Shown here: positions 1 to 64,000 of the stretch, in pieces
Position numbering within the stretch: position 1 is the first letter of the stretch
How the letters are laid out: each line of letters begins with the position of its first letter
The notes under the pieces: model-generated
What the model was told of the DNA's origin: nothing
Seen by the model: the letters and a program-made list of their open reading frames with translations, nothing else
Databases searched by the model: none
DNA from: an uncultured Alphaproteobacteria bacterium
GTDB taxonomy: Bacteria > Pseudomonadota > Alphaproteobacteria > HIMB59 > GCA-002718135
Reading direction: 5' to 3'
Assembly (NCBI GenBank): GCA_902601455.1
Contig: CACKNC010000001.1
Span: 167,162 to 231,161, forward strand
DNA length: 64,000 bases
Made by a program: the position numbers and the translations under genes

Positions 1-337
1 AAAGTCTTTTACGTCTTGTTATAAGTCTAGGTTAAATCAAAATGTTTTGACAGTGTTAAAAGATGAGGGTTATATTAGAGATTTTAAGGACGTTGAAATT
101 AGAAAAGGCATTAGTAATATTCAAATTGATCTGAAATATTATAATGGATCACCTGTTATCAAAAATATTAAAAGAGTTTCTAAACCAGGTATAAGAGTTT
201 ATTCAAAGATTTCAGATTTGCCAAAAATTTATGGAGGACTAGGCATATCAATATTGTCTACACCTAAAGGAGTTATGTCTGACAATCAAGCTAGAAAAAA
301 TAATGTGGGTGGTGAGATCCTTTGTGAGGTGTTTTAA
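1..337 (+). CDS. rpsH: 30S ribosomal protein S8, 5'-truncated by window edge
   Basis: SKPGIRVY, GLGISILSTPKGVM and GGEILC motifs; frame is open from position 2 (KSFTSCYKSRLNQNVLTVLK), so the true start lies upstream of the window. Confidence 0.97.
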   Translation, partial: KSFTSCYKSRLNQNVLTVLKDEGYIRDFKDVEIRKGISNIQIDLKYYNGSPVIKNIKRVSKPGIRVYSKISDLPKIYGGLGISILSTPKGVMSDNQARKNNVGGEILCEVF

Positions 338-339
338 TT

Positions 340-873
340 ATGTCTAGGATAGCTAAAAATAGTATTAAAATTAATCAAGATGTATCCTGTAAATTCGAAA
401 GTGGTAATTTTTACGCCAAAGGTAAACTAGGAGAAATGAATCTTCAAATTGACCCATTGTACACTGTTGAGATCAATGAAAATGAAATTCATGTTAACCC
501 AATTGACCAAAAAGATAAAGAAAATCCAAAATGGGGAACTACAAGATCATTAGTGGCAAATATTGTTACTGGTGTTACTGAGGGTTTTACAAAAACGTTG
601 GAATTAAATGGAACAGGTTATCGCGCAAGTATAGCAGGTTCTACACTTAAATTACAACTAGGATTTAGTCATGATATTGATCATGTCATACCAAAAGAAA
701 TTAAAGCTGAATGTCCAAAACAAAATATAATAAAGTTATCAAGCTATAACAAAGAAATATTAGGAGCAACCGCTGCAAAAATAAGGTCTTATCGTAAACC
801 TGAGCCTTTTAAGGGTAAAGGCATTAAGTACGAAAATGAATTTATATTTAGAAAAGAAGGTAAGAAAAAGTAA
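340..873 (+). CDS. rplF: 50S ribosomal protein L6
   Basis: MSRIAK start, GTGYRA, LGFSH, RKPEPFKGKGI; spc operon order. Confidence 0.98.
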   Translation: MSRIAKNSIKINQDVSCKFESGNFYAKGKLGEMNLQIDPLYTVEINENEIHVNPIDQKDKENPKWGTTRSLVANIVTGVTEGFTKTLELNGTGYRASIAGSTLKLQLGFSHDIDHVIPKEIKAECPKQNIIKLSSYNKEILGATAAKIRSYRKPEPFKGKGIKYENEFIFRKEGKKK

Positions 874-882
874 GGTTTTTAT

Positions 883-1224
883 ATGATAGATAAAAGAACA
901 AGAAGAGTAAGAAACAAGCTTAAAAAGGTGTCTAAAAGAAACAGATTATCTGTATTTAGATCTAATAATCATTTATATGCGCAAATTATTGATGATACCA
1001 AAGGAATTACAATAGCCAGCGCCTCTACTGTTGAAAAAAATTTAACTGATCAATTTTCAAAAATTAATAAAAAAGAATCCGCTGAGTTAGTTGGTAAAAA
1101 AATTGCTGAAAGAGGTCTGGCAAATGGTGTAAAAGACGTAGCATTTGATAAAGGTAAATATAAATATCATGGACTAATTAAAATTTTAGCAGACTCAGCA
1201 AGAACAGAAGGTTTAAATTTTTAG
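883..1224 (+). CDS. rplR: 50S ribosomal protein L18
   Basis: [28 protein letters not shown]; synteny. Confidence 0.97.
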
Positions 1225-1232
1225 GAAATATT

Positions 1233-1748
1233 ATGATGGATAATGATAACAAAGAATTTAGTGAACACTTAGTCACAATAAATAGAGTTGCAAAAGTTGT
1301 TAAAGGTGGAAGACGTTTTGGTTTTGCAGCTATTATGATTGTGGGAGATAATAAAGGTAGAGTTGGTTATGGAACTGGAAAAGCAAAGGAAGTTCCTGAA
1401 GCAGTAAGAAAAGCAACGGAAAATGCAAAAAATAAGATGGTTAGAGTCCATCTAAAAGATAATAGAACCATTCATCACGACATCGTTGGGAGGTTTGGAG
1501 CTGGAAAAGTAATACTAAGATCAGCTGCTCCTGGAACAGGTATCATCGCTGGAGGACCAATGAGAGCTTTATTTGAGTCTCTAGGAATCAAAGATGTTGT
1601 AGCCAAATCAACTGGCACCTCAAATCCTCACAATATGTTAAAAGCTACTTTTAATGCATTTAAAATTTCAGAATCTCCTAAATCGGTTGCTGCAAAGAGA
1701 TCTAAAAAAATTACAGAAATAGTTAAGTCAAAACAGGAACAAAACTAA
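1233..1748 (+). CDS. rpsE: 30S ribosomal protein S5
   Basis: [24 protein letters not shown] motifs. Confidence 0.98.
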
Positions 1749-1763
1749 AAAGGAATATATAAT

Positions 1764-2222
1764 ATGAAAATTAATGAGTTACCCTCCACCTTAACTTCTG
1801 CAAAAAAAAGAAAAAGAAGAGGCAGAGGAGCTGGTTCTGGTTTAGGTAAAACCTCTGGAAGAGGTGTAAAAGGTCAAAAATCCAGATCTGGCGTTTCAAT
1901 AAATGGATTTGAGGGAGGTCAAATGCCTTTGTATCGCAGACTTCCAAAAAGAGGTTTTAAAAACTACTTTCAAAAAAAGGTACAAAATATAAACTTCAAT
2001 ACAATAAGTCACTTGTTAAACAAATATAATATTAACCCCCAAGAAATAAAAGAGGCTGATCTTTTTGCAAAAAAAATCTTCTCTAAAAGCAAAGGTGATT
2101 TGAAGTTACTAGGTGTTGGAAAGTTTGATGATAAAATAAATATTGAAATTTCTTATGCATCAAAAACAGCTATTCAAAAAGTAGAAAAAGCTGGTGGAAC
2201 AATTACTTTAATAAAAAAATAA
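1764..2222 (+). CDS. rplO: 50S ribosomal protein L15
   Basis: [40 protein letters not shown]. Confidence 0.98.
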
Positions 2223-2223
2223 T

Positions 2224-3564
2224 ATGGCATCTGCAGCTGAAAGACTTGCAAATAATTTAAATTTTGGTGCTTTAGGCAAAGCAAAAGAATTGAGAAATAG
2301 ATTACTTTTTACGTTAGGTGCACTAATCGTATTTAGGCTTGGAACATTTTTGCCAATCCCAGGAATCAACCCTATTGCTCTTCAGCAATTTTTTGAACAA
2401 CAATCCTCGGGTATACTCGGAATTTTTGATACATTTTCAGGTGGAGCTCTTGGTAGAATGGGTATCTTTGCTTTAGGTGTAATGCCATACATTTCCGCAT
2501 CGATAATTATGACTTTAATGCAGTCAAGTATCCCACATCTTAAGAATTTAAAAGAGCAGGGGTCAAAAGGTAGGAGACAAATTATACAGTATTCAAGATA
2601 TTTAACAGTTATTATTGCTGCTCTCCAAGGATACGGGGTATCAATTGGACTTGAGTCAATGCAAACTGCATATGGAAATATTGTTTTTGAACCAGGACTT
2701 TTTTTTAGATTAACAACAGTAATTACTTTAGTCGGTGGTACTGTTTTTCTTATGTGGCTAGGTGAGCAAATAACCTCAAGGGGAGTAGGTAATGGTATAT
2801 CTTTGATTATTACAGCAGGAATAATTGCAAATCTTCCAAGTGCTTTAGTTAGCACTTTGCAACTAGGGAGAACTGGAGAGCTAAGTATTGCATTTATTTT
2901 AGGAATACTAATTTTAGTTTTAGGTTTAATTATATTTATAGTCTTTGTTGAAAAAGGACAAAGAAGACTTGTTGTTCAGTATCCAAAAAGGCAAGTAGGT
3001 AACAAGATCTATGGAGGACAAAGTTCTCATCTACCTCTAAAAATTAACACAGCAGGAGTTATACCTGTAATATTTGCTTCATCTATTCTGCTTTTACCGA
3101 ATACTATGTCTGGCTTTGGAGCAGGATCATCAAGTGACATTTTTTTATTTGTTTCTAGTTATCTTGGCAGAGGTCAACCACTGTACCTTGCTTTTTTTGC
3201 TGCAATGATAATATTTTTTGGTTTTTTTTATACAGGAATTGTTTTTAACCCCGATGAGCAAGCAGAAAACTTACGAAAATATGGAGGTTTCATTCCTGGT
3301 ATTAGGCCTGGCGAAAATACCTCAAAATATATTGATTATGTTTTAACGAGATTAACTACAGTTGGAACAATTTATTTGTCACTCGTTGCATTACTCCCAG
3401 AGTTCTTAATTTCAAAGACTTCTATACCTTTCTATTTAGGAGGTACTAGTTTGTTAATTGTGGTAGTCGTCATGATTGATTTTATTACTCAAGTACAATC
3501 ACATTTATTTCAACATCAATATGAAGGTTTGTTAAAAAAAACAAAACTAAAAGGTAGAAGATAA
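2224..3564 (+). CDS. secY: Preprotein translocase subunit SecY
   Basis: Multi-TM protein; IFALGVMPYISASII, WLGEQITSRGVGNGISL, IPGIRPG. Confidence 0.98.
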   Translation: MASAAERLANNLNFGALGKAKELRNRLLFTLGALIVFRLGTFLPIPGINPIALQQFFEQQSSGILGIFDTFSGGALGRMGIFALGVMPYISASIIMTLMQSSIPHLKNLKEQGSKGRRQIIQYSRYLTVIIAALQGYGVSIGLESMQTAYGNIVFEPGLFFRLTTVITLVGGTVFLMWLGEQITSRGVGNGISLIITAGIIANLPSALVSTLQLGRTGELSIAFILGILILVLGLIIFIVFVEKGQRRLVVQYPKRQVGNKIYGGQSSHLPLKINTAGVIPVIFASSILLLPNTMSGFGAGSSSDIFLFVSSYLGRGQPLYLAFFAAMIIFFGFFYTGIVFNPDEQAENLRKYGGFIPGIRPGENTSKYIDYVLTRLTTVGTIYLSLVALLPEFLISKTSIPFYLGGTSLLIVVVVMIDFITQVQSHLFQHQYEGLLKKTKLKGRR

Positions 3565-3567
3565 TAA

Positions 3568-4146
3568 ATGAAGATAGTCTTTTTTGGTCCTCCTGGGTCA
3601 GGAAAAGGAACTCAAGCAAAATTATTATCATCAAAACTAAATATACAACATCTATCTACCGGTGATATTTTGAGAGAAAAATTAAAAGATAATGATCAGC
3701 TATCAAATAAATTGAAAGAAATAATGTCAGCAGGCCATCTTGTTTCTGATGAAATACTTAATAAAATAGTTTCTGAAAAATTAACTAGTAAAGAAAGCTT
3801 AGAAGGTTTCATTTTAGATGGTTATCCTAGAACAATCGCTCAGTCTAATTATTTATTATCATTTATGAACAAAAATAATTTAAATTTTGATTTAATAATT
3901 GATTTTAAAATTGACTTTAAAACAGTTGAAGAAAGAATAGTAAATAGGTCTAAGCAAGAAAAAAGATCAGATGATAACCTTGATGTAATTAAAACTCGTT
4001 TAGAAAAATATATGCAAGAAACCTATCCTGTTTCAGAGGTATTTAAAAATCAATTTAATGATAAAAGTTATTTATTGGATGCATCTCAAGAAATTTCAAA
4101 AATTCAAAAAGAATTAATAGAAATAGCAAAAAAGGGGAAAAATTAA
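3568..4146 (+). CDS. adk: Adenylate kinase (short-LID form)
   Basis: GPPGSGKGTQA P-loop, HLSTGDILR, LDGYPRT, RSDD; follows secY. Confidence 0.96.
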   Translation: MKIVFFGPPGSGKGTQAKLLSSKLNIQHLSTGDILREKLKDNDQLSNKLKEIMSAGHLVSDEILNKIVSEKLTSKESLEGFILDGYPRTIAQSNYLLSFMNKNNLNFDLIIDFKIDFKTVEERIVNRSKQEKRSDDNLDVIKTRLEKYMQETYPVSEVFKNQFNDKSYLLDASQEISKIQKELIEIAKKGKN

Positions 4147-4168
4147 GTGAAATCTAGCATTTCAAAGC

Positions 4169-4198
4169 TTGACTTAAGCATGATATTTAATGTATGCA
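4169..4198 (+). promoter_or_regulatory. Putative sigma70 promoter of the rpsM (alpha) operon
   Basis: TTGACT(4169-4174)-N18-TATGCA in the only sizeable gap of the operon; -10 is imperfect. Confidence 0.4.
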
Positions 4199-4229
4199 CC
4201 CTCATTCATTTTAAAAATAGGCTGAGATA

Positions 4230-4610
4230 ATGGCACGAATTTCTGGAGTTAATATTCCCACAAATAAGAAGATTAACATTGCTCTTACATACATCTTTGG
4301 CATTGGCCCAAAAATCGCAGGCGATATTTGTTCTGAAGCTTCAATAGATATTTCAAAAAGAGTAAGTGAGCTTAACGATGAAGATATTAATAAAATCAGA
4401 GATTTAATTGATCAAAAACATGTTGTGGAAGGTGACCTTAGAAGAAAAGTTTCATTAGATATTAAGAGGTTAAATGATCTTGGTTGTTATAGAGGTCTAA
4501 GACATAGAAAAAAACTACCTGTTAGGGGTCAAAGAACGCATACAAATGCAAGAACTAGAAAAGGTAAGGCAGTTGCAATTGCTGGTAAGAAAAAAGTAAC
4601 TAAGGGTTAA
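4230..4610 (+). CDS. rpsM: 30S ribosomal protein S13
   Basis: [38 protein letters not shown]. Confidence 0.98.
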
Positions 4611-4612
4611 GT

Positions 4613-4999
4613 ATGGCGGAAAAGAAAAAAACTAAATCAAAAGTAAAAAAGAAACTTTCTTCTGGAGTTGCTCACGTTGTATCTTCCTTTAATAATACCA
4701 TAATCACAATAACTGATGATAATGGAAATGCTCTAGCTTGGTCTTCTGCTGGGCATAAAGGGTTTAAAGGTTCAAGAAAATCTACTCCATATGCAGCTCA
4801 AATTGCTGCTGAGGATGTTGGTAACAAAGCAAAAGAGCATGGAATTAAAACTTTGAAAGTTGAGGTGTCAGGACCTGGATCAGGTAGGGAGTCTGCTTTA
4901 AGATCTCTTCAGGCGATAGGATATATTATAACTTCAATTAAAGATGTTACGCCAATTCCTCACAATGGTTGTAGACCAAGAAAACGAAGAAGAGTTTAA
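4613..4999 (+). CDS. rpsK: 30S ribosomal protein S11
   Basis: [37 protein letters not shown]. Confidence 0.98.
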
Positions 5000-5015
5000 A
5001 TAAAAGGAGTATTAA

Positions 5016-6038
5016 GTGTTACAAAAAAATTGGATGGAACTTATAAAACCAAGCAAGATGGATGTTAATGTTCAAGAAAATGATGGAAGAAAAGGAGTGT
5101 TGATTGCTGAGCCTTTAGAAAGAGGCTTTGGGTTAACTTTAGGAAATGCAATAAGAAGAGTGCTACTATCTTCATTACAGGGTGCCGCTATTACTTCTGT
5201 AAAAATAAAAGGTGTTGTGCATGAATTTTCTACAATCCCTGGTGTTAAGGAAGATTTAACAGATATATTATTAAATCTAAAATCTATAGCGGTTAAGGTA
5301 CATTCTCCTGGACTTAAAAAAATGTATATTAAAGCAACTGGTCCCGGTGAGATAAGAGCTGGAAATTTCGAAACAGACTCAGAGACTGAGATCATGAACA
5401 AAAATCAGCTTATAATGACTTTGGACAACAATGCTGATATTGAAATTGAAGCAAATATTGAAACAGGCAAAGGCTATGTGTCTGCTGAAGTTGCAGATGA
5501 TGAAAATAAAATTATAGGTGAAATTAAGTTAGATGCAATGTTCAGTCCTGTAGTAAAAGCAACTTACAAAATTGAAAACAGTAGAGTAGGTCAAGTTACT
5601 GATTATGATAAGCTAATATTTGAAGTTGAAACTAACGGAGTAGTATCTCCTGACGATGCTATTGCCCTTGCTTCTAGAATACTGCAAGATCAATTGCAGC
5701 CATTTATTAATTTTGATGAACCAGAGATTCAGCAAGATCAAAGTTCTGCTGAAAACTTATCTTTTAATTCAAATCTTCTTAAAAAAGTAGAGGAACTTGA
5801 GCTTTCAGTTAGATCTGCTAATTGTCTTAAAAATGATAATATTATATACATTGGTGACCTAGTTCAAAAATCTGAGTCAGAAATGTTAAGAACGCCAAAT
5901 TTTGGAAGAAAATCTTTAAACGAAATAAAAGAGGTTTTAACTCAAATGGAACTAAACCTTGGTATGTCAGTACCAGATTGGCCACCAGAAAATATTGATG
6001 AATTAGCAAAAAAATATGAGGATCCATTTAACAAATAG
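5016..6038 (+). CDS. rpoA: RNA polymerase alpha subunit (GTG start)
   Basis: [42 protein letters not shown]; SD AAGGAG upstream. Confidence 0.98.
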
Positions 6039-6044
6039 CATCTT

Positions 6045-6479
6045 ATGAAACATAATATTAAACATAGGAAATTAAATAGAACTTCTTCTCACAGGAAGGC
6101 TCTTTTGATGAACCTTTCAAATTCTTTAATAAAACACGAACAGATTAAAACTACACTTCCAAAGGCTAAAGAGCTGAGACCTTTCATTGAAAAAGTTGTT
6201 ACTTTAGGAAAGAAAGGTGATTTATCTGCAAGAAGAAAAACAATGTCAATTCTTCAGGATGAAAAGATGACAAAAAAAATTTTTGAAATTCTTGCTGACA
6301 GATATAGCGAAAGAAATGGTGGTTATACAAGAATAATTAAACTTGGTAATAGATATGGTGATAATGCGCCAACTGCAGTAATTGAATTTGTTGACAGGGA
6401 TGAAGATGCTAAGGGCTTAGATAGTGGACCAGTTATAGAAAAAAAGCTCACTGAAGAAGAACAGCTTCCTCAAAATTAA
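6045..6479 (+). CDS. rplQ: 50S ribosomal protein L17
   Basis: [35 protein letters not shown]. Confidence 0.98.
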
Positions 6480-6481
6480 TC

Positions 6482-6862
6482 TTGAATAATTTATTGCTAG
6501 TAGCAATTGGTGGTTCCGTAGGAGCCTCAACGAGATATTTTTTTTATTTAACTTCTAAAAATTTTTTTTCTCCAAACTACCTTTTTATTAATACACTTAT
6601 AATTAATATCATAGGGTCATTTTTAATAGGTTATTTAATTGTCATGCTTGAAAATAAGAGTTTTTCACAAGATTTTATAAAATACTTTCTCATTATTGGT
6701 ATTTTAGGATCATTTACTACTTTTTCGACATTTTCTTTAGAGACTATCGAGTTGTTAGTTGATAAAAAATTTTTGTTAGCTTTTTTTTATATTTTTTTAT
6801 CTTTATTTTTATGTTTATCATTTACTTTTCTAGGACTAAATTTTAATAAAATAGTTAATTGA
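6482..6862 (+). CDS. crcB: Fluoride efflux channel FluC/CrcB (TTG start)
   Basis: GGSVGASTRY, TLIINIIGSFLIG, GILGSFTTFSTFSLE; 4 hydrophobic segments. Confidence 0.9.
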   Translation: MNNLLLVAIGGSVGASTRYFFYLTSKNFFSPNYLFINTLIINIIGSFLIGYLIVMLENKSFSQDFIKYFLIIGILGSFTTFSTFSLETIELLVDKKFLLAFFYIFLSLFLCLSFTFLGLNFNKIVN

Positions 6863-7761
6863 TTAAAATATTTATTATAGATAGTAATTCTTCAGATCAA
6901 AGAATAGATAAGTTTCTAAAAAGAAATTTTGACAACTTAACACAAAGTTTTATTGAAAAAAATTTAAGAAAAAAAAATATTTTACTTAATCAACATTTAA
7001 CTAAATCCAATCAAATAATTAAAGTTGATGATAAAATAACAATTAAAAATTTTTCTACAGAAGTATATCAAAAATTTAAAAAGACTCAGCCAACAATAAA
7101 AATTAATAAATCTTACATAGCAAATTTTAAAAAATCTATCTTATATGAAGATGATAATTTTCTAATAATTAATAAATGGTCTGGTATTGCTGTTCAGGGT
7201 GGTTCCAATATTGTAATTTCTATTGATACAATTATCAAAAATATTTCTGAAAATTATAATTTAGTTCATAGGTTAGATAAGGAAACTTCTGGACTGATGA
7301 TAATTGCTAAAAATCTAAAATACACAAGGTTTTTTGGTCAACTTTTTAAATCTCATAAACTTAAAAAAACTTATTTAGCTATTTGTGAAGGAATGCCAAA
7401 GTTAAAAGAGTCTTATGTAGATCTAAACATTAATTCAAATACTAGTGAAAAAATTATTAAAACTAAAACTTTTTATAAAGTCTTGTCATATAATGATAAA
7501 ACTTCTTTAATAAAATTTGAACCAAAGACTGGAAAAAAACATCAACTGCGTTTAGTGGCAAAAAATTTAGGATGTCCTATCGTTGGTGATTTAAAATATA
7601 ATTTGAATCAAAATAAACAGAGAGAAAACCTAAAGTTAAATGCATTTATGTTAGAATTTAATATTGAGGATAATGAATTTAAAATAACATCAGCTTTACC
7701 AAAAGACTTTACTAATTATTTAAAACTAAAGAATATTAAATTTAATCTTAAAACTATTTAA
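6859..7761 (+). CDS. RluA/RluC-family pseudouridine synthase with N-terminal S4 domain
   Basis: QRIDKFL S4 start, NKWSGIAVQGG, catalytic LVHRLDKETSG, TGKKHQLR, PIVGD. Confidence 0.9.
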   Translation: MIKIFIIDSNSSDQRIDKFLKRNFDNLTQSFIEKNLRKKNILLNQHLTKSNQIIKVDDKITIKNFSTEVYQKFKKTQPTIKINKSYIANFKKSILYEDDNFLIINKWSGIAVQGGSNIVISIDTIIKNISENYNLVHRLDKETSGLMIIAKNLKYTRFFGQLFKSHKLKKTYLAICEGMPKLKESYVDLNINSNTSEKIIKTKTFYKVLSYNDKTSLIKFEPKTGKKHQLRLVAKNLGCPIVGDLKYNLNQNKQRENLKLNAFMLEFNIEDNEFKITSALPKDFTNYLKLKNIKFNLKTI

Positions 7762-8401
7762 GACTATTTAGATTTTTTAAAAAAATTTGAGAAAATTCCT
7801 CATCAAATCTTTGTTCATTAATATTTATTCCTAATTCCTTAAGTGACGTATTTCTGAAGTTTTCAAGCCCACATGCGTTGATGTATTTATAATTTTTCAT
7901 ATCTGGATTAATATTAAAACTTAATCCATGATATGTTATCCAGTTTTTTAATCGTAGTCCAATAGCTCCAATTTTTTCTTCTTTACTAAATTTTTTTCCA
8001 TTTTTTCCAGTTACCCAAATTCCTACTCTATTTTTATATGTTGCGCAATCAACGTTATACATATTTAAAAATTCCATAAGTGACATCTCAATAATCGATA
8101 TAAACTGTCTAATATCTTTTTTTCTTTTATTAAGATTAATAATAAAATAAATTATTCTTTGACCTGGTCCATGGTAAGTTGTTTTGCCTCCTCTATTTGT
8201 TTTGACAATTTTTATTTTATTTTTTTTTAATATTTCATTTTTAGAGGCACTTGTTCCTTGAGTATATATATGATCATGATTTAGAAACCATATAAGTTCT
8301 TCTTTCGATTCAACTATAATTTCACTAACTCTTGATTTCATAAATTCTACTGATTTTTCATAATCTACAAAATTATATTGTTTTTTTATTTCTATATTCA
8401 T
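7754..8401 (-). CDS. lipB: Lipoyl(octanoyl) transferase
   Basis: HIYTQGTS, RGGKTTYHGPGQ, KIGAIG, YHGLSFN, INACG. Confidence 0.95.
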   Translation of the reverse strand: MNIEIKKQYNFVDYEKSVEFMKSRVSEIIVESKEELIWFLNHDHIYTQGTSASKNEILKKNKIKIVKTNRGGKTTYHGPGQRIIYFIINLNKRKKDIRQFISIIEMSLMEFLNMYNVDCATYKNRVGIWVTGKNGKKFSKEEKIGAIGLRLKNWITYHGLSFNINPDMKNYKYINACGLENFRNTSLKELGININEQRFDEEFSQIFLKNLNSLK

Positions 8402-8456
8402 TACTTTAACTATATTGATATTATTAACTTATCTGCTATTTAATTCTAGTAAATAT

Positions 8457-8543
8457 GCGGCTGTGGCGGAATTGGTATACGCGCAGCGTTGAGGTCGCTG
8501 TGGGATTTATCCTGTGGAAGTTCAAGTCTTCTCAGCCGCACCA
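8457..8543 (+). tRNA. tRNA-Leu(GAG)
   Basis: Acceptor stem GCGGCTG/CAGCCGC, discriminator A + encoded CCA; anticodon arm CAGCG-TTGAGGT-CGCTG; long variable arm; GTTCAA T-loop; 87 nt. Confidence 0.95.
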
Positions 8544-8578
8544 CATAGCAATTGATAACCGTAATATGATTATAAAAA

Positions 8579-9916
8579 ATGATAAATAAAAATGACCTTA
8601 TTGATTATTTTATTTCAGGGATAAAACATAAAAATAATTTAAAAATTGGAGTTGAACACGAAAAATTTGTATTGGATAAAAACTCTTTTCTTCCCAGAAA
8701 TTATGATGAAAAGCATGGTATTAGAGATATTTTAGAAAGACTCTCTTCTATGGGTTGGACTCCTTCATATGATGATAATCAGAAAACTATAGTTGCTCTC
8801 TTGAAAGGTAAAGAGTCAATAACTCTAGAGCCAGGAGGTCAAATTGAATTATCAGGAGCTCCACTAGATAATATTCATGAAACATGTGAAGAAACAACTC
8901 AACATTTACGAGAGCTTAAAAAATTAGGAGAGGAATTTAATTTTATTCTACTGGGCATCGGCGTTGAACCAAATTTAACGCTCGACGATTTCCCGTGGAT
9001 GCCCAAACAACGTTATAAAATCATGAAAAAATATATGAAACGTGTGGGTACACAAGGTCAACATATGATGAAACGAACTTGTACAAATCAAGTTAACATA
9101 GATTACTCATCTGAAGAGGATATGACTAATAAATTAAGATTGATGTTAAACCTTGAGTCTATAGCAACTGCAATTTTCTCTAACTCCCCCTTTGATCAAG
9201 GCTCTATTTCTAAATACAAAAGTTTAAGATCTCATTTCTGGCATCATACTGACTCTGACAGAACAGGTTTGCTACCATTTGTTTTTGAAAGAAATTTTAA
9301 TTTTGAGAGATATACTGATTACGCACTTAATGTGCCAATGTACTTTATAAAACGAGATAACAAATACATTGATATGACAAACTATACATTTAAGGATTTC
9401 TTTAATGGAAAATGCTCAAATATAAATCATGAGGTTACGCTAAAGGATTGGGAAGACCATTTAACAACTTTATTTCCTCAAGCAAGATTAAAAAAATATA
9501 TTGAAATAAGATCTATGGATGCATGTAATTGGGATTTAATATGTTCTCAACCAGCTTTTTGGATAGGAATTTTATATAATGATGAGATATGTGATAAAGT
9601 GCAAGAGATTACTGAGGATTGGACAAATGAAGATCGACATTATTTAAATCAGCGAGTTCCAGAGGAGGGATTGCAAACTAAATTTAAGCAAAAGAAAATA
9701 ATTGAATTTGCCCAAGAGTTTTATGAATTATCAAAAAAAGGTTTACAGAAAAGAAATAGACTATCTAAAAATGGCGAGTTTGATGAAAGTATACATATGA
9801 AAGAATTAGAGATTAACCTCCAAAAAGGTTGCTCACCTGCTGATAGTTTAATTAAAAAGTTTAACACTAGCTGGAATAAATCAATAGAACCAATTTATAA
9901 AGATTTAATATTCTAA
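8579..9916 (+). CDS. gshA: Glutamate--cysteine ligase (alphaproteobacterial/plant type)
   Basis: IGVEHEKF, ITLEPGGQIELSG, PWMPKQRY, WEDHLTTLFPQARLKKYIEIRSMD; next to gshB. Confidence 0.93.
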   Translation: MINKNDLIDYFISGIKHKNNLKIGVEHEKFVLDKNSFLPRNYDEKHGIRDILERLSSMGWTPSYDDNQKTIVALLKGKESITLEPGGQIELSGAPLDNIHETCEETTQHLRELKKLGEEFNFILLGIGVEPNLTLDDFPWMPKQRYKIMKKYMKRVGTQGQHMMKRTCTNQVNIDYSSEEDMTNKLRLMLNLESIATAIFSNSPFDQGSISKYKSLRSHFWHHTDSDRTGLLPFVFERNFNFERYTDYALNVPMYFIKRDNKYIDMTNYTFKDFFNGKCSNINHEVTLKDWEDHLTTLFPQARLKKYIEIRSMDACNWDLICSQPAFWIGILYNDEICDKVQEITEDWTNEDRHYLNQRVPEEGLQTKFKQKKIIEFAQEFYELSKKGLQKRNRLSKNGEFDESIHMKELEINLQKGCSPADSLIKKFNTSWNKSIEPIYKDLIF

Positions 9917-10857
9917 TGAAAAATAAAATAGCAATTCAAATGGATGATATAAAGACAATTGATTTTGATTTTGATTCATCATTTGTTATTGGTTTAGAAG
10001 GCCAAAGAAGAAACTATGATTTATTTTACTATCATCCAAATGATTTATTTATCGATCAAGGCGAAGTAAAAGCTAAAGGATTTTTTTTAGAATTATTTGA
10101 TCAAAAAACAAATTATTTTAAATTTCTCTCTGATAAAACTGAGGTAAAATTAGAAGAATTTAGATTTATTTTTTTACGACAAGACCCACCATTTAATATG
10201 CATTATATAACGTCTACTTATATTCTGGATTGTTTGCCAAAAAGTACTGTAGTGGTTAATAACCCAACATCAGTAAGAAATGCAGCAGAAAAAATTTTGC
10301 CATTTGAATTTAAAGAATTTATGCCGCCTACAATAATTGCTCAAAAAGTTGAGCAAATAAAAAATTTTTTTAAGATACATAAAGATATCATTACAAAACC
10401 TTTGTATGGAAATGGTGGCGCAGGTATTAATAGAAGTAAGGAAGATAAATTAATAGGAATAGATATAGATTGTGAATATTTAGAAATGCCAATAATGGCA
10501 CAAAAATATATTCCTGAAATTAGTGAGGGTGATAGACGAATTATTTTCTTTGACGGAGATTATGTTGGTTCTGTTGCACGGATTCCTGAAGAGGGTAGTA
10601 TAAAAGCAAACTTTCATGCTGGTGGTTCAGCTAAAAAAACAGGATTAGTTTTTCGTGATCAGCAAATAATTGAAAAACTCGGTAAGGAATTAAAAAAATT
10701 AGATCTTTTTTTTGTAGGAATTGATATTATTGGTGATTACCTTACAGAAATAAACGTTACTTCTCCAACAGGTATTAAGCAGATCAATAAATTAAATAAT
10801 GTTAAATTAGAGCAGGTTTTCTGGGATAAACTTGAAGCAAAATACAAAATAGTTTAA
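9916..10857 (+). CDS. gshB: Glutathione synthetase
   Basis: AIQMD, LRQDPPFNMHYITSTY, KPLYGNGG, EINVTSPTG. Confidence 0.95.
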   Translation: MKNKIAIQMDDIKTIDFDFDSSFVIGLEGQRRNYDLFYYHPNDLFIDQGEVKAKGFFLELFDQKTNYFKFLSDKTEVKLEEFRFIFLRQDPPFNMHYITSTYILDCLPKSTVVVNNPTSVRNAAEKILPFEFKEFMPPTIIAQKVEQIKNFFKIHKDIITKPLYGNGGAGINRSKEDKLIGIDIDCEYLEMPIMAQKYIPEISEGDRRIIFFDGDYVGSVARIPEEGSIKANFHAGGSAKKTGLVFRDQQIIEKLGKELKKLDLFFVGIDIIGDYLTEINVTSPTGIKQINKLNNVKLEQVFWDKLEAKYKIV

Positions 10858-10881
10858 AGTGTAATTAATAAAGGAACAATT

Positions 10882-11445
10882 ATGAACAATACAAGAATTC
10901 TTATAAATAATTTAAAAATATTCCAAGGTATAAATCAAAACGTAACAAATATATTTCTAATTCTTTTTGGTACGTTGCTATTAACTATATCAGCAAAAGT
11001 TCAGGTTCCTTTTTGGCCGGTGCCTATGACTATGCAAACATTTATGGTATTTCTAATAGGGGCTACTTATGGTGTAAGATTATCTTTTTTAACTTTAGTT
11101 GCATATTTATTTGAAGGTGCAATTGGTTTGCCAGTTTTTGCGACTGGTGGAGGTATTGTTTATTTAACAGGTCCAACAGCAGGTTATTTATATGGAATGA
11201 CTATAGCCGCTGTAGTGATCAGTTATTTTGCTGACAAAGGTTTTAGTGTTTCTTTCATTAAAACTTTAATAAGTATCATTTTAGGCTCTATATTGATTTT
11301 TGCCTTTGGGGTGCTTTATTTAGGCTCAATCATAGGATACAATAAGGCAATACAAGCTGGCTTACTTCCTTTCATTCCGAGTGAGTTATTCAAAATTGCT
11401 CTTGCTGTTATTTTAATACCTACTTTTAATAAATTATTAGAATAA
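10882..11445 (+). CDS. bioY: Biotin transporter BioY (ECF S-component)
   Basis: PVPMTMQT, YLFEGAIGLPVFA, GPTAGYLYG, PFIPSELFK. Confidence 0.9.
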   Translation: MNNTRILINNLKIFQGINQNVTNIFLILFGTLLLTISAKVQVPFWPVPMTMQTFMVFLIGATYGVRLSFLTLVAYLFEGAIGLPVFATGGGIVYLTGPTAGYLYGMTIAAVVISYFADKGFSVSFIKTLISIILGSILIFAFGVLYLGSIIGYNKAIQAGLLPFIPSELFKIALAVILIPTFNKLLE

Positions 11446-11452
11446 TTTTTAA

Positions 11453-12343
11453 ATGAAAATTGGTATTGATCTTGGTGGTACAAAGACCGAGGGTATTTTA
11501 ATAGACGATACAGGTAAAGAATTAGCAAGAAATAGAATTAAAACAGAGAAAAATTATGATGGCACTATAAGTGGTATTATTTCAATAGTAAAAAAGTTTG
11601 AAACTGATTTTGGGGATTCTGAATCTGTAGGAATAGGGATGCCAGGTTGTGTCTCTTCAGACTCAGCTTTAGTAAAGAATGCTAATTCAATTTGGTTAAA
11701 TGGTAAACCGTTTAAGAAAGATCTTGAAAAAGAACTTGAGAGACGAGTTAATTTAGAAAATGATGCCAACTGTTTTGCTTTATCAGAAGCAGTCGATGGA
11801 GCTGGAAAAGGTCATCCAGTTGTTTTTGGGGTAATTATTGGTACTGGAACTGGTGGGGGAATCTCTATAAACCAAAAAGTTCTTGCTGGAAAAAATAATA
11901 TAGCTGGTGAATGGGGACATGTTGGTCTTCCAAACAGATCTGATGATGAAAAAAAATATGTGAAACGATGTTATTGTGAAAAAAATGGATGTATGGAAAC
12001 ATATGTTTCTGGCCCCGGATTTGCAAGTTCTTTTAACTTAAAACATAAAACAGATTATGACTCTCACGCTATTTTAAATGAATTTAATAACAACGAAACT
12101 AGAGCAATTGAAGCTTTGGAAAATTATGTAGATCATCTTGCTAGAGGTCTATCTTTGGTTTGTAATATCTTAGATCCAGATATTATTGTCCTAGGTGGTG
12201 GAATGTCTAATATTTCATTTATTTATGAGCATATAAATACATCTCTTAAAAAATATATTTTTAGTGATACATTTAATACAAAAGTGGTAAAAAATGTTCA
12301 CGGTGACTCTGGGGGAGTAAGAGGTGCTGCTTGGCTCTCTTAA
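11453..12343 (+). CDS. ROK-family sugar kinase (Mak/fructokinase-like)
   Basis: GIDLGGTK, ENDANCFALSEAVDGAG, GTGTGGG, GEWGH, CYCxxxGCMET Zn motif, HGDSGGVRGAAWL. Confidence 0.88.
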   Translation: MKIGIDLGGTKTEGILIDDTGKELARNRIKTEKNYDGTISGIISIVKKFETDFGDSESVGIGMPGCVSSDSALVKNANSIWLNGKPFKKDLEKELERRVNLENDANCFALSEAVDGAGKGHPVVFGVIIGTGTGGGISINQKVLAGKNNIAGEWGHVGLPNRSDDEKKYVKRCYCEKNGCMETYVSGPGFASSFNLKHKTDYDSHAILNEFNNNETRAIEALENYVDHLARGLSLVCNILDPDIIVLGGGMSNISFIYEHINTSLKKYIFSDTFNTKVVKNVHGDSGGVRGAAWLS

Positions 12344-13791
12344 ATACCTGCCATTGAAATATATTTAATATTTAGATAGTCATCCAAGCCATATTTAGAA
12401 CCTTCTCTTCCAAGTCCTGATTCTTTTACTCCTCCAAAAGGTATTTCAGCTTTTGTAGTAAGGCCAGTATTTACACCTACCATTCCATATTCAAGAGCTT
12501 CTGCCACTCTCCAAATTCTTCCAATATCTCTAGAATAAAAATAAGAAGCAAGACCGTATGGTGTATCATTTGCCATTTTAATAACTTCTTCATCAGAGCT
12601 AAATTTATATAAAGGAGCTACAGGTCCAAAAGTTTCTTCATAAGTAATTTTTGCTTTGTTAGTTACATCAGATAGGACTGTTGGTTGAAAAAAATTACCA
12701 CCAAGTGAATGCACATCACCTCCAACAGCAATTTTTGCTCCCTGATTAACTGCATCTTTAACTTGATCCATAACTTTCATTAAAGAAGGCTGATCAATTA
12801 AAGGTCCAGATACAATTCCTTCCTCTAAACCATTACCAACTTTTATTTTATTTACTTCAGCAATAAACTTATTTAAAAATTCATCATAAACCTTTTCATG
12901 TACAAAAATTCTATTGGCACATATACATGTTTGCCCAGAATTTCTAAATTTACTTTGCATAGCTCCTGTTACAGCTTCATCTAAATCTGCATCATCAAAA
13001 ACTACAAAAGGTGCATGACCTCCAAGCTCCATAGAAACTTTTTTAACAGTAGTAGCACTTTGATGTAAAAGAACTTTTCCAACTTCTGTTGAGCCAGTAA
13101 ATGATATTTTTCTCACTAAAGGATTTTCAGTTAACTCTTTGCCAATAGCACTAGCTGATCCTGTGATTATATTTATTACACCATCAGGAAATCCTGCTTC
13201 TTTTGCTAATGCGCCAAGCGCTAGAGCAGAATATGGAGTTTGACTGGCAGGTTTGATTACAATAGTACATCCAACGGCTAGAGCGGGAGCACATTTTCTT
13301 GTTATCATTGTGCTAGGAAAGTTCCACGGTGTTATTGCACCTACAACTCCTACAGGTTGTTTTATAACAACTATTCTTCTATCTGGCATTGGATCAGGTA
13401 TTATATCTCCGTAAACTCTTTTCCCTTCTTCCGCATAAAAATCTATGTAGGTAACACCCATTAATATTTCACCTTTTGCTTCAGCTAAGGGTTTACCTTG
13501 TTCAATTGTCATTATTTTTGCTAAGTCATCAGCATTTGTTTCAATAAGTCTTGCCCATTTTTGTAAAATGACCGATCTCTCTTTAGCAGTTTTGTCTCTC
13601 CATGAAGGAAATGCAGCTTGGGCTTCTTGAATTGCCTTTTGCGTTTCTGAAGTTGAACATTTAGGAACTTCACCAATAATTTCACCATTAGCGGGATTAT
13701 CTACCTTGATTTTTTCACCAGTATCACTTTCAATCCATTTTCCACCGATAAAACAAGTTTCCTTAAAAAGTGTATTATTTTTTAGTTCCAT
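12340..13791 (-). CDS. gabD: NAD(P)-dependent succinate-semialdehyde dehydrogenase family (GabD; probable DoeC/Ssd role from context)
   Basis: ITPWNFPSTMITRK, FTGSTEVGK, MELGGHAPF, KFRNSGQTCIC, EETFGP, PFGGVKESGLGREG; divergent from eut genes. Confidence 0.88.
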   Translation of the reverse strand: MELKNNTLFKETCFIGGKWIESDTGEKIKVDNPANGEIIGEVPKCSTSETQKAIQEAQAAFPSWRDKTAKERSVILQKWARLIETNADDLAKIMTIEQGKPLAEAKGEILMGVTYIDFYAEEGKRVYGDIIPDPMPDRRIVVIKQPVGVVGAITPWNFPSTMITRKCAPALAVGCTIVIKPASQTPYSALALGALAKEAGFPDGVINIITGSASAIGKELTENPLVRKISFTGSTEVGKVLLHQSATTVKKVSMELGGHAPFVVFDDADLDEAVTGAMQSKFRNSGQTCICANRIFVHEKVYDEFLNKFIAEVNKIKVGNGLEEGIVSGPLIDQPSLMKVMDQVKDAVNQGAKIAVGGDVHSLGGNFFQPTVLSDVTNKAKITYEETFGPVAPLYKFSSDEEVIKMANDTPYGLASYFYSRDIGRIWRVAEALEYGMVGVNTGLTTKAEIPFGGVKESGLGREGSKYGLDDYLNIKYISMAGI

Positions 13792-13857
13792 ATTTACTTC
13801 CTCTTATTTATGTATTTATTGAATTATTTTATTAACTTTTAATTTATAGAGATAAAT

Positions 13858-14964
13858 ATGACAATAGTTAACTCGTGGAATGAATGGGATCCATTGAAGC
13901 ACGTAATCGTTGGTACAGTTGAGCAATCAAATATACCACCAATGGAACCTGCTTTGGAACCTAAAATTAGTAAAGATAGTGGTATGGCTGGATCACATGG
14001 ACCGCGTTCAAATGAGGCTATAGAAAAAGCAAATATACAACTTGATAATTTTGTTAAAATACTTGAGTCACACGATATAAAAGTAGATCGTCCTACACCA
14101 ATAGATTTTACAAAAGCAATCGCAACACCTGATTGGGAAAATGATGGACAGTTTGGATCCATGCCACCAAGAGATGTAATTCTAACAGTGGGTAATGAAA
14201 TGCTAGAAGCACCCATGTCATATCGTTGTAGGTGGTTTGAATATCTTGCTTACAGACCTTTACTCGAGAGGTACTATGATGAAGATCCTAATATGCGTTG
14301 GGAGTCTGCACCTAAACCAAGATTAACAAGTACAACTTATAAATCAAACTATATACCTGAAGGAATTACAGAGGAAGAAAGATACAAAAAGATTGAAAAT
14401 AGAGATATGATTTTAACAGAGCAAGAACCTTTATTTGATGCAGCTGAAGTTTTGCGCTTTGGAAAAGATTTATTTTATCATAATAATTTTACTTCTAACC
14501 TCAAAGGGCTGAACTGGTTAAAAAGACATTTTCCTAACCACCGTGTTCACCAAATAAATTTACCAGGAGAATTAATTCCAACTCATATAGATGCTTGTTT
14601 CACACCCATTAAACCAGGCACTATAATCATCAATCCTAATAGAAAAATTTCCAATGAGCAGAAAAAAATTTTTGATGATAATAATTGGGAGATTGTTGAC
14701 GCAGCCCCATCAGTGCACAATACACCACCTCCAATGTGTTATTCATCTATTTGGTTATCAATGAATGTTCTAATTTTAAATCCAACAACTATTTGTGTTG
14801 AAGCTTCTGAGGAAAAAATGATTAAACAAATGGAAGGATTTGGTATGACTGTTGTTCCTGTTCCTTTTAGAGATGTGTATGCTTTTGGTGGTAGTCTTCA
14901 TTGCGCAACAACTGATGTTTATAGAGAAGGCGAATGTGAAGATTACTTCCCAAATCAATCATGA
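13858..14964 (+). CDS. Amidinotransferase (glycine/inosamine amidinotransferase family, pentein superfamily)
   Basis: VNSWNEWDPLKHVIVG N-terminus, MPPRD, RWFEY; Asp/His/Cys triad motifs PLFDAA, THIDACF, GGSLHCAT. Confidence 0.88.
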   Translation: MTIVNSWNEWDPLKHVIVGTVEQSNIPPMEPALEPKISKDSGMAGSHGPRSNEAIEKANIQLDNFVKILESHDIKVDRPTPIDFTKAIATPDWENDGQFGSMPPRDVILTVGNEMLEAPMSYRCRWFEYLAYRPLLERYYDEDPNMRWESAPKPRLTSTTYKSNYIPEGITEEERYKKIENRDMILTEQEPLFDAAEVLRFGKDLFYHNNFTSNLKGLNWLKRHFPNHRVHQINLPGELIPTHIDACFTPIKPGTIIINPNRKISNEQKKIFDDNNWEIVDAAPSVHNTPPPMCYSSIWLSMNVLILNPTTICVEASEEKMIKQMEGFGMTVVPVPFRDVYAFGGSLHCATTDVYREGECEDYFPNQS

Positions 14965-15713
14965 GTAAATTTATACAGCATGATTTAATAGCAGACATTG
15001 TTAAAACTAATAATCCGAGAATTGGTGTCATTGCTTTATCAACAGATTTCACAATTGAACAAGATTATAGAAATATTTGTCACTCAGTTCCAGTAGATAT
15101 TTTTGTTAATCGTATACCTTTTGAAAATCCATTAAATCATGAAAATTATTTAAAAATGGCAGATTATATTAGTGAGGTCTCATCACAGATTTTACCATCT
15201 GAGGATATTGATATTATAGCATATGGATGCACTTCTGGAACGATCGCTATTGGGTCAGATAAAATAAAAGCAGAGGTCAATAAAACTAAACCAAATGCCA
15301 AAGTCACAACTCCAATAACAGCAGCGTTGAAAGCTTTTAAATATTTAGGTTTAAAAAATATTGCAGTTCTAACTCCTTATCCAAAAGATGTAAATGCAAC
15401 TGTTTATGATTACTTAATTGCTCATAATATTGGTATTGAGTCTTTTAGTTCTTTTAACTTAGAATATGACTCTGAAATTGCTCAAGTAAGTTTAGACAGT
15501 TTAGAAAAAGAAATTTCAAAAATTGATCTCAGTAATGTTGATGGATTATTTGTTTCTTGTACTGCTCTTAAAATTGTAGATGTATTAGAGAGAGTTGAAA
15601 GCTCTCAAAATACAGTAGTAATATCAAGTAATCAGGCTATTATATGGGATTGTTTAAGGTCAGTTGGTATTGAATCAAAAATAGAGGGCTATGGTAAATT
15701 ATTAGCCAGCTGA
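14961..15713 (+). CDS. eutA: Ectoine utilization protein EutA (Asp/Glu racemase / maleate isomerase fold)
   Basis: RIGVIALSTDFTIEQD, YGCTSG and FVSCTAL Cys pair, LTPY, SSNQA; precedes eutB-eutC. Confidence 0.8.
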   Translation: MSKFIQHDLIADIVKTNNPRIGVIALSTDFTIEQDYRNICHSVPVDIFVNRIPFENPLNHENYLKMADYISEVSSQILPSEDIDIIAYGCTSGTIAIGSDKIKAEVNKTKPNAKVTTPITAALKAFKYLGLKNIAVLTPYPKDVNATVYDYLIAHNIGIESFSSFNLEYDSEIAQVSLDSLEKEISKIDLSNVDGLFVSCTALKIVDVLERVESSQNTVVISSNQAIIWDCLRSVGIESKIEGYGKLLAS

Positions 15714-15751
15714 AATATGAAATTTTTTAAAACAAATAAAAGTAAATTATT

Positions 15752-16702
15752 TTGATAAATTTAGAGAAAATTAAAAAAGCACATGAAGCTATTTCTCCCT
15801 ATATCAATAGGACTCCACTTATATTATCAAATTATTTATCTAAAGATAGAATTGTTAAGTTAAAGTTAGAGTCACTTCAAATTACCAACTCCTTTAAATT
15901 ACGCGGTGCTACAAATAAATTATTGTCATTAGATAATGAACAAAAACAAAAAGGTGTAATAGCTGTATCTACTGGTAATCACGGTAAAGGAGTTGCCTAT
16001 GCTGCAAGTGTTCTTGGCATTCAATCAACAATCTATATGTCGTCAATGGTTCCTCAATACCGTAAAGAAGCAATTGAAGCCTTAGGTGCTAAAGTTCAAA
16101 TTATTGGCAATAATAGTGATGAAGCTGACTTGCATGCAAAAAAAATTTCGAAAGAACAAAATATTACTTTAGTTCACCCATTTGATGATGAAGAAGTAAT
16201 TGCAGGTCAAGGAACTGTGGGTTTAGAAATGCTAGAGGATTTTCCTGAGGTAGATACTGTTATCATCCCAACTTCTGGCGGCGGATTAATTGGAGGTATT
16301 GCTTTAGCTATTAAATTACAAAAACCATCTGTGAACATAATAGCAGTTTCTATGGAAAGAGGACCTTCTATGTATGAAAGTTTGAAAAATGGCAAACCAA
16401 CAGATGTTGAAGAGTTAGAAACATTGGCTGATTGCTTGGGTGGAAGTATAGGTTTGGATAATCAATATACTTTTAAAATAGCTCAAGATACAATTGATGA
16501 TTTTGTTCTCGTGAGTGAAAATAAAATTGCTGAAGGTATAAAATTTAATTTTATTGAACATAAACTTGTAACAGAAGGAGCTGCTGCAACAGGCGTCATG
16601 GTAGTTAAAGATAATATGTCTAAAAAAATTGGTAAAAATATAATTAGTCTAATATGTGGTGGAAATATTGATGCTGATCTTTTTAATAAAATAATTTCAT
16701 GA
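15752..16702 (+). CDS. eutB: Threonine dehydratase-like hydroxyectoine utilization dehydratase EutB (TTG start)
   Basis: KLESLQITNSFKLRGATN (PLP Lys), STGNHG, MSSMVP, SGGGL, LADCLGGSIGLDN. Confidence 0.85.
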   Translation: MINLEKIKKAHEAISPYINRTPLILSNYLSKDRIVKLKLESLQITNSFKLRGATNKLLSLDNEQKQKGVIAVSTGNHGKGVAYAASVLGIQSTIYMSSMVPQYRKEAIEALGAKVQIIGNNSDEADLHAKKISKEQNITLVHPFDDEEVIAGQGTVGLEMLEDFPEVDTVIIPTSGGGLIGGIALAIKLQKPSVNIIAVSMERGPSMYESLKNGKPTDVEELETLADCLGGSIGLDNQYTFKIAQDTIDDFVLVSENKIAEGIKFNFIEHKLVTEGAAATGVMVVKDNMSKKIGKNIISLICGGNIDADLFNKIIS

Positions 16703-17679
16703 CACTGATACTTAATTCAACCGAAATAAAAGATTGTGTGAAATTTAATAAAGACCTTATCCCAATAATCGAAGATGCATTTAAAAGCTTGTCACTGGGT
16801 AAAACAGTTATGCCTCCCATATTAAGAGTTGATATAGAAAAATATCATGGTGAGTCAGATGTGAAGGCAGCTTATATTGAGGGTTTAGATAGCTTTGCTG
16901 TGAAAGTTGCTTCAGGATTTTTTAATAATCCAAAGTTAGGTTTACCATCTAGTAATGGATTAATGATTCTATTAGACTCTCAAACAGGAGTTATCAAATC
17001 CGTACTTTTAGATAAAGGATATTTAACTGATGTCAGAACTGCTATTGCGGGAGCAATAGCGTCGAAATATTTATCTAATCCAGAATCTTCTACAGTTGCA
17101 ATAATTGGAGCTGGTATACAAGCGCGTATGCAACTTGAGGCACTAACGCTAGTAAGAGATATTAAAAATGTTAATGTATGGTCTCGAGATATAGAAAAAA
17201 CTCATGTCTATATTGAAAATATGAGTAAAAATTTTAATCTAAATTTTCAAGCTTTTGATAATACAGATGATTTAGTGAAAAATGCGGACATTTTAATTAC
17301 AACAACTCCAAGTAAAAACCCTCTTATAAAATATTCTTCATTACCTAGAGGAATTCATATTACAGCAATGGGATCAGATGCTGAGGAAAAAAATGAATTA
17401 GATCCAGAAATTATTGAAAATTGTGATGTTTATGTTCCAGATAATCAGGCTCAAACAATGATTTTAGGTGAGTTAAATCACGCTATCAAAAGGGATTCAA
17501 TTAAAAATGATACAATCTTTAATGATTTAGGAAAAGTAATTATTAACTCTAAATTAGGAAGAAAAAATCATGAGGATATTTCGGTGGCCGACTTAACAGG
17601 CACGGGAGTGCAAGACACAGCAATTGCTCGATATGCTTATGCAATTGCAGATAAAAAAAAATTAGGAATAATTGTTTAA
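16699..17679 (+). CDS. eutC: Ornithine cyclodeaminase-family ectoine utilization protein EutC
   Basis: MPPILR, KVASGFFNNPKLGLPSSNGLM, GYLTDVRTA, MGSDAEEKNEL, ADLTGTGVQDTAIA. Confidence 0.88.
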   Translation: MTLILNSTEIKDCVKFNKDLIPIIEDAFKSLSLGKTVMPPILRVDIEKYHGESDVKAAYIEGLDSFAVKVASGFFNNPKLGLPSSNGLMILLDSQTGVIKSVLLDKGYLTDVRTAIAGAIASKYLSNPESSTVAIIGAGIQARMQLEALTLVRDIKNVNVWSRDIEKTHVYIENMSKNFNLNFQAFDNTDDLVKNADILITTTPSKNPLIKYSSLPRGIHITAMGSDAEEKNELDPEIIENCDVYVPDNQAQTMILGELNHAIKRDSIKNDTIFNDLGKVIINSKLGRKNHEDISVADLTGTGVQDTAIARYAYAIADKKKLGIIV

Positions 17680-17691
17680 TAAATTAATTAT

Positions 17692-19986
17692 ATGACTAAT
17701 TTTGTTAGCACACATTGGGGAACATACGAAACTTCAAAAAATAATCAAAATAATATAAAGATTAATAAATGGTCAAAAGATCCAAATCCTTCTGATTTTG
17801 GACTAGGTTTTCTTGATGCAGCAACAAGTGATCTAAGAATCAATCAGCCGCACATAAGAAAAGAATGGCTTAAAGATCGACATAATAAAAAAAATCTAAG
17901 AGGCTTAGATGAGTTTGTTCCAGTATCATGGGAAGAAGCAATTGATTTAACAGCATCTGAACTTCAAAATGTAAAAAAAGAATTTGGTAATAGTTCTATT
18001 TATGCCGGTTCATATGGTTGGGCTAGTGCTGGAAGGTTTCATCATGCAAAAAGCCAATTAAATCGTTTTTTTAATTTATTTGGAGGTTTTTCATCTTCTT
18101 TTCAAAGCTACTCTTACGCAGCAGCCCAAACATTATTGCCTCATATAGTTGGTCATGACCTTTACTCCTTTTTGGATGAACATAATACTTGGAATACTCT
18201 TGAAAAAGAATGCGATTTAATAGTAATGTTTGGAGGAATGCCTTTAAAAAACTCTCAAGTATCTGCCGGTGGAGTTGGAAAGCACACTACAGAAAAAGAG
18301 TTAAGAAAATGTGTTAACGCAGGGACTAAATTTATAAATATTAGTCCAAATGCTAGTGACGCTGCTAAATTTCTGAATGCTAAACAAATATCTATAATCC
18401 CTAATACTGATACGGCTTTAATGTTAAGCTTAGCTTATATTTTAATTACTTCCAATAACTATGATCAAAAATTTATTGAAGAGTATACTAATGGCTTTAA
18501 CGAATTTAAATCATATGTTTTAGGAGAAAAAAATAATAAACCATGTACACCTGAATGGGCCTCAAGCATTACTTCAATACCTGTGGAAACAATAAAATGG
18601 TTAGCAAAAGAAATTTCTGCAAAAAAAACAATGGTCTCAGTTTCATGGAGTCTGCAAAGGGCTTCTGCAGGAGAACAGCCTTTATGGATGGGTATCACTT
18701 TAGCTTCAATGTTGGGACATATAGGAACTGAAGGAGGAGGGATTGGTTTTGGGTATTCAAGTGTTAATAGCACTGGTGATGTATTTAAAAAAATACCATG
18801 GAAAAGTTTACCTCAAGGTAATAATAAAATTAGAGATTTCATACCAGTAGCAAGGATTACTGATATGTTAGAAAAGCCTAATGAATTATTTCAATATGAT
18901 GGGCGTAAATTAAAATATCCTAATATAAAATTAATATATTGGGCGGGTGGTAATCCTTTTCATCATCATCAAGATTTAAATAGATTAGTTAAAGCATGGC
19001 AAAAACCAAAAACTATTATAGTAAATGAAATTTGGTGGAATGCACAAGCAAGACACGCTGATATTATTTTTCCTGCAAATACAGCTTTAGAGAGAAATGA
19101 TATTATGCTTAATCCAAGAGACCCGACCATTATTGCTAACAAAAAAACTATTTCTTCAGTTGGTGAGTCCAAATCAGATTATGAAATATTTTCTAGCCTT
19201 GCTAACAAACTAGGATTTAAAAATTTATTTACGGAGAATAAATCAGAGTTAGATTGGTTAAAATATTTGTGGAATGAAAGTATAAAAGTTTCTGAAGAAA
19301 TGAATCTCAAATTACCAGAATTTAATAAATTTTGGGAGGAAGGTTGCTTTGAAATACCAATTGAAAAAACAAAAAAAATTATGTTTAAAAATTTTAGAGA
19401 TAATCCAGTTAAAAATCCTTTGAATACACCTTCTGGTAAAATTGAAATAACTTCGAATATAATTAAAAATTATAATTTAAAAGATTGTAAAGGTCATCCT
19501 ACCTGGATAGAACCTTATGAATGGCTTGGAAACAAAGATAATTTTCCACTTCATCTAATATCAAATCAGCCAGAGTATAGACTGCATGGCCAATTAGATA
19601 ATGCAGATTATAGCCTTAAAAATAAAATTAAAGATAGGGAACCCGTATTAATTAATTCTGCAGATGCAAAAGAAAGAAATATTGAGAATAATGATATTGT
19701 TTTAATATTTAATAAACGTGGAAGAGTTTTTGCGGGAGCAAGATTATCTGATGAAGTTTCGAAAGGAGTATTAGTTTTATCTACAGGCGCTTGGTTCGAT
19801 CCTGATTATGAAATTAATGCAGATTTGCACGGAAATCCTAATGTATTAACAAATGATATTGGAACTTCATTACTCTCACAGGGCCCCACATCTCACACAT
19901 GTTTGGTAGAAATAAGAAAAGCAGAGAAAAATGAAATAAAAAAAGTTACGATTTTTTCAAAACCTCATATACAAAAAAAAGCTTGA
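17692..19986 (+). CDS. DMSO-reductase-family bis-MGD molybdoenzyme (BisC/TorZ-like S-/N-oxide reductase), no signal peptide
   Basis: THWG at N-terminus, GSYGWASAGRFHHA, SYSYAAA (Ser ligand), WAGGNPFHHHQDLN, TPSGKIEI, RLHGQLD, GNPNVLT; no twin-Arg leader and no N-terminal Fe-S Cys motif. Confidence 0.88.
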   Translation: MTNFVSTHWGTYETSKNNQNNIKINKWSKDPNPSDFGLGFLDAATSDLRINQPHIRKEWLKDRHNKKNLRGLDEFVPVSWEEAIDLTASELQNVKKEFGNSSIYAGSYGWASAGRFHHAKSQLNRFFNLFGGFSSSFQSYSYAAAQTLLPHIVGHDLYSFLDEHNTWNTLEKECDLIVMFGGMPLKNSQVSAGGVGKHTTEKELRKCVNAGTKFINISPNASDAAKFLNAKQISIIPNTDTALMLSLAYILITSNNYDQKFIEEYTNGFNEFKSYVLGEKNNKPCTPEWASSITSIPVETIKWLAKEISAKKTMVSVSWSLQRASAGEQPLWMGITLASMLGHIGTEGGGIGFGYSSVNSTGDVFKKIPWKSLPQGNNKIRDFIPVARITDMLEKPNELFQYDGRKLKYPNIKLIYWAGGNPFHHHQDLNRLVKAWQKPKTIIVNEIWWNAQARHADIIFPANTALERNDIMLNPRDPTIIANKKTISSVGESKSDYEIFSSLANKLGFKNLFTENKSELDWLKYLWNESIKVSEEMNLKLPEFNKFWEEGCFEIPIEKTKKIMFKNFRDNPVKNPLNTPSGKIEITSNIIKNYNLKDCKGHPTWIEPYEWLGNKDNFPLHLISNQPEYRLHGQLDNADYSLKNKIKDREPVLINSADAKERNIENNDIVLIFNKRGRVFAGARLSDEVSKGVLVLSTGAWFDPDYEINADLHGNPNVLTNDIGTSLLSQGPTSHTCLVEIRKAEKNEIKKVTIFSKPHIQKKA

Positions 19987-20019
19987 AGAAAAATATTAAT
20001 CAACTAGAAATTAAAACCG

Positions 20020-20796
20020 ATGAATAATATTATTGAATTTGAAAAAGTTTCAAAGTCTTTTGGAGACTTAAAAGTTTTAGATCAATTAAGTTTGGAAGTT
20101 AAAGATGGAGAAAAACTTGCATTAATAGGTCCTAGTGGATCAGGAAAAACAACAATTTTGAGAATTTTAATGACCCTAGAGACAATCGATGATGGTTTTG
20201 TATCTGTTAACAATGAATACTTATGGCATGAAAAAAAAGAAGGTAAAGTGGTTAATGCCTCAGATAATCATTTACAAAAAATGCGTGATCAAATTGGAAT
20301 GGTATTTCAACAATTTAATTTATTCCCCCATTTAACTGCAATAGAAAATGTTCAAGAACCTCAAATTCTTATAAAGAAAAAAAATAAATCTGAAGCACAT
20401 GATAAAGCTTCTGAATTATTTAATATGATTGGATTAAACGACAAAGTTGATCATTATCCTCATCAGTTATCAGGAGGTCAGCAGCAAAGAGTTGCAATAG
20501 CTAGGGCATTAGCGATGGACCCAAAGATTATGTTATTTGATGAAGTAACATCTGCTTTAGATCCAGAATTAGTAGATGAAGTTTTACAAGTTCTTCATAA
20601 ATTGGCATCAAGCTCTGACACAACAATGCTTACAGTTACCCATGAAATGAATTTTGCAAAAGATTTTGCTGATAGGGTTTTGTTTTTTGATAATGGTCAA
20701 ATTGTTGAGTCTGGAAAACCTAGTGATATTTTCACAAATCCCAAGGAAGAGAGAACTAGATCATTTCTTAAAAAGTTTATTACTGATATTAACTAA
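20020..20796 (+). CDS. ehuA: Ectoine/hydroxyectoine ABC transporter ATPase
   Basis: GPSGSGKTTILRILMTLE, LSGGQQQRVAIARALAM, LFDEVTSALDPELV; EhuA-type LWHE..ASDNHL insert. Confidence 0.85.
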   Translation: MNNIIEFEKVSKSFGDLKVLDQLSLEVKDGEKLALIGPSGSGKTTILRILMTLETIDDGFVSVNNEYLWHEKKEGKVVNASDNHLQKMRDQIGMVFQQFNLFPHLTAIENVQEPQILIKKKNKSEAHDKASELFNMIGLNDKVDHYPHQLSGGQQQRVAIARALAMDPKIMLFDEVTSALDPELVDEVLQVLHKLASSSDTTMLTVTHEMNFAKDFADRVLFFDNGQIVESGKPSDIFTNPKEERTRSFLKKFITDIN

Positions 20797-21253
20797 GAGG
20801 AATAGATAAGTTTTCTTTTACGCGATTCATCACAACCATTGAACTAAACCTTTTGATGTTATTATTATTTAAAAAATATTTTTGGGTAAATAGCTCGTAC
20901 TCTTCCATGTCTACAAAAGTTGCGATTAACACATAGTCATAATCACCAGTCACATAATAACACTGCATAACTTCTGGCGCTTTAATCATTAATTTTTTAA
21001 ATTCCTCACTATACTCAACCCCCTCCTTATCGCTTAGAACTTGAACAACAATAGTGATTTTTCGACCAAGAATATTGCGATCAATAATCGAAACATCTTT
21101 TTGTATAATGCCGGCTTTACGCATAGAGTTTATTCTTCTTTGACAAGCTGATGAAGATAAGCCAACTTCTTTTGCTAAAACTTCAGATGTTATTTTGTTA
21201 TTTTCTTGAATTAAATTAAGAATTTTTAGATCAACTGAGTCTATTTTATCCAT
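20789..21253 (-). CDS. Lrp/AsnC-family transcriptional regulator
   Basis: DLKILNLIQ, VGLSSSACQRRI HTH, PEVMQCYYVTGDYDYVL RAM domain. Confidence 0.92.
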   Translation of the reverse strand: MDKIDSVDLKILNLIQENNKITSEVLAKEVGLSSSACQRRINSMRKAGIIQKDVSIIDRNILGRKITIVVQVLSDKEGVEYSEEFKKLMIKAPEVMQCYYVTGDYDYVLIATFVDMEEYELFTQKYFLNNNNIKRFSSMVVMNRVKENLSIPLS

Positions 21254-21265
21254 ATGACACTATAT

Positions 21266-21310
21266 CACATAAATTTTGCATATTTTATTTAATTATGCAT
21301 TTTTTATGCA
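21266..21310. promoter_or_regulatory. Two putative Lrp/AsnC operator sites 30 bp apart
   Basis: TGCAT-TTTTT-ATGCA (21296-21310; palindromic arms) and degenerate CACAT-AAATT-TTGCA (21266-21280) between divergent lrp and ehuB. Confidence 0.55.
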
Positions 21311-21388
21311 AAAAACACTTAATAAAAAGTCACACTCTTAACAAGGATAATGCTAACTTATTTTTATAAAACATAAGGGAGGAAAATT

Positions 21389-22231
21389 ATGAAAAAAATA
21401 ATTTTATTTTTAGCTTCTTTTTTAATTCTTTTAGGTTCAGCTAAGGTTTCTTTTGCTGAGTCTGATACTTTAAAAAGATTAAAGAAGCAGGGTTATGCGA
21501 CAGTTGCTGTTGCAAATGAGCCGCCATATAGTGATATCAAAACTGATGGATATGTTACTGGTGCTGCTCCAGATGTTGCAAGAGCTGTACTAAACATTCT
21601 TGGTGTTGCAGATTTAAAAGCTGAAGTAATTATGTATGGAGCTATGATACCTGCACTTCAAGCACGAAGAGTAGATATGGCAACTTCAGGTCTTTATATT
21701 AAACCTGATAGGTGTGAGTCTATTATTTATTCTGAACCTGATTTATGTGGAGCGGAAGCTTTTGCAGTTCCTGTTGGAAATCCAAATAACTTGCTTACGT
21801 ATGAAGACATTGCAGCACAGCCTGATTTAAAAATGACTACTTGTGCTGGATGTGCTGAGGAAAAATATGCTTTAGAAAGAGGCGTTTCAGCTGATCAGAT
21901 TGTTTATTTTGATACACCTCCAAGTGGTATCAAAATGCTTCAACAAGGTAGAGTAGATGTATTTGCGCTTTCTGGCTTAGGTACTCAGGATTTATTAAAT
22001 AAAACAAATGACCCTAATCTAGAACTAGTTATGCCTATTACTGGTGTTCCAATTGGATGTGCTGGAGCTGCTTTTAACATGGATGACATAGAGTTCAGAG
22101 CTGAATATAATATGGCACTAGCAAAACTAAAAGCTACTGGAGAGTTTGCTGCTATCATTGAACCATATGGTTTTTCTGCGGAAGCAACCGCTGGTGAGTC
22201 ATATCTTACAAGATGTCCAGACGGAAAATAA
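21389..22231 (+). CDS. ehuB: Ectoine/hydroxyectoine ABC transporter substrate-binding protein EhuB-like
   Basis: Signal peptide, VAVANEPPY, GAAPDVAR, YGAMIPALQARR, GLYIKPDRC; SD GGGAGG. Confidence 0.85.
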   Translation: MKKIILFLASFLILLGSAKVSFAESDTLKRLKKQGYATVAVANEPPYSDIKTDGYVTGAAPDVARAVLNILGVADLKAEVIMYGAMIPALQARRVDMATSGLYIKPDRCESIIYSEPDLCGAEAFAVPVGNPNNLLTYEDIAAQPDLKMTTCAGCAEEKYALERGVSADQIVYFDTPPSGIKMLQQGRVDVFALSGLGTQDLLNKTNDPNLELVMPITGVPIGCAGAAFNMDDIEFRAEYNMALAKLKATGEFAAIIEPYGFSAEATAGESYLTRCPDGK

Positions 22232-22249
22232 ATTAACTTTTAAATTATT

Positions 22250-22281
22250 TTGCCCTGTATTATTACAGGGCAATTTTTTTT
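22250..22281 (+). terminator. Intrinsic terminator/stabilising hairpin after ehuB
   Basis: TTGCCCTGTA-TTAT-TACAGGGCAA followed by T-run. Confidence 0.85.
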
Positions 22282-22284
22282 AAT

Positions 22285-22953
22285 ATGAAAGAAGTTATAG
22301 CCTTTTATCCAATTCTAATTGACGGTACAATTACGACAATTATTTTAACACTTTTAAGTGCTGTGTTAGCCCTTTTTATTTCTTTTGTTGTAGGTCTATC
22401 GAGAATTTCAAAATTTAAAATAGTCAGAATTTTAGCAATAATTTATTTAGAGTTTTTCAGAGGTAGTTCTGCTCTTGTGCAAATGTTTTTTATTTATTTT
22501 GTTTTACCAATGTGGGGGATTTACTTCGATGCTCTAACAGCTGGTGTTATTGCTATTGGGTGTAATTTGGGAGCATATGGGTCAGAAGTAGTGAGAGGTG
22601 GAGTGCTTGCTGTTGGTAAAGAACAGCATGAAGCTTCATTAGCATTAAATTACTCTCCCTATAAAAGATATAGGTATGTAATTATACCTCAAGCAATTCC
22701 AGTTATGATTCCTACTTTTGGAAATTTATTAATTGAGCTTCTTAAGTTAACTGCAGTAGCATCTCTTATTACGATTTCAGACTTAACATTTATGGCTCAC
22801 ATAATTAGAGTTCAGACAGCCTTAACCTTAGAACCTTTCTTAGTGATATTGGTAATTTATTTTATCATCGCTTCAATTTTAGTGAAAATCGTCGACATAA
22901 TTTCTAATAAATTTTCTAAGGGAAGAAATATTATGATGGCGGGAGAAAATTAG
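22285..22953 (+). CDS. ehuC: Ectoine ABC transporter permease EhuC
   Basis: YLEFFRGSSALVQMF, GAYGSEVVRGG, PTFGNLLIELLK. Confidence 0.85.
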   Translation: MKEVIAFYPILIDGTITTIILTLLSAVLALFISFVVGLSRISKFKIVRILAIIYLEFFRGSSALVQMFFIYFVLPMWGIYFDALTAGVIAIGCNLGAYGSEVVRGGVLAVGKEQHEASLALNYSPYKRYRYVIIPQAIPVMIPTFGNLLIELLKLTAVASLITISDLTFMAHIIRVQTALTLEPFLVILVIYFIIASILVKIVDIISNKFSKGRNIMMAGEN

Positions 22954-22955
22954 AT

Positions 22956-23615
22956 ATGTATTGGAGTTGGGAAGTCGCTTTTGATGTATTGCCACAACTA
23001 GCAAAAGGAGTTGTAGTAACTATTCAAGCAACAATTGTTGCATCTATACTAGCTTATGTTTTGGGACTTGGAATAGCTATTTTAAAAATGTCCAAAAGTA
23101 AACTATTGAGAATTGTTTTATATTGGACCACAGAATTTATAAGAAGAACTCCAATCTTAGTTCAACTTTATGTTGTTTTTTATGTTTTACCTGACTACGG
23201 TATTTTTTTTGAAGCTTTTACTTGTGGAGTCTTGGTTTTGGGTATCCATTTTAGTACCTATACTGCTGAGGTCTTTAGGGCTGGTATTGACAATGTTCCA
23301 AAAGGTCAATGGGAAGCAGCAAAATCATTAAATTACAACCAAGTTCAGACTTGGAAAAATGTGATTTTGCCACAGGCAATACCGCCTATGATTCCTCCTC
23401 TCGCAAACTATTTAATCACTATGTTCAAAGAAACACCTTTGCTAGCAGCTATAACCGTTGTTGAATTATTTAGAGCAGCAGACCAGTATAGTAATAGTCA
23501 TTATAAATATCTTGAACCAATGACATTAGTCGGAGTTTTTTTCCTAATAGTCTCTATTCCTTCAGCAATCATAGCTATGAAGTTAGAAAAACGTTTTAAA
23601 CAAAGAAAGATTTGA
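22956..23615 (+). CDS. ehuD: Ectoine ABC transporter permease EhuD
   Basis: WSWE N-terminus, EFIRRTPILVQLY, AEVFRAGI, VPKGQWEAA, MFKETPLL. Confidence 0.85.
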   Translation: MYWSWEVAFDVLPQLAKGVVVTIQATIVASILAYVLGLGIAILKMSKSKLLRIVLYWTTEFIRRTPILVQLYVVFYVLPDYGIFFEAFTCGVLVLGIHFSTYTAEVFRAGIDNVPKGQWEAAKSLNYNQVQTWKNVILPQAIPPMIPPLANYLITMFKETPLLAAITVVELFRAADQYSNSHYKYLEPMTLVGVFFLIVSIPSAIIAMKLEKRFKQRKI

Positions 23616-23617
23616 TT

Positions 23618-25060
23618 ATGCAAAGTAATGTTGTTGAAAAGACTGCAAAATATTTCAAGGAGAAAGGTGTTGTTCTTCCAACAATATCTGAATTAAAAAA
23701 ACCAGATTCAATAAATGAGGATATTAAAAATAAAGTTTTAAAGCTTGATAAAAACGCTATGGATCCGGCAAATTTATTTAGAGTGCACTGGTTTAATAAA
23801 AGAGATCATAGTAAATTTTTAGATGTTCCTGAACATATTGTTTTACCAAGTGAGTTTACAGGTGTTGAAGCAAAAATTATTGTCAATCTTGGTCGTTATT
23901 TCCCACTTATTACCGCACATAAAGTTTTGGCAGCATATGGTTGTTTACTGCCTAGAATTTTGAATGGTTCATTTGATTATACTAAACATAAAGCTGTTTG
24001 GCCTTCTACTGGAAATTACTGCAGAGGAGGCGTAGCTATTTCTAAAATATTAGGTTTTAAAAGTGTAGCAATTCTCCCTGAAGGAATGAGTAAGGAAAGA
24101 TTTAATTGGCTTGAAAAATGGGTCGAGAATAAAAATGATATTATAAAAACTACTGGAACAGAAAGTAATGTTAAAGAAATATATGATGCCTGTAATGAAT
24201 TAGAAAAAGATAAAAATAATGATATTATTAATCAATTTGATGAATATTATAATTATGCAACTCATAGAGCTATTACTGGATCATCATTTGAAAAGTCTTT
24301 TTTAAAAGTAAAAGGTGACTCTAATCTTAGAGCTAGATTTTATGTTTCTGCATCCGGTTCAAGTGGAACACTAGCTGCGGGAGATTACTTAAAAGAAAAT
24401 CTTAACGCTCAAATTGCAGTTGTTGAAGCTACTGAATGCCCAACTCTTCTTTATAATGGTTACGGCGAACATAATATTCAGGGTATTGGAGATAAACATG
24501 TTCCTTTAATACATAATGTTATGAATTCAGATTATGTAGTTGGTGTTTCAGACGAAGCTACAAATAATCTTAATTTATTATTTAATACAGATGAAGGTAA
24601 AAATTATTTAATAAAAAGAAAAGGGTTTGACCCAGATTTTGTAGATAGATTGCCTGAGTTTGGGTTTTCTTCAATTGCCAATATTATTGCTTCTATAAAA
24701 CTTGCTAAAAAAATGAAGCTAACAAAAAATGACGCTATTATAACGGTGGCAACTGATGGAGCTGATTTATATGAAACGGAACTAGCTAAAACAAAAAAAC
24801 AATTTAGTAAAATTTATGATCAGGTCACTTGTGCAGAAATTTTTGCAAAAAATTTTGAAGCAATAACAGTAGATCATACTTTGGAGTTAAGTCAAATTGA
24901 TAAAGAGAGGATTTTTAACTTAGGTTATTATACTTGGGTTGAACAACAAGGAACTAGTTTAGAGGAATTTGAAAGTAGAAGATCTCAGTCTTTCTGGGAT
25001 AAGCATTACAAAGAGATGATTTCACTTGATGAAAAAATTAAAGAGTTTAATTCTCTTTAG
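23618..25060 (+). CDS. Fold-type II PLP-dependent enzyme (cysteine synthase/TrpB superfamily), function unknown
   Basis: AHKVLAAY (PLP Lys), WPSTGNYCRGG, SASGSSGTLAAGD, HNIQGIG; ATG at 23618 preferred over TTG at 23612. Confidence 0.8.
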   Translation: MQSNVVEKTAKYFKEKGVVLPTISELKKPDSINEDIKNKVLKLDKNAMDPANLFRVHWFNKRDHSKFLDVPEHIVLPSEFTGVEAKIIVNLGRYFPLITAHKVLAAYGCLLPRILNGSFDYTKHKAVWPSTGNYCRGGVAISKILGFKSVAILPEGMSKERFNWLEKWVENKNDIIKTTGTESNVKEIYDACNELEKDKNNDIINQFDEYYNYATHRAITGSSFEKSFLKVKGDSNLRARFYVSASGSSGTLAAGDYLKENLNAQIAVVEATECPTLLYNGYGEHNIQGIGDKHVPLIHNVMNSDYVVGVSDEATNNLNLLFNTDEGKNYLIKRKGFDPDFVDRLPEFGFSSIANIIASIKLAKKMKLTKNDAIITVATDGADLYETELAKTKKQFSKIYDQVTCAEIFAKNFEAITVDHTLELSQIDKERIFNLGYYTWVEQQGTSLEEFESRRSQSFWDKHYKEMISLDEKIKEFNSL

Positions 25061-25064
25061 TTAA

Positions 25065-26222
25065 ATGAAAACACAAGGACTTCACAATCAGTTGGTTGAG
25101 TGGAGACATGATTTGCACATGCATCCCCAAATCAGTTTTGAAGAAGAATACGCTTCAAATAAAGTAGTCAATTTACTCAAAGATTTTGGCATAGAAGTAC
25201 ATGAGGGAATTGCTAAAACAGGAGTAGTTGGTGTTTTAAAAAAAGGTACTAGTAATAAAAGTATTGGTATTAGAGCAGACATGGATGCTTTACCAATTAA
25301 TGAAATAAATACTTTTTCTTATAAATCTACGATTGAAAACAGAATGCATGCTTGTGGTCATGATGGGCACACAACGATGTTATTAGGTGCTGCAAAATAT
25401 TTAGCAGAACAAGGAAATTTTGATGGCACTATTTATTTTATTTTTCAGCCAGATGAAGAGAATACCCTTGGGGCTAAAACAATGATTGAGGAAGGTTTGT
25501 TTACTAATTTTTCTATAGATGAAGTTTATGGAATGCATAACATACCCGGAATGGAATTAGGAGAATTTGGAACAAGAAAAGGTGGAATAACCACTAGTGA
25601 AAATTTATTTGAAATTTTAATTAAAGGTAAGGGCGGTCATGCAGCTTTGCCTCATATGTCAAAAGATACAATTACCATAGGTAGTCAGATTATATTAGCT
25701 TTACAAACTATTGTATCACGTAAATTAGATCCGGTAGCAGCTGGAGTTGTTTCTGTAACTGAGTTTATTACTGATGGTAAAAAAAATGTTTTGCCAGGTA
25801 ACGGCTTGATAAAAGGAGACGCGAGAGCATTTTCTCAAGAAACTAATAAAATGATTGAAAAAAATATGCGCCAACTTGTTGAAGGTATCTCAAGTTCTTT
25901 TGGAGTTTCTGCTGAAGTAAAGTATGAAACAACTTGTCCAGTAACTTTTAATCAACCTAAACAAGCAGAAGCAGCAACAAAAGCTGCTATCACCTTATTA
26001 GGAGAAGATAAATGTAATGGCGATATTGATCCAAGACCTTTTTCAGAGGATTTTTCAATTATGTCAGAGCATACTCCTGGATGCTTTGTATTAATGGGCA
26101 ATGGAACTTCAGGTTCATATGGAAGACCATTACATTCTGCAGATTATGATTTTAATGATGAGTTATTAGTTAAAGGCTCTTCTTACTGGGTAGAACTTGC
26201 TGAACAACAATTAAAATTATAA
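25065..26222 (+). CDS. M20D (Acy1/hippuricase-like) amidohydrolase
   Basis: WRHDLHMHP, RADMDALP, MHACGHDGH, FQPDEE, GKGGHAA, SEDF, LHSADYDFND. Confidence 0.9.
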   Translation: MKTQGLHNQLVEWRHDLHMHPQISFEEEYASNKVVNLLKDFGIEVHEGIAKTGVVGVLKKGTSNKSIGIRADMDALPINEINTFSYKSTIENRMHACGHDGHTTMLLGAAKYLAEQGNFDGTIYFIFQPDEENTLGAKTMIEEGLFTNFSIDEVYGMHNIPGMELGEFGTRKGGITTSENLFEILIKGKGGHAALPHMSKDTITIGSQIILALQTIVSRKLDPVAAGVVSVTEFITDGKKNVLPGNGLIKGDARAFSQETNKMIEKNMRQLVEGISSSFGVSAEVKYETTCPVTFNQPKQAEAATKAAITLLGEDKCNGDIDPRPFSEDFSIMSEHTPGCFVLMGNGTSGSYGRPLHSADYDFNDELLVKGSSYWVELAEQQLKL

Positions 26223-26245
26223 TTTTTATTTAATGAAAATTTAAG

Positions 26246-27394
26246 ATGTTTAAAAAAAATCTTGAAAAATTAAAACAAGATCTTAACAAAAATAATATTG
26301 ATTTAGCTGTCATTACTGACGATGACTCAATATATTATTTTTCAGGTTATTATGATTTCTTACACATGTCTTTTGGAAGACCAACCATTTTATTAGTTCC
26401 AAAAGATTCAGATACTCTATTGATTACCCCGCTCATCGATGCTCATTTAGTTAAGAAAAATTGTCCAGTTGATAAAATAATCACATGGAATGATGGTGTC
26501 GATAATGAATGGAGAGATGAACTTCCAAAGTATATTAAAAAAAATGTTAATGTAGCAATTGAAAAATTTAAGATTAGCACATTAGTTCTAAATTACATTT
26601 CATCTTTATACGAACAAGAATCACTTAAAAATATTTCACCAATTTTAGATTTAATAAGAATGGTAAAAACTGAAGATGAGCTAAAAATTGCTAAGTCTGC
26701 TGGTAAAGTTGCAAAAGCAATGATGCATGCTGGAAAAGATGCAATTGGGCACAATGTACCTGAATATGAAGTAGCTTTAGCAACCTCTCAAGCAGGTACA
26801 AGAAAAGCTGCTGAAATATTAGAAAATGAATTTAAAGACACTGATATATCTCCTTTAATTCACTTTTTACAAATTATGGCTTCTGGAAAAGATCTACCCA
26901 AAACTCACCATCGATCCTCAACAAAATTAATTAAAGATGGAGAGCCTGTATTTTTGTGTTTTTGTGGCATGACAAACTTTCATAAATTTAAACTTGGTTT
27001 TGATAGAACATTTTGGCTCAAAGAAATTCGTGATGAATCGCAAATTAAAACTTATGAAACTGCTGTGCAATCACAAAAAGCAGCCTTAAGTGTTTTGGGT
27101 CCTGGTGTTAAGGCTGAAGATGTTCATGCAGCTTACGCAGACACTATTCAAAGTGCTGGATATCCTTACCCAACATTTAGATGTGGAAGAGCAACTGGCT
27201 TTAGTATGCTTGAGGAACCCCAGCTAGTTTCAGGAAATAAAACAATTTTACAACCTGGAATGGTTTTTGCTGTTGATGGATCTGCAAATGAAGAAAATTT
27301 TCGTGCTCAAGTTGGTGACAGCTTTATAATTACTGAAAGCGGTTATGAGCAAATTACAAATTTCTCTAAAAAAATTGAAGACTTGATAATTTAA
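26246..27394 (+). CDS. M24 (creatinase/prolidase-fold) hydrolase lacking canonical metal ligands
   Basis: Creatinase_N-like start (SIYYFSGY), RMVKTEDE, pita-bread C-domain with LCFCG, GFDRT, CGRATG, LEEP, AVDG in place of the D/D/H/E/E ligand motifs. Confidence 0.8.
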   Translation: MFKKNLEKLKQDLNKNNIDLAVITDDDSIYYFSGYYDFLHMSFGRPTILLVPKDSDTLLITPLIDAHLVKKNCPVDKIITWNDGVDNEWRDELPKYIKKNVNVAIEKFKISTLVLNYISSLYEQESLKNISPILDLIRMVKTEDELKIAKSAGKVAKAMMHAGKDAIGHNVPEYEVALATSQAGTRKAAEILENEFKDTDISPLIHFLQIMASGKDLPKTHHRSSTKLIKDGEPVFLCFCGMTNFHKFKLGFDRTFWLKEIRDESQIKTYETAVQSQKAALSVLGPGVKAEDVHAAYADTIQSAGYPYPTFRCGRATGFSMLEEPQLVSGNKTILQPGMVFAVDGSANEENFRAQVGDSFIITESGYEQITNFSKKIEDLII

Positions 27395-28416
27395 TGTCAA
27401 TTATTGAAATTTATAATACTCATTGTTGTGGTGAGATAGGTGATGTTATTGTTGCGGGTGATATTAAATTAGAGGGTAAGACAATATTTGAACAATCAAA
27501 ATATTTATTTGAAAATAAAAAACTAAGAAACTTTGTATTAAATGAACCAAGAGGAGGAGTTTTTAAACATTGTAACTTAATTGTAAATCCAAAAAATAAA
27601 GAAGCCTTAGCAGGGTTTATAATTATGGAACCTGAAGACAATCCACCAATGAGTGGTTCAAATAGTATTTGTGTTGCGACAGTATTATTAGAAAAAAATC
27701 TTATAAAGTCTACCGAACCCTACACTAATTTTACTCTTGAAGCTCCTGGAGGTTTAATTGCCATAAAAGCTGAAGTAAAAAATAAAATTACTAAATCTGT
27801 TGAAATTGAAAATCTTCCATCTTTTGTTGATTTAATGGATGTAAAACTTAAAACTAAAAATTATGGAGAAATAGTAGTTAGTACAGTGTTTGGAGGGGAT
27901 ACATTTTTAATCTGTAATGCAAAAGATTTTAATTTATCAATTGAACCCAACAATGCAAAAAAATTTGTAGATATTTCTCGAGAAATTGTAAAAATAGCAA
28001 ATCAAGAATTTGGTTTTTCTCACCCAACAATACCCTCTTTAAATTATATTTCGTTTTGTCAATTTATTGAACCTGTTAAAATAAATAGCTCACAACAAAA
28101 AGAAGGTTGGAACACAGTTAGTATACGTCCTGGTAAACTTGATAGATCCCCTTGTGGAACAGGCACATCTGCAAGATTAGCTCTTATGAAACAAAAAAAT
28201 GAAATTGATATTAATGAAACATTTATTTCTAGATCAATTATTGGCTCAACCTTTGAAGCAAAAATAAAAGAAGAATTTGTTAGCAATAATAAAAAAATGA
28301 TTAAACCTCTAATTAAAGGTTCCGCCTTCATTACAGGAAAACAAGAACTTTATGTTACAAAGGATGATCCATTCCCAGAAGGATACAGGCTTAACGATAC
28401 TTGGCCTGATTTCTAA
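27394..28416 (+). CDS. Proline racemase superfamily enzyme (hydroxyproline epimerase/dehydratase-like), Ser/Cys dyad
   Basis: HCCGEIGDVIV, LNEPRGG, PPMSGSN (Ser) and DRSPCGTGTSAR (Cys), DDPFPEGY. Confidence 0.88.
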   Translation: MSIIEIYNTHCCGEIGDVIVAGDIKLEGKTIFEQSKYLFENKKLRNFVLNEPRGGVFKHCNLIVNPKNKEALAGFIIMEPEDNPPMSGSNSICVATVLLEKNLIKSTEPYTNFTLEAPGGLIAIKAEVKNKITKSVEIENLPSFVDLMDVKLKTKNYGEIVVSTVFGGDTFLICNAKDFNLSIEPNNAKKFVDISREIVKIANQEFGFSHPTIPSLNYISFCQFIEPVKINSSQQKEGWNTVSIRPGKLDRSPCGTGTSARLALMKQKNEIDINETFISRSIIGSTFEAKIKEEFVSNNKKMIKPLIKGSAFITGKQELYVTKDDPFPEGYRLNDTWPDF

Positions 28417-28422
28417 GTAAAA

Positions 28423-29424
28423 TTATTCTGACAAAGAAATAATTTTTTTTACTAATTCTGCATTAATACTTCTTAGACCATTATCTAATCGATTTGTATG
28501 TCTTCTTTCGCCAGGAAGTCTAACACCGTCAAGAGATTTCATTTGTTCAAAAAATTTCTCTGCATGTTCATTCCAATTTTTGCCTGCAATTAGCTCTGGA
28601 GATAAGGCCATTATAAATTCACCACCTCTAGCAGGACCTCCATCATTATTATCTGCTTCTTTAGCTTCAAAACTAAATAAATCTCCTACTAATCCAGCAG
28701 CTAATAATTCAATCATCATGGCAATAGCTGATCCCTTATAATCTCCAAAAGTAAGTAAGACACCACCATTAGCAATTTCTGATGGATCATCTGTTTTTTC
28801 ACCATCTTTATTTAAACCTGTACCATAAGGAACTTTATGACCATCTCTAGCTGCTACTTGTACTTCACCCATTGCCATGGTGGAAGTTGCCATATCATAA
28901 ACTACAGGAGTCTTATTTTTTCTTGGCCATGCAAATGAAATTGGATTAGTTCCAAACAATGGTTTTTTTGCACCTGCAGGTGCAACACTTGGCTTATAAG
29001 CTGTACAAGCAATACCGATGAGTTCATTTTCAGCTAAAGCTTCAGTCTCATGCCATAAGGCGGCAAAGTGATGTATGTTTGTAAGAGTAAGAACTCCAAC
29101 ACCATGTTTTTTTGTAACATCTACTAATGCAGGAATACCAATACCTATAGCCGTCGGTGCAAAACCATAATCACCTTCTACCCTTATTGCATTTTGAGTT
29201 AAAAAGTTATTTGTCGGTCTTGCATTACCTTTTACTTTTTTACTTTTTAAAGCTGCAATATATCCTGGAATTCTAAAAAGACCGTGCGATACACTTCCAT
29301 CTCTTTCAGCATTTGTTACTGTATGTGCTACAGCTTCTGCATTTAGTTCATCACACCCATTAAATCTTAATGTTTTTAGGGCTAAATCATATATTTCTTG
29401 AAGGGATAGATCGTTAGTTGTCAT
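28423..29424 (-). CDS. Ldh_2-family oxidoreductase (DpkA/LhpD/ComC-like)
   Basis: AERDGSVSHGLFRIPGY, HHFAALW, FGTNPISFA, DMATS, YKGSAIAMMIELL, RLPGERR. Confidence 0.88.
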   Translation of the reverse strand: MTTNDLSLQEIYDLALKTLRFNGCDELNAEAVAHTVTNAERDGSVSHGLFRIPGYIAALKSKKVKGNARPTNNFLTQNAIRVEGDYGFAPTAIGIGIPALVDVTKKHGVGVLTLTNIHHFAALWHETEALAENELIGIACTAYKPSVAPAGAKKPLFGTNPISFAWPRKNKTPVVYDMATSTMAMGEVQVAARDGHKVPYGTGLNKDGEKTDDPSEIANGGVLLTFGDYKGSAIAMMIELLAAGLVGDLFSFEAKEADNNDGGPARGGEFIMALSPELIAGKNWNEHAEKFFEQMKSLDGVRLPGERRHTNRLDNGLRSINAELVKKIISLSE

Positions 29425-29574
29425 GTTATTCCTTTTAAATTTTTATGCTAATGTGTCTATTTATAGCGCATTTACAATAAGGATTAAATGGCTAAAGATA
29501 TATCTATATTTTAATTTGTTTCAAAATCTGAAACTTATTATTTTGGTCTAAACATATGAGGATATAGGAATTTT

Positions 29575-30840
29575 ATGACTCGTTTTAATGCATGGAATGT
29601 ATTTAAAAATGGTTTCACCGGCCAAAAAAATTGGGATCGTCAATGGCGTGACCCAGTGCCAAAAAAAGAATATGACATAATAATAGTAGGAGGAGGCCTT
29701 CATGGCTTAGCCACTGCATATTACTTGGCAAAAAATCACAATAAAAAAAATATAGCAGTTTTAGAAAAAGGATGGATTGGTGGAGGAAATGCTGGAAGAA
29801 ATACAACGATAGTTCGTTCAAATTATATGATGCCTGGCAATCATGAATTTTATGAGCATTCATTAAAACTATGGGAAGATTTAAGTCATGATTTAAATTA
29901 TAATGTGATGTTCAGCCAGCGAGCACATGTCTCATTATTCCATAGTCCAAGTGCAAGAGATGGCGCAGCTCGAAGATACAATGTAATGCGTTTGCATGGA
30001 ACAGATGGAGAGTTGTGGGACTTGGATACTTTGAAAAATAATATACCTCATTTGAATTATGACAATGCACGCTTCCCTATTTTGGGGGCAGCAGTTCAAA
30101 AAAGAGCTGGTAATGCAAGACATGACTCAGCAGTATGGGGATATGCTAGAGCGGCTGATAGTTTAGGTGTAGATATTTTACAAAATTGTGAGGTCACTGG
30201 TGTTAAAAGATCACAAAATAATATTGAAAGTTTGGAAACTTCAAGAGGAACAATAAAAGCTAAGAAAGTTGGTTTTGCTGTAGCCGGATATACCTCAGTA
30301 TTATGGCAAATGGCTGGATTAGGAAACCTACCTATTGAGTCACATAAACTTCAAGCTTTTGTTACAGAGGCTATTAAACCTCTTTTAGATCATGTAGTTG
30401 TTTATGGTGTCGGAGGAGCGCACTTCTATATTTCTCAATCAGATAAAGGTAGTATGGTTTTTGGAGGAGATCTAGATTGGTACAAGTCATATGCTCAAAG
30501 AGGAAATTTACCAATCGTTCAAGACTCTGCTGAAGCTGCAATGGCTATCATGCCTTGCTTAGGTAGGATTCGTCTTTTACGTCACTGGGCTGGTGTAATG
30601 GATATGTCAATGGACGGTTCTTTTTTCATATGCAAAACCCCTCTATCAAATTTGTATCTCAACGCTGGTTGGAATTATGGAGGCTTTAAAGCAAGTCCTG
30701 CGTCTGGTTGGTATTTTGCCGATTTAATTGCAAATGAACAGCCTCATAGAAATGTTCAAAATCATAATTTAGAAAGATTTGAAAAAGGAATTAATATTGA
30801 CGAGCGTGGTGCTGGTCCAGACCCAAAGTTGCACGGTTGA
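29575..30840 (+). CDS. soxB: Heterotetrameric sarcosine oxidase/N-methylglutamate dehydrogenase beta subunit
   Basis: GGGLHGLATAYYLA, GGGNAGRNTTIVRSNY, ARHDSAVWGYARAA, GGFKASP. Confidence 0.88.
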   Translation: MTRFNAWNVFKNGFTGQKNWDRQWRDPVPKKEYDIIIVGGGLHGLATAYYLAKNHNKKNIAVLEKGWIGGGNAGRNTTIVRSNYMMPGNHEFYEHSLKLWEDLSHDLNYNVMFSQRAHVSLFHSPSARDGAARRYNVMRLHGTDGELWDLDTLKNNIPHLNYDNARFPILGAAVQKRAGNARHDSAVWGYARAADSLGVDILQNCEVTGVKRSQNNIESLETSRGTIKAKKVGFAVAGYTSVLWQMAGLGNLPIESHKLQAFVTEAIKPLLDHVVVYGVGGAHFYISQSDKGSMVFGGDLDWYKSYAQRGNLPIVQDSAEAAMAIMPCLGRIRLLRHWAGVMDMSMDGSFFICKTPLSNLYLNAGWNYGGFKASPASGWYFADLIANEQPHRNVQNHNLERFEKGINIDERGAGPDPKLHG

Positions 30841-30841
30841 T

Positions 30842-31126
30842 ATGATTAGAATTAAATGTCCATATTGTGGTGAGAGAGATCATAGTGAATTTACTTATGG
30901 AGGTGATGCCTCTGTAGAGTACCCAGCACTTGATGCATCTGTGTCAGATTGGACAAAGGCTATTTTTTTTCGCGAAAACATAAGAGGTAATCAAAAAGAA
31001 ACCTGGCATCATACAAATGGATGCAGACTGTGGTTAGAAGTCGAGAGATCTACAATCACTCATGAAATTAAAAGTGTAAAAGCTTGCCATCCACAAATTG
31101 ATAAAATAACAAAAAATAATTCATGA
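30842..31126 (+). CDS. soxD: Sarcosine oxidase/Mgd delta subunit
   Basis: MIRIKCPYCGERDHSEF, WHHTNGCRLWL Zn motif; start re-set to ATG at 30842. Confidence 0.9.
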   Translation: MIRIKCPYCGERDHSEFTYGGDASVEYPALDASVSDWTKAIFFRENIRGNQKETWHHTNGCRLWLEVERSTITHEIKSVKACHPQIDKITKNNS

Positions 31127-34080
31127 CATCGATAAGAATAAAAAATTATGGTAAAATTAATAAAGATAAAGTTATTAAATTTACTTGGGATAACAAAGAA
31201 TACTCTGGATATGAAGGTGACTCCTTAGCTTCTGCACTTTTAGCTAATGATATAAGAATAGTTGGTAGAAGTTTTAAATATCATCGTCCACGTGGTGTTA
31301 TGTCATGTGGAGTTGAAGAGTCAGGTGCTCTTGTAACTGTTGGATCTGGAAGTAAAAGAGACCCTAACGTTCGTGCAACTACGCAAGAGCTTTATTCAGG
31401 ATTAAATGCATCGGGACAAAATGCTTTCCCAAGTGTAAATTTTGATTTTGGTGGTATCAATAATTATTTAGGCCGCTTTTTTGCTGCTGGTTTTTATTAC
31501 AAAACTTTTATGGGTTTACCTCCATTTGAATGGGGTAAAGGTACTGGAATCTGGATGGTTTTTGAGAAAATTATTCGTAAAGCAGCAGGGATGGGTAAGG
31601 CCTCAAGAGAACCTGATCCAGATAGTTATGAACATGCTAATGATTTTTGTGATGTGCTTGTTGTTGGGTCTGGTCCTGCAGGTGTTGCTGCTGCACAAGA
31701 AGCAGCTAATCAAAATTTGAATGTTATTTTAATTGAACAAGATTCATTATTAGGAGGAAACAACTTAGCCGAAAAAGCATTTGACTCGAGTCTTTTGCAA
31801 AAACAGTTAGAGAGTAAGGGCATAAGAGTGATGTCTAGAACAACTGCATTTGGTGTTTATGATAACACTGTAGTTGGAGCATTAGAGAGAGTTACTGATC
31901 ATTTATCTAACCCAAATACTTTTTTACCACGTCAACGTTTTAGGACGATCAGAGCAAAATATATTATTTTAGCAAGTGGGGCTCTAGAGCGTCATATTGC
32001 TTTCAATAATAATGATATACCAGGTGTGATGACAGCAAATGCTTCAAGACAATATTTGAATAGATATGGAGTTCTAACTGGAAAAAAGATTGTTATTACA
32101 ACAAATAATGACTCTGTTTATCAAACAGCAATTGAACTTCATGAAGCTGGTTCAAAAGTGACAGTGTTAGACTCAAGAAAAAATATAAAAATCGACTTAC
32201 CTAAGGAGATAGAGATTCATTTGGAAACCTTACCTTTTAGTATTAATGGCAGTAGGAAAATTGAAAGTCTAGACGTTTGTAAGACTTCAGATAAAACTAA
32301 TAAAAATACAATTATTTGTGATCAGGTTCTGGTCTCTGGGGGTTGGTCACCAATAGTCAACCTAGTTTCTCATCGTGGAATAAAACCAGTGTGGAATGAA
32401 GAAAATCTTTGCTTTGTTCCAGGAGAAATTAAAGAAAATATTACAGTTGTTGGTTCAGCAAAAGGTATTTGGAATAATGAAGATTGTATACAATCTGGTA
32501 TTGTTGGAGCTAATGAAGCGATGAACTCACTTGGTGTTTCAAAAAAAACAATTTCTCATTTATCTGTTGGTGGTTGGTCAAATCCTATTAATGCTCTTTT
32601 TGAAGTTAAATCAAATAAATTTCCATCTAAAAGTTTTATTGATTTTCAGCATGATGTTACTGCTGAAGATGTAAGATTAGCTCACAGAGAAGGTTTCGTA
32701 TCTGTTGAACATTTAAAACGATATACAACTTTAGGTATGGCTAATGATCAAGGAAAGATGGGTAATATAATTGGCCTGTCACTAATGGCTGAACAACTGG
32801 ATAAAACTATACCAGAAGTTGGAACTACAGTTTTTCGACCACCATACACGCCTGTACCAATAGGTGCCTTGACTGGTAGAAATGTTGATAAGCATTTTAG
32901 GCCGTTACGAGTGACACCAATGCATCAATGGAATATTGATCATGGTGCCAAAATGATTGATGTGGGGCTGTACCAACGACCTTGGTACTATCCTAAAAAA
33001 AATGAAACTTTGAGTGATGCTTATATTAGAGAAGCTACAATTGTAAGAAAAACAGTTGGTATTTGTGATGTAACATCGTTAGGTAAAATTGCTATTCAGG
33101 GACCTGACGCAACTGAACTTGTAAACCGTATTTATACAAATCCCTTTGCTAAGCTTCCTATAGGTAAAGCACGTTATGGTATTATGCTACGAGATGATGG
33201 CATTGTAATGGATGATGGTACTTCATGGAGATTAGGTGAGAATGAATATTTTATGACAACATCAACCGCTGCTGCAGCTAAAGTAATGTCATGGTTAGAA
33301 GAATTATTGCAAACAAGATGGACAGATCTTAAAGTGAATGTAACAAGCGTATCTGAACAATGGGCAGGGGCAGCTATAGCAGGTCCTAAATCAAGGGATG
33401 TTTTAAATGAGTGTGTTCTTGATCCAAATAAAATTACAAATGAAAAATTACCTTTCATGGGCGTATTACAAACTAAACTTAAAGATGGTACACCTTGCAG
33501 AGTTGTTAGGATAAGCTTTTCAGGTGAGCTTGCTTATGAAATGTATATTGAGTCAGATTATGCTCATGGCATGATGGATATATTATGGGAAAACGCACAA
33601 AAGTATGAAGGCTGTTTGTATGGCTTAGAAGCTCTTGGTGCATTAAGAGTTGAGAAAGGTCATGTAACTGCAGCAGAGCTTGATGGAAGAGTAACAATTG
33701 ATGATGCAGGTTTGGGTAAAATGGCATCAACAAAAAAATCTTATATTGGAAGTGCTATGCGAAAAAGAGGAGTTATGGGTGCCGATGATAGAGATATGTT
33801 AGTTGGATTTTATCCTTTAAATGAAAAAGAAACTTTTAATGCTGGAACAATTGTTTGTGAAAAAAATAATATTCATGGTCAAGGAGTAGGGCGCATTACA
33901 TCTGTGACGCATTCTCCTGAGCTAGGACATTGGATTGGAATTGGGTTTGTTAAAGGAGGCCTTGAGAAATGGAAAGATGTTACATTAGTAGGCGCTGATC
34001 CTGTCAGAGATAAGCAAATGGAAATAAAAGTTGTTTCACCACATATGGTTGATCCAGAAGGTAAGAGAATGTATGCTTAA
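31123..34080 (+). CDS. soxA: Sarcosine oxidase/Mgd alpha subunit (Rossmann + GcvT-like folate domain)
   Basis: GDSLASALLAN, GRSFKYHRPRG, VEHLKRYTTLGMANDQGK, FRPPYTP, RISFSGELAYE, LRVEKGH. Confidence 0.92.
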   Translation: MTSIRIKNYGKINKDKVIKFTWDNKEYSGYEGDSLASALLANDIRIVGRSFKYHRPRGVMSCGVEESGALVTVGSGSKRDPNVRATTQELYSGLNASGQNAFPSVNFDFGGINNYLGRFFAAGFYYKTFMGLPPFEWGKGTGIWMVFEKIIRKAAGMGKASREPDPDSYEHANDFCDVLVVGSGPAGVAAAQEAANQNLNVILIEQDSLLGGNNLAEKAFDSSLLQKQLESKGIRVMSRTTAFGVYDNTVVGALERVTDHLSNPNTFLPRQRFRTIRAKYIILASGALERHIAFNNNDIPGVMTANASRQYLNRYGVLTGKKIVITTNNDSVYQTAIELHEAGSKVTVLDSRKNIKIDLPKEIEIHLETLPFSINGSRKIESLDVCKTSDKTNKNTIICDQVLVSGGWSPIVNLVSHRGIKPVWNEENLCFVPGEIKENITVVGSAKGIWNNEDCIQSGIVGANEAMNSLGVSKKTISHLSVGGWSNPINALFEVKSNKFPSKSFIDFQHDVTAEDVRLAHREGFVSVEHLKRYTTLGMANDQGKMGNIIGLSLMAEQLDKTIPEVGTTVFRPPYTPVPIGALTGRNVDKHFRPLRVTPMHQWNIDHGAKMIDVGLYQRPWYYPKKNETLSDAYIREATIVRKTVGICDVTSLGKIAIQGPDATELVNRIYTNPFAKLPIGKARYGIMLRDDGIVMDDGTSWRLGENEYFMTTSTAAAAKVMSWLEELLQTRWTDLKVNVTSVSEQWAGAAIAGPKSRDVLNECVLDPNKITNEKLPFMGVLQTKLKDGTPCRVVRISFSGELAYEMYIESDYAHGMMDILWENAQKYEGCLYGLEALGALRVEKGHVTAAELDGRVTIDDAGLGKMASTKKSYIGSAMRKRGVMGADDRDMLVGFYPLNEKETFNAGTIVCEKNNIHGQGVGRITSVTHSPELGHWIGIGFVKGGLEKWKDVTLVGADPVRDKQMEIKVVSPHMVDPEGKRMYA

Positions 34081-34633
34081 TAGAAATTCAGCAATTATAG
34101 AAAAGTATAATGTTGGTAAAAATCCTTTTGAAGATAATATTGAAATTATATTTTCTGAAGATCGCAATCTTATAATTCAACAAATTGCTGCATGGCCTGA
34201 TGAAATAACAAACATAGAAAAGTTTTTTTCTGATCAATTAGGAAGTCAGAAAAATATAGATTTTAATAGAGGGGAAATTTTAAAAAATAATTCACTTTGG
34301 AGAATGGAGCCTTCTAAATGGTGGTTATTAGGTGACACTATTAATTTACCAGAGAATTTAGGTACATCACTTGAGCTATCACACGCTTTCACTTCAATAT
34401 CAATTGAAGGAGATAAAACTGGCACATTACTCAATAGGCACTTACCTCTTGATTTACGATTAGATAATTTTCCTATAAATTCATCTGCAAGTTCTGCAAT
34501 TCATCATGTTAGTGTTAAACTTTTTAGAATTAGTGAAAAAGAATTCAAACTTTTTATTCCTAGAGGTTTTGCTCTATCTATCTGGGAAATATTACTTGAA
34601 ACAGCCTCTCAATTTGGATTTGAAATAAAATAG
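34073..34633 (+). CDS. soxG: Sarcosine oxidase/Mgd gamma subunit
   Basis: Position after soxA; PSKWWL, ELSHA, LPLDLR, PRGFALSIWEIL; start re-set to ATG at 34073. Confidence 0.8.
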   Translation: MLNRNSAIIEKYNVGKNPFEDNIEIIFSEDRNLIIQQIAAWPDEITNIEKFFSDQLGSQKNIDFNRGEILKNNSLWRMEPSKWWLLGDTINLPENLGTSLELSHAFTSISIEGDKTGTLLNRHLPLDLRLDNFPINSSASSAIHHVSVKLFRISEKEFKLFIPRGFALSIWEILLETASQFGFEIK

Positions 34634-34681
34634 CTTCAAAAGTTTATTGACTAATATACATGTGTTACTATTTGATAAATA

Positions 34682-35062
34682 ATGAGTAATTTAGTCGACC
34701 TTTTATCAAGAATTTTCCTTTCAGCCGTTTTTCTAGTAAATGGCATTGCTAAAACAAATAATATCGACGGAACAGCAGGTTGGATGGAAATGTACGGCTT
34801 ACCTGGATTTTTGATTTATCCTGCTATTATTCTTGAGTTGGTTGCACCTTTATTTATTATCATTGGTTTTTATGTAAAGCTTAGCTCTTTAGCATTAGGA
34901 TTTTTCTGTATTCTTACTGCTATTATTTTCCTAAGAGATCTATCTGACCCTATGACATTAACTAACTTTCTTAAAAACTTTGCAATGGCAGGTGGTTTTT
35001 TTATTCTTTATTTGAATGGCTCTAAAAAATTTAGTTTAGATTATTATCTCAGTCATAAATAA
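34682..35062 (+). CDS. DoxX-family membrane protein
   Basis: SRIFLSAVFLVNGIAK, GLPGFL, NFLKNFAMAGG, FSLD. Confidence 0.85.
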   Translation: MSNLVDLLSRIFLSAVFLVNGIAKTNNIDGTAGWMEMYGLPGFLIYPAIILELVAPLFIIIGFYVKLSSLALGFFCILTAIIFLRDLSDPMTLTNFLKNFAMAGGFFILYLNGSKKFSLDYYLSHK

Positions 35063-35064
35063 GT

Positions 35065-35487
35065 TTGTATATTTATATAATTAATTTTCTTGTTTCTATT
35101 CTAATGGGATCAATGATTTTTTTCACTACTGTTGTCTCACCTACAACTTTTCAAACTTTAAAAAACAAAGATAGTAGCAATTTTTTAAGAAGTATTTTTC
35201 CTAAATTGTTTTTATTTGGTTTTATTATTTCAATTCTCTCACTACTAATTTCTTTATTTATTAATAATTTAATTATTACCATCTTATTAACATTTGTGAC
35301 TTTATCTTTTCTTTATAATAGAAATTTTTTAACTCCATTAATAAATAAATTTAGAGATATGGAATTGACTGGAGATAAAGTTGCTAAAAAAAAATTTAAA
35401 TTAATGCACTTTCTATCTGTATTTTTGTTTATTGGGAATTTCTTATTATTATCTTGTATTCTGATAATAAATTATAATAATTTCTAA
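35065..35487 (+). CDS. Small membrane protein, DUF4149/TMEM205-like (TTG start)
   Basis: GSMIFFTTVVSPTTFQTL, FLRSIFPK, LTPLINKFRD, KKFKLMHFLSV. Confidence 0.7.
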   Translation: MYIYIINFLVSILMGSMIFFTTVVSPTTFQTLKNKDSSNFLRSIFPKLFLFGFIISILSLLISLFINNLIITILLTFVTLSFLYNRNFLTPLINKFRDMELTGDKVAKKKFKLMHFLSVFLFIGNFLLLSCILIINYNNF

Positions 35488-35529
35488 ACTTATTAGACAT
35501 TATTCTTTTTACATATTAAACAATTCCTT

Positions 35530-36702
35530 ATGATTTTTTCTAAAGAAGAATATTTATCAAGATTAGCAAAAGTTAAAAAAACAATGGATCAAAAAAATAT
35601 GGATGTAATCATTCTTACTGATCCATCAAACATGCATTATTTAACTGGATACGACGGTTGGTCTTTTTATGTCCCTCAAGGAATAATTGTGGCGTTAGAT
35701 ATGAATGAACCAATATGGTTTGGAAGAAGACAAGATTCTAAAGGAGCAAAAGTAACAACTTATCTTAAAGATAAAAATATTATTTTTTATCCTGAAGATC
35801 TTATTCAGTCACCACCAACACATCCCTATGATTTTGTTTCATCTTTTATTCATGAAAATAATTGGGCAAATAAAAATATCGGTGTTGAAATGGATGCATA
35901 TTACTACACTGCGGAAAATCATTATAGATTAACATCAACATGTCCTAATGTTAATTTTAGCGATGTAACACTATTAGTGAACTGGATAAGATTAATTAAG
36001 TCTGAAAATGAAATAAATTACATGAAGGAGGGAGCTAAACTTGTTGAGGTTGGAATGAAAACGGCATTTGATAATATAAAGTCCGGAGTTAAGCAGAGTT
36101 ATGTTGCTGGAAAAATTCAAAATAGTTTAATTGGTGGAAATGAAGAAATAAATATAGGTGGAGAATATGCAGGTCTAACCACTATTTTAGCAAGTGGAGT
36201 CTCTGCTTCAGCTTCACACTTAACACCCAAAGATAATTTATTTAATAATAATGAGGGAACTATCATCGAGCTAGCAGGAGTTAAAAATCGATATCACTGT
36301 CCTTTATCTAGAACTGTTTATTGCGGCAAGCCTGACTCAAAAACTTCAGATATTATGAAAATTACAAATGAAGGAGTAGAAAAAGCAATCTCTGTTACTA
36401 AGCCTGGCAATACTGCTAATGATGTTGCTATTGCATTTTGGTCAGTATTAGAAAAATATGGTATCGAAAAAGACTCGCGTCTTGGGTATGCTATAGGAGT
36501 TGGTTATCCTCCTGATTGGGGAGAACACACTATGTCTATCAGAAAAAATGATATGACGGTATTGCAACCCAATGTTACGTTTCATATGATTGCAGGAATG
36601 TGGATGGATACTTGGGGTTTGGAAGTAAGTGAGTCAATTAATGTTACAGAAAACGGATGTGAGCTTTTATGTAATTTATCAAGAGAACTTCATCTTGTTT
36701 AA
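35530..36702 (+). CDS. doeA: Ectoine hydrolase DoeA/EutD (M24 family)
   Basis: FSKEEYLSRL, DPSNMHYLTGYDGWSFYVPQ, LVNWIRLIKS, ASHLT, IELAG, RYHCPLSRT, SRLGYAIG, YPPDWGEHTMS. Confidence 0.9.
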   Translation: MIFSKEEYLSRLAKVKKTMDQKNMDVIILTDPSNMHYLTGYDGWSFYVPQGIIVALDMNEPIWFGRRQDSKGAKVTTYLKDKNIIFYPEDLIQSPPTHPYDFVSSFIHENNWANKNIGVEMDAYYYTAENHYRLTSTCPNVNFSDVTLLVNWIRLIKSENEINYMKEGAKLVEVGMKTAFDNIKSGVKQSYVAGKIQNSLIGGNEEINIGGEYAGLTTILASGVSASASHLTPKDNLFNNNEGTIIELAGVKNRYHCPLSRTVYCGKPDSKTSDIMKITNEGVEKAISVTKPGNTANDVAIAFWSVLEKYGIEKDSRLGYAIGVGYPPDWGEHTMSIRKNDMTVLQPNVTFHMIAGMWMDTWGLEVSESINVTENGCELLCNLSRELHLV

Positions 36703-36704
36703 AT

Positions 36705-37382
36705 TTAATCATTAGCATCGCCTCCACCAGCTCCTTTTTCTCTAGATTCTTCTGACTCAGGAACATAAGTTCTAAAAGCTAAATCAGAAATCTCATCCCA
36801 GCTAGACTGGTCTGGATTCAAACCATTTGATATGTTTGTGTTCAGAATATTATAATCAAAAGAGTCTATTTCTTTAGATATCTGGTACTCATTTGTAGAC
36901 ATGTTTAAAATAAAATTTGAACAATCATTATTTTTTATATCATCATGAATGAAAATCTTATTTTTACCTAAAACTGCATAAATTTTATTTTGATTAATGA
37001 TTTTTGAAAAAATATTTTTCTTAATAGCTCTATATAAAAGTGGGATCAAAAAAAGAGGATCAGAGCAATTTTGAAATTCTATATAAATCTCATTATTTTT
37101 TGCAGTATGAAAATTTAAAAAATCAATCAAACCTGGCCCAATCATGAGACATGATTTTTTCTCTAAATTAATTGTATTTGTTAATTTATTATTATCTAAA
37201 GCTCCATTAAAATTACTATCAATTTTTTTTTGAATACTAGAAAACAAATGAATGCCATCTAATTCGAATGCTTCTAACCAACTAATAATGTATGCTGCAT
37301 CTTCATCTGCGCCATATGGAAATCCAAGACCTGAAAATGCACGTTGAGCATTTGTAAAGACTTCATAATAGGAGTAACTCAC
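36705..37382 (-). CDS. DUF3726-like protein (GTG start)
   Basis: N-terminal SYYEV..AQRAFSGLGFPYGADEDAA and C-terminal LAFRTYVPESEESREKGAGGGDAND match the family pattern as recalled. Confidence 0.7.
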   Translation of the reverse strand: MSYSYYEVFTNAQRAFSGLGFPYGADEDAAYIISWLEAFELDGIHLFSSIQKKIDSNFNGALDNNKLTNTINLEKKSCLMIGPGLIDFLNFHTAKNNEIYIEFQNCSDPLFLIPLLYRAIKKNIFSKIINQNKIYAVLGKNKIFIHDDIKNNDCSNFILNMSTNEYQISKEIDSFDYNILNTNISNGLNPDQSSWDEISDLAFRTYVPESEESREKGAGGGDAND

Positions 37383-37385
37383 AAA

Positions 37386-39059
37386 TTAATTGTATGAATT
37401 CATCGTTGCAAAACCCCAACTATCAACGTTTTGCTCATTTAAATTTGACAAAAAAGGTGCTCCAGAAAAAAAACTGACGCGAAGCCATCTATCTGATTTT
37501 GGATCATATCTATTGGCACCAAAAAAAGATAATTTAAATCTGAGCATGTTAATTGGTATTGTTTCTTTTGATAAAATATTATCTTGAACTTCTGCAAATG
37601 GATATTGTTCAAGAGATTGAATTCTTCTTATAATGCCTCTAAATTTTGGGTTGAGAACTAAATATTCAGCAACTGACAAATTAAAATTTTCTTTTTGTAT
37701 TATGGAATGAAGTGTTTGAACCATTTTTGCAACACCAAGATTTTGCTCTAGTTCACTTCCTTCTTCATTATATCTTTCTCCCAATCTTGGCTCAAGTTTT
37801 GCGGCTGAGATATACCAAAATAAATAATCGTTATTTTTTTTTGAAAAATCAACTTCTAGAGCCCATTGATAATCTTTTTCAATAAGAGAATTTAACTCTT
37901 TTAAAGTTTGTGATTCATTTATTTTCATTTCTTCAACATCTGACATATCTTCAGCTAATTTTTCAGATTTTTCAGGATATAATTCTAACAACTGCACTCT
38001 AGCAATCTCCTGAGTATCGTAATTACATTCTTTAGTTGAAAATTTTATTATATCCATCCATGTTAAATCTTTTAATGCGTTACTTTGTAAATTTTTAATG
38101 TGATTGATATAATTATTTAAATCTTCAACTGTTTTTGTATTTTTTGTAATTTGATATTCATCAAATGTTGTCACTTCTTTCAAATAAAGGAGAGCTTTTT
38201 CAAGTAATTTTAAATAAGTAGTAATTTTTTTTGAGTCTACATTTTTATTTATTATTTTGTTTAAAGACTCTGTGTATTGGCTCATCCACTTGTTTATTAA
38301 TTTTGGGTGCTTAATTATAAAGGGGGCCATACCTAATCCTGTTGAATTACCAATACCTAAATGCTGTTTAATTTTATTCTCAAGCTTTACTGCTTTTGCA
38401 GGATTCTGTTTTTTTGCTACGTGCTCAACTAATTCAACACTAAATTCTCTAATAATATATACGGAAAGCATTTCCGCTCTAAACGGTTGATTAAAATCAG
38501 TAACCTCTTTTGTATTAGTAAAATCAGATAAGCCAAATTTTCCACTCCCATAGACAGCAGTTGTACGCAAAAGATAACCAACTTTATTTATTTCATTGAT
38601 ATCAGGTTGAAGTCCTTTAGATAAACAATCAGCTACATACTCGAATAAACGGACACTTTTATTCGCTCTACTCAAAATTAACTCTTTAGAAGAGTTACGT
38701 CCAGACTCTTGAAGAGGTACATTTTTTCTTAATCTATTAAGTTCTTTTTCATCTAACTTTCCATTGATTAAAGAGTAAGCTGTATCCCATTTTTCAGCAA
38801 TTACTCTATCACTTCTATCTTCGTTATCTAAATGTTGAGAGAAACATACAAGTGAATATATATTTTTATTAATAGTGATTTCATAAACGACTGTTCCATA
38901 ACCGTTATCATCAAGATCAAACTTTGATTTTGAAATTTTCCAGTTATCAAAAAATAATCTTCTCAGCATACTTCTAGAAAAGCTCAATCTAGATGGATAT
39001 CTCGAGCCCATCTTATCTAAGGTCATAATATCTGAGAAATTTAAGTTTTGTTGTAACAT
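37386..39059 (-). CDS. Conserved hypothetical protein (~557 aa), no recognisable domain
   Basis: Long ORF with motif-like blocks (RLSFSRSMLRR, DRSDRVIAEKWD, LSRANKSVRLF, GYLLRTTAVYGSGKFG, GIGNSTGLGMAPF, FWYISAAKLEPRLGER, FFGANRYDPKSDRWLRV); ATG at 39059 preferred over 39095. Confidence 0.8.
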   Translation of the reverse strand: MLQQNLNFSDIMTLDKMGSRYPSRLSFSRSMLRRLFFDNWKISKSKFDLDDNGYGTVVYEITINKNIYSLVCFSQHLDNEDRSDRVIAEKWDTAYSLINGKLDEKELNRLRKNVPLQESGRNSSKELILSRANKSVRLFEYVADCLSKGLQPDINEINKVGYLLRTTAVYGSGKFGLSDFTNTKEVTDFNQPFRAEMLSVYIIREFSVELVEHVAKKQNPAKAVKLENKIKQHLGIGNSTGLGMAPFIIKHPKLINKWMSQYTESLNKIINKNVDSKKITTYLKLLEKALLYLKEVTTFDEYQITKNTKTVEDLNNYINHIKNLQSNALKDLTWMDIIKFSTKECNYDTQEIARVQLLELYPEKSEKLAEDMSDVEEMKINESQTLKELNSLIEKDYQWALEVDFSKKNNDYLFWYISAAKLEPRLGERYNEEGSELEQNLGVAKMVQTLHSIIQKENFNLSVAEYLVLNPKFRGIIRRIQSLEQYPFAEVQDNILSKETIPINMLRFKLSFFGANRYDPKSDRWLRVSFFSGAPFLSNLNEQNVDSWGFATMNSYN

Positions 39060-39113
39060 ATACAAATATATATAGTGGATTATGATTTTTTTCACTATTA
39101 GAAGTTAAATAAT

Positions 39114-40088
39114 ATGAACAATAATATACTTATTGATGGCCTCGAATATGTAAATTGGACTAGAGATCTATTTGAAAAAGCTCATGCAGGAGGCTTAACT
39201 GCAATTCATACAACCCTAGTGTATTGGGAAGATACTAAAGAGTCTTTTGATAAAATAGATTATTGGGACAATCTTATTCAATCAAACAGTGATATCTTAG
39301 TTCACGTCAAAACATCCTCAGATATTTTGGAAGCTAAAAAAGCAAATAAGATTGGTATAATTTATGGTTTTCAAAATTCCGCTCCAATTGCTAATGATAT
39401 TTTTTTAGTAGAAAAGTTTTTTAATAGAGGTCTTCGCTTTATGCAGTTGACATATAATAATCAAACACCTTTGGCGGGAGGATGTTATGAAAAACATGAC
39501 TCAGGTGTATCAAGGTTTGGCGAGATGGTTATTGAAGAGATGAATCGATTAGGAATGATTGTAGATTTGAGTCATGCAGGTAAGCAAACTTGTTTGGATG
39601 CAATAAATTTTTCAAAAAAACCTGTTGCAATTTCTCATGCTAATCCAAGCTCTTTTCATCAATCGATAAGAAATATTGATGATAAGGTTTTAAAACAGTT
39701 GGCAAATAAAAATGGTTTCATAGGCTTAAGTCTGTATCCATATCATTTAAAAAATCATGGTGATTGTAAATTAGAGGATTTTTCTGAGATGATTAAGCAG
39801 TTAATTAATATGATGGGCGAAGACAGTATTGGTATAGGATCTGATCTCTGTATGAACTGGCCAGATAGTGTAGTTATGTGGATGCGAAATGGAAAATGGA
39901 CAAAAAAAATTGATTATGGAGAGTCTAAAGATAAAAATGCAAGTTGGCCAAAACCCGTTTCCTGGTATTCTAAACCAGAAGATTTATCGGGTTTGATTTC
40001 TGGAATGATTTCAAATGGTATTAATGAAAAAATTGCACACAAAATTGCTGGCAAAAATTGGCTAAATTTTATGGAAAGTCACTTTTAG
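39114..40088 (+). CDS. M19 membrane-dipeptidase-family amidohydrolase (degenerate metal site)
   Basis: IDGLEY, IIYGFQN, MQLTYNNQ, DLSHAG, ISHANP, RN, GIGSD. Confidence 0.85.
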   Translation: MNNNILIDGLEYVNWTRDLFEKAHAGGLTAIHTTLVYWEDTKESFDKIDYWDNLIQSNSDILVHVKTSSDILEAKKANKIGIIYGFQNSAPIANDIFLVEKFFNRGLRFMQLTYNNQTPLAGGCYEKHDSGVSRFGEMVIEEMNRLGMIVDLSHAGKQTCLDAINFSKKPVAISHANPSSFHQSIRNIDDKVLKQLANKNGFIGLSLYPYHLKNHGDCKLEDFSEMIKQLINMMGEDSIGIGSDLCMNWPDSVVMWMRNGKWTKKIDYGESKDKNASWPKPVSWYSKPEDLSGLISGMISNGINEKIAHKIAGKNWLNFMESHF

Positions 40089-40948
40089 TTTTTTCTTGTT
40101 ACAAATGTTGAAGCAGCAAGACTAATCAAAACGATTGCAGTTCCTAATAATTGAATGGAAGTTAATTGTTCATTAAGTATTAAAACTGCACCAAATATTC
40201 CTGTAATTGGTTCTAAATATAAAAATAAGGCAGTATTTGTTTGTCCTATTCTTGGAATTGCCAATAGTTGAAGAAACAATGCTATAGCATAAGAGCAAGA
40301 TGGTATTAACAAAATTATAAAAGCGTTAAGATTAACATCCAAATTAATTTCAAAAAATAAACTTAAAATTACTAAAAAGAAAATTGTATTAAAAAAATTA
40401 ATAAAAATATTAATTTCGATAGGCGAAATATTTTTTTTTGACATTGTTTGATTTGTAACAATCATTATTGAAGCGCCCAAAGAAGCAATTAGGGCAAAAA
40501 TTATACCCTGTACTTTAAGGCTTTCTGTTGAAGGACTTAGGGCAAGAAAAAGTCCAATAAAAGTAGTTATGAATAGTAATTTAATAATATTTTTAATTTT
40601 TTCTTTTGTTACAAAAATAGAAATAGTTAAAACTATTATTGGATAGGTGCAAAAAATAATAATTGTTAAACTTACATTTATATAAGTTACAGATATTAAT
40701 AATCCTGTTGTAAGCATTATTGAAGCAACTGTAATTAAAAGGAATAATTTAAAATTGTCTTTATAAGTTTTAAATAAATTTTTTTGATAAGGAATAAGAG
40801 GAGATACAATTAGCAAAGCTACAATATAACGTAAGAATATTGCTAGACCTACACCAGCCCCAAGATTATAAGCAGTTTTTGTTACAGGCCCAATTATTCC
40901 GAAAAATACACCTGCTGCTAAAGCAAATATAATGCCTAAAATGTTCAT
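40085..40948 (-). CDS. DMT/EamA-family transporter
   Basis: About 10 hydrophobic segments in two repeats, FCTYPIIV, YLEPITG, LNEQL. Confidence 0.85.
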   Translation of the reverse strand: MNILGIIFALAAGVFFGIIGPVTKTAYNLGAGVGLAIFLRYIVALLIVSPLIPYQKNLFKTYKDNFKLFLLITVASIMLTTGLLISVTYINVSLTIIIFCTYPIIVLTISIFVTKEKIKNIIKLLFITTFIGLFLALSPSTESLKVQGIIFALIASLGASIMIVTNQTMSKKNISPIEINIFINFFNTIFFLVILSLFFEINLDVNLNAFIILLIPSCSYAIALFLQLLAIPRIGQTNTALFLYLEPITGIFGAVLILNEQLTSIQLLGTAIVLISLAASTFVTRKN

Positions 40949-40965
40949 ATAATTTAAATTTTTTT

Positions 40966-40994
40966 TTGACTAATGCTCTTATGACAGGTATTCA
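40966..40994 (+). promoter_or_regulatory. Putative sigma70 promoter for potA-like gene
   Basis: TTGACT(40966-40971)-N17-TATTCA(40989-40994). Confidence 0.5.
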
Positions 40995-41026
40995 CACTAC
41001 AACAACAAAAAAAAACATACAAAATC

Positions 41027-42124
41027 ATGAATTCAGATACTGCAAAATCTTTCGTAAAATTTGAAAAAATAGACAAAAGTTATGATGGCGAAGTCCTAGT
41101 AGTTAAAAATTTAAATCTAGATATTGCAAAAGGTGAATTTGTAACCATGCTAGGTCCTTCAGGTTCAGGTAAAACCACAACTCTGATGATGTTAGCTGGT
41201 TTTGAAACTCCAACCAATGGTGAAATATTTCTTGATGGTATGCCAATAAGTAAAATACCTCCCTATGAAAGAGAAATTGGTATGGTATTTCAGAATTATG
41301 CGTTGTTCCCCCACATGACAGTTCAAGAGAATTTAGCCTTTCCACTTGAGGTAAGAAAAATGTCTAAAGAGGAGACAAAAACAAAAGTTCAAAAGGCTCT
41401 TGATATGGTTGAGCTTGGAGAATTTGGAACTCGTTTCCCTGCGCAACTATCTGGTGGGCAACAACAAAGAGTGGCGCTAGCTAGAGCGTTAGTATTTGAA
41501 CCAAGACTCGTCTTAATGGATGAGCCTCTAGGAGCGTTAGATAAAAATCTTAGAGAACAAATGCAATATGAAATAAAACATATTCATGACAGAATAGGAA
41601 TTACAGTTGTTTATGTAACACATGATCAAAGTGAAGCATTAACAATGTCAAATAGAATTGCAGTATTTAATGATGGTTTAGTTCAACAATTATCTACCCC
41701 AGATATCTTATATGAAAAACCTGAAAATTCTTTTGTTGCTCAATTTATTGGTGAAAATAATAGAATGACTGGAACTATTAAAAGTATGGATAATAATTAT
41801 TGTTCAGTTGATTTAGATAATGGAGCTGGTACAGTGAAAGCTCTCAAAGTGAATGTTGGCGGGACTGGTGATAAGACACAACTATCTGTTAGACCTGAAA
41901 GAGTTTCATTAGGTTCTGAAGGTAATGGAGAAAACGTATTTACTGGTAAGGTAGAAGAACTAATTTATTTAGGTGATCATATAAGGGTTAGATTAGATGT
42001 TTGTGGTAACAATGAGTTTATTGTCAAAGTTCCTAACGAAGGATCATTTAATTATAGTGAGGGAGATTCAATTAAATTAAATTGGAATCCTGACGATATA
42101 AGAGCTTTAGACCTCCCTAATTAG
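41027..42124 (+). CDS. potA: PotA-like ABC transporter ATPase with TOBE domain
   Basis: GPSGSGKTT, VFQNYALFPHM, LSGGQQQRVALARALVFEP, MDEPLGALD, VTHDQSEA. Confidence 0.88.
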   Translation: MNSDTAKSFVKFEKIDKSYDGEVLVVKNLNLDIAKGEFVTMLGPSGSGKTTTLMMLAGFETPTNGEIFLDGMPISKIPPYEREIGMVFQNYALFPHMTVQENLAFPLEVRKMSKEETKTKVQKALDMVELGEFGTRFPAQLSGGQQQRVALARALVFEPRLVLMDEPLGALDKNLREQMQYEIKHIHDRIGITVVYVTHDQSEALTMSNRIAVFNDGLVQQLSTPDILYEKPENSFVAQFIGENNRMTGTIKSMDNNYCSVDLDNGAGTVKALKVNVGGTGDKTQLSVRPERVSLGSEGNGENVFTGKVEELIYLGDHIRVRLDVCGNNEFIVKVPNEGSFNYSEGDSIKLNWNPDDIRALDLPN

Positions 42125-42244
42125 TAAAAACTCTATTTTCTGCGTCTTTTTTCCCCTTTTTTTTAGTTTTTCTACATGTTAAGAGGTGTTTATATATCGA
42201 CATATATAATCTTAAGATTAATTAATTAAAACAGGAGGAAACAT

Positions 42245-43348
42245 ATGTCAAAATTAATAAAAGTTTTCTTGATAGCATCTTTTGCTGTTGCTTCTTTTTC
42301 TGCTAAGGCAGTTACAGTTGCTTCGTGGGGCGGTGCTTACACAGAAAGTCAACAAAAAGCATATGCTGACACATATACTGATCCTAGTTCAATTCAATTT
42401 GAAAACTACAACGGTGGTTTAGGTGAAGTTAGAGCACAAGTTGAAAGTGGAAGCGTAACTTGGGATCTAGTAGATGTACTTCCAAGTGATGCAATTACTG
42501 GTTGTGATGAAGGTTTATTCGAAGATATCTCTTCTGAAATAGCAGAATTATCAACTCCAGGACCTGACGGAGAAACAATGTTAGAAGATATGGAAAATAA
42601 CGGTCTTGAGTATCACTCAGGCTGGGATTGTTGTGTTCCACAAATCTTTTGGACTTACGTAGTATTCTTTGATCCGGATGCATTCCCTGGTGATAAACCA
42701 TCTAGCATGGCTGATTTCTTTGATGTGGAAAAATTTCCAGGTAAAAGAGGAATTCATACATGGGCGACTGGTATTGTTGAAAAAGCTATGGTTGCAGACG
42801 GTGTAAAACCAACTGCAGTACCAACAGTTTTAGAAAAACAAACCGGTGCGCTTGATAGAGCTTTTGCAAAATTAGATACAATTAAGGACCACATAGTATT
42901 CTGGTCTTCAGGTTCTAAACCACTTGAATTAGTTAAGAGTGGTGAAGTTGTAATGGCTATTGCTTATAATGGTCGTGTTGGAGCTGCTAACCTAGCAGAA
43001 GGTGAAAACTTTGAATATATTTGGGAAGGTCAAGTTTTAGACCAAGAATATCTATGTTTAATGTCTGGAGCTCCTAACAGAGATGCTGCTATCGACTTTA
43101 TGATGCATGCATCAACTCCTGAAGCGCAAGCTGAACAAGCAAAGTATATTACTTATGGACCTATGAGAGCGTCTGGTATTCCTATCATTCAAAATAATGA
43201 GCCTTGGGGACCAGGTGGTGTAGAAATTATGCCTCATATGCCTAATACACCTGAACGTTTAAAAGTTTCTATTGTTAGTGATCCACAATGGTGGTCTGAT
43301 AATGGTGCAGAAATTAATGAACGTTATTCAGCTTGGATGGGTAACTAA
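42245..43348 (+). CDS. PotD-like ABC substrate-binding protein (ligand uncertain)
   Basis: Signal peptide, SWGGAYTESQ, TWDLVDV, GCDEGLFE, DFFDVEKFPGKRG, YNGR; SD AGGAGG. Confidence 0.85.
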   Translation: MSKLIKVFLIASFAVASFSAKAVTVASWGGAYTESQQKAYADTYTDPSSIQFENYNGGLGEVRAQVESGSVTWDLVDVLPSDAITGCDEGLFEDISSEIAELSTPGPDGETMLEDMENNGLEYHSGWDCCVPQIFWTYVVFFDPDAFPGDKPSSMADFFDVEKFPGKRGIHTWATGIVEKAMVADGVKPTAVPTVLEKQTGALDRAFAKLDTIKDHIVFWSSGSKPLELVKSGEVVMAIAYNGRVGAANLAEGENFEYIWEGQVLDQEYLCLMSGAPNRDAAIDFMMHASTPEAQAEQAKYITYGPMRASGIPIIQNNEPWGPGGVEIMPHMPNTPERLKVSIVSDPQWWSDNGAEINERYSAWMGN

Positions 43349-43379
43349 GGTTGATAAAGTAAATAAATTAATTTAATTT

Positions 43380-43405
43380 AAAGGCGAGATTTTTCTCGCC
43401 TTTTT
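43380..43405 (+). terminator. Hairpin + T-run after the SBP gene
   Basis: AAAGGCGAGA-TTTT-TCTCGCCTTT-TT. Confidence 0.8.
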
Positions 43406-43421
43406 AATTTGGGAGGTTTGT

Positions 43422-44687
43422 ATTTCTACTGCAGAATTATTAACAACTGACGGCGTACCACTAAAGCAAAGTCTAAAAAAAGCTGAACGTAAAAATAAGA
43501 TCAGAGCATTTCTTTTAGTATTTCCTTTGTTGTTATTTATTATAGTAACTTTTGTAATGCCTATTGGTGACATGTTATTAAGAAGTGTTGATGACTCTCA
43601 AATCAATACTGTTTTCCCAAATACTTTTAAAGAATATGAAAAATGGGATAAAGAAAAAGACGAACTACCTCCTGAAGAAGTTTTTAAATCACTATTTGAG
43701 GAATTAGCATATGGGGAGAAAGTTCAAGTTGGCAGAGCTCTTACAAGAATGAACTATTCAAAATCTGGATGGAAAAGTCTTATAAAAAAAACATCAAGAG
43801 CAATAAAAAAAGCTGTTAAAAAAAATGAATTTCCTGACTCATATAAAGATTTTTTAATTACAACTAATGAAAATTGGGCGGATCCAACTTTTTGGTACGC
43901 TATGGGTCAAATGTTAAATAATCAAACTCCTATTTATTACTACAATGCTATTGATATGACTTATGACCAAGACCAAAATGTTGTTCGTCAGGAAGAAAAT
44001 AGAAGAGTGTATGTTCAAACATGGATCAAAACATTTAAGGTAAGTGTCTACGTAACTTTCTTTTGTTTAATATTAGGTTTCCCCGTAGCTCATCTTTTAG
44101 CAAATTTACCTCTTCGTTATAGTAATTTGTTGATGATTTTTGTTTTACTACCATTTTGGACTTCATTACTGGTAAGAACAACTGCATGGATTGTCATGCT
44201 TCAACAGCAAGGTGTTATTAATGGAGTTTTAGTATGGATGGGAATCTTGAACGATGATGGAAGACTATCAATGGTTTATAATGAGACAGGAACTTTAATC
44301 GCCATGACACAAATATTACTACCTTTTATGATACTTCCTTTGTACAGTGTTATGAGAGTAATCCCAAAAAGTCATATGAGAGCAGCCCAAAACTTAGGGG
44401 CAAAACCAGCAATGGCATTTTGGAAAGTATATTTACCTCAAACTATACCTGGTATGAGTGCTGGGGGATTACTGGTTTTTGTTTTAGCAATTGGTTATTT
44501 TATTACACCCGAGTTAGTGGGTGGAAAAGATGGTAAATTAATTGGAAGTTGGATTGCTTATCATCTTAAAACAACTTTAAATTGGGGTTTATGTGCAGCT
44601 CTAGGAGCAATACTTTTAGGAGTAATGCTTGTTTTTTATTGGCTTTATAATAAAATTGTTGGCATAGATAATATTAAATTAGGATAG
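43422..44687 (+). CDS. PotB-like ABC permease with periplasmic insertion; probable ATT start
   Basis: LLPFWTSLLVRT, LLPFMILPLY, RAAQNLGA, FITPELVGG; in-frame extension (I)STAELLTTDGVPLKQSLKKAERKNK upstream of TTG 43527, with GGGAGG 5 nt before ATT 43422. Confidence 0.8.
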   Translation: MSTAELLTTDGVPLKQSLKKAERKNKIRAFLLVFPLLLFIIVTFVMPIGDMLLRSVDDSQINTVFPNTFKEYEKWDKEKDELPPEEVFKSLFEELAYGEKVQVGRALTRMNYSKSGWKSLIKKTSRAIKKAVKKNEFPDSYKDFLITTNENWADPTFWYAMGQMLNNQTPIYYYNAIDMTYDQDQNVVRQEENRRVYVQTWIKTFKVSVYVTFFCLILGFPVAHLLANLPLRYSNLLMIFVLLPFWTSLLVRTTAWIVMLQQQGVINGVLVWMGILNDDGRLSMVYNETGTLIAMTQILLPFMILPLYSVMRVIPKSHMRAAQNLGAKPAMAFWKVYLPQTIPGMSAGGLLVFVLAIGYFITPELVGGKDGKLIGSWIAYHLKTTLNWGLCAALGAILLGVMLVFYWLYNKIVGIDNIKLG

Positions 44688-44689
44688 AT

Positions 44690-45586
44690 ATGGCATTACC
44701 AAGTTACGCTTCAACTGTACAAAGAACATATTATTATACATATCTGTTTTTTTGTGGTGTAGTTTTCTTTTTCCTTGTTGCTCCTTTAATCGCAATCGTT
44801 CCAATTTCATTCAGTGTTTCACCATTTATGGTTTTTACTGATGAAATGCTTGCTTGGCCTCCAAATCCTGAAGCATGGTCTCTTAGATGGTATCAAAATA
44901 TGATTGGAAATTGTAGTGCAGATGTTGTCTCATCAACTGTACCTTGTTCAACAAAATGGATGACAGGAACTGTAAATAGTTTCTTTATTGGAATCACTGC
45001 AACATTTATTGCTACTACTCTAGGCACGTTGGCAGCATTAGGTCTCAGTAGACCTCATATGCCTTACAAAGGTCTAATAATGGCCATACTAATATCTCCA
45101 ATGATAGTTCCTCTAATTATAACAGCTGCAGGAATGTTCTTTTTTTATGCTAGAATTAACCTTGTTTACACGTTTACAGGAGTCATATTAGCTCACGTAG
45201 CATTAGCAACACCTTTTGTTGTTATTACAGTTACAGCCACATTAGTAGGATTTGATATGAATATGGTTAAAGCTTCGCAAAGTTTGGGTGCAAGACCTGT
45301 GAGAACATTTTTTAAGGTTATTATGCCTTTGATTTTACCTGGAGTAATCTCAGGCGCTTTATTTGCATTTATAACCTCATTTGACGAGGTTGTCATAGTT
45401 ATGTTTATGGCAAGTTTGGATCAACTTACTATTCCAAAGCAAATGTGGGCAGGTATTAGGCAAGAAATCAGCCCAGTTATTTTATGTATGGCAACCTGCT
45501 TGGTAATTTTATCTATTTTTTTATTAACCACAGTAGAGCTATTAAGAAGGCGCTCAGAAAAACTTCGCGGAATTAAAGCAAGATAA
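44690..45586 (+). CDS. PotC-like ABC permease
   Basis: FFLVAPL, SLRWY, SPMIVPLII, LAHVALATPFVV, ASQSLGA, FITSFDEVV. Confidence 0.88.
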   Translation: MALPSYASTVQRTYYYTYLFFCGVVFFFLVAPLIAIVPISFSVSPFMVFTDEMLAWPPNPEAWSLRWYQNMIGNCSADVVSSTVPCSTKWMTGTVNSFFIGITATFIATTLGTLAALGLSRPHMPYKGLIMAILISPMIVPLIITAAGMFFFYARINLVYTFTGVILAHVALATPFVVITVTATLVGFDMNMVKASQSLGARPVRTFFKVIMPLILPGVISGALFAFITSFDEVVIVMFMASLDQLTIPKQMWAGIRQEISPVILCMATCLVILSIFLLTTVELLRRRSEKLRGIKAR

Positions 45587-45590
45587 AAAA

Positions 45591-46829
45591 ATGAATGCAA
45601 AACCACATATTGCAGTGGTTGGAGCAGGTATTGTAGGGATTTGCTCAGCTTATTTTTTAAATAAATCTGGTTTTCAAGTAACATTAATAGATAAAAATGA
45701 TCCTGGTACCATTACAAGTTATGGACATGCAAGTACATTTGCTGATTATGCATGTGTACCTGTTAATTCACCAGATTTAATTAAAGAAATTCCATCAATG
45801 CTATTTAGGAGTGATAGTCCTTTAACTGTTGATTTTTTTTACGCAATTAAAAATCTTGATTGGGCATTTAAATTTATAAAAAATTGCACAACAAAACAGG
45901 TTAATTATATTTCTGGCGCATTAGGCAATTTACTTAATAGTGCAAGTGTAAGTTACGATGAAATTTTCTCAGAAGTAGACGTATCAAAATATATAAAAAA
46001 CGAAGAAGCGTTATACTTATATCAAAATAAATATGAATTTTTAAAAGCAAAAACTTCAAATAAAATAAGAGAGAAAAATGGTGTAAAAATCAAAATACTT
46101 TCAAAAAATGAAATATTAGATCTTGAGCCTAATCTTGCTTCTATATTCTATAATGGTCAACTTTTTATTGGTTCACGTCATACAAATAATCCTGCAGCTA
46201 TAAGTAAAAAAATATTTGAAACATTTGTAAATAATGGAGGAAGATTTTTAAAAAATAATATTGCAGATATAAAATCTAAAGAAAATTTGGTTACTTTGAT
46301 CTATGGTAACAATGAACATAATTTTGATAAAGTTATTATTTGTGCCGGCTCATGGTCAAATATTTTGACAAAAAAAATAGGTGATGATTTTCCTTTAGAT
46401 ACTGAAAGAGGTTATCATGTGATGTTTAATAACTATGATTTAATTAATCGACCAGTAGGTTGGTCACAAAGTGGTTTCTATCTTACGCAACTTGAAGAAG
46501 GTTTAAGAGCTGCAGGAACAGTAGAAATTGCTGGTTTAAATAAACCTGAGAATAAAAAAAGAACCAAAATGATTGAGAGTGAGGCTAGAAAATTATTACC
46601 TCAACTTAAAGAAGTAAAAAGTACTTGGTTAGGTTTTAGACCTACATTGCCTGACTCATTACCAGTTATAGGTCCGTCAAAAAAATATAAAAATATTATT
46701 TATGGTTTTGGCCATCACCATATTGGTTGGACACTTGGTGCAGTTACAGGAAAAATAATTAATTCAATATGTAATGATAGAGTTCCAAATATTAATATAG
46801 AGCCTTTCAGTCCAAGTCGCTTCAATTAA
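45591..46829 (+). CDS. FAD-dependent D-amino acid dehydrogenase (DadA-like)
   Basis: VVGAGIVG, TSYGHA, PLDTERGYH, LRAAGTVE, WLGFRPTLPDSLPVIG, FGHHHIGWTLG. Confidence 0.85.
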   Translation: MNAKPHIAVVGAGIVGICSAYFLNKSGFQVTLIDKNDPGTITSYGHASTFADYACVPVNSPDLIKEIPSMLFRSDSPLTVDFFYAIKNLDWAFKFIKNCTTKQVNYISGALGNLLNSASVSYDEIFSEVDVSKYIKNEEALYLYQNKYEFLKAKTSNKIREKNGVKIKILSKNEILDLEPNLASIFYNGQLFIGSRHTNNPAAISKKIFETFVNNGGRFLKNNIADIKSKENLVTLIYGNNEHNFDKVIICAGSWSNILTKKIGDDFPLDTERGYHVMFNNYDLINRPVGWSQSGFYLTQLEEGLRAAGTVEIAGLNKPENKKRTKMIESEARKLLPQLKEVKSTWLGFRPTLPDSLPVIGPSKKYKNIIYGFGHHHIGWTLGAVTGKIINSICNDRVPNINIEPFSPSRFN

Positions 46830-48259
46830 TCTAAACTTATTCCAACGTTTTTAACTTGAAGATAAGATTTTAAAGCATCTACCCCTTTTTCTCTACTATA
46901 ACCTGATTGTTTGTAACCACCGAATGGAGTTGCATGATTACCAGCAAACCATTTATTAACATAGACTTGTCCTGACTCTAATTTACTTGCAGTCCAAGAT
47001 GCTTTTTTAAGATCTTTGGTAAAGACACCTGCTCCTAATCCAAAATCAGTATCATTAGCAATATGAATTGCCTCATCCTGGTCTTCATATTCAAGAACAG
47101 ATAAAACAGGACCAAATATTTCCTCTCTTGCGACTGATGTATCTTGTTTGACATTATTTAATACTGTTGCTTCCATAAAATATCCTTCACGGTCTGCTCT
47201 TTTTCCACCGTGAACAGCTTCTGCTCCCTGCTGAACACCTGAACGCGCATAACCTTCAACTTTTTCAAGCTGCTTTTCTGAAATAATAGGTGTTAAGCCT
47301 GTATCTTTTTCGTATCCAGGACCAACCTTAAGAGATTTACTTAAATCTACAAGCTTCCCAATTAATTCATCTTTCACTGATTTATGGACAACCAAGCGTG
47401 ACATAGCTGTACATATTTGACCAGCAACTCCAAAAATACCGTGACGCGCACTATCTATAACTTGATCAAGGTCAGCATCTTCATAAACTATACCTGCAGA
47501 TTTTCCTCCAAGTTCAATTACTGCTGGAATTGTTTTATCTGCACAGGCATGCAATATTTTTTTTCCTGTCGATACTGAACCTGTAAATACAACATGATTT
47601 ACATCTGGATGTGATACTAAATAAGAACCAGCTTCGTTTCCATATCCACAAATTATATTTACTAATCCATTTGGAACGCCGGCATTTTCAATGGCTTTGG
47701 CGAAAAAAGTAGCAGAAAGAGGTGTTAATTCGGCTGTTTTTACAATTGTAGAATTTCCTGTTGCAAAAGAGCAAGCAAGAGATCTTCCTACCATTGATAT
47801 AGGAAAGTTCCATGGAACAATATGTGCTGAAACTCCAAAGGGTTCTAAAACAGTATAATCAAAAATAGTTGGCGAGACAGGAATTGTTTTGCCTTCAAGT
47901 TTATCGGTGAGACCGGCATAATAATCAAACATATCAGCAACATCATTAAATTCTTTAATAGCTGATCCCAACATTTTACCATTTTCATAGCAAAGCATTT
48001 TTCCACCTTCATCAGCTATTTTTCTTGTTTCATCTGCTATACGGTGCATTAATTTTGCTCTTTCAAGTAAAGGCATATCTACCAATACTCTTGAATTAAA
48101 AGCTGCTTTTGCTGCAGATACAGCAAGATCTACTTCATTTTTTTTAGCACATGAAATTTCACCAATAATTTTACCAGTAGCAGGATCATCGACTTGAATA
48201 ATATCTTTTGACTCACTCTCTAACCATTTGCCGTCAATGTAATTTTTATAAAGTTTCAT
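46826..48259 (-). CDS. NAD(P)-dependent aldehyde dehydrogenase
   Basis: VPWNFP, FTGSVSTG, ELGGKS, GQICTA, EEIFGPV, PFGGYKQSG. Confidence 0.92.
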   Translation of the reverse strand: MKLYKNYIDGKWLESESKDIIQVDDPATGKIIGEISCAKKNEVDLAVSAAKAAFNSRVLVDMPLLERAKLMHRIADETRKIADEGGKMLCYENGKMLGSAIKEFNDVADMFDYYAGLTDKLEGKTIPVSPTIFDYTVLEPFGVSAHIVPWNFPISMVGRSLACSFATGNSTIVKTAELTPLSATFFAKAIENAGVPNGLVNIICGYGNEAGSYLVSHPDVNHVVFTGSVSTGKKILHACADKTIPAVIELGGKSAGIVYEDADLDQVIDSARHGIFGVAGQICTAMSRLVVHKSVKDELIGKLVDLSKSLKVGPGYEKDTGLTPIISEKQLEKVEGYARSGVQQGAEAVHGGKRADREGYFMEATVLNNVKQDTSVAREEIFGPVLSVLEYEDQDEAIHIANDTDFGLGAGVFTKDLKKASWTASKLESGQVYVNKWFAGNHATPFGGYKQSGYSREKGVDALKSYLQVKNVGISLD

Positions 48260-48341
48260 ATTTTGTAATTTTTGTTTGTTTGTTGATACATCTTATCATA
48301 AAAGAATTGATTTAACATACTAAAAAAACTAAATCGTTGTA

Positions 48342-49721
48342 ATGCTAAAAACTATATCCCCAATCGATAATTCTCTCTATTTGGAAATCCCTTATGCTAG
48401 TGACAGTACAATTGAAAATACATTGACTTTATCACATGAAGCAAAAACAATATGGAAAAATACAAGTTTGCAAGAAAGAAAAAAGTTAATTGCAAAGTTT
48501 GTTGAGAGTTTTTTATCTAATAATAAGGAAATTGAAGAAGAATTATCTAGGCAAATGGGAAGACCTATTTCTCAATGTGCTGGAGAATTGAGAGGTTTTG
48601 AAGAAAGAGCAAAATACATGATTGATAATGCAGAAAGAGCATTAGAAAAAGTCATTTCAAAAAATGATAATGAATTTGATAATTATGTAAATAAAGATCC
48701 ATTAGGTACAATATTTATAATAGCCCCTTGGAACTATCCATATAATACGTCTGTTAATTCTATTGTTCCAAGCTTGCTTGCCGGCAACTGTGTAATTTTA
48801 AAACACTCATCACAAACACCTTTATGTGCTGAGCAATTATTAAAAGCAGCTAAAAACTCTGGTATTCCAGAGAGTGTTTTTCAAATTTTACATTTAGAAC
48901 ATTCATCAACTTCTAGGATAATTTCTGATCATAGGATCAATCATGTTTTATTTACTGGGTCTGTCTCAGGAGGCAGAGAGATAAAAAAAGCTATTGGAAC
49001 AAGATTTATAGGAGCAGGATTAGAGTTAGGTGGGAAAGATCCTGCATATGTAAGGTCTGATTGCAACTTTGAACATACCGTAGAAAATTTAGTTGATGGT
49101 TCTTACTTTAATTCAGGTCAATCTTGTTGCGGAATTGAAAGAATATATGTTGATGAAAGTATATTTGATAATTTTGTTGAAGCTTTTAAAACACAAACAG
49201 AAAAATATATTCTTGATAATCCATTAGATAAATTGACTAACCTTGGCCCTGTTGTAAAATTGAGTGCAGCAAAAAATATTCGCAACCAAGTATTAAAAGC
49301 AATTAATGAAGGTGCTAAAAATATAATAGATGGATCTAAGTTTAAAAAAGATAGTTTGGAGAATTGTTACGTATCACCTTCAGCATTAATTAATGTAAGT
49401 CACGATATGGAATTCATGATGGAAGAAACCTTTGGGCCAACTGTTGGAATCATGAAAGTTAAAAATGAAAAAGATGCAGAAGCTTTGATGAATGATAGTG
49501 CATATGGGTTAACAGCAAGTGTGTGGACTTCTGATAAAGAATTTGCTGCTAACTTTGGAAATAAAATTCAAACAGGCACATTTTTTATGAATAGATGTGA
49601 CTATCTTGATCCAGGACTTGCATGGACTGGTGTAAAAGACACAGGAATGGGTATCACTTTATCTATTTTGGGATTTGATCATTTAACAAGAGCTAAAAGT
49701 TATCATTTAAGGAAAGTATAA
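48342..49721 (+). CDS. Aldehyde dehydrogenase
   Basis: APWNYPY, KHSSQTP, FTGSVSGG, LELGGKDPAYV, FNSGQSCCGIERIYV, EETFGP, NRCDYLDPGLAWTGVK. Confidence 0.92.
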   Translation: MLKTISPIDNSLYLEIPYASDSTIENTLTLSHEAKTIWKNTSLQERKKLIAKFVESFLSNNKEIEEELSRQMGRPISQCAGELRGFEERAKYMIDNAERALEKVISKNDNEFDNYVNKDPLGTIFIIAPWNYPYNTSVNSIVPSLLAGNCVILKHSSQTPLCAEQLLKAAKNSGIPESVFQILHLEHSSTSRIISDHRINHVLFTGSVSGGREIKKAIGTRFIGAGLELGGKDPAYVRSDCNFEHTVENLVDGSYFNSGQSCCGIERIYVDESIFDNFVEAFKTQTEKYILDNPLDKLTNLGPVVKLSAAKNIRNQVLKAINEGAKNIIDGSKFKKDSLENCYVSPSALINVSHDMEFMMEETFGPTVGIMKVKNEKDAEALMNDSAYGLTASVWTSDKEFAANFGNKIQTGTFFMNRCDYLDPGLAWTGVKDTGMGITLSILGFDHLTRAKSYHLRKV

Positions 49722-49725
49722 GTAT

Positions 49726-50874
49726 ATGATGTCAATGAATTGGAATTATCCAACAACTATATGGTTTGGCGATAAAAGAATTAATGAAATTCAAAAAGCT
49801 TGTGAGAGTTTAAATATACATAAGCCTCTCATTGTTACTGATCCAGGGATATTAAAAACTAATATTATTGAAAAAATTAATGCTTCTTTAACATATAAGG
49901 CAAATATATTTAGTGATGTTCAGTCAAATCCAACTGGAAAAAATGTTGAACTTGGAGTTTCATATTTTAATTCAAATACTCATGATGGAGTAATAGCTGT
50001 TGGAGGAGGGTCAGGAATGGATGTTGGTAAAGGTATAGCTTTTATGGCTGGACAAGATAGGTCTTTATGGGATTTTGAAGATATAGGTGATTATTGGACT
50101 CGAGCTAATAGTGAAGCAATAAAACCTATCATTGCTGTTCCAACTACAGCTGGTACTGGTTCAGAAACAGGAAGAGCTGGTGTTTATACAAATGAAGAAA
50201 CAAAGGAAAAAAAAATAATTTTCCATCCTAAAATGCTTCCTTCAATAGTTATATTAGATCCTGAATTAACTGTGCCTTTGCCTAAATCTTTGACAGCATT
50301 TACAGGTATGGATGCACTGGCTCATTGTTTAGAGGCGTATTGTTCAAATTTTTTCCATCCTTTTTCCCAAGGAATTGCACTTGAGGGAATGTTTATTGTC
50401 AAAAATAATTTAATCAAAGCTTATCATGATGGATCAAATTTAGAAGCAAGAGGAAATATGTTAGCCGCATCTTCAATGGGATCTATTGCTTTTCAAAAAG
50501 GACTAGGGGCAATTCATTCTCTTAGTCATCCAGTTGGTGCAATTTATAATACTCATCACGGTCTTACTAATGCTGTTTTTATGCCTTATGTTTTAAAAAG
50601 AAATAAAAAAGTAATTGAAGAAAAAATAATTTCTTTGTCAAGATATTTAAATTTAGATGATCAAACTTTTGAAGGATTTATGAGTTGGATATTGTACTTA
50701 AGAGAGGAGTTGTCAATTCCTCATACTTTAAAGGAACTTATTCATGATGAATCAAAGTTTGAAGATATGAGTAAGATGGCAAAAGATGATCCATCAACTG
50801 GAGGTAATCCTATTCCTTTTGAAATAAACGATTTCTATAATTTATATAAAGACTCTTATTCTGGGATATTATAA
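49726..50874 (+). CDS. Iron-containing alcohol dehydrogenase
   Basis: NWNYPT, GGGSGMD, PTTAGTGSE, GMDALAHCLE, HSLSH, HHG. Confidence 0.92.
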   Translation: MMSMNWNYPTTIWFGDKRINEIQKACESLNIHKPLIVTDPGILKTNIIEKINASLTYKANIFSDVQSNPTGKNVELGVSYFNSNTHDGVIAVGGGSGMDVGKGIAFMAGQDRSLWDFEDIGDYWTRANSEAIKPIIAVPTTAGTGSETGRAGVYTNEETKEKKIIFHPKMLPSIVILDPELTVPLPKSLTAFTGMDALAHCLEAYCSNFFHPFSQGIALEGMFIVKNNLIKAYHDGSNLEARGNMLAASSMGSIAFQKGLGAIHSLSHPVGAIYNTHHGLTNAVFMPYVLKRNKKVIEEKIISLSRYLNLDDQTFEGFMSWILYLREELSIPHTLKELIHDESKFEDMSKMAKDDPSTGGNPIPFEINDFYNLYKDSYSGIL

Positions 50875-50886
50875 AAAAATCTTAAA

Positions 50887-52389
50887 TTATAGTGTTGGAT
50901 CTATTATCCATGGATTAAACTCATCATCACCGTAGCCATTAATTTCACTTTTTGATTTTTCTCCAGAGGCAACTGCAATTATTTTATTAAATATTTCTTT
51001 TCCAATTTCTTCTATCGTTTTTTCATTATCCATGATGGTTCCAGCATTTATATCCATATCTTCTTCAAGTTTATTATACATATTTGTGTTTGTTGCTATT
51101 TTAATACTCGGAGTAGGTTTAAATCCAAAACAAGAACCTCTTCCTGTAGTAAAACAGATTATATTTGCTCCTGATGCAACTTGACCAGTTACTGATACAG
51201 GATCATAACCAGGGCCATTCATAAAATTAAAACCTTTTGTCTTTACTGGTTCTCCATAATCAAGCACATCGACCATGGGTGAGTTTCCACTTTTAGCAAC
51301 TGCTCCGAGCGATTTTTCTAATATTGTAGTTAAGCCTCCTCTTTTATTTCCTGGAGATGGGTTGTTATCTAAGGTGCTATGATTTTTTGTAAGGTGTTCT
51401 TTCCACCAATCAATTTGTTTTTCAATTTTTTCAATATTTTTTTTATTAATTGATCTTTCAAATAGTAAATGTTCTGCACCATAAATTTCAGTTGTCTCTG
51501 ATAAGATTGATGATCCTCCATGATTAATTATCATATCTGATGCAATCCCAAGAGCTGGGTTGGCAGTAATACCAGAATAGGAGTCGGATCCCCCACATTG
51601 TAAGGCAACATTTAGTTCTGATATTGGTATTAGTGTTCTTTTAATATTATTGATTGTTTCGAGTTCGTTTATTATTTTCTCACTTACCTTATTTATAATT
51701 TCTTTTGTTCCTCCCTCATCTTGAATATTCAAATATTCAATATTCTTTTCTAACTGACTTTGATTATATAAAGAAATTTGAGCACACTCACACCCTAAAC
51801 CAATTACATATACTTTCCCAAAATTTGGATGAACTTTAAAACCTTCTATCGTTCTATTAAAGGTGCTCATTCCATACCCACTATTATTCATTCCACATCC
51901 AGATGAATGCTTTAAGCAAACAGCACCATCAATATTTATAAAATCTTTCTTAGATAGATATTCGTTTATTTTATCTGCAATTTTTTTAACAACTGTCGCT
52001 GAGCAATTTACAGTACTTATGAGACCTATATAATTTCTAGTACCTGAAGAACCATCAATCCTTTTATAGCCATGAAAGAATTTTTCTTTCTTATTTTCTA
52101 TTTTATTTTTTGTTAAGAACTCATTATTATATTTTCTATCAAATTCTGAAAATTCTAGATTATGTGAATGAACATGTCTACCTTTGTCAATGTCACACCG
52201 AGTAATCCCAATGATTTGACCGTATCTATAAACATATTCTCCCTTACTTATTTTTTTTAGTGATATTTTATGACCATATGGAATTTTATCTTTTGATGTA
52301 AGATTAAGGGTGGTTTCTACATTTTCAGGAATATCCATTGTGGCTATTCCAATATTATCTTTTTCATTTAATTTGATTATGTTAAACAT
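50887..52389 (-). CDS. UxaA/GarD-family sugar-acid dehydratase with N-terminal SAF domain
   Basis: DNIGIA, IPYGHK, VHSHN, GTRNY, STVNCSATV, GLGCE, QCGGSD, NNPSPGNKRGGLTTILEKSLG, FTTGRGS. Confidence 0.9.
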   Translation of the reverse strand: MFNIIKLNEKDNIGIATMDIPENVETTLNLTSKDKIPYGHKISLKKISKGEYVYRYGQIIGITRCDIDKGRHVHSHNLEFSEFDRKYNNEFLTKNKIENKKEKFFHGYKRIDGSSGTRNYIGLISTVNCSATVVKKIADKINEYLSKKDFINIDGAVCLKHSSGCGMNNSGYGMSTFNRTIEGFKVHPNFGKVYVIGLGCECAQISLYNQSQLEKNIEYLNIQDEGGTKEIINKVSEKIINELETINNIKRTLIPISELNVALQCGGSDSYSGITANPALGIASDMIINHGGSSILSETTEIYGAEHLLFERSINKKNIEKIEKQIDWWKEHLTKNHSTLDNNPSPGNKRGGLTTILEKSLGAVAKSGNSPMVDVLDYGEPVKTKGFNFMNGPGYDPVSVTGQVASGANIICFTTGRGSCFGFKPTPSIKIATNTNMYNKLEEDMDINAGTIMDNEKTIEEIGKEIFNKIIAVASGEKSKSEINGYGDDEFNPWIIDPTL

Positions 52390-52423
52390 TTGTTATTATA
52401 TAAAATATTATTAAAAAAAAATC

Positions 52424-53194
52424 ATGAATGAAATTGCAATTTATCCCTCACTTAAAAATAAAGTAGTTATAATTACAGGTGGAGCACAAGGTATAGGTGA
52501 GAGTATTGTTGAACAATTTATAAAACAACAGTCTAAAGTCGCTTTTTTGGATATAGATGAAAAAGCTGCAGAGAATTTAGTTAACAAAATGAAATTAGAA
52601 TATAAACAAACTCCTTTATTTATTAAATGTGATCTAAAGGATATTGATCAACTTAAAAATTCTATTTCATTAGTAAGAGAGAAATTAGGAAGTATATCTG
52701 TTTTAGTAAATAATGCTGCAAATGATGAAAGGCATGATATTGATTCAGTGACCCCTGAATTTTGGGATGATAGAATGAATATAAACTTAAGACATTATTT
52801 TTTTGCTGCTCAATCTGTTTATAAAGATATGAAAGAGCTTGGTTGGGGGACTATAGTAAATATAGGTAGTTTTTCTTGGATGATTGCTCAAGGAGGTATG
52901 CCTGGTTACACAACTGCAAAATCTGCTGTGATGGGATTAACACGCACACTAGCAAGAGATCTTGGTGTTTATAACGTTAGAGTTAATTGTATTGTTCCTG
53001 GTTGGATTATTACTGAAAGACAAAAAAAACTTTGGCTTACGGATGAGATTAAAAAAAATCAATTAGAACGGCAATGTATTAAGAGAATGTTAATGCCTGA
53101 AGACATTTCAAAAGCAGTTCTGTTTTTTGCCTCTGATCAAAGTTCGGGGTGTACTGCTCAAAATTATGTGATTGATGGAGGAATAGTAAATTAA
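52424..53194 (+). CDS. SDR aldose 1-dehydrogenase (XylB/GalD/SedA-like clade)
   Basis: AIYPSL, TGGAQGIG, NNAANDERH, WDDRMNINLRHYFF, YTTAK, PGWIITERQ. Confidence 0.8.
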   Translation: MNEIAIYPSLKNKVVIITGGAQGIGESIVEQFIKQQSKVAFLDIDEKAAENLVNKMKLEYKQTPLFIKCDLKDIDQLKNSISLVREKLGSISVLVNNAANDERHDIDSVTPEFWDDRMNINLRHYFFAAQSVYKDMKELGWGTIVNIGSFSWMIAQGGMPGYTTAKSAVMGLTRTLARDLGVYNVRVNCIVPGWIITERQKKLWLTDEIKKNQLERQCIKRMLMPEDISKAVLFFASDQSSGCTAQNYVIDGGIVN

Positions 53195-54393
53195 TGAAAA
53201 AAAAAGCAAAGATAGCTTTTGGTAAACTTGATCTGTTAAGAAATGATCAATTAAATAATAAAAATAAAATTAATATTGGTTTTATTGGTGGTGGCCCAAA
53301 TTCATTTATTGGCTATACACATAGATTGGCTGCGCGATTTGATAATAGATTTGAATTTGTTGCAGGTGTTTTTTCAAAAGATAAAAAAAAATCTAAAGAA
53401 TTTGGAAAGTCTCTCGGTTTAGATCCAAATCGTTGTTACAATGATTATAAAATAATGGCAAAAAAGGAGTCATCAAGATCTGATGGTGTTCAAGCTATCG
53501 GTATTATGACACCATCAGGTGATCATTATAAAATTGCTAGAGAATTTATTAAAAATAATGTTCATATTATTTGTGATAAACCATTAACTTCAAAAGTAGA
53601 AGATGCATTAGCATTAGAAAAACTTGTTAATAAAAATAAAATTGTTTTTGCGCTTACACATAACTATTCAGGTTATCCTATGTTGAGAGAGGCAAAAAAA
53701 TTGGTTGAAAAAAATAAAATTGGAAAAATAAAAGTAATTAATGTTGAATATCCTCAAGGATACACAGTTGCTGTTAAAAAAAAGGATGAAAAAAGTACAT
53801 TAAAATGGAGATTAGATAAAAATATGTGTGGACCCTCAATGATTTTGGCTGAAATTGGAACTCATGCTTATCATCTCATGAGATACGTTACAGGACTTGA
53901 AGTAAAGGAAGTATCAGCAGAAGTTAATTCTCTGTCTGATGAGATAACAGTAGATGATAATGCCTTTATGACAGTTAGAATGAATAATAAAGCAAGAGGT
54001 TCAATATGGGTATCCTCAGCAGCTACCGGAGGAGAAAACGGTCTAAAGATAAGAGTGTATGGAACAAAAGGTGCTGTTGAATGGTTGCAGGATGATCCAA
54101 ATATTTTAAAATTTACAGAATTAAATTCTTCAATACAAATCATTACTCGTGCAAGTGATGCTGTTTCAGACTTATCTATACAATCATCAAGAGTTGCAGC
54201 TGGTCATCCTGAAGGATTTTTTGAAGCATTCGCTAATATTTACACAGAGTTTGCTGACTCAATTCAAGCAAATTCAAAAAAAAATAAACACAAATTAGTG
54301 CACCCTACTGTTAACGATGGAGTAATGGGAATTAAATTTATTTTTGCAGCAAAAAAATCTTCTAATTTAAATTCTAAATGGGTAAAAATTTAA
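53194..54393 (+). CDS. Gfo/Idh/MocA-family oxidoreductase
   Basis: IGGGPNSFIGYTHR, ICDKP, HNYSGYPM, WRLD, EIGTHA, GHPEGFFEAFANIY. Confidence 0.88.
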   Translation: MKKKAKIAFGKLDLLRNDQLNNKNKINIGFIGGGPNSFIGYTHRLAARFDNRFEFVAGVFSKDKKKSKEFGKSLGLDPNRCYNDYKIMAKKESSRSDGVQAIGIMTPSGDHYKIAREFIKNNVHIICDKPLTSKVEDALALEKLVNKNKIVFALTHNYSGYPMLREAKKLVEKNKIGKIKVINVEYPQGYTVAVKKKDEKSTLKWRLDKNMCGPSMILAEIGTHAYHLMRYVTGLEVKEVSAEVNSLSDEITVDDNAFMTVRMNNKARGSIWVSSAATGGENGLKIRVYGTKGAVEWLQDDPNILKFTELNSSIQIITRASDAVSDLSIQSSRVAAGHPEGFFEAFANIYTEFADSIQANSKKNKHKLVHPTVNDGVMGIKFIFAAKKSSNLNSKWVKI

Positions 54394-54437
54394 TTTTACA
54401 ACTTGATTTTAAAATCTTGATCTGATCTAACTTTGGA

Positions 54438-55442
54438 ATGATTAATTTTACTTTACTCGGTGCTGGCAGAATAGGAAAAATGCATGCAAAAATTATTTCA
54501 GAACATGAAGATGCAAATTTAGTTAATGTTTACGATGTGAATCAAGAATTTGCTTCTCAGGTCGCAAGTGATAACAAGGCAAATATTGCAAAATCTGCAA
54601 TGGATGCAGTTCAGGATGAAAATGTAGATGCGGTTTTAATTGCTTCAGCAACGCCGACACATACTGAATATTTAATTATGTCTTCTGAAGCAGATAAACC
54701 TGTTTTATGTGAGAAGCCTATTGATTTAGATATAAATAAAGTAAATGAGTGTAGAGATAGAATTTCAGGTTCTACAAATTTAATACAAATAGGGTTTAAT
54801 AGACGATTTGATAAGAGTCACGCTAGTCTTAAACAAGCTTATAGTAATGGTGAAATTGGTGAATTAGAAAAAATTATTATTACTAGTCGTGATCCATCCC
54901 CTCCAGGACTAGATTATTTAAATGCAGCAGGTGGATTTTTTAGAGATACTACGATTCATGACTTTGATCTTTCCAGATTTATTTTAGGGGATGATCCGAT
55001 TGTTGAAATTTCTGCATTTGGAGATAATTTGTTTGATGAAAATGCAAAAATTGCTAATGACTTTGATACCGCAATGTTCATCCTTAGATCTAAAGCAGGT
55101 GTGTTAATTCATATAAATAATTCTCGAAGAGCTGTTTATGGTTATGATCAACGTGTAGAAATTTTTGGTAGTAAAGGAATGATGATTTCAGGTAATCAAA
55201 CTCCAACATCAGTTAGAAAATACACAGACACCCACACTTCAAGTAAAGAGCCAATATATAATTTTTTTATTGAAAGGTATGAGCAAGCTTATAAAGATCA
55301 GCTAAATGAATTTATTGCATCTGTAAAATCTAAAAGTAAATCCAAAGTTACTTTTGAGGATGGAAGGAACGCACTTATTTTGGCAAACGCTGCTTATGAG
55401 TCTCAAAATAATAAAAAAGTTGTATCAATTGATTTTTCATGA
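54438..55442 (+). CDS. iolG: myo-Inositol 2-dehydrogenase
   Basis: GAGRIG, TPTH, CEKPID, GFNRRFD, ITSRDP, GGFFRDTTIHDFD, NSRRAVYGYDQRVE, FFIERY. Confidence 0.85.
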   Translation: MINFTLLGAGRIGKMHAKIISEHEDANLVNVYDVNQEFASQVASDNKANIAKSAMDAVQDENVDAVLIASATPTHTEYLIMSSEADKPVLCEKPIDLDINKVNECRDRISGSTNLIQIGFNRRFDKSHASLKQAYSNGEIGELEKIIITSRDPSPPGLDYLNAAGGFFRDTTIHDFDLSRFILGDDPIVEISAFGDNLFDENAKIANDFDTAMFILRSKAGVLIHINNSRRAVYGYDQRVEIFGSKGMMISGNQTPTSVRKYTDTHTSSKEPIYNFFIERYEQAYKDQLNEFIASVKSKSKSKVTFEDGRNALILANAAYESQNNKKVVSIDFS

Positions 55443-55456
55443 ACTAAAGGATCTAT

Positions 55457-56308
55457 ATGAGTGATTATGTAACAAATCAATCTAGTCAATTTGAAGGTAA
55501 AGTAATTATTATAACTGGTAGTACTCAAGGAAGTGGAGCTGAAACTGCTAAACTTTTTTCTGCAAGAGGTGCTAAAGCAATAACAATTTGTGGCAGACAA
55601 GAAAATAAGGGGAATCAGATCAAAAAAGAAATTGAAGAACTAGGTTCTAAGTGCCTGTATGTTAAAGCTGATTTATCAAAAGTAGATGATTGTAAAAAAA
55701 TTGTTCAACTTACTGATAAAGAGTTTGGAACAGTTCACTCACTAGTTAACGTTGCAGGTTATACTGAAAGAGGAACTATCTTAAGTGCAACTCTTGAGAA
55801 TTATGAAAACAATTTTAATGTAAATGCTAGAGCTCCTTTTATACTTACTCAAGAAGTGGTTAAAATAATGATAAGAGACAAAAACAAAGGAACTATTGCA
55901 AACCTATTATCAATGGCAATGTATAGTGGCATGCCTTTTTTAACTGCTTATAGCGGTTCAAAGGCAGCTTTGGCGATTATGACAAAAAATATTGCAAATT
56001 CCTTAGCAGGTCATCAAATCAGAGTTAATGCATTAAATATTGGCTGGACAGATACTCCTGCAGAGCATGATATACAAAAAAGAGTACATAACAAAGGAGA
56101 CGATTGGCTCGAACAAGAGGAGAGTAAAGTTCCATTTAAAAGATTAACAAAAACAATAGATGTAGCAAAGGGTCTTGCTTTCATGTGCTCAGAAGAATCA
56201 GGATTGATGACAGGAAGTGTAATTGATTTTGATCAAACTGTTAATGGTTGGCATTCTTACTCTGCATATGAGACTAAAATTTTAGATGATAGTTTATTAG
56301 GAGAGTAA
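55457..56308 (+). CDS. SDR-family oxidoreductase
   Basis: TGSTQGSG, VNVAG, YSGSK, RVNALNIGW, MTGSVIDFDQ. Confidence 0.88.
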   Translation: MSDYVTNQSSQFEGKVIIITGSTQGSGAETAKLFSARGAKAITICGRQENKGNQIKKEIEELGSKCLYVKADLSKVDDCKKIVQLTDKEFGTVHSLVNVAGYTERGTILSATLENYENNFNVNARAPFILTQEVVKIMIRDKNKGTIANLLSMAMYSGMPFLTAYSGSKAALAIMTKNIANSLAGHQIRVNALNIGWTDTPAEHDIQKRVHNKGDDWLEQEESKVPFKRLTKTIDVAKGLAFMCSEESGLMTGSVIDFDQTVNGWHSYSAYETKILDDSLLGE

Positions 56309-58369
56309 TTAATTAATACCTAAAAGCTTTTTTCTTTCGTCAGCCCAAGTTCTAATTAAATTATCTACAGCAAGACATATAAAAGAAATAAATATTCCAA
56401 GTGTAAAACCAATTCCTGCTCCATTAGGTCGAGAAAGACTCCCCATAATTAATTGACCTAGATCCTCAGTTCCAATTAATGCACCAAGTACAATCATCAT
56501 TAAAGCGAAGATTACAGTCTGATTTATACCAAGCATTATGTGAGGCAATGCCAAGGGAAGGTCTATCAATCTCCATCTCTGCATTTTTGATACGCCAGAC
56601 ATTGATCCAGCATCATGTAAAGATGGTGGAACACTTCTTAAACCCTCAACAGTATACCTAGTTGCAGGAACACTTGCATACACAATAGCAGCTATCATTA
56701 CTGAAGTATCTGTAATGCCAAACAGAAGTATGACTGGTATTAGATATATAAACGATGGAAATGTTTGGAAAAAATCACATAGTGATAAAATAGATTTACT
56801 TGCAAATTCATTTTGAGCACATAAAGATCCAACCACTATTCCAGAAATAGCAGATACACCAACCGCAAACGTTGCCATATATAGAGTGATAAGAGTTCTA
56901 TCCCAGTATTCTGAAAGTGCGATGAAGAGTATGAGACTACCTACAATTAGGCAAGATCTGATCCCACCTATTATATAGCCTGCGCCCATGAACAGAACAA
57001 AAGTTGAAACTACAGGCATATTAAGATAAGCTTGTTTCATTGGGCCTAAAACATTTGTTAATAAAAAAATATTAAATGTATTAAGATAATAAAAAAATGT
57101 ATTCCATATCCAATCAACAAAAGCATCTAATATAGGAGATACAGTAAGACCTTTATTAAAAGGTATTAAATACAAATAATTAAATCCTTTAGGAAAATAA
57201 TAAGAAGAAATAACAGCAACTATTGAGCAGATAATAGTTAGAAAAATAAAAAAAATAGATAATCTATTTCGTTGAAAAAAACTAAGATTTGCAAAATAAT
57301 CCTTTTGTTTATTAGCCCATGCTAAAGATAATTTATCTAAAACTACTGCAATAATTACTACACATATGCCAATTTCAGCAGCTTTTCCTATTTTAAGAGA
57401 GTTCAAAGCCACCTTTAAATTAAACCCAAGACCTTTTGCTCCAATAAACGCTGCAATAGTTGTCATTGCTAAACATTGCATAATAACCTGATTTACACCT
57501 ATTAAAATATCTCTTCTTGCTGTGGGTATTAATACTCTAAACAATAGTTGAAATTTATTACACCCACTCATAAGGCCAGACTCAATTACTTCTGGTGATA
57601 TTTTTTTTAATCCAAGAATAGTTAATCTTACCATTGGTGGAGTGGCAAAAATTATTGTTGCTATAGATCCTGCGTGATCACCAACACCAAATAAAACAAC
57701 TATAGGCACTAAGTAAGAAAAGTGAGGCATAGTTTGAGCCACATTTAAAATTGGTTGCAGTGCAGCTTCAACTCTTTTACTGAGGTAACCCCATATACCT
57801 AATGACAGACCTAGAATAAAACATACCGGAGCTGTAAATAATACCAAAGATAAAGTTTGCATTGAAGGTTCCCATTGACCAAAAACAGAAACATAAAAAA
57901 ATCCTATCCCAGCTATTACTGCTAGTCTTATGCCCTCAAGCTTATAGCCAATCAAAGCTGCTCCAATTACAACTGCTGTCCATGGAAGTGCGGGTAAATA
58001 TAACCATGAAAATGTTTTAGTAAGACCATCACCTAAAACAGCAGATACTGTTTGATACCCACCTAAAAAGATCTCCCTTATAAATATTATAAAAAATAAA
58101 ACTGAGTTAGATATTGACCGAGTAACTATTCTAAATAGAGTTTTATCTTCATACATCTGCCAATCTGGATCCCATATTGGTATAGTAAACCAGTTGAACA
58201 TCAGGTTATCTAAAAGTGCATTAAACATTAAAGGAATATTTTTTAATAAAGGAGGCAATCTCCACAAATAACTATTCTCATTTTTAGGTATGAAAAAATA
58301 TAAAATTAGAAAAATAAAAAAAAGAAAAATAAACTGTCTTTGTCTGGAGTTTTTAATAACATCAAACAT
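56309..58369 (-). CDS. tmoV: TMAO ABC transporter permease TmoV (two fused ProW-like domains)
   Basis: Two permease repeats (QTMPHFSYLVP..PPMVRLTILGL; QTFPSFIYLIP..PATRYTVEGL); operon with tmoXW. Confidence 0.8.
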   Translation of the reverse strand: MFDVIKNSRQRQFIFLFFIFLILYFFIPKNENSYLWRLPPLLKNIPLMFNALLDNLMFNWFTIPIWDPDWQMYEDKTLFRIVTRSISNSVLFFIIFIREIFLGGYQTVSAVLGDGLTKTFSWLYLPALPWTAVVIGAALIGYKLEGIRLAVIAGIGFFYVSVFGQWEPSMQTLSLVLFTAPVCFILGLSLGIWGYLSKRVEAALQPILNVAQTMPHFSYLVPIVVLFGVGDHAGSIATIIFATPPMVRLTILGLKKISPEVIESGLMSGCNKFQLLFRVLIPTARRDILIGVNQVIMQCLAMTTIAAFIGAKGLGFNLKVALNSLKIGKAAEIGICVVIIAVVLDKLSLAWANKQKDYFANLSFFQRNRLSIFFIFLTIICSIVAVISSYYFPKGFNYLYLIPFNKGLTVSPILDAFVDWIWNTFFYYLNTFNIFLLTNVLGPMKQAYLNMPVVSTFVLFMGAGYIIGGIRSCLIVGSLILFIALSEYWDRTLITLYMATFAVGVSAISGIVVGSLCAQNEFASKSILSLCDFFQTFPSFIYLIPVILLFGITDTSVMIAAIVYASVPATRYTVEGLRSVPPSLHDAGSMSGVSKMQRWRLIDLPLALPHIMLGINQTVIFALMMIVLGALIGTEDLGQLIMGSLSRPNGAGIGFTLGIFISFICLAVDNLIRTWADERKKLLGIN

Positions 58370-58377
58370 TAAAATAT

Positions 58378-59424
58378 TTACTTTCCAAATAAGACTTTGA
58401 TTACTTTTGAAGGCTCAAGAATACCAACAGGTTTATTCTGTTGTTCAGTATCAATAACTGTTAAATTTTCTTTGCTATCTAAAATTGACTCCGCAACAGT
58501 TTCAATTATTGCATCTTTGAAAACAGTATTACTACCAGCCATAGACGGTTCATAGGTTGTCATTATTGATTCTATTTTTAAAACTTTTTCTCTTGGAACA
58601 TCTTCAGTAAATTTTTTCACATACTCTGTTGCAGGATTTAAAACGATGTTATCAGGTGTGTCTAATTGCTCAATGATTCCGTCTTTCATTATTGCAATTC
58701 TATCTGCAAGTCTGAGAGCTTCATCAAAATCATGTGTTACAAACATAATAGTTTTGTGAAGAGAATCTTGTAAACGTAAAAATTCATCCTGCATTTCTTT
58801 TCTAATTAATGGATCTAAAGCAGAAAAAGGTTCATCTAAAAACCAAATATCAGGTTCTACTGCTAGTGAGCGGGCAATACCTACTCTTTGTTGTTGACCA
58901 CCAGATAACTCTCGTGGAAAATAATTTTCCCTTCCTTTTAATCCGACAAGCTCAACCATTTCCATTGCTTTTGAAATGCTTGCATCTGTTGGGAGACCTT
59001 TGATAATAAGTGGAAAGGCAATATTTTCTAAAACAGTTTTATGAGGTAAAAGGGCGAAACTTTGAAAAACCATACCCATTTTATTTCTTCTTAATTCGAT
59101 CAACTGCTTACTATTCATTTCTAGTAAATTTTCTCCATCAATAAAAATCTTACCTGAAGTTGGATCAGTCAATCTAGAGATACATCTTAGAAGTGTTGAT
59201 TTTCCAGAACCTGAAAGTCCCATTACAACCAACATTTCCCCTTTATGAATTTCAAAAGAAGCGTTGTTTACGCCAATTATGCAACCAGCTTTCTGGAATT
59301 CTTCAGCTGATATTGGGCCATTAGAATTTTCTAAAAGTTTATTAGCATTATTTCCAAAAATTTTAAAAACAGATTCACATTTAATTACTGGCTCTAAATT
59401 TGATGATAGGGAGTCATTTAACAT
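58378..59424 (-). CDS. tmoW: TMAO/betaine ABC transporter ATPase TmoW (ProV-like)
   Basis: MGLSGSGKSTL, FQSFALLPH, LSGGQQQRVGIARSL, DEPFSALDPLIRKEMQDE. Confidence 0.82.
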   Translation of the reverse strand: MLNDSLSSNLEPVIKCESVFKIFGNNANKLLENSNGPISAEEFQKAGCIIGVNNASFEIHKGEMLVVMGLSGSGKSTLLRCISRLTDPTSGKIFIDGENLLEMNSKQLIELRRNKMGMVFQSFALLPHKTVLENIAFPLIIKGLPTDASISKAMEMVELVGLKGRENYFPRELSGGQQQRVGIARSLAVEPDIWFLDEPFSALDPLIRKEMQDEFLRLQDSLHKTIMFVTHDFDEALRLADRIAIMKDGIIEQLDTPDNIVLNPATEYVKKFTEDVPREKVLKIESIMTTYEPSMAGSNTVFKDAIIETVAESILDSKENLTVIDTEQQNKPVGILEPSKVIKVLFGK

Positions 59425-59478
59425 GATAAACTTATAACACTCTAAAGTTGATTAATTAAAAAAAAAATTAAAAAAATT

Positions 59479-59513
59479 AAAAAAAAAATCCTCTCTTAAA
59501 AAAGAGAGGATTT
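59479..59513 (-). terminator. Intrinsic terminator after tmoX
   Basis: AAATCCTCTCTT-AAAA-AAGAGAGGATTT inverted repeat with an A-run on + (U-tract on the - transcript). Confidence 0.85.
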
Positions 59514-59532
59514 ATGAAATATTAATTATTAC

Positions 59533-60483
59533 TTACTTCATCCAAAGATCCATTAGATCTCTGTGGTCAGCAATAAATTTAGTTGCAGCATCAGCATGAC
59601 TCATACCTTGATTATCAACTAAATCTGCCATTAAACCGATTTGAGGAGCGGTAAATGACATTTTTGTATAAAATTTATACGCAGCTGGGTGAGTGATAGG
59701 GAACTTTATATGAGCAGCTTTTTTAAGCCATCCCTTTGGTGAACCACAACCTGTAGTTTCTAAACTCCCACCATTTTCAAGTCTACAACCCTCAAAGTAA
59801 GGAGGGAATTCGATGAATGTAAATCCAGCAGCATCAGTAAAGTTTGGAGACCAGTTAAATATAACTGTTCCTCTTCCTTCTTTTTTTGCAGCATCAAGCT
59901 CTGCCCACAAAGCATCAGCACTACCAGCAAACTTAACCATCCATAGATCATCGATACCAAGACCTTTTAGTCTGTTAGGCATAACGTCAGTATGCCACTC
60001 ATAAGGTCCCTCTAACCATCTACCTTTTCCACCTGAATCAGCAGTTGCAAAGTTAGCTGCACATTCTGGAGATTTAAGCGCTTCCCAGTTTGGAAGACCA
60101 GGGCATAAACCTTCGTCAATTACCCAGTTTGGAATTCCCATTTCCTCAAAAGTTATGAGGTCATGACTTCCAGCATCAATTAGACCACCTTTATCCATAG
60201 CTTCGTAAAAAGGAAGAGCCATTGTAGACTCCCAAGTCTCATGAGCTACGTGTAAGTCTCCAATTCTAACAGCTTCGTATCTAGAAGCTGACTCAGCTGG
60301 AACTAATTCCGCAGTAAATCCTTGTTCTTCAAAAATTTGTGCCATAACATTTGCCATAACTATTTGGCTTGTCCAGTTAAGCACTGGTATTCTAATAGGA
60401 TCTGCAGCTTTAGCGATACTTCCAAAAACTGTGAATGAAACAACCACAGCTGCTAAAACTAGTCCCTTAAATAATCTTACCAT
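59533..60483 (-). CDS. tmoX: TMAO-binding protein TmoX
   Basis: Signal peptide, NWTSQIVMA, HETWES, LCPGLPNWEALK, FNWSPNFTD, CGSPKGWLKK; divergent from tmm; SD GGGAGG. Confidence 0.88.
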   Translation of the reverse strand: MVRLFKGLVLAAVVVSFTVFGSIAKAADPIRIPVLNWTSQIVMANVMAQIFEEQGFTAELVPAESASRYEAVRIGDLHVAHETWESTMALPFYEAMDKGGLIDAGSHDLITFEEMGIPNWVIDEGLCPGLPNWEALKSPECAANFATADSGGKGRWLEGPYEWHTDVMPNRLKGLGIDDLWMVKFAGSADALWAELDAAKKEGRGTVIFNWSPNFTDAAGFTFIEFPPYFEGCRLENGGSLETTGCGSPKGWLKKAAHIKFPITHPAAYKFYTKMSFTAPQIGLMADLVDNQGMSHADAATKFIADHRDLMDLWMK

Positions 60484-60631
60484 ATTACCTCCCGATAGGT
60501 TTTGATTTAAATCTTAAAAGACGTTATTCTCATCTTTAGACATTTCAGTCATTTATTTCTTATATTGAAACAAGTTTTTACTTTAAGATTAATTTTTTAT
60601 AGGATGTTTTTAAATTAGTTTTGGAGGAAAA

Positions 60632-61966
60632 ATGACCAAAGTCGCAGTTATAGGATCAGGACCGTGCGGTTTATCAATATTAAGAGCATTTCAACAAGCT
60701 GAAGAAAAGGGTCAAAAAATCCCTGAAATAGTTTGTTATGAGAAACAAGAAGATTGGGGTGGTTTATGGAATTATAGTTGGAGAACAGGATCTGATCAAT
60801 ATGGTGATCCAGTCCCAAATAGTATGTATCGCTATTTGTGGTCTAATGGTCCAAAAGAATGTTTAGAATTTGCAGACTATTCATTTGATGAACATTTTAA
60901 ACAACCTATACCTTCATTTCCACCAAGAGAAGTTTTATACGATTACATTATAGGAAGAGCAAAAAAAGCAAATATAAAAAAATATATAAAATTTAATACT
61001 GCTATTACTCAAGCAAAGTTTAATGGAAATCAATTTGAAGTTTCTGCTTTGAACAAAATAGATAATACTATTTCATCAAATAATTATGATTATCTTGTTG
61101 TTGCCTCTGGTCATTTTTCTGTACCATACATACCTGAGTATAAAGGCATGAATTCATTCCCTGGAAGAATTTTACATGGTCATGATTTTAGAGATGCAGA
61201 AGAGTTTAGAAATAAAGATATTGTTGTTTTAGGTAGTAGTTACTCTGCGGAGGACATAGCACTTCAATGCTACAAGTATGGAGCAAAATCCGTAACTATT
61301 GGTTATCGTAATAATCCTATGGGATTTAAATGGCCGCAAGGTATGAAGGAAGTTCATTACTTAGATAGGTTAGAAGGAAATAAGGCAATCTTCAAAGATG
61401 GTCATGAACAAAATGCTGACGCCATTATTTTATGCAGTGGTTATTTGCATCATTTTCCTTTTCTAGAAGAATCTCTAAAGCTTAAAACGAGTAATAGATT
61501 ATACCCTAATAAATTATACAAAGGTGTTGTTTGGCAAGATAATCACAGATTAATGTATTTAGGCATGCAAGATCAATTCCATACTTTTAATATGTTTGAT
61601 TGCCAATCATGGTTTGCCAGAGATATTATTATGGATAAAATAAAAATGCCTAGTGATGAAATGATAAATGAAGACATAGATAGATGGGTTTCACAGGAAG
61701 AAGTTTTAGAAGATCCAATTCAAATGATAGATTTTCAAACGGAGTATACAAAAGATTTGTATTCTAGATCCGATTATCCAGAAATTGATTTTGAATTAAT
61801 TAGAAAACACTTTAAGGATTGGGAGCATCATAAAGAAGAAGATATAATGACATATAGAAATAATTCATTTTCTTCAGGTGTTACAGGAACCGTTGCTCCA
61901 GTTCATCATACACCGTGGTCTGAGGCTATGGATGACTCAATGAAGGTATTTATGAAGTCTAAATAA
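60632..61966 (+). CDS. tmm: Trimethylamine monooxygenase (bacterial FMO)
   Basis: GSGPCG, WGGLWNYSWRTG, SMYRYLWSNGPKECLEFADY, SGHFSVP, HGHDFR, GSSYSAEDI, GMQDQFHTFNMFD. Confidence 0.93.
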   Translation: MTKVAVIGSGPCGLSILRAFQQAEEKGQKIPEIVCYEKQEDWGGLWNYSWRTGSDQYGDPVPNSMYRYLWSNGPKECLEFADYSFDEHFKQPIPSFPPREVLYDYIIGRAKKANIKKYIKFNTAITQAKFNGNQFEVSALNKIDNTISSNNYDYLVVASGHFSVPYIPEYKGMNSFPGRILHGHDFRDAEEFRNKDIVVLGSSYSAEDIALQCYKYGAKSVTIGYRNNPMGFKWPQGMKEVHYLDRLEGNKAIFKDGHEQNADAIILCSGYLHHFPFLEESLKLKTSNRLYPNKLYKGVVWQDNHRLMYLGMQDQFHTFNMFDCQSWFARDIIMDKIKMPSDEMINEDIDRWVSQEEVLEDPIQMIDFQTEYTKDLYSRSDYPEIDFELIRKHFKDWEHHKEEDIMTYRNNSFSSGVTGTVAPVHHTPWSEAMDDSMKVFMKSK

Positions 61967-61968
61967 AT

Positions 61969-62334
61969 TTATTCTTCTGAATAAATAAATTTTCCTCGAT
62001 GTGTTACAACGCTAGTACATCCATTTTTAGTTGTACTGTAATGCGATGAACCAGAAGAAAGCTGAACAAAATCACCTTTTTTATAAACATATCCATCTGA
62101 GTCTGTGAGATCACCTTCAAGAATAAAAAACTCTTCAGGACCAGTATGATGATGAGCTTTTGATTTAGTATTTGGTTCCATTCTATAAAGGTAAGATCCT
62201 TCTCCTGAACTGTGATCATAACTTAAATTAAACCAATAAATATTTCCTGATTGATTTTCTGACTCATCTTCAAGTAATTCCCATTTTAAATTTTCAATAT
62301 TGAAAACTTTTCTTTGGTTTTTCAAATTATTCAC
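61969..62334 (-). CDS. Small cupin (ChrR-like cupin_7) protein (GTG start)
   Basis: HHHTGPEEFFILEG and YKKGDF..SGSSH cupin motifs. Confidence 0.8.
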   Translation of the reverse strand: MNNLKNQRKVFNIENLKWELLEDESENQSGNIYWFNLSYDHSSGEGSYLYRMEPNTKSKAHHHTGPEEFFILEGDLTDSDGYVYKKGDFVQLSSGSSHYSTTKNGCTSVVTHRGKFIYSEE

Positions 62335-62346
62335 AATTAAAAATAA

Positions 62347-64000
62347 TTAAGCTCTGACTCTGCTTTTTGTGGGGTCGTAAAATGGAAAGCTTACAACTTT
62401 TGCTGAAATTCTTTTTTGATGCCCATCTAGTTTTCCAATTTCTAGCTCCGTACCTATTTCTGATGAACGAATATCAACTCTGCATAAGGCAATATTTTTA
62501 TTTAATGTAGGAGAAATTGTTCCACTAGTAATTATTCCAACCTGAGCCCTTCCTGAATGAACACAATCACCATGATTTGCTTTTTCATTTCCCTCTATTT
62601 CTAAACCAACAAGTTTTCTATGAGGGTGAGCTTTTCTATCAACTAAAGCTTCTTTACCAATAAAATTTTGCTCTTTAGATTTAAGAGGGACAGTAAAACT
62701 TATTCCTGCTTCAAAAGGATCTGTGTCATCACTGAATTCATTACCACCTAAAATTAATCCCGCTTCAATTCTAAGCATATCTAGAGCTTCAAATCCCATA
62801 GGTGAAATATTAAATTCTTGTCCCGCATCCCAAACCGCATCCCAGACTTGGGCAGCATCCACAGGATGGCAATAAATTTCATATCCTAGTTCTCCCGTAT
62901 ATCCAGTTCGGGATAACATGACAGGAATACCATTGTGATCTCCAATTCTGCTAATTGTAAAACGAAACCACTCTAAATTATTTACATCAGAGTGAGCTGG
63001 AGGAGTCCAAATAATTTTAGATAATACTTTTCTGCTATTTGGTCCTTGTACTGAAATATTATGAAGGTGGTCAGTTGAGGATTTAATGTTAGCATGTAGT
63101 TTTAGTTCTTCACTTAATTTTATCAGCCATTCGCCAGAATAATCACTTCCACAAATCCAACGAAAGTTATGATCTCCTAACTTGTAAAGTGTTCCATCAT
63201 CAATCATGGTACCATTTTCATAACACATAGCGGAGTACACTACTTGACCTGTAGATAATTTTTTTATGTTTCTTGTAAGTGCTACGTTCAGTAATTCTTC
63301 TGAATCTGGTCCAACAACTTCAAACTTTCTTAATGATGATAAGTCCATCATAACTACATTATTTCTACATTCCGTGTATTCTTTTATAGTTCCGTAGTTA
63401 TTAAATTTATTTGGTATCCAAAAACCTGAAGAGTCCATCATATCACTAGTTAATTTTGATGTTCTTGGATGAAAACCGGTTTTTTTAGTTAACATAAAAT
63501 CACTCCCAGCATTTTTTCTATATCCAATAGATTTTGAAAATCTATCTTTTTCTGAATAAACTCTAACGTATATGTCTGTAGGGTTCCAGTCATTTGCAGT
63601 ATCTATATCATCAGGACAACCTGATGATACACAAACTAAATCTTTTTGAGCTTGAAACAATACATAGTCACCTGGTCTAGACCAGGGCATATCAGAAAAA
63701 ATTACATTTTGATTATCGATTCCTGTATTGAAAAATAAATTTATTGCAGCCCAACCATTTCTTTTTTCAACACCATATTTATTAAGAGCATAATTAAAAT
63801 TATCTGAACAATTAATATGTCCAAAATAGCCAAGGTCTTCATATAATTTTCTTGTGCAAGCGGTACCAAAAGTATCGTGACGACCAATAGTATCTTGTAC
63901 AACTTCAACAAGTGGTTCTAAATTTTTATCGAAATATTTAGAATGTAAACCAGGCATTGCATAAGCTCCTCCTAAAATTGCTCTACTTGCAGTGGTATCA
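62347..64000 (-). CDS. tdm: TMAO demethylase Tdm (DUF1989 + GcvT domains), 5'-truncated by window edge
   Basis: QDTIGRHDTFGTAC, GHINCSDNF, SGCPDD Cys motifs; DLSSLRKFEV, RTGYTGELGYE, LRIEAGL, GKLDGHQKR; frame open to window end (DTTASRAILGGAYA-MPG). Confidence 0.9.
   Translation of the reverse strand, partial: DTTASRAILGGAYAMPGLHSKYFDKNLEPLVEVVQDTIGRHDTFGTACTRKLYEDLGYFGHINCSDNFNYALNKYGVEKRNGWAAINLFFNTGIDNQNVIFSDMPWSRPGDYVLFQAQKDLVCVSSGCPDDIDTANDWNPTDIYVRVYSEKDRFSKSIGYRKNAGSDFMLTKKTGFHPRTSKLTSDMMDSSGFWIPNKFNNYGTIKEYTECRNNVVMMDLSSLRKFEVVGPDSEELLNVALTRNIKKLSTGQVVYSAMCYENGTMIDDGTLYKLGDHNFRWICGSDYSGEWLIKLSEELKLHANIKSSTDHLHNISVQGPNSRKVLSKIIWTPPAHSDVNNLEWFRFTISRIGDHNGIPVMLSRTGYTGELGYEIYCHPVDAAQVWDAVWDAGQEFNISPMGFEALDMLRIEAGLILGGNEFSDDTDPFEAGISFTVPLKSKEQNFIGKEALVDRKAHPHRKLVGLEIEGNEKANHGDCVHSGRAQVGIITSGTISPTLNKNIALCRVDIRSSEIGTELEIGKLDGHQKRISAKVVSFPFYDPTKSRVRA

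Follow-up and report, generated by a model that had tools for sequence, protein, structure and literature searches.

Is this ectoine-type locus of an uncultured alphaproteobacterium one re-wired pathway, or has it been assembled from parts with separate histories? The window, the whole stretch of 64,000 nucleotides that was analysed, belongs to a genus of marine Alphaproteobacteria with genomes of 1.0-1.6 Mb and 31% GC. ORF calls together with Pfam and NCBIfam searches find all genes where the first-pass annotation had placed them, in the order gabD, amidinotransferase, eutABC, molybdoenzyme, ehuA, lrp, ehuBCD, PLP enzyme, M20D, M24 and proline racemase, with same-strand genes closely spaced (gaps of -4 to +53 nt). 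The locus is, however, a mosaic of two units and not the one new pathway that had been proposed: an eight-gene operon, unit A, within which a horizontally mobile six-gene cassette, unit B, is inserted. The features are as follows.

12340-13791, minus strand: gabD/ssd-type succinate-semialdehyde dehydrogenase (SSADH), divergent from the operon (TIGR01780 716 bits, cut-off 646)
13858-14964, plus strand: amidinotransferase, a relative of AGAT, SxtG and StrB1 (2e-72 to human AGAT, PDB 1jdw/1jdx)
14961-15713, plus strand: EutA-like protein of the Asp/Glu-racemase/arylmalonate-decarboxylase superfamily (TIGR02990 213 bits, below the cut-off of 318)
15752-16702, plus strand: EutB-like PLP enzyme of the threonine-dehydratase family (NF005680 386 bits, below the cut-off of 413)
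16699-17679, plus strand: EutC-like ornithine-cyclodeaminase/mu-crystallin enzyme (PRK08291 451 bits, cut-off 408)
17692-19986, plus strand: bis-MGD molybdoenzyme of the S-/N-oxide-reductase type, BisC/DorA/TorA group (TIGR00509 910 bits, below the cut-off of 1017)
20020-20796, plus strand: ehuA, ABC ATPase, directly 3' of the molybdoenzyme gene (TIGR03005 398 bits, cut-off 345)
20789-21253, minus strand: Lrp/AsnC-family regulator, divergent from ehuBCD (Pfam AsnC_trans_reg and HTH_24)
21389-22231, plus strand: ehuB, predicted periplasmic ectoine/hydroxyectoine-type binding protein (TIGR02995 289 bits, cut-off 191)
22250-22273, plus strand: terminator-like hairpin between ehuB and ehuC, a 10-bp stem and T run (consensus match only)
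22285-23615, plus strand: ehuC and ehuD permeases (TIGR03004 232 bits, cut-off 197; TIGR03003 276 bits, cut-off 205)
23619-25060, plus strand: 480-aa fold-type-II PLP enzyme, with which unit A resumes (PALP 35.8 bits)
25065-26222, plus strand: M20D amidohydrolase (TIGR01891 317 bits, cut-off 154)
26246-27394, plus strand: metal-free M24 hydrolase (Creatinase_N and M24 fold), distinct from DoeA and creatinase
27394-28416, plus strand: proline-racemase-superfamily enzyme of dehydratase type, the last unit A gene (Pro_racemase 335 bits)
28423-29424, minus strand: Ldh_2-family dehydrogenase, of a family that includes pyrroline-2-carboxylate reductases (Ldh_2 288 bits)
29575-34633, plus strand: soxBDAG heterotetrameric sarcosine oxidase (soxB TIGR01373 593 bits, cut-off 529)
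35530-36702, plus strand: predicted DoeA/EutD-type ectoine hydrolase (TIGR02993 472 bits, below the cut-off of 613)

The two units are distributed very differently. Of the 104 other genomes of the genus, 84 have the amidinotransferase, first gene of unit A, and 9 the molybdoenzyme, while EhuB is found in 1 of 36 genus genomes. Unit A runs uninterrupted from amidinotransferase through eutABC, PLP enzyme, M20 and M24 to dehydratase in six of eight fetched congener loci (L064-L068, L071); of the other two, one stops inside the molybdoenzyme gene and one has a deletion. Its flanks are the divergent ssd/gabD gene upstream, which is part of the genus core, and sarcosine oxidase downstream, soxBDAG lying directly 3' of the operon in most congeners. 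The non-canonical enzymes that had been linked to ehu and eut do form a conserved set and not a random grouping, but the operon from amidinotransferase to dehydratase is independent of ehu. The cassette occupies the short eutC-PLP spacer in about 10 of 105 genus genomes, and junction alignment identifies this spacer as the insertion point, so that both cassette halves are read together with both unit A halves. Contigs of RNA libraries from three studies cover the region and bridge eutC and the molybdoenzyme gene, the latter and ehuA, and ehuD and the PLP gene, although such contigs, which may derive in part from DNA, cannot prove that the genes share one transcript; the greatest summed depth in four RNA-library runs falls in the ehuB bin.

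The cassette also occurs alone amid housekeeping genes in distant genomes of 36% GC. Two such loci (L006, L007) hold only the molybdoenzyme gene, ehuA, in part lrp, and ehuBCD, between rsmB and lon-hflX-clpXP-tig; compared with the window genome, ClpX, Lon and ClpP are 55, 53 and 61% identical and EhuABCD 83-89%. Judged from protein comparison, the host genus and this distant lineage demonstrably have the cassette in common by horizontal transfer. Within it, the molybdoenzyme belongs with ehu and not with the unit A enzyme set. Of 25 metagenome loci of at least 7 kb, 20 have a homologue beside ehu, in at least three gene orders, and three of the remaining five are truncated on the side in question; the adjacency to ehuA is preserved in most rearranged versions, whereas lrp is present in some and missing from one (G011). 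In a third lineage (L058), ehuABCD is accompanied by genes for a MocR regulator, an Lrp protein and a BisC-family enzyme of 47% identity. In the literature searched, we found no description of a BisC/DorA-type enzyme encoded with an ectoine-type ABC importer.

What might the cassette bring into the cell? EhuB, EhuC and EhuD (21389-23615) each exceed their equivalog cut-off, and EhuB, which matches S. meliloti EhuB (2q88) at 2e-80, retains the ectoine-type pocket of Glu, three aromatics and Arg. For the guanidine- or imidazoline-type substrate envisaged earlier, no supporting evidence was found. The cassette might alternatively salvage a zwitterionic solute in oxidised form (a sulfoxide or N-oxide, for instance methionine sulfoxide or some oxidised osmolyte), which the molybdoenzyme would reduce after import; labelling the transporter 'ectoine' would then be wrong or incomplete. 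The cytoplasmic molybdoenzyme (606 bits to Rhodobacter DMSO reductase, with the alignment beginning at mature residue 11) retains GSYGW and the Ser-ligand context, keeps the Ser ligand and Tyr/Trp of the S-oxide-reducing DorA type and has no Tat leader; it stands beside ehuA in nearly every version, including the L058 paralogue, and is the sole enzyme of the module in L006 and L007. The genome has molybdenum cofactor synthesis genes, and the marine EhuB subfamily has Tyr at one cage position where canonical-cluster EhuBs have Phe. Nevertheless, we consider this alternative rather improbable, as the EhuB pocket otherwise equals that of canonical-cluster EhuBs, with a score well above the equivalog cut-off, and as cassette-bearing genomes encode DoeA and, in one distant case (G526; DoeA 563 bits), also a true EutE (548 bits, cut-off 403). 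Moreover, the window encodes Tmm and Tdm, so TMAO reduction would be futile.

The best reading, to which we incline, is catabolism of (hydroxy)ectoine-type solutes with non-orthologous parts, housed in a two-unit mosaic. In the scheme that we infer, Ehu would import ectoine and 5-hydroxyectoine; DoeA, 7 kb downstream of the operon, would open the ring; the unit A M20 would stand in for the absent EutE as deacetylase; the EutABC-like enzymes would handle the hydroxylated intermediate; and either a PLP lyase of fold type II or an aminotransferase from another part of the genome would complete the route together with Ssd. DoeA, which had been recognized in the window from the start, gives a full-length match to H. 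elongata DoeA (6twk) at 7e-110, with an estimated identity of about 52% to the Halomonas enzyme. Among the 104 other genomes of the genus, 45 encode it, and it is commoner among cassette carriers (9 of 10 molybdoenzyme-positive versus 37 of 95 negative genus genomes; Fisher p=0.005, the relatives not being independent). Also in favour of an ectoine link, EutA, EutB, EutC and DoeA of the window are 34-50% identical to their counterparts in canonical ehuABCD-eutABC-eutD clusters (EutA 34%, EutB 45-47%, EutC 47-50%); over all proteins compared with four such clusters, the range is 34-56%. The reported lack of eutE and enuR extends beyond the locus: a whole-genome search of the window genome (85.75% complete) found no EutE and no MocR-size GntR regulator or EnuR, and EutE was likewise not found in G011 or G112, a 96%-complete congener among them. 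The lack of atf holds for the window, which has no class-III aminotransferase; six are encoded elsewhere in the genome.

Several observations weigh against the ectoine reading. EutA, EutB, EutC (422 bits on TIGR02992, cut-off 472) and DoeA all fall under their NCBIfam equivalog cut-offs, and no DABA transaminase was identified. Unit A is present without the cassette in about 75 genus genomes and DoeA is missing in 59 of 104, so ectoine need not be the unit A substrate. Ectoine catabolism also leaves the amidinotransferase, the dehydratase-type homologue and the molybdoenzyme without a role, the last being present in none of the four canonical ehu-eut clusters.

Could unit A then degrade a non-ectoine compound, the cassette having landed by accident in a variable region? 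One candidate would be a guanidino or N-amidino compound, on which the amidinotransferase and a metal-free M24 resembling creatinase would act to feed sarcosine oxidase; another would be a compound that contains 3-hydroxyproline, with the dehydratase and a pyrroline-2-carboxylate reductase as its enzymes. That unit A is genus-core without ehu speaks for this, as does the immediate succession of operon and soxBDAG in L064-L068. In the M24, described as ligand-less by the first-pass annotation, all five prolidase metal ligands are indeed replaced (C/G/R/D/G); its best solved relative is creatinase (1chm), with which it shares a Cys at the first metal-ligand column, but the match is weak (82 bits) and equal to that of prolidases. 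The 'proline racemase' was assigned to the right family, but has a Ser/Cys catalytic pair (motifs PMSGSN and DRSPCGTG) and its top-scoring assignment is trans-3-hydroxyproline dehydratase (428 bits on NF047722, which has a cut-off of 550); with the Ldh_2 dehydrogenase it makes up the known 3-hydroxyproline pathway pair, the Ldh_2 gene being present in the subgroup of G000, G011, G063 and G020 and absent in L064-L068. The locus further takes other inserts: a DoeA paralogue with a different ABC system (G061), a second EhuB-like system with an ArgE-type M20 and two DoeA_2-like M24s (G004, G082), and a 4-kb insert (G020). However, the inserts are all ectoine-like, with Ehu-type transporters, DoeA-type M24s and deacetylases, pointing to a connection in function. 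Together with the association of DoeA with the cassette and the neighbours of the M24-M20 pair in other genomes, this makes a non-ectoine function unlikely in our view, if still to be taken seriously.

In that pair, the M20D enzyme is a candidate N-acyl-diamino-acid deacylase by sequence. Against the ectoine reading, it scores 314 bits on the DoeB2 model (cut-off 550), no better than on the generic amidohydrolase (317) or CpsA (305) models, and is outscored there by a second M20 elsewhere in the genome (355 bits). The M24, with only 58-61 bits on DoeA models, has an identical C/G/R/D/G signature in its G224 and G237 orthologues, and the M20 adjoins it in G224, G237 and G385. The recurrence that had been suggested as a check is borne out for this pair, which lies near eutA/B/C-like and Ehu-like genes in three other alphaproteobacterial genomes; in G237 it is accompanied by genes for an aminotransferase, a DoeA_2-like M24 and an Ehu-like transporter as well as by eutB/C-like genes. 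A non-orthologous or sister eut pathway, as the original interpretation had it, agrees with this, while the single unit and the guanidine analogue are not supported. As the M24-M20 pair appears analogous to EutD/EutE, unit A is best seen as a putative sister of eutABCDE that would act on N-rich solutes of the ectoine type.

A biosynthetic unit A, in which an SbnA/SbnB-like pair of PLP enzyme and EutC-like protein would supply a diamino acid for conversion to a guanidino solute by the amidinotransferase, strikes us as very improbable. The amidinotransferase, which overlaps eutA by 4 nt and gave no match in a Pfam search at E<=0.001, has HC, HID and FDAA motifs that line up with the catalytic Cys/His/Asp, and its family is mostly biosynthetic (PDB matches SxtG, StrB1, HsvA). 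The PLP enzyme, probably starting at ATG 23619 and not TTG 23612 given the alignment to L071, is a distant CysK/SbnA relative that cysteine synthases match at 5e-15; orthologues (42-57% identity) occur in 11 of 400 class genomes with no other cluster gene nearby. While SbnA and SbnB models give weak matches (2.9e-05 and 3.9e-30), that to SbnA reaches 23 bits against a cut-off of 350, the neighbours (M20, M24, dehydratase, ssd/gabD, sarcosine oxidase) are catabolic, and the inserting modules are importers and hydrolases.

How does the locus compare with known systems? With canonical ehu-eut clusters it shares EhuABCD above equivalog cut-offs, EutA/B/C-like genes in the same order and, nearby, a DoeA/EutD homologue, an Lrp/AsnC regulator and an ssd-type dehydrogenase, gabD-like genes also bordering two of those clusters (L090, L091). 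It differs in having neither EutE nor EnuR in the genome nor Atf in the locus, in the separation of DoeA from the rest by soxBDAG, and in an ehu set that is an inserted cassette with a molybdoenzyme; its amidinotransferase, PLP enzyme, M20, metal-free M24 and dehydratase have no counterparts there. As in the EutD/EutE (DoeA/DoeB) bimodule, a hydrolase of M24 fold that lacks the metal site of the peptidases adjoins an amidohydrolase, and NCBIfam DoeB2 is, by model name, an M20 enzyme like that of the window, but the DoeA group has an E/P/Y signature in place of C/G/R/D/G and the window M20 scores well under the DoeB2 cut-off. The trans-3-hydroxy-L-proline dehydratase pathway likewise joins a proline-racemase homologue without a Cys/Cys pair to an Ldh_2 dehydrogenase; here, the dehydratase stays below its cut-off and is translationally coupled to the metal-free M24, and the Ldh_2 gene is absent at the locus in most congeners. 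Finally, the molybdoenzyme has the domains of the BisC/DorA/TorA group (type III DMSO reductase family), with about 600 bits to DorA, whose Ser ligand and active-site funnel Tyr/Trp it keeps, and like BisC has neither iron-sulfur domain nor signal peptide; it differs from both in falling under the bisC_fam cut-off and in being encoded with an ectoine-type ABC importer.

Is the ectoine-type locus of the window one system, or several brought together? The window spans C1:167162-231161 of its source assembly (G000), which comprises 1.42 Mb in 39 contigs, is 85.75% complete and has a GC content of about 31%. An ORF listing, Pfam and NCBIfam found every gene named in the first-pass annotation at its place, in the following order:

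upstream of the amidinotransferase gene and divergent from it: gabD/ssd-type dehydrogenase
plus strand: amidinotransferase, then EutA-, EutB- and EutC-like proteins
17692-19986, plus strand: molybdoenzyme, 764 aa
plus strand: ehuA
minus strand, between ehuA and ehuB: lrp
21389-22231, plus strand: ehuB, followed by ehuC and ehuD
plus strand: PLP enzyme
25065-26222, plus strand: M20 amidohydrolase
26246-27394, plus strand: M24/Creatinase_N protein
plus strand: proline-racemase-superfamily protein (dehydratase homologue)
downstream of the latter: Ldh_2 dehydrogenase (minus strand), then soxBDAG
35530-36702, downstream of soxBDAG and about 7 kb from the cluster: DoeA/EutD homologue

Gaps between same-strand (plus) genes across the locus range from -4 to +53 nt. 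The ORF listing starts the gene for the fold-type-II PLP enzyme (480 aa) at a TTG (23612), overlapping ehuD; alignment to a cassette-free congener locus (L071) makes the ATG at 23619 its most likely start. Two small ORFs between soxG and doeA (34682-35487; 126 and 140 aa) had no NCBIfam match, and no tblastn match in the congener G011, where doeA directly follows soxG.

The EutA-, EutB- and EutC-like proteins score 213, 386 and 422 bits against NCBIfam cut-offs of 318, 413 and 472, and like DoeA (472 bits; cut-off 613) they all stay below the equivalog thresholds, apart from a match of the EutC-like protein to the PRK08291 'cyclodeaminase' model (451 bits; cut-off 408). The amidinotransferase has no Pfam match at E<=0.001; it aligns over residues 4-364 with human AGAT (1jdw; 2e-72), and its HC, THID and FDAA motifs coincide with the catalytic Cys, His and Asp, at the positions where we take this triad to lie. 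The proline-racemase-superfamily protein (335 bits to Pro_racemase) reaches 428 bits on the trans-3-hydroxy-L-proline dehydratase model NF047722, below the cut-off of 550, and carries a Ser/Cys rather than a Cys/Cys pair; the catalytic pairs of this superfamily have reportedly been described. For the PLP enzyme, orthologues at 10 loci from other Alphaproteobacteria share no neighbours, and the ESM Atlas returned generic 'PLP-dependent enzyme' clusters only.

Comparison within the genus indicates that the locus is, with high probability, a mosaic in which a cassette, molybdoenzyme-ehuA-lrp-ehuBCD, lies inside a core operon consisting of the genes for the amidinotransferase, EutA-, EutB- and EutC-like proteins, PLP enzyme, M20, M24 and dehydratase homologue. 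The amidinotransferase occurs in 84 of 104 other genus genomes, including all six that are at least 90% complete, versus nine of 104 for the molybdoenzyme and one of the 36 searched for EhuB; most carriers of the core operon are without the cassette. Of eight congener loci fetched around the amidinotransferase gene, six (L064-L068, L071) share the order gshB-bioY-ROK-gabD (minus strand), core operon, (Ldh_2)-soxBDAG, with no gene between eutC and the PLP gene. Alignment of the L071 junction with both window junctions places the insert in this eutC-PLP spacer. The proposal of the first-pass annotation that this is one re-wired unit is not supported, and in view of the genus counts and the cassette-free loci a co-evolution of the six extra enzymes and ehu as one unit is rejected. 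The two remaining loci end within the molybdoenzyme gene (L069) or are missing M20 and M24 altogether, along with the greater part of the PLP gene (L070); in the latter (genome G065), 7840-8960 is a decayed core operon with a 264-nt PLP remnant and a 5'-truncated dehydratase gene. In a single-cell genome (G528:C7:50762-51904; the genome with locus L008), the M24-type gene of the operon contains in-frame TGA and TAA codons. Identity between G000 and G011 is 64-79% for eutABC, the molybdoenzyme, M24, the dehydratase homologue and doeA and 86-97% for the other cluster genes, an unevenness resembling recombination blocks, although different constraint may be its sole cause.

The core-operon site is an insertion hotspot, since other congeners carry other inserts. 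In G004 and G082 a molybdoenzyme (64-66% identical) lies between eutA and eutB, and the insert (L099 5536-15395; L100) also brings a second EhuB-like ABC system (binding protein, permeases, ATPase), an ArgE-type M20, an amidotransferase-like gene and two DoeA_2-like M24 paralogues. The binding protein of this second system stays under the EhuB cut-off of 191 at 163 bits, and an Ala replaces the pocket Glu. In G061, the amidinotransferase and eutA genes precede a DoeA paralogue (40% identical) and an ABC system of the G004/G082 type, and in G020 an insert of 4 kb lies behind the dehydratase gene. What inserts here belongs time and again to the same class, namely importers of the Ehu type, ring hydrolases of the DoeA type, and deacetylases. 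Such a mosaic is a warning against reading loci of this sort as single designed pathways; it is also a natural 'plug-in' experiment, with the core operon present with and without the importer cassette.

Outside the genus, the same cassette stands by itself in two genomes of 36-37% GC (L006, L007), where it separates rsmB from lon-hflX-clpX-clpP-tig. Housekeeping proteins of these genomes are 53-61% identical to those of G000 (Lon 53%, ClpX 55%, ClpP 61%), whereas EhuA-D are 83-89% identical; this difference indicates that the cassette is shared with a distant lineage by horizontal transfer. A metagenome scan with an EhuB alignment yielded 51 loci, 25 of them at least 7 kb long, and 20 of these 25 have a molybdoenzyme homologue beside ehu. 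Three of the other five end where the gene would lie, and two (L045, L047) are without it. The cassette occurs in the order of the window, as lrp-ehuBCD-molybdoenzyme-ehuA and in lrp-less versions, and the full window arrangement was confined to contigs of low GC content (0.31-0.33). A third lineage (L050, L058) has a BisC-family gene, only 47% identical, behind ehuABCD and on the opposite strand. The L058 locus (4137-16332) also contains genes for a MocR-type regulator, Lrp, TRAP DctP/DctM components and a diaminopropionate-ammonia-lyase-like protein, the last of which it has in common with the G237 cluster described below.

What does the imported solute look like? All four Ehu proteins exceed their cut-offs (EhuA 398, EhuB 289, EhuC 232, EhuD 276 bits), and EhuB aligns with the Sinorhizobium meliloti EhuB structure 2q88 at 2e-80. 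The pocket Glu, three cage aromatics and Arg, which we take to be the ligand contacts, are kept in all 12 marine-subfamily sequences aligned and in three EhuBs of canonical ehuABCD-eutABC-eutD clusters, with F, Y or W at the aromatic positions; the ligand residues of EhuB have reportedly been treated in an earlier study. Ehu probably imports ectoines. DoeA matches the solved Halomonas DoeA over its full length (7e-110, 370 bits; about 52% identity by our own estimate). Of the 104 other genus genomes, 45 carry DoeA and 59 lack it; it is found in nine of the 10 genus genomes with the molybdoenzyme and in 37 of the 95 without, although these genomes, as relatives, cannot count as independent. In the distant cassette carrier G526, DoeA scores 563 bits and a true EutE 548 (cut-off 403), both encoded outside the cassette. 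There (L086, G526:C8, 8616-12339), a gene for a cystathionine-gamma-synthase-family PLP enzyme (PRK08249; 685 bits, cut-off 600) stands before doeA, and Lrp and EutA-like genes follow doeA on the opposite strand; the arrangement may be a gamma-eliminating route from DABA.

The absence of eutE, atf and enuR, noticed in the first pass within the window, extends for two of them to the genome. No TIGR02994 (EutE/DoeB) match was found in G000, G011 or G112 (96% complete), the EutE of G526 serving as positive control, and G000 has no MocR-size GntR protein that could be EnuR, only GntR-domain ORFs of 222 and 334 aa. For Atf/DoeD, no class-III aminotransferase lies in the window; six are encoded elsewhere in G000, none over the dat cut-off. 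A second M20 outside the window (G000:C10:15348-16481) scores 355 bits on DoeB2, versus 314 for the cluster M20, and its contig also holds two class-III aminotransferases.

A candidate replacement for the EutD/EutE pair is offered by the core operon itself. Its M24 protein combines Creatinase_N with the M24 fold and keeps none of the five prolidase metal ligands, as its first description as 'ligand-less' had it. It resembles creatinase in having the M24 fold without the peptidase metal site, but the sequence relationship is not close: creatinase 1chm scores 82 bits, equal to prolidases, and creatinases 1kp0 and 7yto 39 bits. Among 400 class genomes, close orthologues outside the genus (56-59%) occur in three (G224, G237, G385), and in all three an M20 orthologue (49-58%) adjoins them, joined in G224 and G385 by an EutA-like gene. 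The G237 cluster surrounds the pair with an Ehu-like transporter, eutB- and eutC-like genes, a CN-hydrolase, a DoeA_2-like M24, a class-III aminotransferase and a diaminopropionate-ammonia-lyase-like gene. At the five metal-ligand positions, the three full-length M24 orthologues aligned all have C/G/R/D/G, where the DoeA group has E/P/Y/.. and a canonical M24 from the G237 cluster has D/D/H/E/E. Because of their adjacency, the eut- and Ehu-like context and the metal-free signature, M24 and M20 are read as a putative hydrolase/deacylase pair analogous to EutD/EutE, which parts of PMC8739950 describe as a bimodule. Their substrate could be hydroxyectoine or a relative.

Whether the core operon acts on ectoine-type solutes seems evenly balanced on sequence grounds. 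Ectoine chemistry has no role for three of the enzymes, namely the molybdoenzyme, the amidinotransferase and the dehydratase homologue. The EutABC steps are called unknown even in model organisms in parts of PMC8739950. Taken together, we lean slightly towards a mosaic that serves ectoine-type catabolism with non-orthologous parts. The original interpretation, either an undescribed branch for an ectoine analogue of the cyclic amidine or guanidine type or a non-orthologous lower ectoine pathway, is partly supported: eutE and enuR are missing as it had them, and the recurrence of the M24-M20 pair with eut- and Ehu-like genes fits its second option; the single unit is not supported, and nothing singles out guanidine.

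The molybdoenzyme is robustly paired with an ectoine-type importer. It has molybdopterin and MGD-binding domains and no Fe-S domain in Pfam, keeps the GSYGW motif and the 'YS' Ser-ligand context of Rhodobacter DMSO reductase (1dms), and has no Tat leader, since the alignment begins at mature residue 11; Tyr114 of DorA has reportedly been studied. It scores 910 bits on the bisC_fam model (cut-off 1017.55; L058 homologue 917) and is predicted to be a type III DMSO-reductase-family S-/N-oxide reductase of the BisC, DorA and TorA group. MoaC and MoeA are encoded in the G000 genome. In every comparison it is the fastest-evolving cassette gene (G000 versus G011: 69% identity, EhuB 97%). In the cassette-bearing genomes G526 and G527 of the distant lineage, EutC was not found and the sole EutB relative is a biosynthetic-type IlvA, which is compatible with a molybdoenzyme role tied to hydroxyectoine. 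A literature search found no link of the molybdoenzyme or the amidinotransferase to ehu/eut, and supplementary cluster figures of PMC13188858 (ehuABCD/ehuBCDA lineages) may show variants; parts of a review mention fdhA/fdhD of undefined role in some ectoine clusters (PMC5924519).

A bolder alternative, which we consider rather improbable, starts from the coupling of the ectoine ABC importer with a cytoplasmic bis-MGD molybdoenzyme in at least three marine small-genome lineages. In this reading, the use of ectoine-type solutes would include a molybdenum-dependent step not yet described, and the core operon would be a new pathway for a cyclic amidine- or guanidine-type solute. One possibility is that the molybdoenzyme strips hydroxyectoine of its 5-hydroxyl by reduction, which would suit the cassette lineage that has DoeA (and EutE in G526) without EutB/EutC. 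Another is that it reduces a sulfoxide or an oxidised ectoine-like solute. The ring opener of the core operon would be a third class of metal-free M24 hydrolase, and the dehydratase with the proline-racemase fold would have a cyclic beta-hydroxy imino acid, e.g. 5-hydroxyectoine itself, as its substrate.

TMAO is unlikely as a substrate, given Tmm- and Tdm-like genes in the same window. The stretch 56309-63957 encodes a betaine-type ABC system on the minus strand (fused ABC permease, ATPase and OpuAC-type binding protein). It further encodes an FMO-like monooxygenase (60632-61966) and, again on the minus strand, a DUF1989+GCV_T protein (62347-63957). We take these to be a TMAO transporter, Tmm and Tdm; the set looks like a methylated-amine module. 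At 41027-50874, the genes of a PotA/B/C-like polyamine ABC system precede a D-amino-acid-dehydrogenase-like gene, two aldehyde dehydrogenase genes and one that resembles 4-hydroxybutyrate dehydrogenase; together they may be a polyamine or GABA route.

Logan contigs of four seawater RNA libraries from three studies (at least 92% identity) cover 30 of 30 bins in two runs (X15, X16) and 29 in the others (X17, X19), low cover being no evidence of silence. Pieces bridge eutC and the molybdoenzyme gene (17450-18023), the latter and ehuA (19824-20237), and ehuD and the PLP gene (23520-23856), and summed depth is highest in the ehuB bin in all four runs. This hints that the region is expressed; single transcripts cannot be established from contigs, and some DNA may have been carried over. 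A terminator-like hairpin lies 3' of ehuB. An Rfam scan of the window found no riboswitch, only a tRNA, and a promoter scan was uninformative, with fewer sites (69) than in shuffles (86).

Ectoine is among the main small molecules released by phytoplankton, as stated in parts of PMC13012070, and the locus bears on how abundant small-genome bacterioplankton consume it. How does it compare with known systems? Four canonical ehu-eut clusters were found among the 400 class genomes, with 34-56% identity to the EhuB, EutA, EutB, EutC and DoeA of the window (34-50% for EutA, EutB and EutC). None of the four includes a molybdoenzyme; they resemble the window in their gabD and lrp neighbours.

Follow-up and report, generated by a model that had tools for sequence, protein, structure and literature searches.

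The amidinotransferase encoded by ORF 13858-14964 (+) (protein P0001, hereafter AMT) in the window, the 64,000-nucleotide stretch of DNA analysed here, was confirmed by sequence comparison as an intact AGAT/StrB1-type member of the guanidino-group-modifying superfamily with predicted amidinotransferase activity. In our preferred reading, to which we give a probability of about 0.5, AMT would be a reversible, Arg/Orn-dependent amidino salvage enzyme that uses guanidinoacetate-type donors and is co-expressed with an osmolyte-catabolic island. The host bacteria are streamlined alphaproteobacteria that are abundant in the ocean and whose consumption of small, nitrogen-rich molecules is only partly known.

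Catalytic residues and gene junction of AMT

The intactness claimed in the original prediction was borne out by a phmmer search of PDB, in which AMT matched human AGAT (1jdw, E=3e-72) across query residues 4-364 and, near full length, SxtG (6u1r, 3.5e-66), HsvA (5wpi, 2.5e-59), and StrB1 (1bwd, 2e-54). These E-values place the homology far above chance. The FDAA, HIDA, and LHCAT motifs that had been named were all found and align with the triad of human AGAT: Asp194 in FDAAE (codon 14437-14439) with FDAAD, His243 in THIDA (14584-14586) with MHIDA, and Cys349 in LHCAT (14902-14904) with FHCWT. In human numbering, the AGAT triad is Cys407-His303-Asp254 (PMC3684758). In an alignment of 80 sequences (79 homologues and the AMT query), the positions of AGAT Asp170, Asp254, His303, Asp305, Arg322, Ser354, and Cys407 were identical throughout, and that of Ser355 was occupied by Ser in 78 sequences and Thr in two. 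Asp170, Asp305, Arg322, and Ser354/355 of human AGAT, which we take to be the Arg/Orn-binding residues (roles reportedly derived from the AGAT structure of Humm et al., 1997), have their counterparts in Asp106, Asp245, Arg262, and Ser296/297 of AMT. Homology, triad, and Arg/Orn-site residues are thus common to AMT, AGAT/GATM (EC 2.1.4.1; PDB 1JDW/1JDX), and the cyanobacterial CyrA/AoaA; whereas AGAT and CyrA serve creatine or toxin biosynthesis, AMT belongs to a free-living marine heterotroph and is surrounded by genes for catabolism and import.

Scans of Pfam and NCBIfam with default thresholds assigned AMT to no family, and at E up to 10 its only profile matches were PAD_porph (1.2e-3) and DUF6873 (0.19); a precomputed PF02274 assignment is present on some homologues of 61-65% identity. 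Of 3559 candidate proteins, 2629 belong to the homologue family at E<=0.001. Several members are named 'serine/threonine protein kinase' by NCBI. As the family is large and carries such misnamings, many annotations could be put right once the function has been assayed.

The AMT stop codon (TGA, 14962-14964) overlaps the ATG (14961-14963) of the EutA-like gene as ATGA. This overlap had been put forward as a sign of translational coupling; it is present, but it is no special signal, as the window has 43 pairs of neighbouring ORFs on the same strand, of which 10 overlap (five of them by 4 nt) and another 21 are separated by 0-20 nt. Because overlaps are ordinary in this compact genome, the AMT/EutA overlap fits co-transcription and is by itself no proof of a functional link. 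AMT is the first plus-strand gene past the divergent spacer and this order is conserved family-wide, in agreement with the proposal that it heads the EutA/B/C-like genes. Rfam, at gathering thresholds, gave no RNA element or riboswitch upstream of AMT, the sole match being a tRNA (8457-8540). A promoter scan of positions 12200-30000 returned 66 promoter-like sites, fewer than the 83.7 expected from shuffles, and is therefore uninformative; a terminator scan of the same region yielded one good terminator-like hairpin, 3' of ehuB (22250-22273).

Four RNA-library runs, which belong to three studies, contain contigs of at least 90% similarity for every one of the 30 bins (for 28 bins in one of the runs). 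The AMT/EutA junction is spanned by one contig (14691-15042; 10 differing letters in 352), and the SSADH/AMT divergent spacer is likewise bridged by other contigs. These contigs were not counted toward a single transcript, because they are assembled and bridge the spacer too, DNA carry-over is possible, and their depths cannot rank genes. Prediction of a complex between AMT and the EutA-like protein scored 0.00 in two runs with two alignments, which counts neither for nor against.

Gene neighbourhood and its conservation in the family

The window holds an ectoine-type set that resembles described ectoine/hydroxyectoine clusters, namely EhuABCD, EutA/B/C-like genes in the eutABC order, an EutD/DoeA-like gene, an AsnC-type regulator, and an Ssd-like aldehyde dehydrogenase (Table 1). 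It differs from these clusters in that the EutD-like gene lies 20.6 kb downstream, past the sox genes, and, as far as the available portions of the cluster descriptions go, in the additional presence of AMT and of genes for a CysK-fold PLP enzyme, M20 and M24 proteins, and a proline-racemase-family protein. EhuA, EhuB, EhuC, and EhuD (397.6, 288.9, 231.8, and 275.9 bits) each scored above the NCBIfam cut-off, and the EutD-like protein matched the DoeA structures 6twk/6twj at E=7e-110. The best NCBIfam matches of the EutA/B/C-like proteins are the Eut models, at scores below the cut-offs (Table 1; TIGR02992 for EutC). The EutB-like protein also matches a model of beta-hydroxyaspartate dehydratase (208 bits), and the EutC-like protein one of iminosuccinate reductase (178 bits). 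C90 and C200 of the EutA-like protein do not vary among the 18 sequences aligned.

Table 1. Location and best profile evidence of AMT and neighbouring features in the window
Feature	Position	Strand	Remarks
SSADH/Ssd(DoeC)-like aldehyde dehydrogenase, divergent from AMT	12340-13791	-	TIGR01780 716 bits (cut-off 646), Pfam Aldedh
Intergenic spacer between the divergent SSADH and AMT genes, putative promoter region	13792-13857	.	66 nt
AMT, AGAT-family amidinotransferase	13858-14964	+	368 aa, ATG start, frame open
EutA-like two-cysteine racemase/isomerase-fold protein	14961-15713	+	TIGR02990 212.9 bits (cut-off 318), Pfam Amdase
EutB-like PLP-dependent beta-hydroxy-amino-acid dehydratase	15752-16702	+	NF005680 386.3 bits (cut-off 413), Pfam PALP
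EutC-like protein, ornithine cyclodeaminase/mu-crystallin family	16699-17679	+	NF006141/PRK08291 451 bits (cut-off 408); TIGR02992 421.7 bits (cut-off 471.65)
BisC-family molybdopterin S/N-oxide reductase	17692-19986	+	TIGR00509 910 bits (cut-off 1017); within insertion
EhuA, EhuB, EhuC, EhuD, ectoine/hydroxyectoine-type ABC importer	20020-23615	+	Insertion between EutC and PLP gene
AsnC/Lrp regulator, inside Ehu block	20789-21253	-	
EhuB binding protein	21389-22231	+	
Four genes, CysK-fold PLP enzyme to proline-racemase-family protein	23612-28416	+	PLP enzyme 482 aa
Ldh_2-family dehydrogenase	28423-29424	-	
Sarcosine-oxidase-type genes	29575-34633	+	SoxB 29575-30840, TIGR01373 593 bits
EutD/DoeA-like ectoine-hydrolase homologue	35530-36702	+	TIGR02993 472 bits (cut-off 613)
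PotABCD-type ABC importer	41027-45586	+	ATPase, SBP_bac_8 binding protein, two permeases
Pot-type binding protein	42245-43348	+	Closest solved relative PDB 8JV1

The four-gene block encodes the CysK-fold PLP enzyme, an M20 amidohydrolase (DoeB2-like, 314 bits against a cut-off of 550), an M24 creatinase/prolidase-like hydrolase, and the proline-racemase-family protein, which is trans-3-hydroxyproline-dehydratase-like. In most relatives this block comes straight after EutC, and the insertion of the BisC-family gene and Ehu was found in the window and only three of the 28 close loci (L014, L017, and L018). Three ORFs after SoxB read as putative SoxD, SoxA, and SoxG from the ORF list alone. The genome, which is 86% complete, gave no match to the EutE/DoeB deacetylase model (TIGR02994), and its best match to the transaminase Atf/DoeD (TIGR00709) reached 166.6 bits against a cut-off of 401.6, with none in the cluster. 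The M20 DoeB2-like gene may stand in for EutE/DoeB.

AMT is present in 50 of 61 genomes of the window's genus, with 82-95% identity, and in 91 of 115 additional family genomes, where it diverges down to 63% identity with the eut link kept; judged from these sequences, it is retained under constraint across the genus and family. A minus-strand SSADH gene followed by AMT and EutA was found in 26 of the 28 close loci and six of seven loci from six other family genera, and the gap between AMT and the EutA-like gene is 0-6 nt in equal numbers of loci (26/28 and 6/7). In the seventh locus, AMT is followed directly by an EutD-like gene. The divergent SSADH/AMT pair itself occurs in 27 of the close loci, the exception being a contig that starts 717 nt before AMT (L027), and in six of the seven others (no SSADH match in L123). 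Close homologues thus do lie beside eut genes, as the original prediction implied. Conserved BioY-ROK synteny flanks AMT across the family and, because the AMT-eut link is confined to one family with this same flank, it has a single origin and provides no independent replication. The EutD-like gene was detected in 25 of the 61 genus genomes (E<=1e-60) and not found in 31 of the 50 that carry AMT. A reverse search from the EutD-like protein returned 13 loci, 10 of which show 85-96% identity to the query, so that no independent contexts were gained.

Homologues outside the family and the active-site lid

The adjacency to eut genes expected from a neighbourhood survey was found inside the source family only; outside it, no AMT homologue lies next to eut genes. 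In six other alphaproteobacterial families the AMT neighbourhoods are varied and include the Pelagibacter-type operon, with eut genes beside none. This operon, consisting of an EamA transporter, an AMT homologue of 61-65% identity, and a threonine-aldolase-like gene, accounts in Pelagibacteraceae for 21 of the 52 non-family loci and was met again in an evenly drawn class-level sample. A true creatinase (E=8.5e-160 to PDB 7yto) lies directly upstream of AMT in six of the 21 operons, and the best, weak match of the downstream aldolase is to the GntG family (74 bits, cut-off 230). In an EamA-creatinase-AMT-aldolase operon of a 'Candidatus Pelagibacter communis' record (locus L077), the amidinotransferase (61-62% identity to AMT) agrees with AMT at every catalytic and Arg/Orn-site position, whereas the neighbours are a creatinase and a threonine-aldolase-like gene instead of EutABC-like genes and the lid is DPYPI instead of ELIPT. 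A literature search returned no description of this operon. In four loci from two phyla, an osmolyte-type ABC importer of the PotABCD kind adjoins the AMT homologue, its ATPase gene lying 121-1331 nt away; in Hyphomicrobiaceae and Desulfosarcinaceae, the AMT-linked importer shares 65-68% (ATPase) and 41-42% (binding protein) identity with the Pot-type importer of the window. Such an importer beside AMT homologues, with a homologue in the window, speaks for uptake of the substrate and against a part in making secondary metabolites. Outside the family the enzyme also occurs alone.

The lid of AMT is E238-L-I-P-T242 (ELIPT), the AGAT-type 300-flap Asp-Pro-Asn-Pro-Met being absent, and that of its marine relatives is mostly DPYPI (Asp-Pro-Tyr-Pro-Ile). 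Characterised members also vary at this site (DPNPM in AGAT, DMHPM in AmtA, and DIFPS in CyrA; PMC4887976), so the flap is a marker of specificity, not of membership. The hydrophobic-hydrophobic-Pro-hydroxyl pattern of ELIPT is nearer to that of CyrA than to that of AGAT, although its residues differ from both. The AMT clade, made up of three genera with ELIPT or DLIPT as against DPYPI, has 34 clade-specific residues. In a quick tree with a midpoint root, the branch that leads to it is long (0.63 + 0.28 substitutions per site, SH-aLRT 100), whereas the Pelagibacteraceae-type enzyme with the DPYPI lid evolves slowly. This long branch and changed lid make a shift in specificity possible, and the substrates of the AMT clade may differ from those of the creatinase-linked homologues. 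A coupling of the lid change to the eut link was considered and rejected, as family genera with an unchanged, slowly evolving enzyme have the same EutABC-like genes. The lid is DMYPI or DPFPT in two family genera with AMT-EutABC, and DPYPI in the genera whose AMT is linked to EutD.

Possible roles of AMT

We infer the direction of the reaction, the identity of donor and acceptor, and co-transcription as follows. Cys349, aided by His243 and Asp194, would take the amidino group of the donor as a covalent S-amidino intermediate and then hand it to an acceptor amine (ping-pong mechanism), and the conserved arginine/ornithine site suggests that Arg/Orn is one of the two substrate pairs. The main direction would be salvage, in which a dissolved guanidino acid and ornithine give arginine and a free amine (glycine, sarcosine, GABA, or taurine), the donor nitrogen being kept in full. 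The donor would most likely be guanidinoacetate; creatine, 4-guanidinobutyrate, and taurocyamine are possible. According to PMC4887976, the amidinotransferase reaction is reversible and AGAT and CyrA accept guanidinoacetate as a donor. Of the guanidino-acid donors to ornithine suggested originally, guanidinoacetate is chemically reasonable and agrees with the Arg/Orn-site residues and the creatinase context of the Pelagibacteraceae homologues. Guanidino-diaminobutyrate is unsupported: ectoine, ADABA, and DABA bear an acetamidine or amines and no guanidino group, and the ectoine pathway, in the portions of its descriptions available, has no guanidino intermediate.

AMT occupies a fixed chromosomal site, past BioY-ROK-SSADH and at the head of a variable catabolic island whose modules comprise EutABC-like and EutD-like proteins, M20/M24, a hydroxyproline-type dehydratase, sarcosine oxidase, DMSP demethylase, and importers, and with which it is probably co-transcribed. 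Threonine aldolase yields glycine; because creatinase (via sarcosine), threonine aldolase, and AMT acting on guanidinoacetate would each give glycine, the Pelagibacteraceae context fits salvage. SAR11 requires glycine. Should the salvage reading be true, the cell would gain a carbon skeleton (e.g. glycine) and the whole amidino nitrogen as arginine, without urea release, from dissolved guanidino compounds such as guanidinoacetate and creatine. Counting against this reading, the persistence of the eut link down to 63% AMT identity could have a shared pathway as its cause. A creatinase orthologue was not found in the 86% complete genome, where the best matches show 25% identity. Closure of an Orn/Arg shuttle by arginase and urease was considered and is unsupported, the same genome having no arginase above the cut-off and no urease; two agmatinase-family genes are present.

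It is unlikely that AMT is a true step of the lineage's (hydroxy)ectoine-type pathway, with DABA or hydroxy-DABA as the amidino acceptor or donor partner, or with Cys349 attacking the carbon of the cyclic amidine, so that AMT would open the ring in the manner of a hydrolase and replace EutD in genomes that lack it. The adjacency of AMT to EutA or EutD in all seven other-genera loci and to EutA in nearly all close loci argues for such a step, as do the bona fide Ehu-type importer inserted into the operon, the derived lid and long branch of the AMT clade, and the lack of EutE and Atf, which implies that unknown steps exist. However, the Arg/Orn-binding residues, all kept, fit guanidino chemistry with Arg/Orn, for which ectoine catabolites, as described in the portions available, offer no guanidino group; the eut association has a single origin, the lid change is independent of it, with unchanged enzymes beside the same EutABC-like genes, and the AMT/EutA overlap is ordinary. 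The original assignment of AMT to ectoine catabolism is without support, given the many AMT-bearing genomes in which EutD was not found and the lack of eut adjacency outside the family. Its accompanying remark that amidinotransferases are not known from this pathway agrees with the available portions of the cluster descriptions, which name none, and a literature search, judged by titles and the openings of abstracts, returned no description linking the two.

Those AMT-bearing genomes in which EutD was not found, together with the restriction of Ehu to the window and three close loci, would suit a pathway in which AMT, EutA, EutB, EutC, the hydroxyproline-type dehydratase, and Ldh_2 degrade a beta-hydroxylated guanidino or diamino acid (e.g. 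a 3-hydroxyarginine-type or N-amidino-hydroxy-amino acid) instead of ectoine. AMT would remove the amidino group, EutB would dehydrate the beta-hydroxy amino acid to an imine/2-oxo acid, and EutC or Ldh_2 would reduce it, possibly via pyrroline-2-carboxylate to proline. Beta-hydroxyaspartate dehydratase and iminosuccinate reductase are a known dehydrate-then-reduce pair, and the EutB/EutC-like matches to their models agree with this scheme, as do the trans-3-hydroxyproline-dehydratase-like and Ldh_2 genes in the operon and the Pelagibacteraceae gene downstream of AMT, which may likewise be a beta-hydroxy-amino-acid enzyme (the weak GntG match). The scheme is nevertheless highly doubtful: the EutA/B/C-like proteins score best on ectoine-type models, near the cut-offs, the modules may be mere independent neighbours, and hydroxy-guanidino acids of this kind have, to our knowledge, not been reported as significant in seawater. 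Also improbable is a reading in which the AMT of this clade, with its derived ELIPT lid and long branch, was recruited to catalyse the first step of a pathway that has yet to be described. It would deprive a beta-hydroxylated or cyclic guanidino/amidino amino acid of its amidino group, hand this to ornithine or glycine, and so feed an EutA-EutB-EutC module that epimerises, dehydrates, and reduces; the eutABC genes of these abundant ocean bacteria would then serve guanidino catabolism beside, or instead of, that of hydroxyectoine.

Operation of AMT in the biosynthetic direction, from Arg and glycine, taurine, or sarcosine to ornithine and guanidinoacetate, taurocyamine, or creatine as a product useful to the cell, e.g. 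as a solute, is very unlikely. Although this is the classical direction of AGAT, CyrA, StrB1, and AmtA (PMC3684758 and PMC4887976), and KEGG-based work lists GATM of marine MAGs as converting taurine to taurocyamine, the neighbours of AMT are catabolic genes and importers in all contexts seen, no methyltransferase or kinase partner adjoins it, and a streamlined oligotroph has no evident use for an arginine-costly guanidino product. In a seawater tracer study, creatine was labelled from sarcosine, which its authors proposed to be the work either of an enzyme yet to be identified or of a creatinase that acts reversibly (PMC9321204). AMT might explain this labelling, which serves as a lead only.

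Identity of the amidinotransferase and its surroundings

The frame of the amidinotransferase (AMT; 13858-14964, forward strand) is open throughout and encodes 368 residues. In a phmmer search against PDB sequences, human L-arginine:glycine amidinotransferase (AGAT; 1jdw) matched residues 4-364 (E = 3e-72), and SxtG (3.5e-66), HsvA (2.5e-59), and StrB1 (2e-54) were also matched; no family match was obtained in Pfam or NCBIfam at default thresholds. Counted along the phmmer alignment, Asp106, Asp245, Arg262, and Ser296/Ser297 correspond to Asp170, Asp305, Arg322, and Ser354/355 of AGAT, which we take to be guanidino- and amino-acid-binding residues. The FDAAE, THIDA, and LHCAT segments, containing the FDAA, HIDA, and LHCAT motifs on which the original prediction of an intact enzyme rested, align with FDAAD, MHIDA, and FHCWT of AGAT, and Asp194, His243, and Cys349 are therefore equivalent to the AGAT triad Asp254-His303-Cys407 (PMC3684758). 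In an alignment of AMT with 79 homologues, every residue of the triad and of the Arg/Orn site is shared by all 80 sequences, except for Ser297 (Thr in two). From this conservation, we read AMT as a probable functional amidinotransferase for which Arg/Orn forms one of the substrate pairs. Several close homologues (P0021, P0023, P0028, P0092, and P0104) are named 'serine/threonine protein kinase' by NCBI, a name not supported by anything seen here; others are named 'glycine amidinotransferase' by JGI.

The stop codon of AMT overlaps the start of the eutA-like gene (ATGA, 14961-14964), as had been noted, but overlaps occur in 10 of the 43 same-strand gene pairs of the window, so that this 4-nt overlap, which had been proposed to indicate translational coupling, is commonplace and does not on its own establish a functional link.

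Features of the AMT locus in the window and of related loci containing AMT homologues
Feature	Position	Strand	Remark
SSADH/Ssd-type aldehyde dehydrogenase	12340-13791	-	upstream, divergent, 66 nt from AMT
EutA-like	14961-15713	+	Pfam/NCBIfam
EutB-like	15752-16702	+	Pfam/NCBIfam
EutC-like	16699-17679	+	Pfam/NCBIfam
BisC-family molybdoenzyme (molybdopterin S/N-oxide reductase)	17692-19986	+	family models
EhuA	20020-20796	+	exceeds NCBIfam cut-off
AsnC-type regulator, convergent	20789-21253	-	family models
EhuB, EhuC, EhuD	21389-23615	+	each exceeds NCBIfam cut-off
CysK-fold PLP enzyme, 482 aa	23612-25060	+	family models
M20 amidohydrolase, DoeB2-like	25065-26222	+	314 bits (cut-off 550)
M24 hydrolase	26246-27394	+	nearest solved relative creatinase 1chm, only 3.7e-22
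Proline-racemase-family protein, trans-3-hydroxyproline dehydratase-like	27394-28416	+	family models
Ldh_2 dehydrogenase	28423-29424	-	family models
Sarcosine-oxidase genes	29575 onward	+	family models
EutD/DoeA-like hydrolase	35530-36702	+	TIGR02993 472 bits (cut-off 613); E=7e-110 to DoeA structures
PotABCD-type importer	41027-45586	+	family models
EamA transporter-creatinase-amidinotransferase-PLP aldolase operon (Pelagibacteraceae)	L077:5961-12153, L129:8367-12663
AMT-adjacent PotABCD-type importers in other loci	L055:5167-9780, L051, L059, L064		ATPase gene 121-1331 nt from AMT

The locus is ectoine-type and catabolic, yet non-canonical. The expected ectoine setting is borne out by the Ehu, EutABC-like, and EutD-like genes, but in the window's genome (1.42 Mb, 39 contigs, 86% complete) EutE was not found and no DABA transaminase exceeded the cut-off. 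The EutB-like and EutC-like proteins scored 208 and 178 bits, respectively, against models of the dehydratase and imine reductase of the beta-hydroxyaspartate pathway. Just past the EutD-like gene lie an ORF of 569 aa that matched nothing in Pfam or NCBIfam (37386-39095) and an M19 membrane-dipeptidase-family gene (39114-40088). A hairpin with a 10-bp stem followed by a T-run (22250-22273), directly 3' of ehuB, is typical of the terminators or attenuators that many operons carry after a binding-protein gene.

Conservation of the arrangement within the family

AMT was detected in 50 of the 61 genomes of the window's genus and, in a sample of the order, in 91 of 115 additional genomes from its family. 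Close relatives appear in public databases under the names Pelagibacteraceae, Pelagibacterales, or uncultured Alphaproteobacteria. The sole match among 71 genomes of the order's other family (G136:C5:2369-3469, locus L015; 91% identical) lies with the same operon, including a partial EutA-like match (116 bits), on a 17-kb contig that looks misbinned or recently transferred. In one genome of the window's genus (G070:C1:83199-84300), the AMT match is split between two frames, with overlapping segments covering residues 1-145 and 139-367, which is either a frameshift or a sequencing error.

Close homologues do adjoin eut genes: the EutA-like gene begins 0-6 nt past the last aligned AMT codon in 26 of the 28 loci whose AMT is at least 85% identical to that of the window. 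In one of the other two, AMT is cut by a contig end; in the other, from a single-cell assembly (L037:10001-11074), the AMT alignment stops at residue 358 and the 10 kb downstream matched no operon query, representing either a rearrangement or a chimeric assembly. The BisC-Ehu-AsnC insertion (17692-23615), between the EutC-like and PLP genes, is present only in the window and three of the 28 close loci (L014, L017, and L018); the PLP gene directly follows EutC in most others.

Among seven loci from six other genera, the BioY-ROK-SSADH(-)/AMT flank is retained in six; none of the three upstream genes was found upstream of AMT in the seventh (L123). The order AMT-EutA-EutB-EutC-PLP-M20-M24-dehydratase-like-Sox occurs in four loci of three genera (AMT 63-83% identical), and L123 (AMT 86%) has the same order minus a dehydratase-like match. 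The remaining two carry AMT-EutA-EutD-DMSP demethylase and AMT-EutD followed by a homologue (42% identity) of the former's demethylase. AMT therefore stays in place at the head of an island whose downstream genes vary, and because the flanking housekeeping synteny is common to the loci, the AMT-eut link has a single origin.

The EutD-like gene was found in 25 of the 61 genus genomes (E<=1e-60): 19 genomes contain both genes, 31 AMT only, and 6 EutD only, and the two lie 12.7-23.7 kb apart where they share a contig (14 genomes). Since seven AMT-only genomes are 87-90% complete, the absence of EutD is not due to incompleteness. The presence of EutD in only part of the genus suggests that the ring-opening step has been repeatedly lost or gained while the EutABC-like genes persist.

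Gene contexts outside the family

Outside the window's family, AMT has other gene contexts. Among 52 loci with enzymes 61-65% identical to AMT, 21 (Pelagibacteraceae) show the order EamA-AMT-threonine-aldolase-like, six of them with a creatinase directly upstream of AMT (E=8.5e-160 to 7yto). The gene downstream of AMT in these loci is predicted to encode a beta-hydroxy-amino-acid aldolase, although its best match is weak (GntG family, 74 bits). No description of the EamA-creatinase-AMT-aldolase operon was found in the literature searched. In L077, this operon is immediately preceded by molybdenum-cofactor genes (MobA-like and MoeA). The other loci comprise four with EamA only, six with an FAD monooxygenase beside AMT, 16 with other neighbours, one EutA-EutD locus from the window's own family, and four (Hyphomicrobiaceae and Desulfosarcinaceae) in which AMT adjoins a PotABCD-type importer. 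The Pot-type importer of the window is homologous to these importers, with 65-68% (ATPase), 46-55% (permeases), and 41-42% (binding protein) identity; the nearest solved relative of its binding protein is 8jv1, named spermidine/putrescine-binding protein, and other relatives bind GABA or opines.

In an evenly drawn class-level sample of 401 genomes, 11 matched at E<=1e-60: the window's, one of its genus, six of the 399 others at 58-64% identity, and three weaker at 36-39%. The six loci include one creatinase operon of the Pelagibacter type. No eut gene was seen beside AMT in any of them, the closest being a weak EutD-family match in this Pelagibacter-type locus, at a distance of approximately 1.3 kb; in three of the six, a Pfam scan identified a transposase, an EamA transporter, a methyltransferase, efflux components, a lipase, and a beta-lactamase-family gene as neighbours.

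Possible reaction and the divergent clade of the window

AMT is real, intact, and conserved; it adds an uncharacterised enzyme to a known family and occupies a catabolic setting that is unusual for it. The Pelagibacteraceae neighbours (creatinase, aldolase, and EamA), the adjoining importers in loci from two phyla, and the osmolyte-catabolic genes here point to an imported guanidino compound, used catabolically, as its probable substrate. In the most economical reading, the donor would be guanidinoacetate or a similar N-amidino or omega-guanidino acid, whose amidino group would pass to ornithine to give arginine and release a usable amine, for example glycine. Characterised amidinotransferases catalyse the reaction reversibly, and AGAT and CyrA accept guanidinoacetate as donor (PMC4887976). 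The chemical core of the original prediction is thus consistent with the Arg/Orn site and the gene contexts, but is separated from ectoine. The pathway described in PMC8739950 and in the Vibrio diabolicus paper, as far as outlined there, runs from ectoine through ADABA and DABA to aspartate without any guanidino compound, and hydroxyectoine use requires EutABC, whose activities are not established. AMT as a step of ectoine catabolism is not demonstrated. Judged by titles and the start of abstracts, no publication on an amidinotransferase in ectoine catabolism was found, although supplementary tables may list extra cluster genes; in a study of marine MAGs, GATM appears only as a KEGG-based taurine-to-taurocyamine step. 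The likeness of the EutB/EutC-like proteins to the beta-hydroxyaspartate pair, together with the putative beta-hydroxy-amino-acid aldolase of Pelagibacteraceae, leaves room for a bolder reading, that AMT would feed a hydroxylated amino acid into these modules. AMT offers a useful starting point for exploring the use of guanidino compounds by streamlined marine bacteria.

In a quick maximum-likelihood tree (69 rows, midpoint root), the window's clade, comprising three genera, is set off from all other sequences by a long stem (0.63 + 0.28 substitutions per site; SH-aLRT 100), and the rest of the family is very conserved across Alphaproteobacteria and Thermodesulfobacteriota. The active-site lid, DPNPM in AGAT, DIFPS in CyrA, and DMHPM in AmtA (PMC4887976), is DPYPI in most marine homologues and DLIPT or ELIPT in the window's clade. 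As DMYPI or DPFPT is retained in two genera that carry AMT-EutABC, the lid change does not follow the eut link and was rejected as its tracker. The lid is among 34 positions fixed differently in the window's clade and the other sequences, and the donor or acceptor may have changed in this clade.

Follow-up and report, generated by a model that had tools for sequence, protein, structure and literature searches.

What is encoded by two co-oriented genes of no evident function and the divergent gene for an M19-family protein beside them, found in a window of alphaproteobacterial DNA (the whole 64,000-nucleotide stretch that was analyzed)? A preliminary description of the locus had proposed an undescribed pathway for the catabolism of a betaine or osmolyte. 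The trio probably represents a reduced SAR11 version of the homarine system that was published in 2026, with its genes homA, homB, and homC. This assignment was made from gene size, gene order, neighbors, and a tree rather than by direct comparison with SPO3188-3190 or Cobetia ACFLL8_11495-11510.

The layout given in the preliminary description was confirmed by the sequence. The TAA stop codon of homB is followed by 3 bases (TTT) and then by the GTG start of homA, and the two divergent ATG starts of homB and homC are separated by an AT-rich gap of 54 bp which is presumed to hold both promoters. The motifs quoted there, TTAVYGSGKFG, GIGNSTGLGMAPF, SRANKSVRLF, IDGLEY, and GFQN, are all present in the ORF translations. 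The large ORF can be read as 569 or 557 aa, and the shorter form has the length of nearly all close HomB homologues. The genes are considered real because the homB family comprises 1241 representatives at E≤1e-3 in a 50%-identity library and because the AlphaFold model of HomB, built with 58 homologues, has a mean pLDDT of 94.9. The frames of homABC are open and 68–89% conserved among same-genus genomes. Short contigs from four seawater metatranscriptome runs (three studies) cover parts of the hom genes at ≥93% identity, which weakly supports their transcription.

Features of the hom locus and its surroundings, in window coordinates.
Feature	Position	Strand	Description
soxBDAG-like operon	29575..34633	+	candidate N-methylglutamate dehydrogenase (mgdABCD); the genome has a second, paralogous operon, which is less divergent
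homA	36705..37382	-	225 aa, GTG start, 678 nt; DUF3726 protein
homB	37386..39059	-	557 aa from ATG at 39059; no Pfam or NCBIfam family
homB ORF, longer form	37386-39095	-	569 aa from GTG
homB-homC intergenic region	39060..39113		54 bp, AT-rich, between the two divergent ATG starts
homC	39114..40088	+	324 aa; M19-like amidohydrolase
genus-conserved flank	40085..48259		EamA transporter (-), PotA-like ABC transporter with SBP_bac_8 binding protein and two permeases (+), DadA-like FAD oxidoreductase (+), ALDH1 (-)
ALDH1	46826-48259	-	aldehyde dehydrogenase, 34-35% identical to HomD-type ALDHs

The homABCDER operon for the catabolism of homarine (N-methylpicolinate) was reported by Ferrer-Gonzalez et al. 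(Nat Microbiol, March 2026; PMC13236597). As presented there, the operon (with homT) was tested in Cobetia sp. OBi1, where it has seven genes, and in Ruegeria pomeroyi DSS-3; homA is ~700 nt and homB ~1,700 nt, the label ‘peptidase’ is given to HomC, and SPO3191 is the ALDH HomD. Growth on homarine was lost upon knockout of homB, homC, homD, or homR, with the homC knockout abolishing growth in R. pomeroyi and HomD being essential in both model organisms. The same source places homA directly beside homB in 97.7% of genomes, reports the operon in SAR11 (120 Pelagibacter-clade genomes, homE in none), and attributes homB transcripts tracking homarine in situ to Pelagibacter; its main text presents no SAR11 culture shown to use homarine. 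The pathway can therefore not be called undescribed, having been published and reported in SAR11 (PMC13236597). The idea of a betaine catabolic module itself is supported, and homarine was among the candidate substrates listed. Membership of the large ORF in a characterized family, which the preliminary description had named as evidence against its reading, now holds at the genetic level, growth on homarine being lost when homB is knocked out (PMC13236597). The module is real and important and has already been described.

Fetched loci verified the earlier statement that the trio recurs with an ALDH and betaine-type transporters. The Phaeobacter locus reads LysR-ALDH-M19-567aa-DUF3726, which is the order of SPO3192 to SPO3188, and the locus of Vreelandella (Halomonadaceae, the family of Cobetia) reads LysR|ALDH-M19-BCCT-HomB-DUF3726-RidA, which fits the seven-gene Cobetia operon. 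Among 80 M19-centered loci, HomB was found in 66, HomA in 64, and a HomD-type ALDH in 65. The 78 Ruegeria-type HomB loci contained HomA in every case, HomC in 77, and HomD in 72. For 41 SAR11 relatives the counts were 22 (HomA), 20 (HomB), and 19 (HomC); HomA was present in all 20 relatives with HomB, and misses fell at contig ends. RidA-like genes occurred in 40/80 M19-centered loci, mostly gammaproteobacterial, versus 0/128 roseobacter-type loci, a distribution that mirrors the one reported for homE (PMC13236597). The window itself holds a HomB-family protein, homA at 3 bp, and a divergent M19-type homC at 54 bp.

Window HomB was 39–40% identical, over at least 94% of its length, to the proteins of LysR-ALDH-M19-X-DUF3726 clusters, a relationship also recovered with an HMM from the HomB alignment (A1), and 37–42% identical to HomBs from roseobacters and from other SAR11. 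In the tree it sits on a long branch (1.05) inside a 54-row clade with a support of 99; the families of both tested organisms are represented in this clade by the Halomonadaceae and the Ruegeria lineage. All family-invariant residues of HomB and HomA are kept in the window proteins.

HomB (557/569 aa) had no match in Pfam, NCBIfam, or PDB sequences. Foldseek on the HomB model returned 0 matches at E≤0.001. Structure comparison with VIA gave a best Z of 6.2 (3w6s_A, rmsd 4.0, 145 residues aligned), where the stated background of the tool has a best Z of 7–8, and many chains of the GNAT-like acyltransferase fold were found near Z 5. The suggestion of a large protein without a recognizable domain and with a possibly novel fold is supported to the extent that neither Foldseek nor VIA revealed a clear solved fold.

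In the case of HomA, the DUF3726 match (PF12525, E 6.7e-9) covers residues 4–56 only. In an alignment of 28 HomA sequences (A3), the first ~135 residues match Ldh_2 along its N-terminal third (hhalign probability 84%, E 7e-6), only ~135 of the 333 profile positions being covered, and the C-terminus carries a conserved tail, SR..GAGGGDAND. Judged by these alignments, HomA consists of an N-terminal domain that is Ldh_2-like but truncated, and of a conserved C-terminal tail. Two Halomonadaceae HomAs matched Ldh_2 (PF02615) above the Pfam cut-off; window HomA had no Pfam Ldh_2 match. The position of SHG, which is invariant in the aligned Ldh_2 proteins, is not conserved in HomA. HomA has only about one third of the Ldh_2 fold, lacks SHG, and carries a C-terminal tail of its own; dehydrogenase activity of HomA alone is unlikely. 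Full-length Ldh_2 genes were seen near the hom genes in 59/78 Ruegeria-type loci and in a Mesorhizobium locus.

A multimer check on the two unfamiliar proteins, suggested in the preliminary description, predicted that they bind. The HomA-HomB complex scored 0.86 as compared to 0.00 for the best control; a score of 0.86 was attained by 116/157 solved complexes and by 2/215 mismatched pairs. The runs agreed in at least 95% of contacts, with a partner pLDDT of at least 85. The predicted interface places conserved HomB loops (172–179, 241, and 416–425) against the conserved N-terminus and C-terminal tail of HomA. Natural HomB-HomA fusions of ~800 aa also occur, with PF12525 at the C-terminus in 4 of 14 long forms scanned and a Mesorhizobium fusion of 814 aa. 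Both the complex prediction and the fusions support binding, with HomA predicted to be a small subunit bound to the large subunit HomB. A two-subunit HomA-HomB unit was also predicted in PMC13236597.

HomC matched Peptidase_M19 (PF01244) at residues 18–321 with 242.7 bits, where the cut-off is 26. The binuclear zinc site of renal dipeptidase consists of an HxD motif, a bridging Glu, and two His. HomC has no HxD at its N-terminus, and keeps both His; in the alignment to dipeptidase 1 the Glu position of GVEGG is Gln (GFQN), and DLSH, SHAN, and GSD are kept. By its pattern, IDGLEY presumably stands in place of the canonical IDGHND, in the first 17 residues that the Pfam model leaves unaligned. 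Of the five canonical metal ligands, we take two to be substituted. A binuclear zinc dipeptidase site in HomC appears unlikely because the HxD and the bridging Glu are replaced, and HomC probably acts on a small amide intermediate, not on a dipeptide. The top PDB sequence match was 2I5G (325 aa, E 1.9e-62), which we take to be PA5396. IDGL and GFQN are common to 2I5G, to the M19 protein of a Ralstonia dgc locus (glyA-M19-V4R-dgcA-dgcB), and to window HomC; the substitutions remarked on earlier are real and shared with the dgc-operon type. HomC is 41–47% identical to hom-cluster M19s versus 36% to the dgc-type M19. Calling the protein degenerate was misleading because the substitutions are conserved in hom-type and dgc-type proteins and because homC is reported to be required in R. 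pomeroyi (PMC13236597).

Several parts of the published operon were not found in this SAR11 genus. No HomD-type ALDH was detected in the whole assembly, where the best ALDHs are 32–35% identical to HomD references; these references, one from another SAR11 genus included, are 53–63% identical to one another. The assembly is 86% complete, so that the organism may still have a HomD. Within 10 kb the window has no cluster-type homD; a non-orthologous ALDH (ALDH1) lies 6.7 kb from homC and could replace the missing HomD. According to the tree labels, the fetched flanks of several other alphaproteobacterial-clade loci are likewise without an ALDH of the HomD type. With HMMs, a homR-type LysR regulator was found neither in the window nor in 5 further SAR11 loci. 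The HMMs also found no LysR, BCCT, or RidA gene next to the hom genes of the SAR11 loci covered, and no BCCT anywhere in this genome. In another SAR11 genus the canonical order, ALDH-homC-homB-homA, is retained.

The surroundings of the trio are conserved within the genus. The synteny of the flank beyond homC is kept in the same-genus loci L224, L226, and L228. Proline-racemase-like, M20, and M24 genes are also found in the genus-specific island. On the other side, the sox-like operon adjoins homA in same-genus genomes and co-varies with hom within the genus. Its NCBIfam sox-model scores are 593, 102, 1161, and 65 bits, versus 712, 124, 1347, and 70 in the second operon. On the indirect evidence of these lower scores and of the co-variation, it is a candidate N-methylglutamate dehydrogenase that would act on the pathway product. 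The mis-annotation of mgd genes as sox is remarked on in PMC13236597.

According to PMC13236597, isotope tracing showed that the N-methyl group is retained, the reported intermediates are C7H9NO5, C6H9NO4, and C6H9NO3, and the products are N-methylglutamate and then glutamate. In the pathway proposed here, HomA and HomB would act as one predicted two-subunit enzyme that makes a ring-opening attack on homarine with the N-methyl group kept. This chemistry is a guess, since no oxygenase, flavin, or Rieske domain was detectable in HomA or HomB with Pfam and NCBIfam. HomC, an amidohydrolase fold with half of the two-metal site, would then hydrolyze an amide of the opened chain, for which N-formyl is the simplest candidate, as the reported formulas suggest. 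An aldehyde is next oxidized, in other bacteria by HomD; with no HomD orthologue in this genus, another ALDH would have to act here, perhaps the syntenic ALDH1. Finally, N-methylglutamate may be demethylated to glutamate by the neighboring sox-like enzyme.

The substrate could have shifted in this SAR11 genus within the HomABC family, to a different N-methylated betaine of the heterocyclic or amino-acid kind (such as trigonelline or a derivative of proline or pipecolate betaine) that would supply a different N-methyl amino acid to the sox-like demethylase. Such a shift would suit the HomB branch of 1.05 with its 37–42% identity to other HomBs, the divergent rather than co-oriented homC, the HomD orthologue, LysR, BCCT, and RidA that were not found, and an island with different contents (EamA, Pot-type ABC importer, DadA-like, ALDH1, proline-racemase-like, M20, M24), in a group where another genus keeps the canonical order. 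We nevertheless regard it as rather unlikely, as the window clade is bracketed in the tree by lineages of both experimentally tested organisms, every family-invariant HomB and HomA residue is kept, and a HomD-type ALDH is also missing from the flanks of several alphaproteobacterial-clade loci; in addition, homarine-tracking homB transcripts are attributed to Pelagibacter, and SAR11 is among the operon carriers (PMC13236597).

It is very improbable that the M19 gene encodes a PA5396-type accessory protein (pepD-hp-dgcAB operon) and that the module serves glycine-betaine or dimethylglycine, not homarine. In the one Ralstonia dgc locus compared, the gene after M19 encodes neither HomB nor DUF3726 but a ‘4-vinyl reductase’ protein of 178 aa, and dgcA, dgcB, and etf genes come next; no dgcA- or dgcB-like ORF occurs among the window ORFs scanned against Pfam or NCBIfam; and the identities given above place HomC nearer to hom-cluster M19s. 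These points weigh against the IDGL and GFQN shared with 2I5G, the sox-like operon next door, the annotation of PA5396 (978 bp, in the dgc operon) as a ‘putative dipeptidase’, and the description of Vibrio and Pseudomonas dgc clusters as beginning with a dipeptidase and a hypothetical gene. The substituted metal-ligand positions could also be taken for those of a decayed, inactive peptidase in a trio that is a relic without current function. That reading is scarcely credible: the substitutions are conserved in 4/4 hom-type proteins and in the aligned dgc-type protein, the frames are open and conserved across same-genus genomes, RNA-library contigs cover the genes, and loss of homC abolishes growth of R. 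pomeroyi on homarine (PMC13236597).

The assignment of the trio to the homarine system is of interest because homarine is an abundant algal betaine, among the most abundant small nitrogen compounds from phytoplankton, and no bacterial group in the sea is more abundant than SAR11; which SAR11 lineages carry hom genes bears on ocean carbon and nitrogen flow. No new system is added here, since the genetic assignment of hom was already published. New here are a HomB without a clear solved fold, a truncated Ldh_2-like HomA, the predicted HomA-HomB binding with its fused forms, a SAR11 variant in which HomD-type ALDH, regulator, BCCT, and RidA were not found, and the adjoining divergent sox-like operon. 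Tentatively, HomA-HomB might be a new kind of N-methylpyridinium carboxylate ring-opening enzyme with no solved fold relative, possibly without the flavin or Rieske center that other pyridine-ring cleavages employ, whose composite active site would combine conserved Gly/Arg-rich loops of HomB with the N-terminus and GAGxG tail of its truncated Ldh_2-like subunit; the HomD-less island would be directly wired to a dedicated sox-like N-methylglutamate dehydrogenase.

Compared to known systems, HomA resembles the Ldh_2 family (PF02615: malate/L-lactate, ureidoglycolate, sulfolactate, and imino-acid dehydrogenases) in the N-terminal third only. HomC shares clear homology with renal or membrane dipeptidase M19 (PF01244, e.g. 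PDB 1ITQ), including DLSH, SH, and GxD, but the HxD and bridging Glu of that family are replaced. With the PA5396-type M19 of dgc operons and the 2I5G ‘amidohydrolase’ it has in common the HxD loss, the Glu-to-Gln change, and a tie to the catabolism of N-methylated compounds; in the Ralstonia dgc locus, however, M19 is paired with a V4R-domain protein and dgcAB, whereas window M19 is paired with HomAB. The authors of PMC13236597 propose as an analogue the trigonelline-degrading pair TgnA/TgnB (Perchat et al. 2018), a two-protein unit for opening an N-methylpyridinium carboxylate ring; any likeness to HomA/HomB would be one of function only. HomA/HomB have no detectable flavin or oxygenase domain. 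The closest counterpart is homABCDER of Cobetia and R. pomeroyi, where a ~700-nt DUF3726 gene likewise comes right after a ~1,700-nt family-less gene with an M19 ‘peptidase’ beside them, a HomA-HomB heterodimer is predicted, a sox-like (mgd) enzyme is linked to the pathway, and SAR11 is without homE. The window differs from it in that homC diverges from homBA, whereas the published operon has them co-oriented, and in that the hom genes lie directly beside the sox-like operon and a Pot-type ABC importer.

The gene layout and all motifs quoted in the preliminary description were found in place by ORF prediction, inspection of the DNA and translation. The three genes are named after the published homarine operon: homA encodes the DUF3726 protein, homB the ~557-aa protein and homC the M19-like protein. 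Three bases separate the homB stop codon from the homA GTG, and exactly 54 bp lie between the homB ATG (39059) and the ATG of the divergent homC. Initiation at this ATG yields the 557-aa form, a length common to nearly all close HomB homologues. The genome is streamlined (1.4 Mb, GC ~31%), and close homologues of the window's proteins are labelled Pelagibacteraceae or Alphaproteobacteria bacterium. In four seawater metatranscriptome runs from three studies, contigs of up to 763 nt match parts of the adjacent M24 gene, homA, homB and homC at ≥93% identity. These contigs cover the stretch only in parts and are weakly consistent with transcription of the hom genes, with DNA carry-over a possible source.

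Coordinates of the hom genes and of related features. Positions without prefix are those of the window; L, genomic locus; G, genome of a SAR11 relative (G000, the window's own genome). Scores for sox models are NCBIfam bits.
Feature	Position	Strand	Remarks
homA	36705-37382	-	ORF, 225 aa, GTG start
homB	37386-39095	-	ORF, 569 aa counted from upstream GTG
homC	39114-40088	+	ORF, 324 aa
DoeA-like M24 hydrolase	35530-36702		convergent, ends 2 bp from homA; TIGR02993 472 bits (cut-off 613)
Window sox-like operon	29575-34633		weaker match to sox models: soxB 593 (cut-off 529.45), soxD 102 (116.5), soxA 1161 (1164), soxG 65 (143.95)
Second sox-like operon	G000:C1:84229-89396 (L221)		adjoins fhs; soxB 712, soxD 124, soxA 1347, soxG 70
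ehuABCD-type ectoine/hydroxyectoine ABC importer and the genes that follow it	20020-28416		4/4 importer genes over NCBIfam equivalog cut-offs
Ldh_2 gene, window	28423-29424
Ldh_2 genes near hom, other loci	L003:11375-12388; L190:3169-4173; L222:2967-3983
RidA/L-PSP genes	L158:11212-11613; L165:3967-4392; L178:3932-4366		either end of gammaproteobacterial hom clusters
dgc-type operon	L229:6678-15643		Ralstonia solanacearum megaplasmid; glyA, M19, 178-aa '4-vinyl reductase' (V4R), dgcA-like, dgcB-like, etf
Fused HomB-HomA-like gene	L138:7878-10742		Pigmentiphaga
HomB match with in-frame TAA	G037:C7:25527-27158

The hom module of the window is real, conserved and ecologically relevant, and it has already been described. 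It had been taken for an undescribed pathway; the proposed betaine catabolism agrees, through an indirect link, with the operon for homarine (N-methylpicolinate, an algal betaine) published by Ferrer-Gonzalez et al. (Nat Microbiol 2026, PMC13236597), so the claim of novelty falls. According to the accessible part of that paper, the operon comprises homABCDER plus the transporter gene homT, with homA of ~700 nt and homB of ~1,700 nt. The authors model a HomA-HomB heterodimer and draw a comparison to TgnA/TgnB; they predict HomC to be a peptidase and describe HomD (SPO3191) as an aldehyde dehydrogenase (ALDH). R. pomeroyi mutants in homB, homC, homD and homR do not grow on homarine, deletion of homD in Cobetia likewise abolishes growth, and isotope tracing shows that the homarine ring is opened with the N-methyl group retained (PMC13236597). 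The SAR11 carriers reported in the accessible text are 120 Pelagibacter-clade genomes, none of them credited with homE. Literature searches on SPO3188-3191 returned this paper and one sRNA paper, and no other.

Gene order and neighbours connect the window family to the published one, a link that is indirect but specific. Annotated plasmids carry LysR-ALDH-M19-hypothetical (567 aa)-DUF3726 in Phaeobacter inhibens DSM 17395, LysR-ALDH-M19-fused 814-aa protein-Ldh family-ABC transporter in Mesorhizobium, and, in Pseudomonas, RidA-BCCT-M19-ALDH divergent from LysR and followed by a hypothetical protein and DUF3726. These neighbourhoods verify the recurrence of the trio with an ALDH and betaine-type transporters that the preliminary description put forward. 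SPO3188-3192 (homA, B, C, D, R) follow the order of the Phaeobacter cluster in reverse. A locus of Vreelandella, which belongs to Cobetia's family, reads LysR / ALDH-M19-BCCT-HomB-DUF3726-RidA and corresponds exactly to the published Cobetia layout, in which a regulator accompanies five catabolic genes and a gene for a betaine-type transporter is placed between homC and homB. R. pomeroyi DSS-3 is not among the loci recovered by scans with roseobacter HomB queries; many Ruegeria and relatives are.

Co-occurrence of the trio, expected from the preliminary description, was assessed in sets of loci chosen by similarity to HomB or HomC; since the loci are so chosen and mutually related, the sets are not independent samples. 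HomD-type ALDHs were counted at ≥45% identity and Ldh_2 genes at ≥40%. The 78 Ruegeria-type HomB loci contain HomB in 78, HomC in 77, HomA in 78, a HomD-type ALDH in 72 and Ldh_2 in 59; the corresponding numbers are 49, 45, 49, 42 and 14 for 50 Phaeobacter-type HomB loci and 66, 80, 64, 65 and 5 for 80 M19-centred loci. HomB is missing from 14 M19-centred loci, of which six are truncated. At four loci (L190, L201, L205, L219) the HomD-HomC (ALDH-M19) pair stands without HomB in the surrounding 6 kb, in one case between gyrB and proS; such pairs may function independently or may lie apart from homAB. Among 41 SAR11 relatives including the window genome, many of them partial (56-99% complete), the numbers with HomA, HomB and HomC are 22, 20 and 19. 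HomA accompanies HomB in 20 of 20 cases, genomes with discrepant sets have these genes at contig ends, and the 19 relatives without HomA also lack HomB and HomC at the thresholds used.

Arrangement differs within SAR11. In a second genus (G025, G026), ALDH-homC-homB-homA are all co-oriented, unlike the divergent homC of the window, and the ALDH is 53-56% identical to those of the Phaeobacter, Mesorhizobium and Pseudomonas clusters, which share 60-63% identity with one another. No HomD-type ALDH was found in the window genome (best ALDHs, 32-35% identity), and the 20-kb loci examined in three other genomes of the genus were likewise negative. HMM searches for LysR, BCCT and RidA gave no hit in the SAR11 loci, nor did the BCCT search of the whole window genome. 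The conserved order in the window's genus is PLP enzyme, M20, M24, proline-racemase-like, soxBDAG-like and homA/homB, continuing with divergent homC, EamA, a Pot-type ABC importer, DadA-like and ALDH1, an ALDH unlike the HomD type. The DoeA-like M24 hydrolase was considered as a part of the module and rejected; it is convergent and, because, besides the window, just one of four same-genus loci has it (missing in three), it probably lies outside. Elsewhere in the window, after the ehuABCD-type importer come genes for a PLP enzyme, a DoeB2-like M20 amidohydrolase (sub-cut-off), an M24 protein and a trans-3-hydroxyproline-dehydratase-like protein, a set that differs from classical doeABCD/eutABC.

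A HomB tree (69 rows, IQ-TREE quick mode) was rooted on Burkholderiales fused forms. The window clade is nested in a starred clade of 26 alphaproteobacterial rows, which also contains Ruegeria, Phaeobacter, SAR116, Mesorhizobium and the second SAR11 genus, and the Halomonadaceae and Vibrio clades are sisters inside a 54-row clade (support 99). Because the lineages of both tested organisms bracket the window HomB, the tree favours the same function for it. The window clade also has a long stem (1.05), and a shift of function along this branch is conceivable.

The accessible text of PMC13236597 ends the pathway with conversion of N-methylglutamate to glutamate by a sox-like N-methylglutamate dehydrogenase, mgd, and warns that mgd is annotated as sox. 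The window genome has two paralogous soxBDAG-like operons with 41-51% identity between subunits. Window-type SoxA (≥70% identity) occurs in 18 of 25 genus genomes, namely all 17 with HomA and one in which it lies at contig ends; the other seven, without hom, have the second paralogue only. This co-variation, together with the published warning, makes the window operon a candidate mgd that carries a sarcosine oxidase annotation. Physical linkage alone could yield the same pattern, and the correlation was not seen in the second SAR11 genus.

HomB belongs to a very widespread family. At least 8000 matches reach E≤0.001 (all candidates scored, 90%-clustered database), and of the representatives in a 50%-clustered library 1241 match at E≤1e-3, including 360 at E≤1e-30. 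Searches of Pfam, NCBIfam and PDB sequences gave zero matches to HomB, and HomA matches DUF3726 (PF12525) at E 6.7e-9 over residues 4-56 only. Some HomB representatives reach ~800 aa; DUF3726 lies at the C-terminus of four of 14 scanned long forms above cut-off and of two more weakly, so elsewhere homB and homA exist as a single fused gene. A distant Burkholderiales clade (L138, L139, L140) has fused HomB-HomA-like proteins of ~950 aa, with LacI, a TctC-type binding protein and an unrelated ALDH as neighbours. The idea that such 850-950-aa proteins are the 'hp' of dgc (dimethylglycine-catabolism) operons was discarded, given these Pigmentiphaga neighbours and the V4R protein at that place in the Ralstonia dgc-type locus. 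The HomB match in G037 is interrupted by one in-frame TAA, which could reflect a sequencing error or pseudogenisation.

The structural checks proposed at the outset gave a confident HomB model with no clear solved relative in the PDB searches. With 58 homologues, AlphaFold reached pLDDT 94.9 and pTM 0.94 (pLDDT 35 from a single sequence). Foldseek of this model against the PDB gave no match at E≤0.001 (TM ≤0.13), and in the Foldseek-independent VIA wide search the best Z, 6.2, came with weak GNAT acetyltransferase-like and helical matches inside the tool's stated background; the lack of a match does not prove the fold to be new. Matches in the ESM Atlas were confined to unnamed 'hypothetical' clusters of 578-584 aa (scores 0.90-0.91, low recognition), one of them auto-named PcfJ-like. 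In HomA, both the N-terminus and a C-terminal tail, LVExSExSRxxGAGAGxxDND, are conserved. By hhalign (84% probability, E 7e-6), the first ~135 HomA residues correspond to the N-terminal third of Ldh_2, and two Halomonadaceae HomAs match Pfam Ldh_2 over cut-off. HomA does not retain the SHG motif common to all aligned Ldh_2 proteins.

Complex prediction, also suggested earlier, supports binding of HomA to HomB. With each protein given its own alignment the window pair scored 0.86 against 0.00 for the best control, a mark attained by 116 of 157 solved complexes and two of 215 mismatched pairs, counts that are only rough with own alignments. At least 95% of contacts agree between runs and partner pLDDT is ≥85. 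In the predicted interface, HomB 172-179, 241 and 416-425 contact HomA 1-7, 22-28 and tail 203-220; these are HomB loops noticed earlier (172-179 in YGSGKFG, 241 in GIGNSTGLG, and 416-425). Contact of the HomB loops with these HomA segments suggests a shared active site, and HomA and HomB are predicted to form one enzyme, here as in the accessible part of PMC13236597.

That paper gives C7H9NO5, C6H9NO4 and C6H9NO3 as intermediate formulas. Judged by these, a reductive, oxygen-dependent ring cleavage would produce an N-formyl-N-methyl unsaturated glutamate semialdehyde, which an ALDH would convert to C7H9NO5. Deformylation by HomC would then lead to C6H9NO4, or to C6H9NO3 if it starts from the aldehyde, and a reductase, perhaps the often-linked Ldh_2 enzyme, would form N-methylglutamate. 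Full-length Ldh_2-family oxidoreductase genes are frequent near hom; that of the window shares 47% identity with a gene of a gammaproteobacterial MAG whose neighbours are an ALDH-M19 pair and two EamA genes, and the window gene could encode the missing N-methylglutamate-forming reductase. Neither HomA nor HomB has a detectable oxygenase or flavin domain, so the ring may be opened by another chemistry.

HomC is an M19 family protein (242.7 bits). Aligned to dipeptidase 1, it has Gln at the bridging-Glu position and retains the DLSH and SH histidines and the GxD aspartate. The substitutions are kept in four of four aligned hom-type M19s and recur in the Ralstonia dgc-type M19, which has IDGL and GFQN as in the hom type, and in PDB 2I5G. 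The earlier link to the PA5396 type is thus sound at the subfamily level, and loss of half the metal site marks a wider M19 clade tied to N-methyl-compound catabolism. Literature searches for DUF3726 and for 2I5G gave no result. The window M19 is 41-47% identical to hom-type M19s as compared to 36% for the dgc type, and HomAB is absent from the Ralstonia dgc operon read.

RidA-like genes were detected by HMM in 40 of the 80 M19-centred loci, mostly gammaproteobacterial, and in none of 128 roseobacter-type loci. The homE gene is reported, in the accessible text, from 93% of gammaproteobacterial and few alphaproteobacterial carriers, at two positions in the operon (PMC13236597). Since the Vreelandella order matches that of Cobetia, homE would be the RidA-like gene, and both position and distribution fit. 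In Vibrio and Psychrobacter the RidA gene adjoins the ALDH instead, and the sites in Vreelandella and in these genera match the two homE positions described in that part of the paper.
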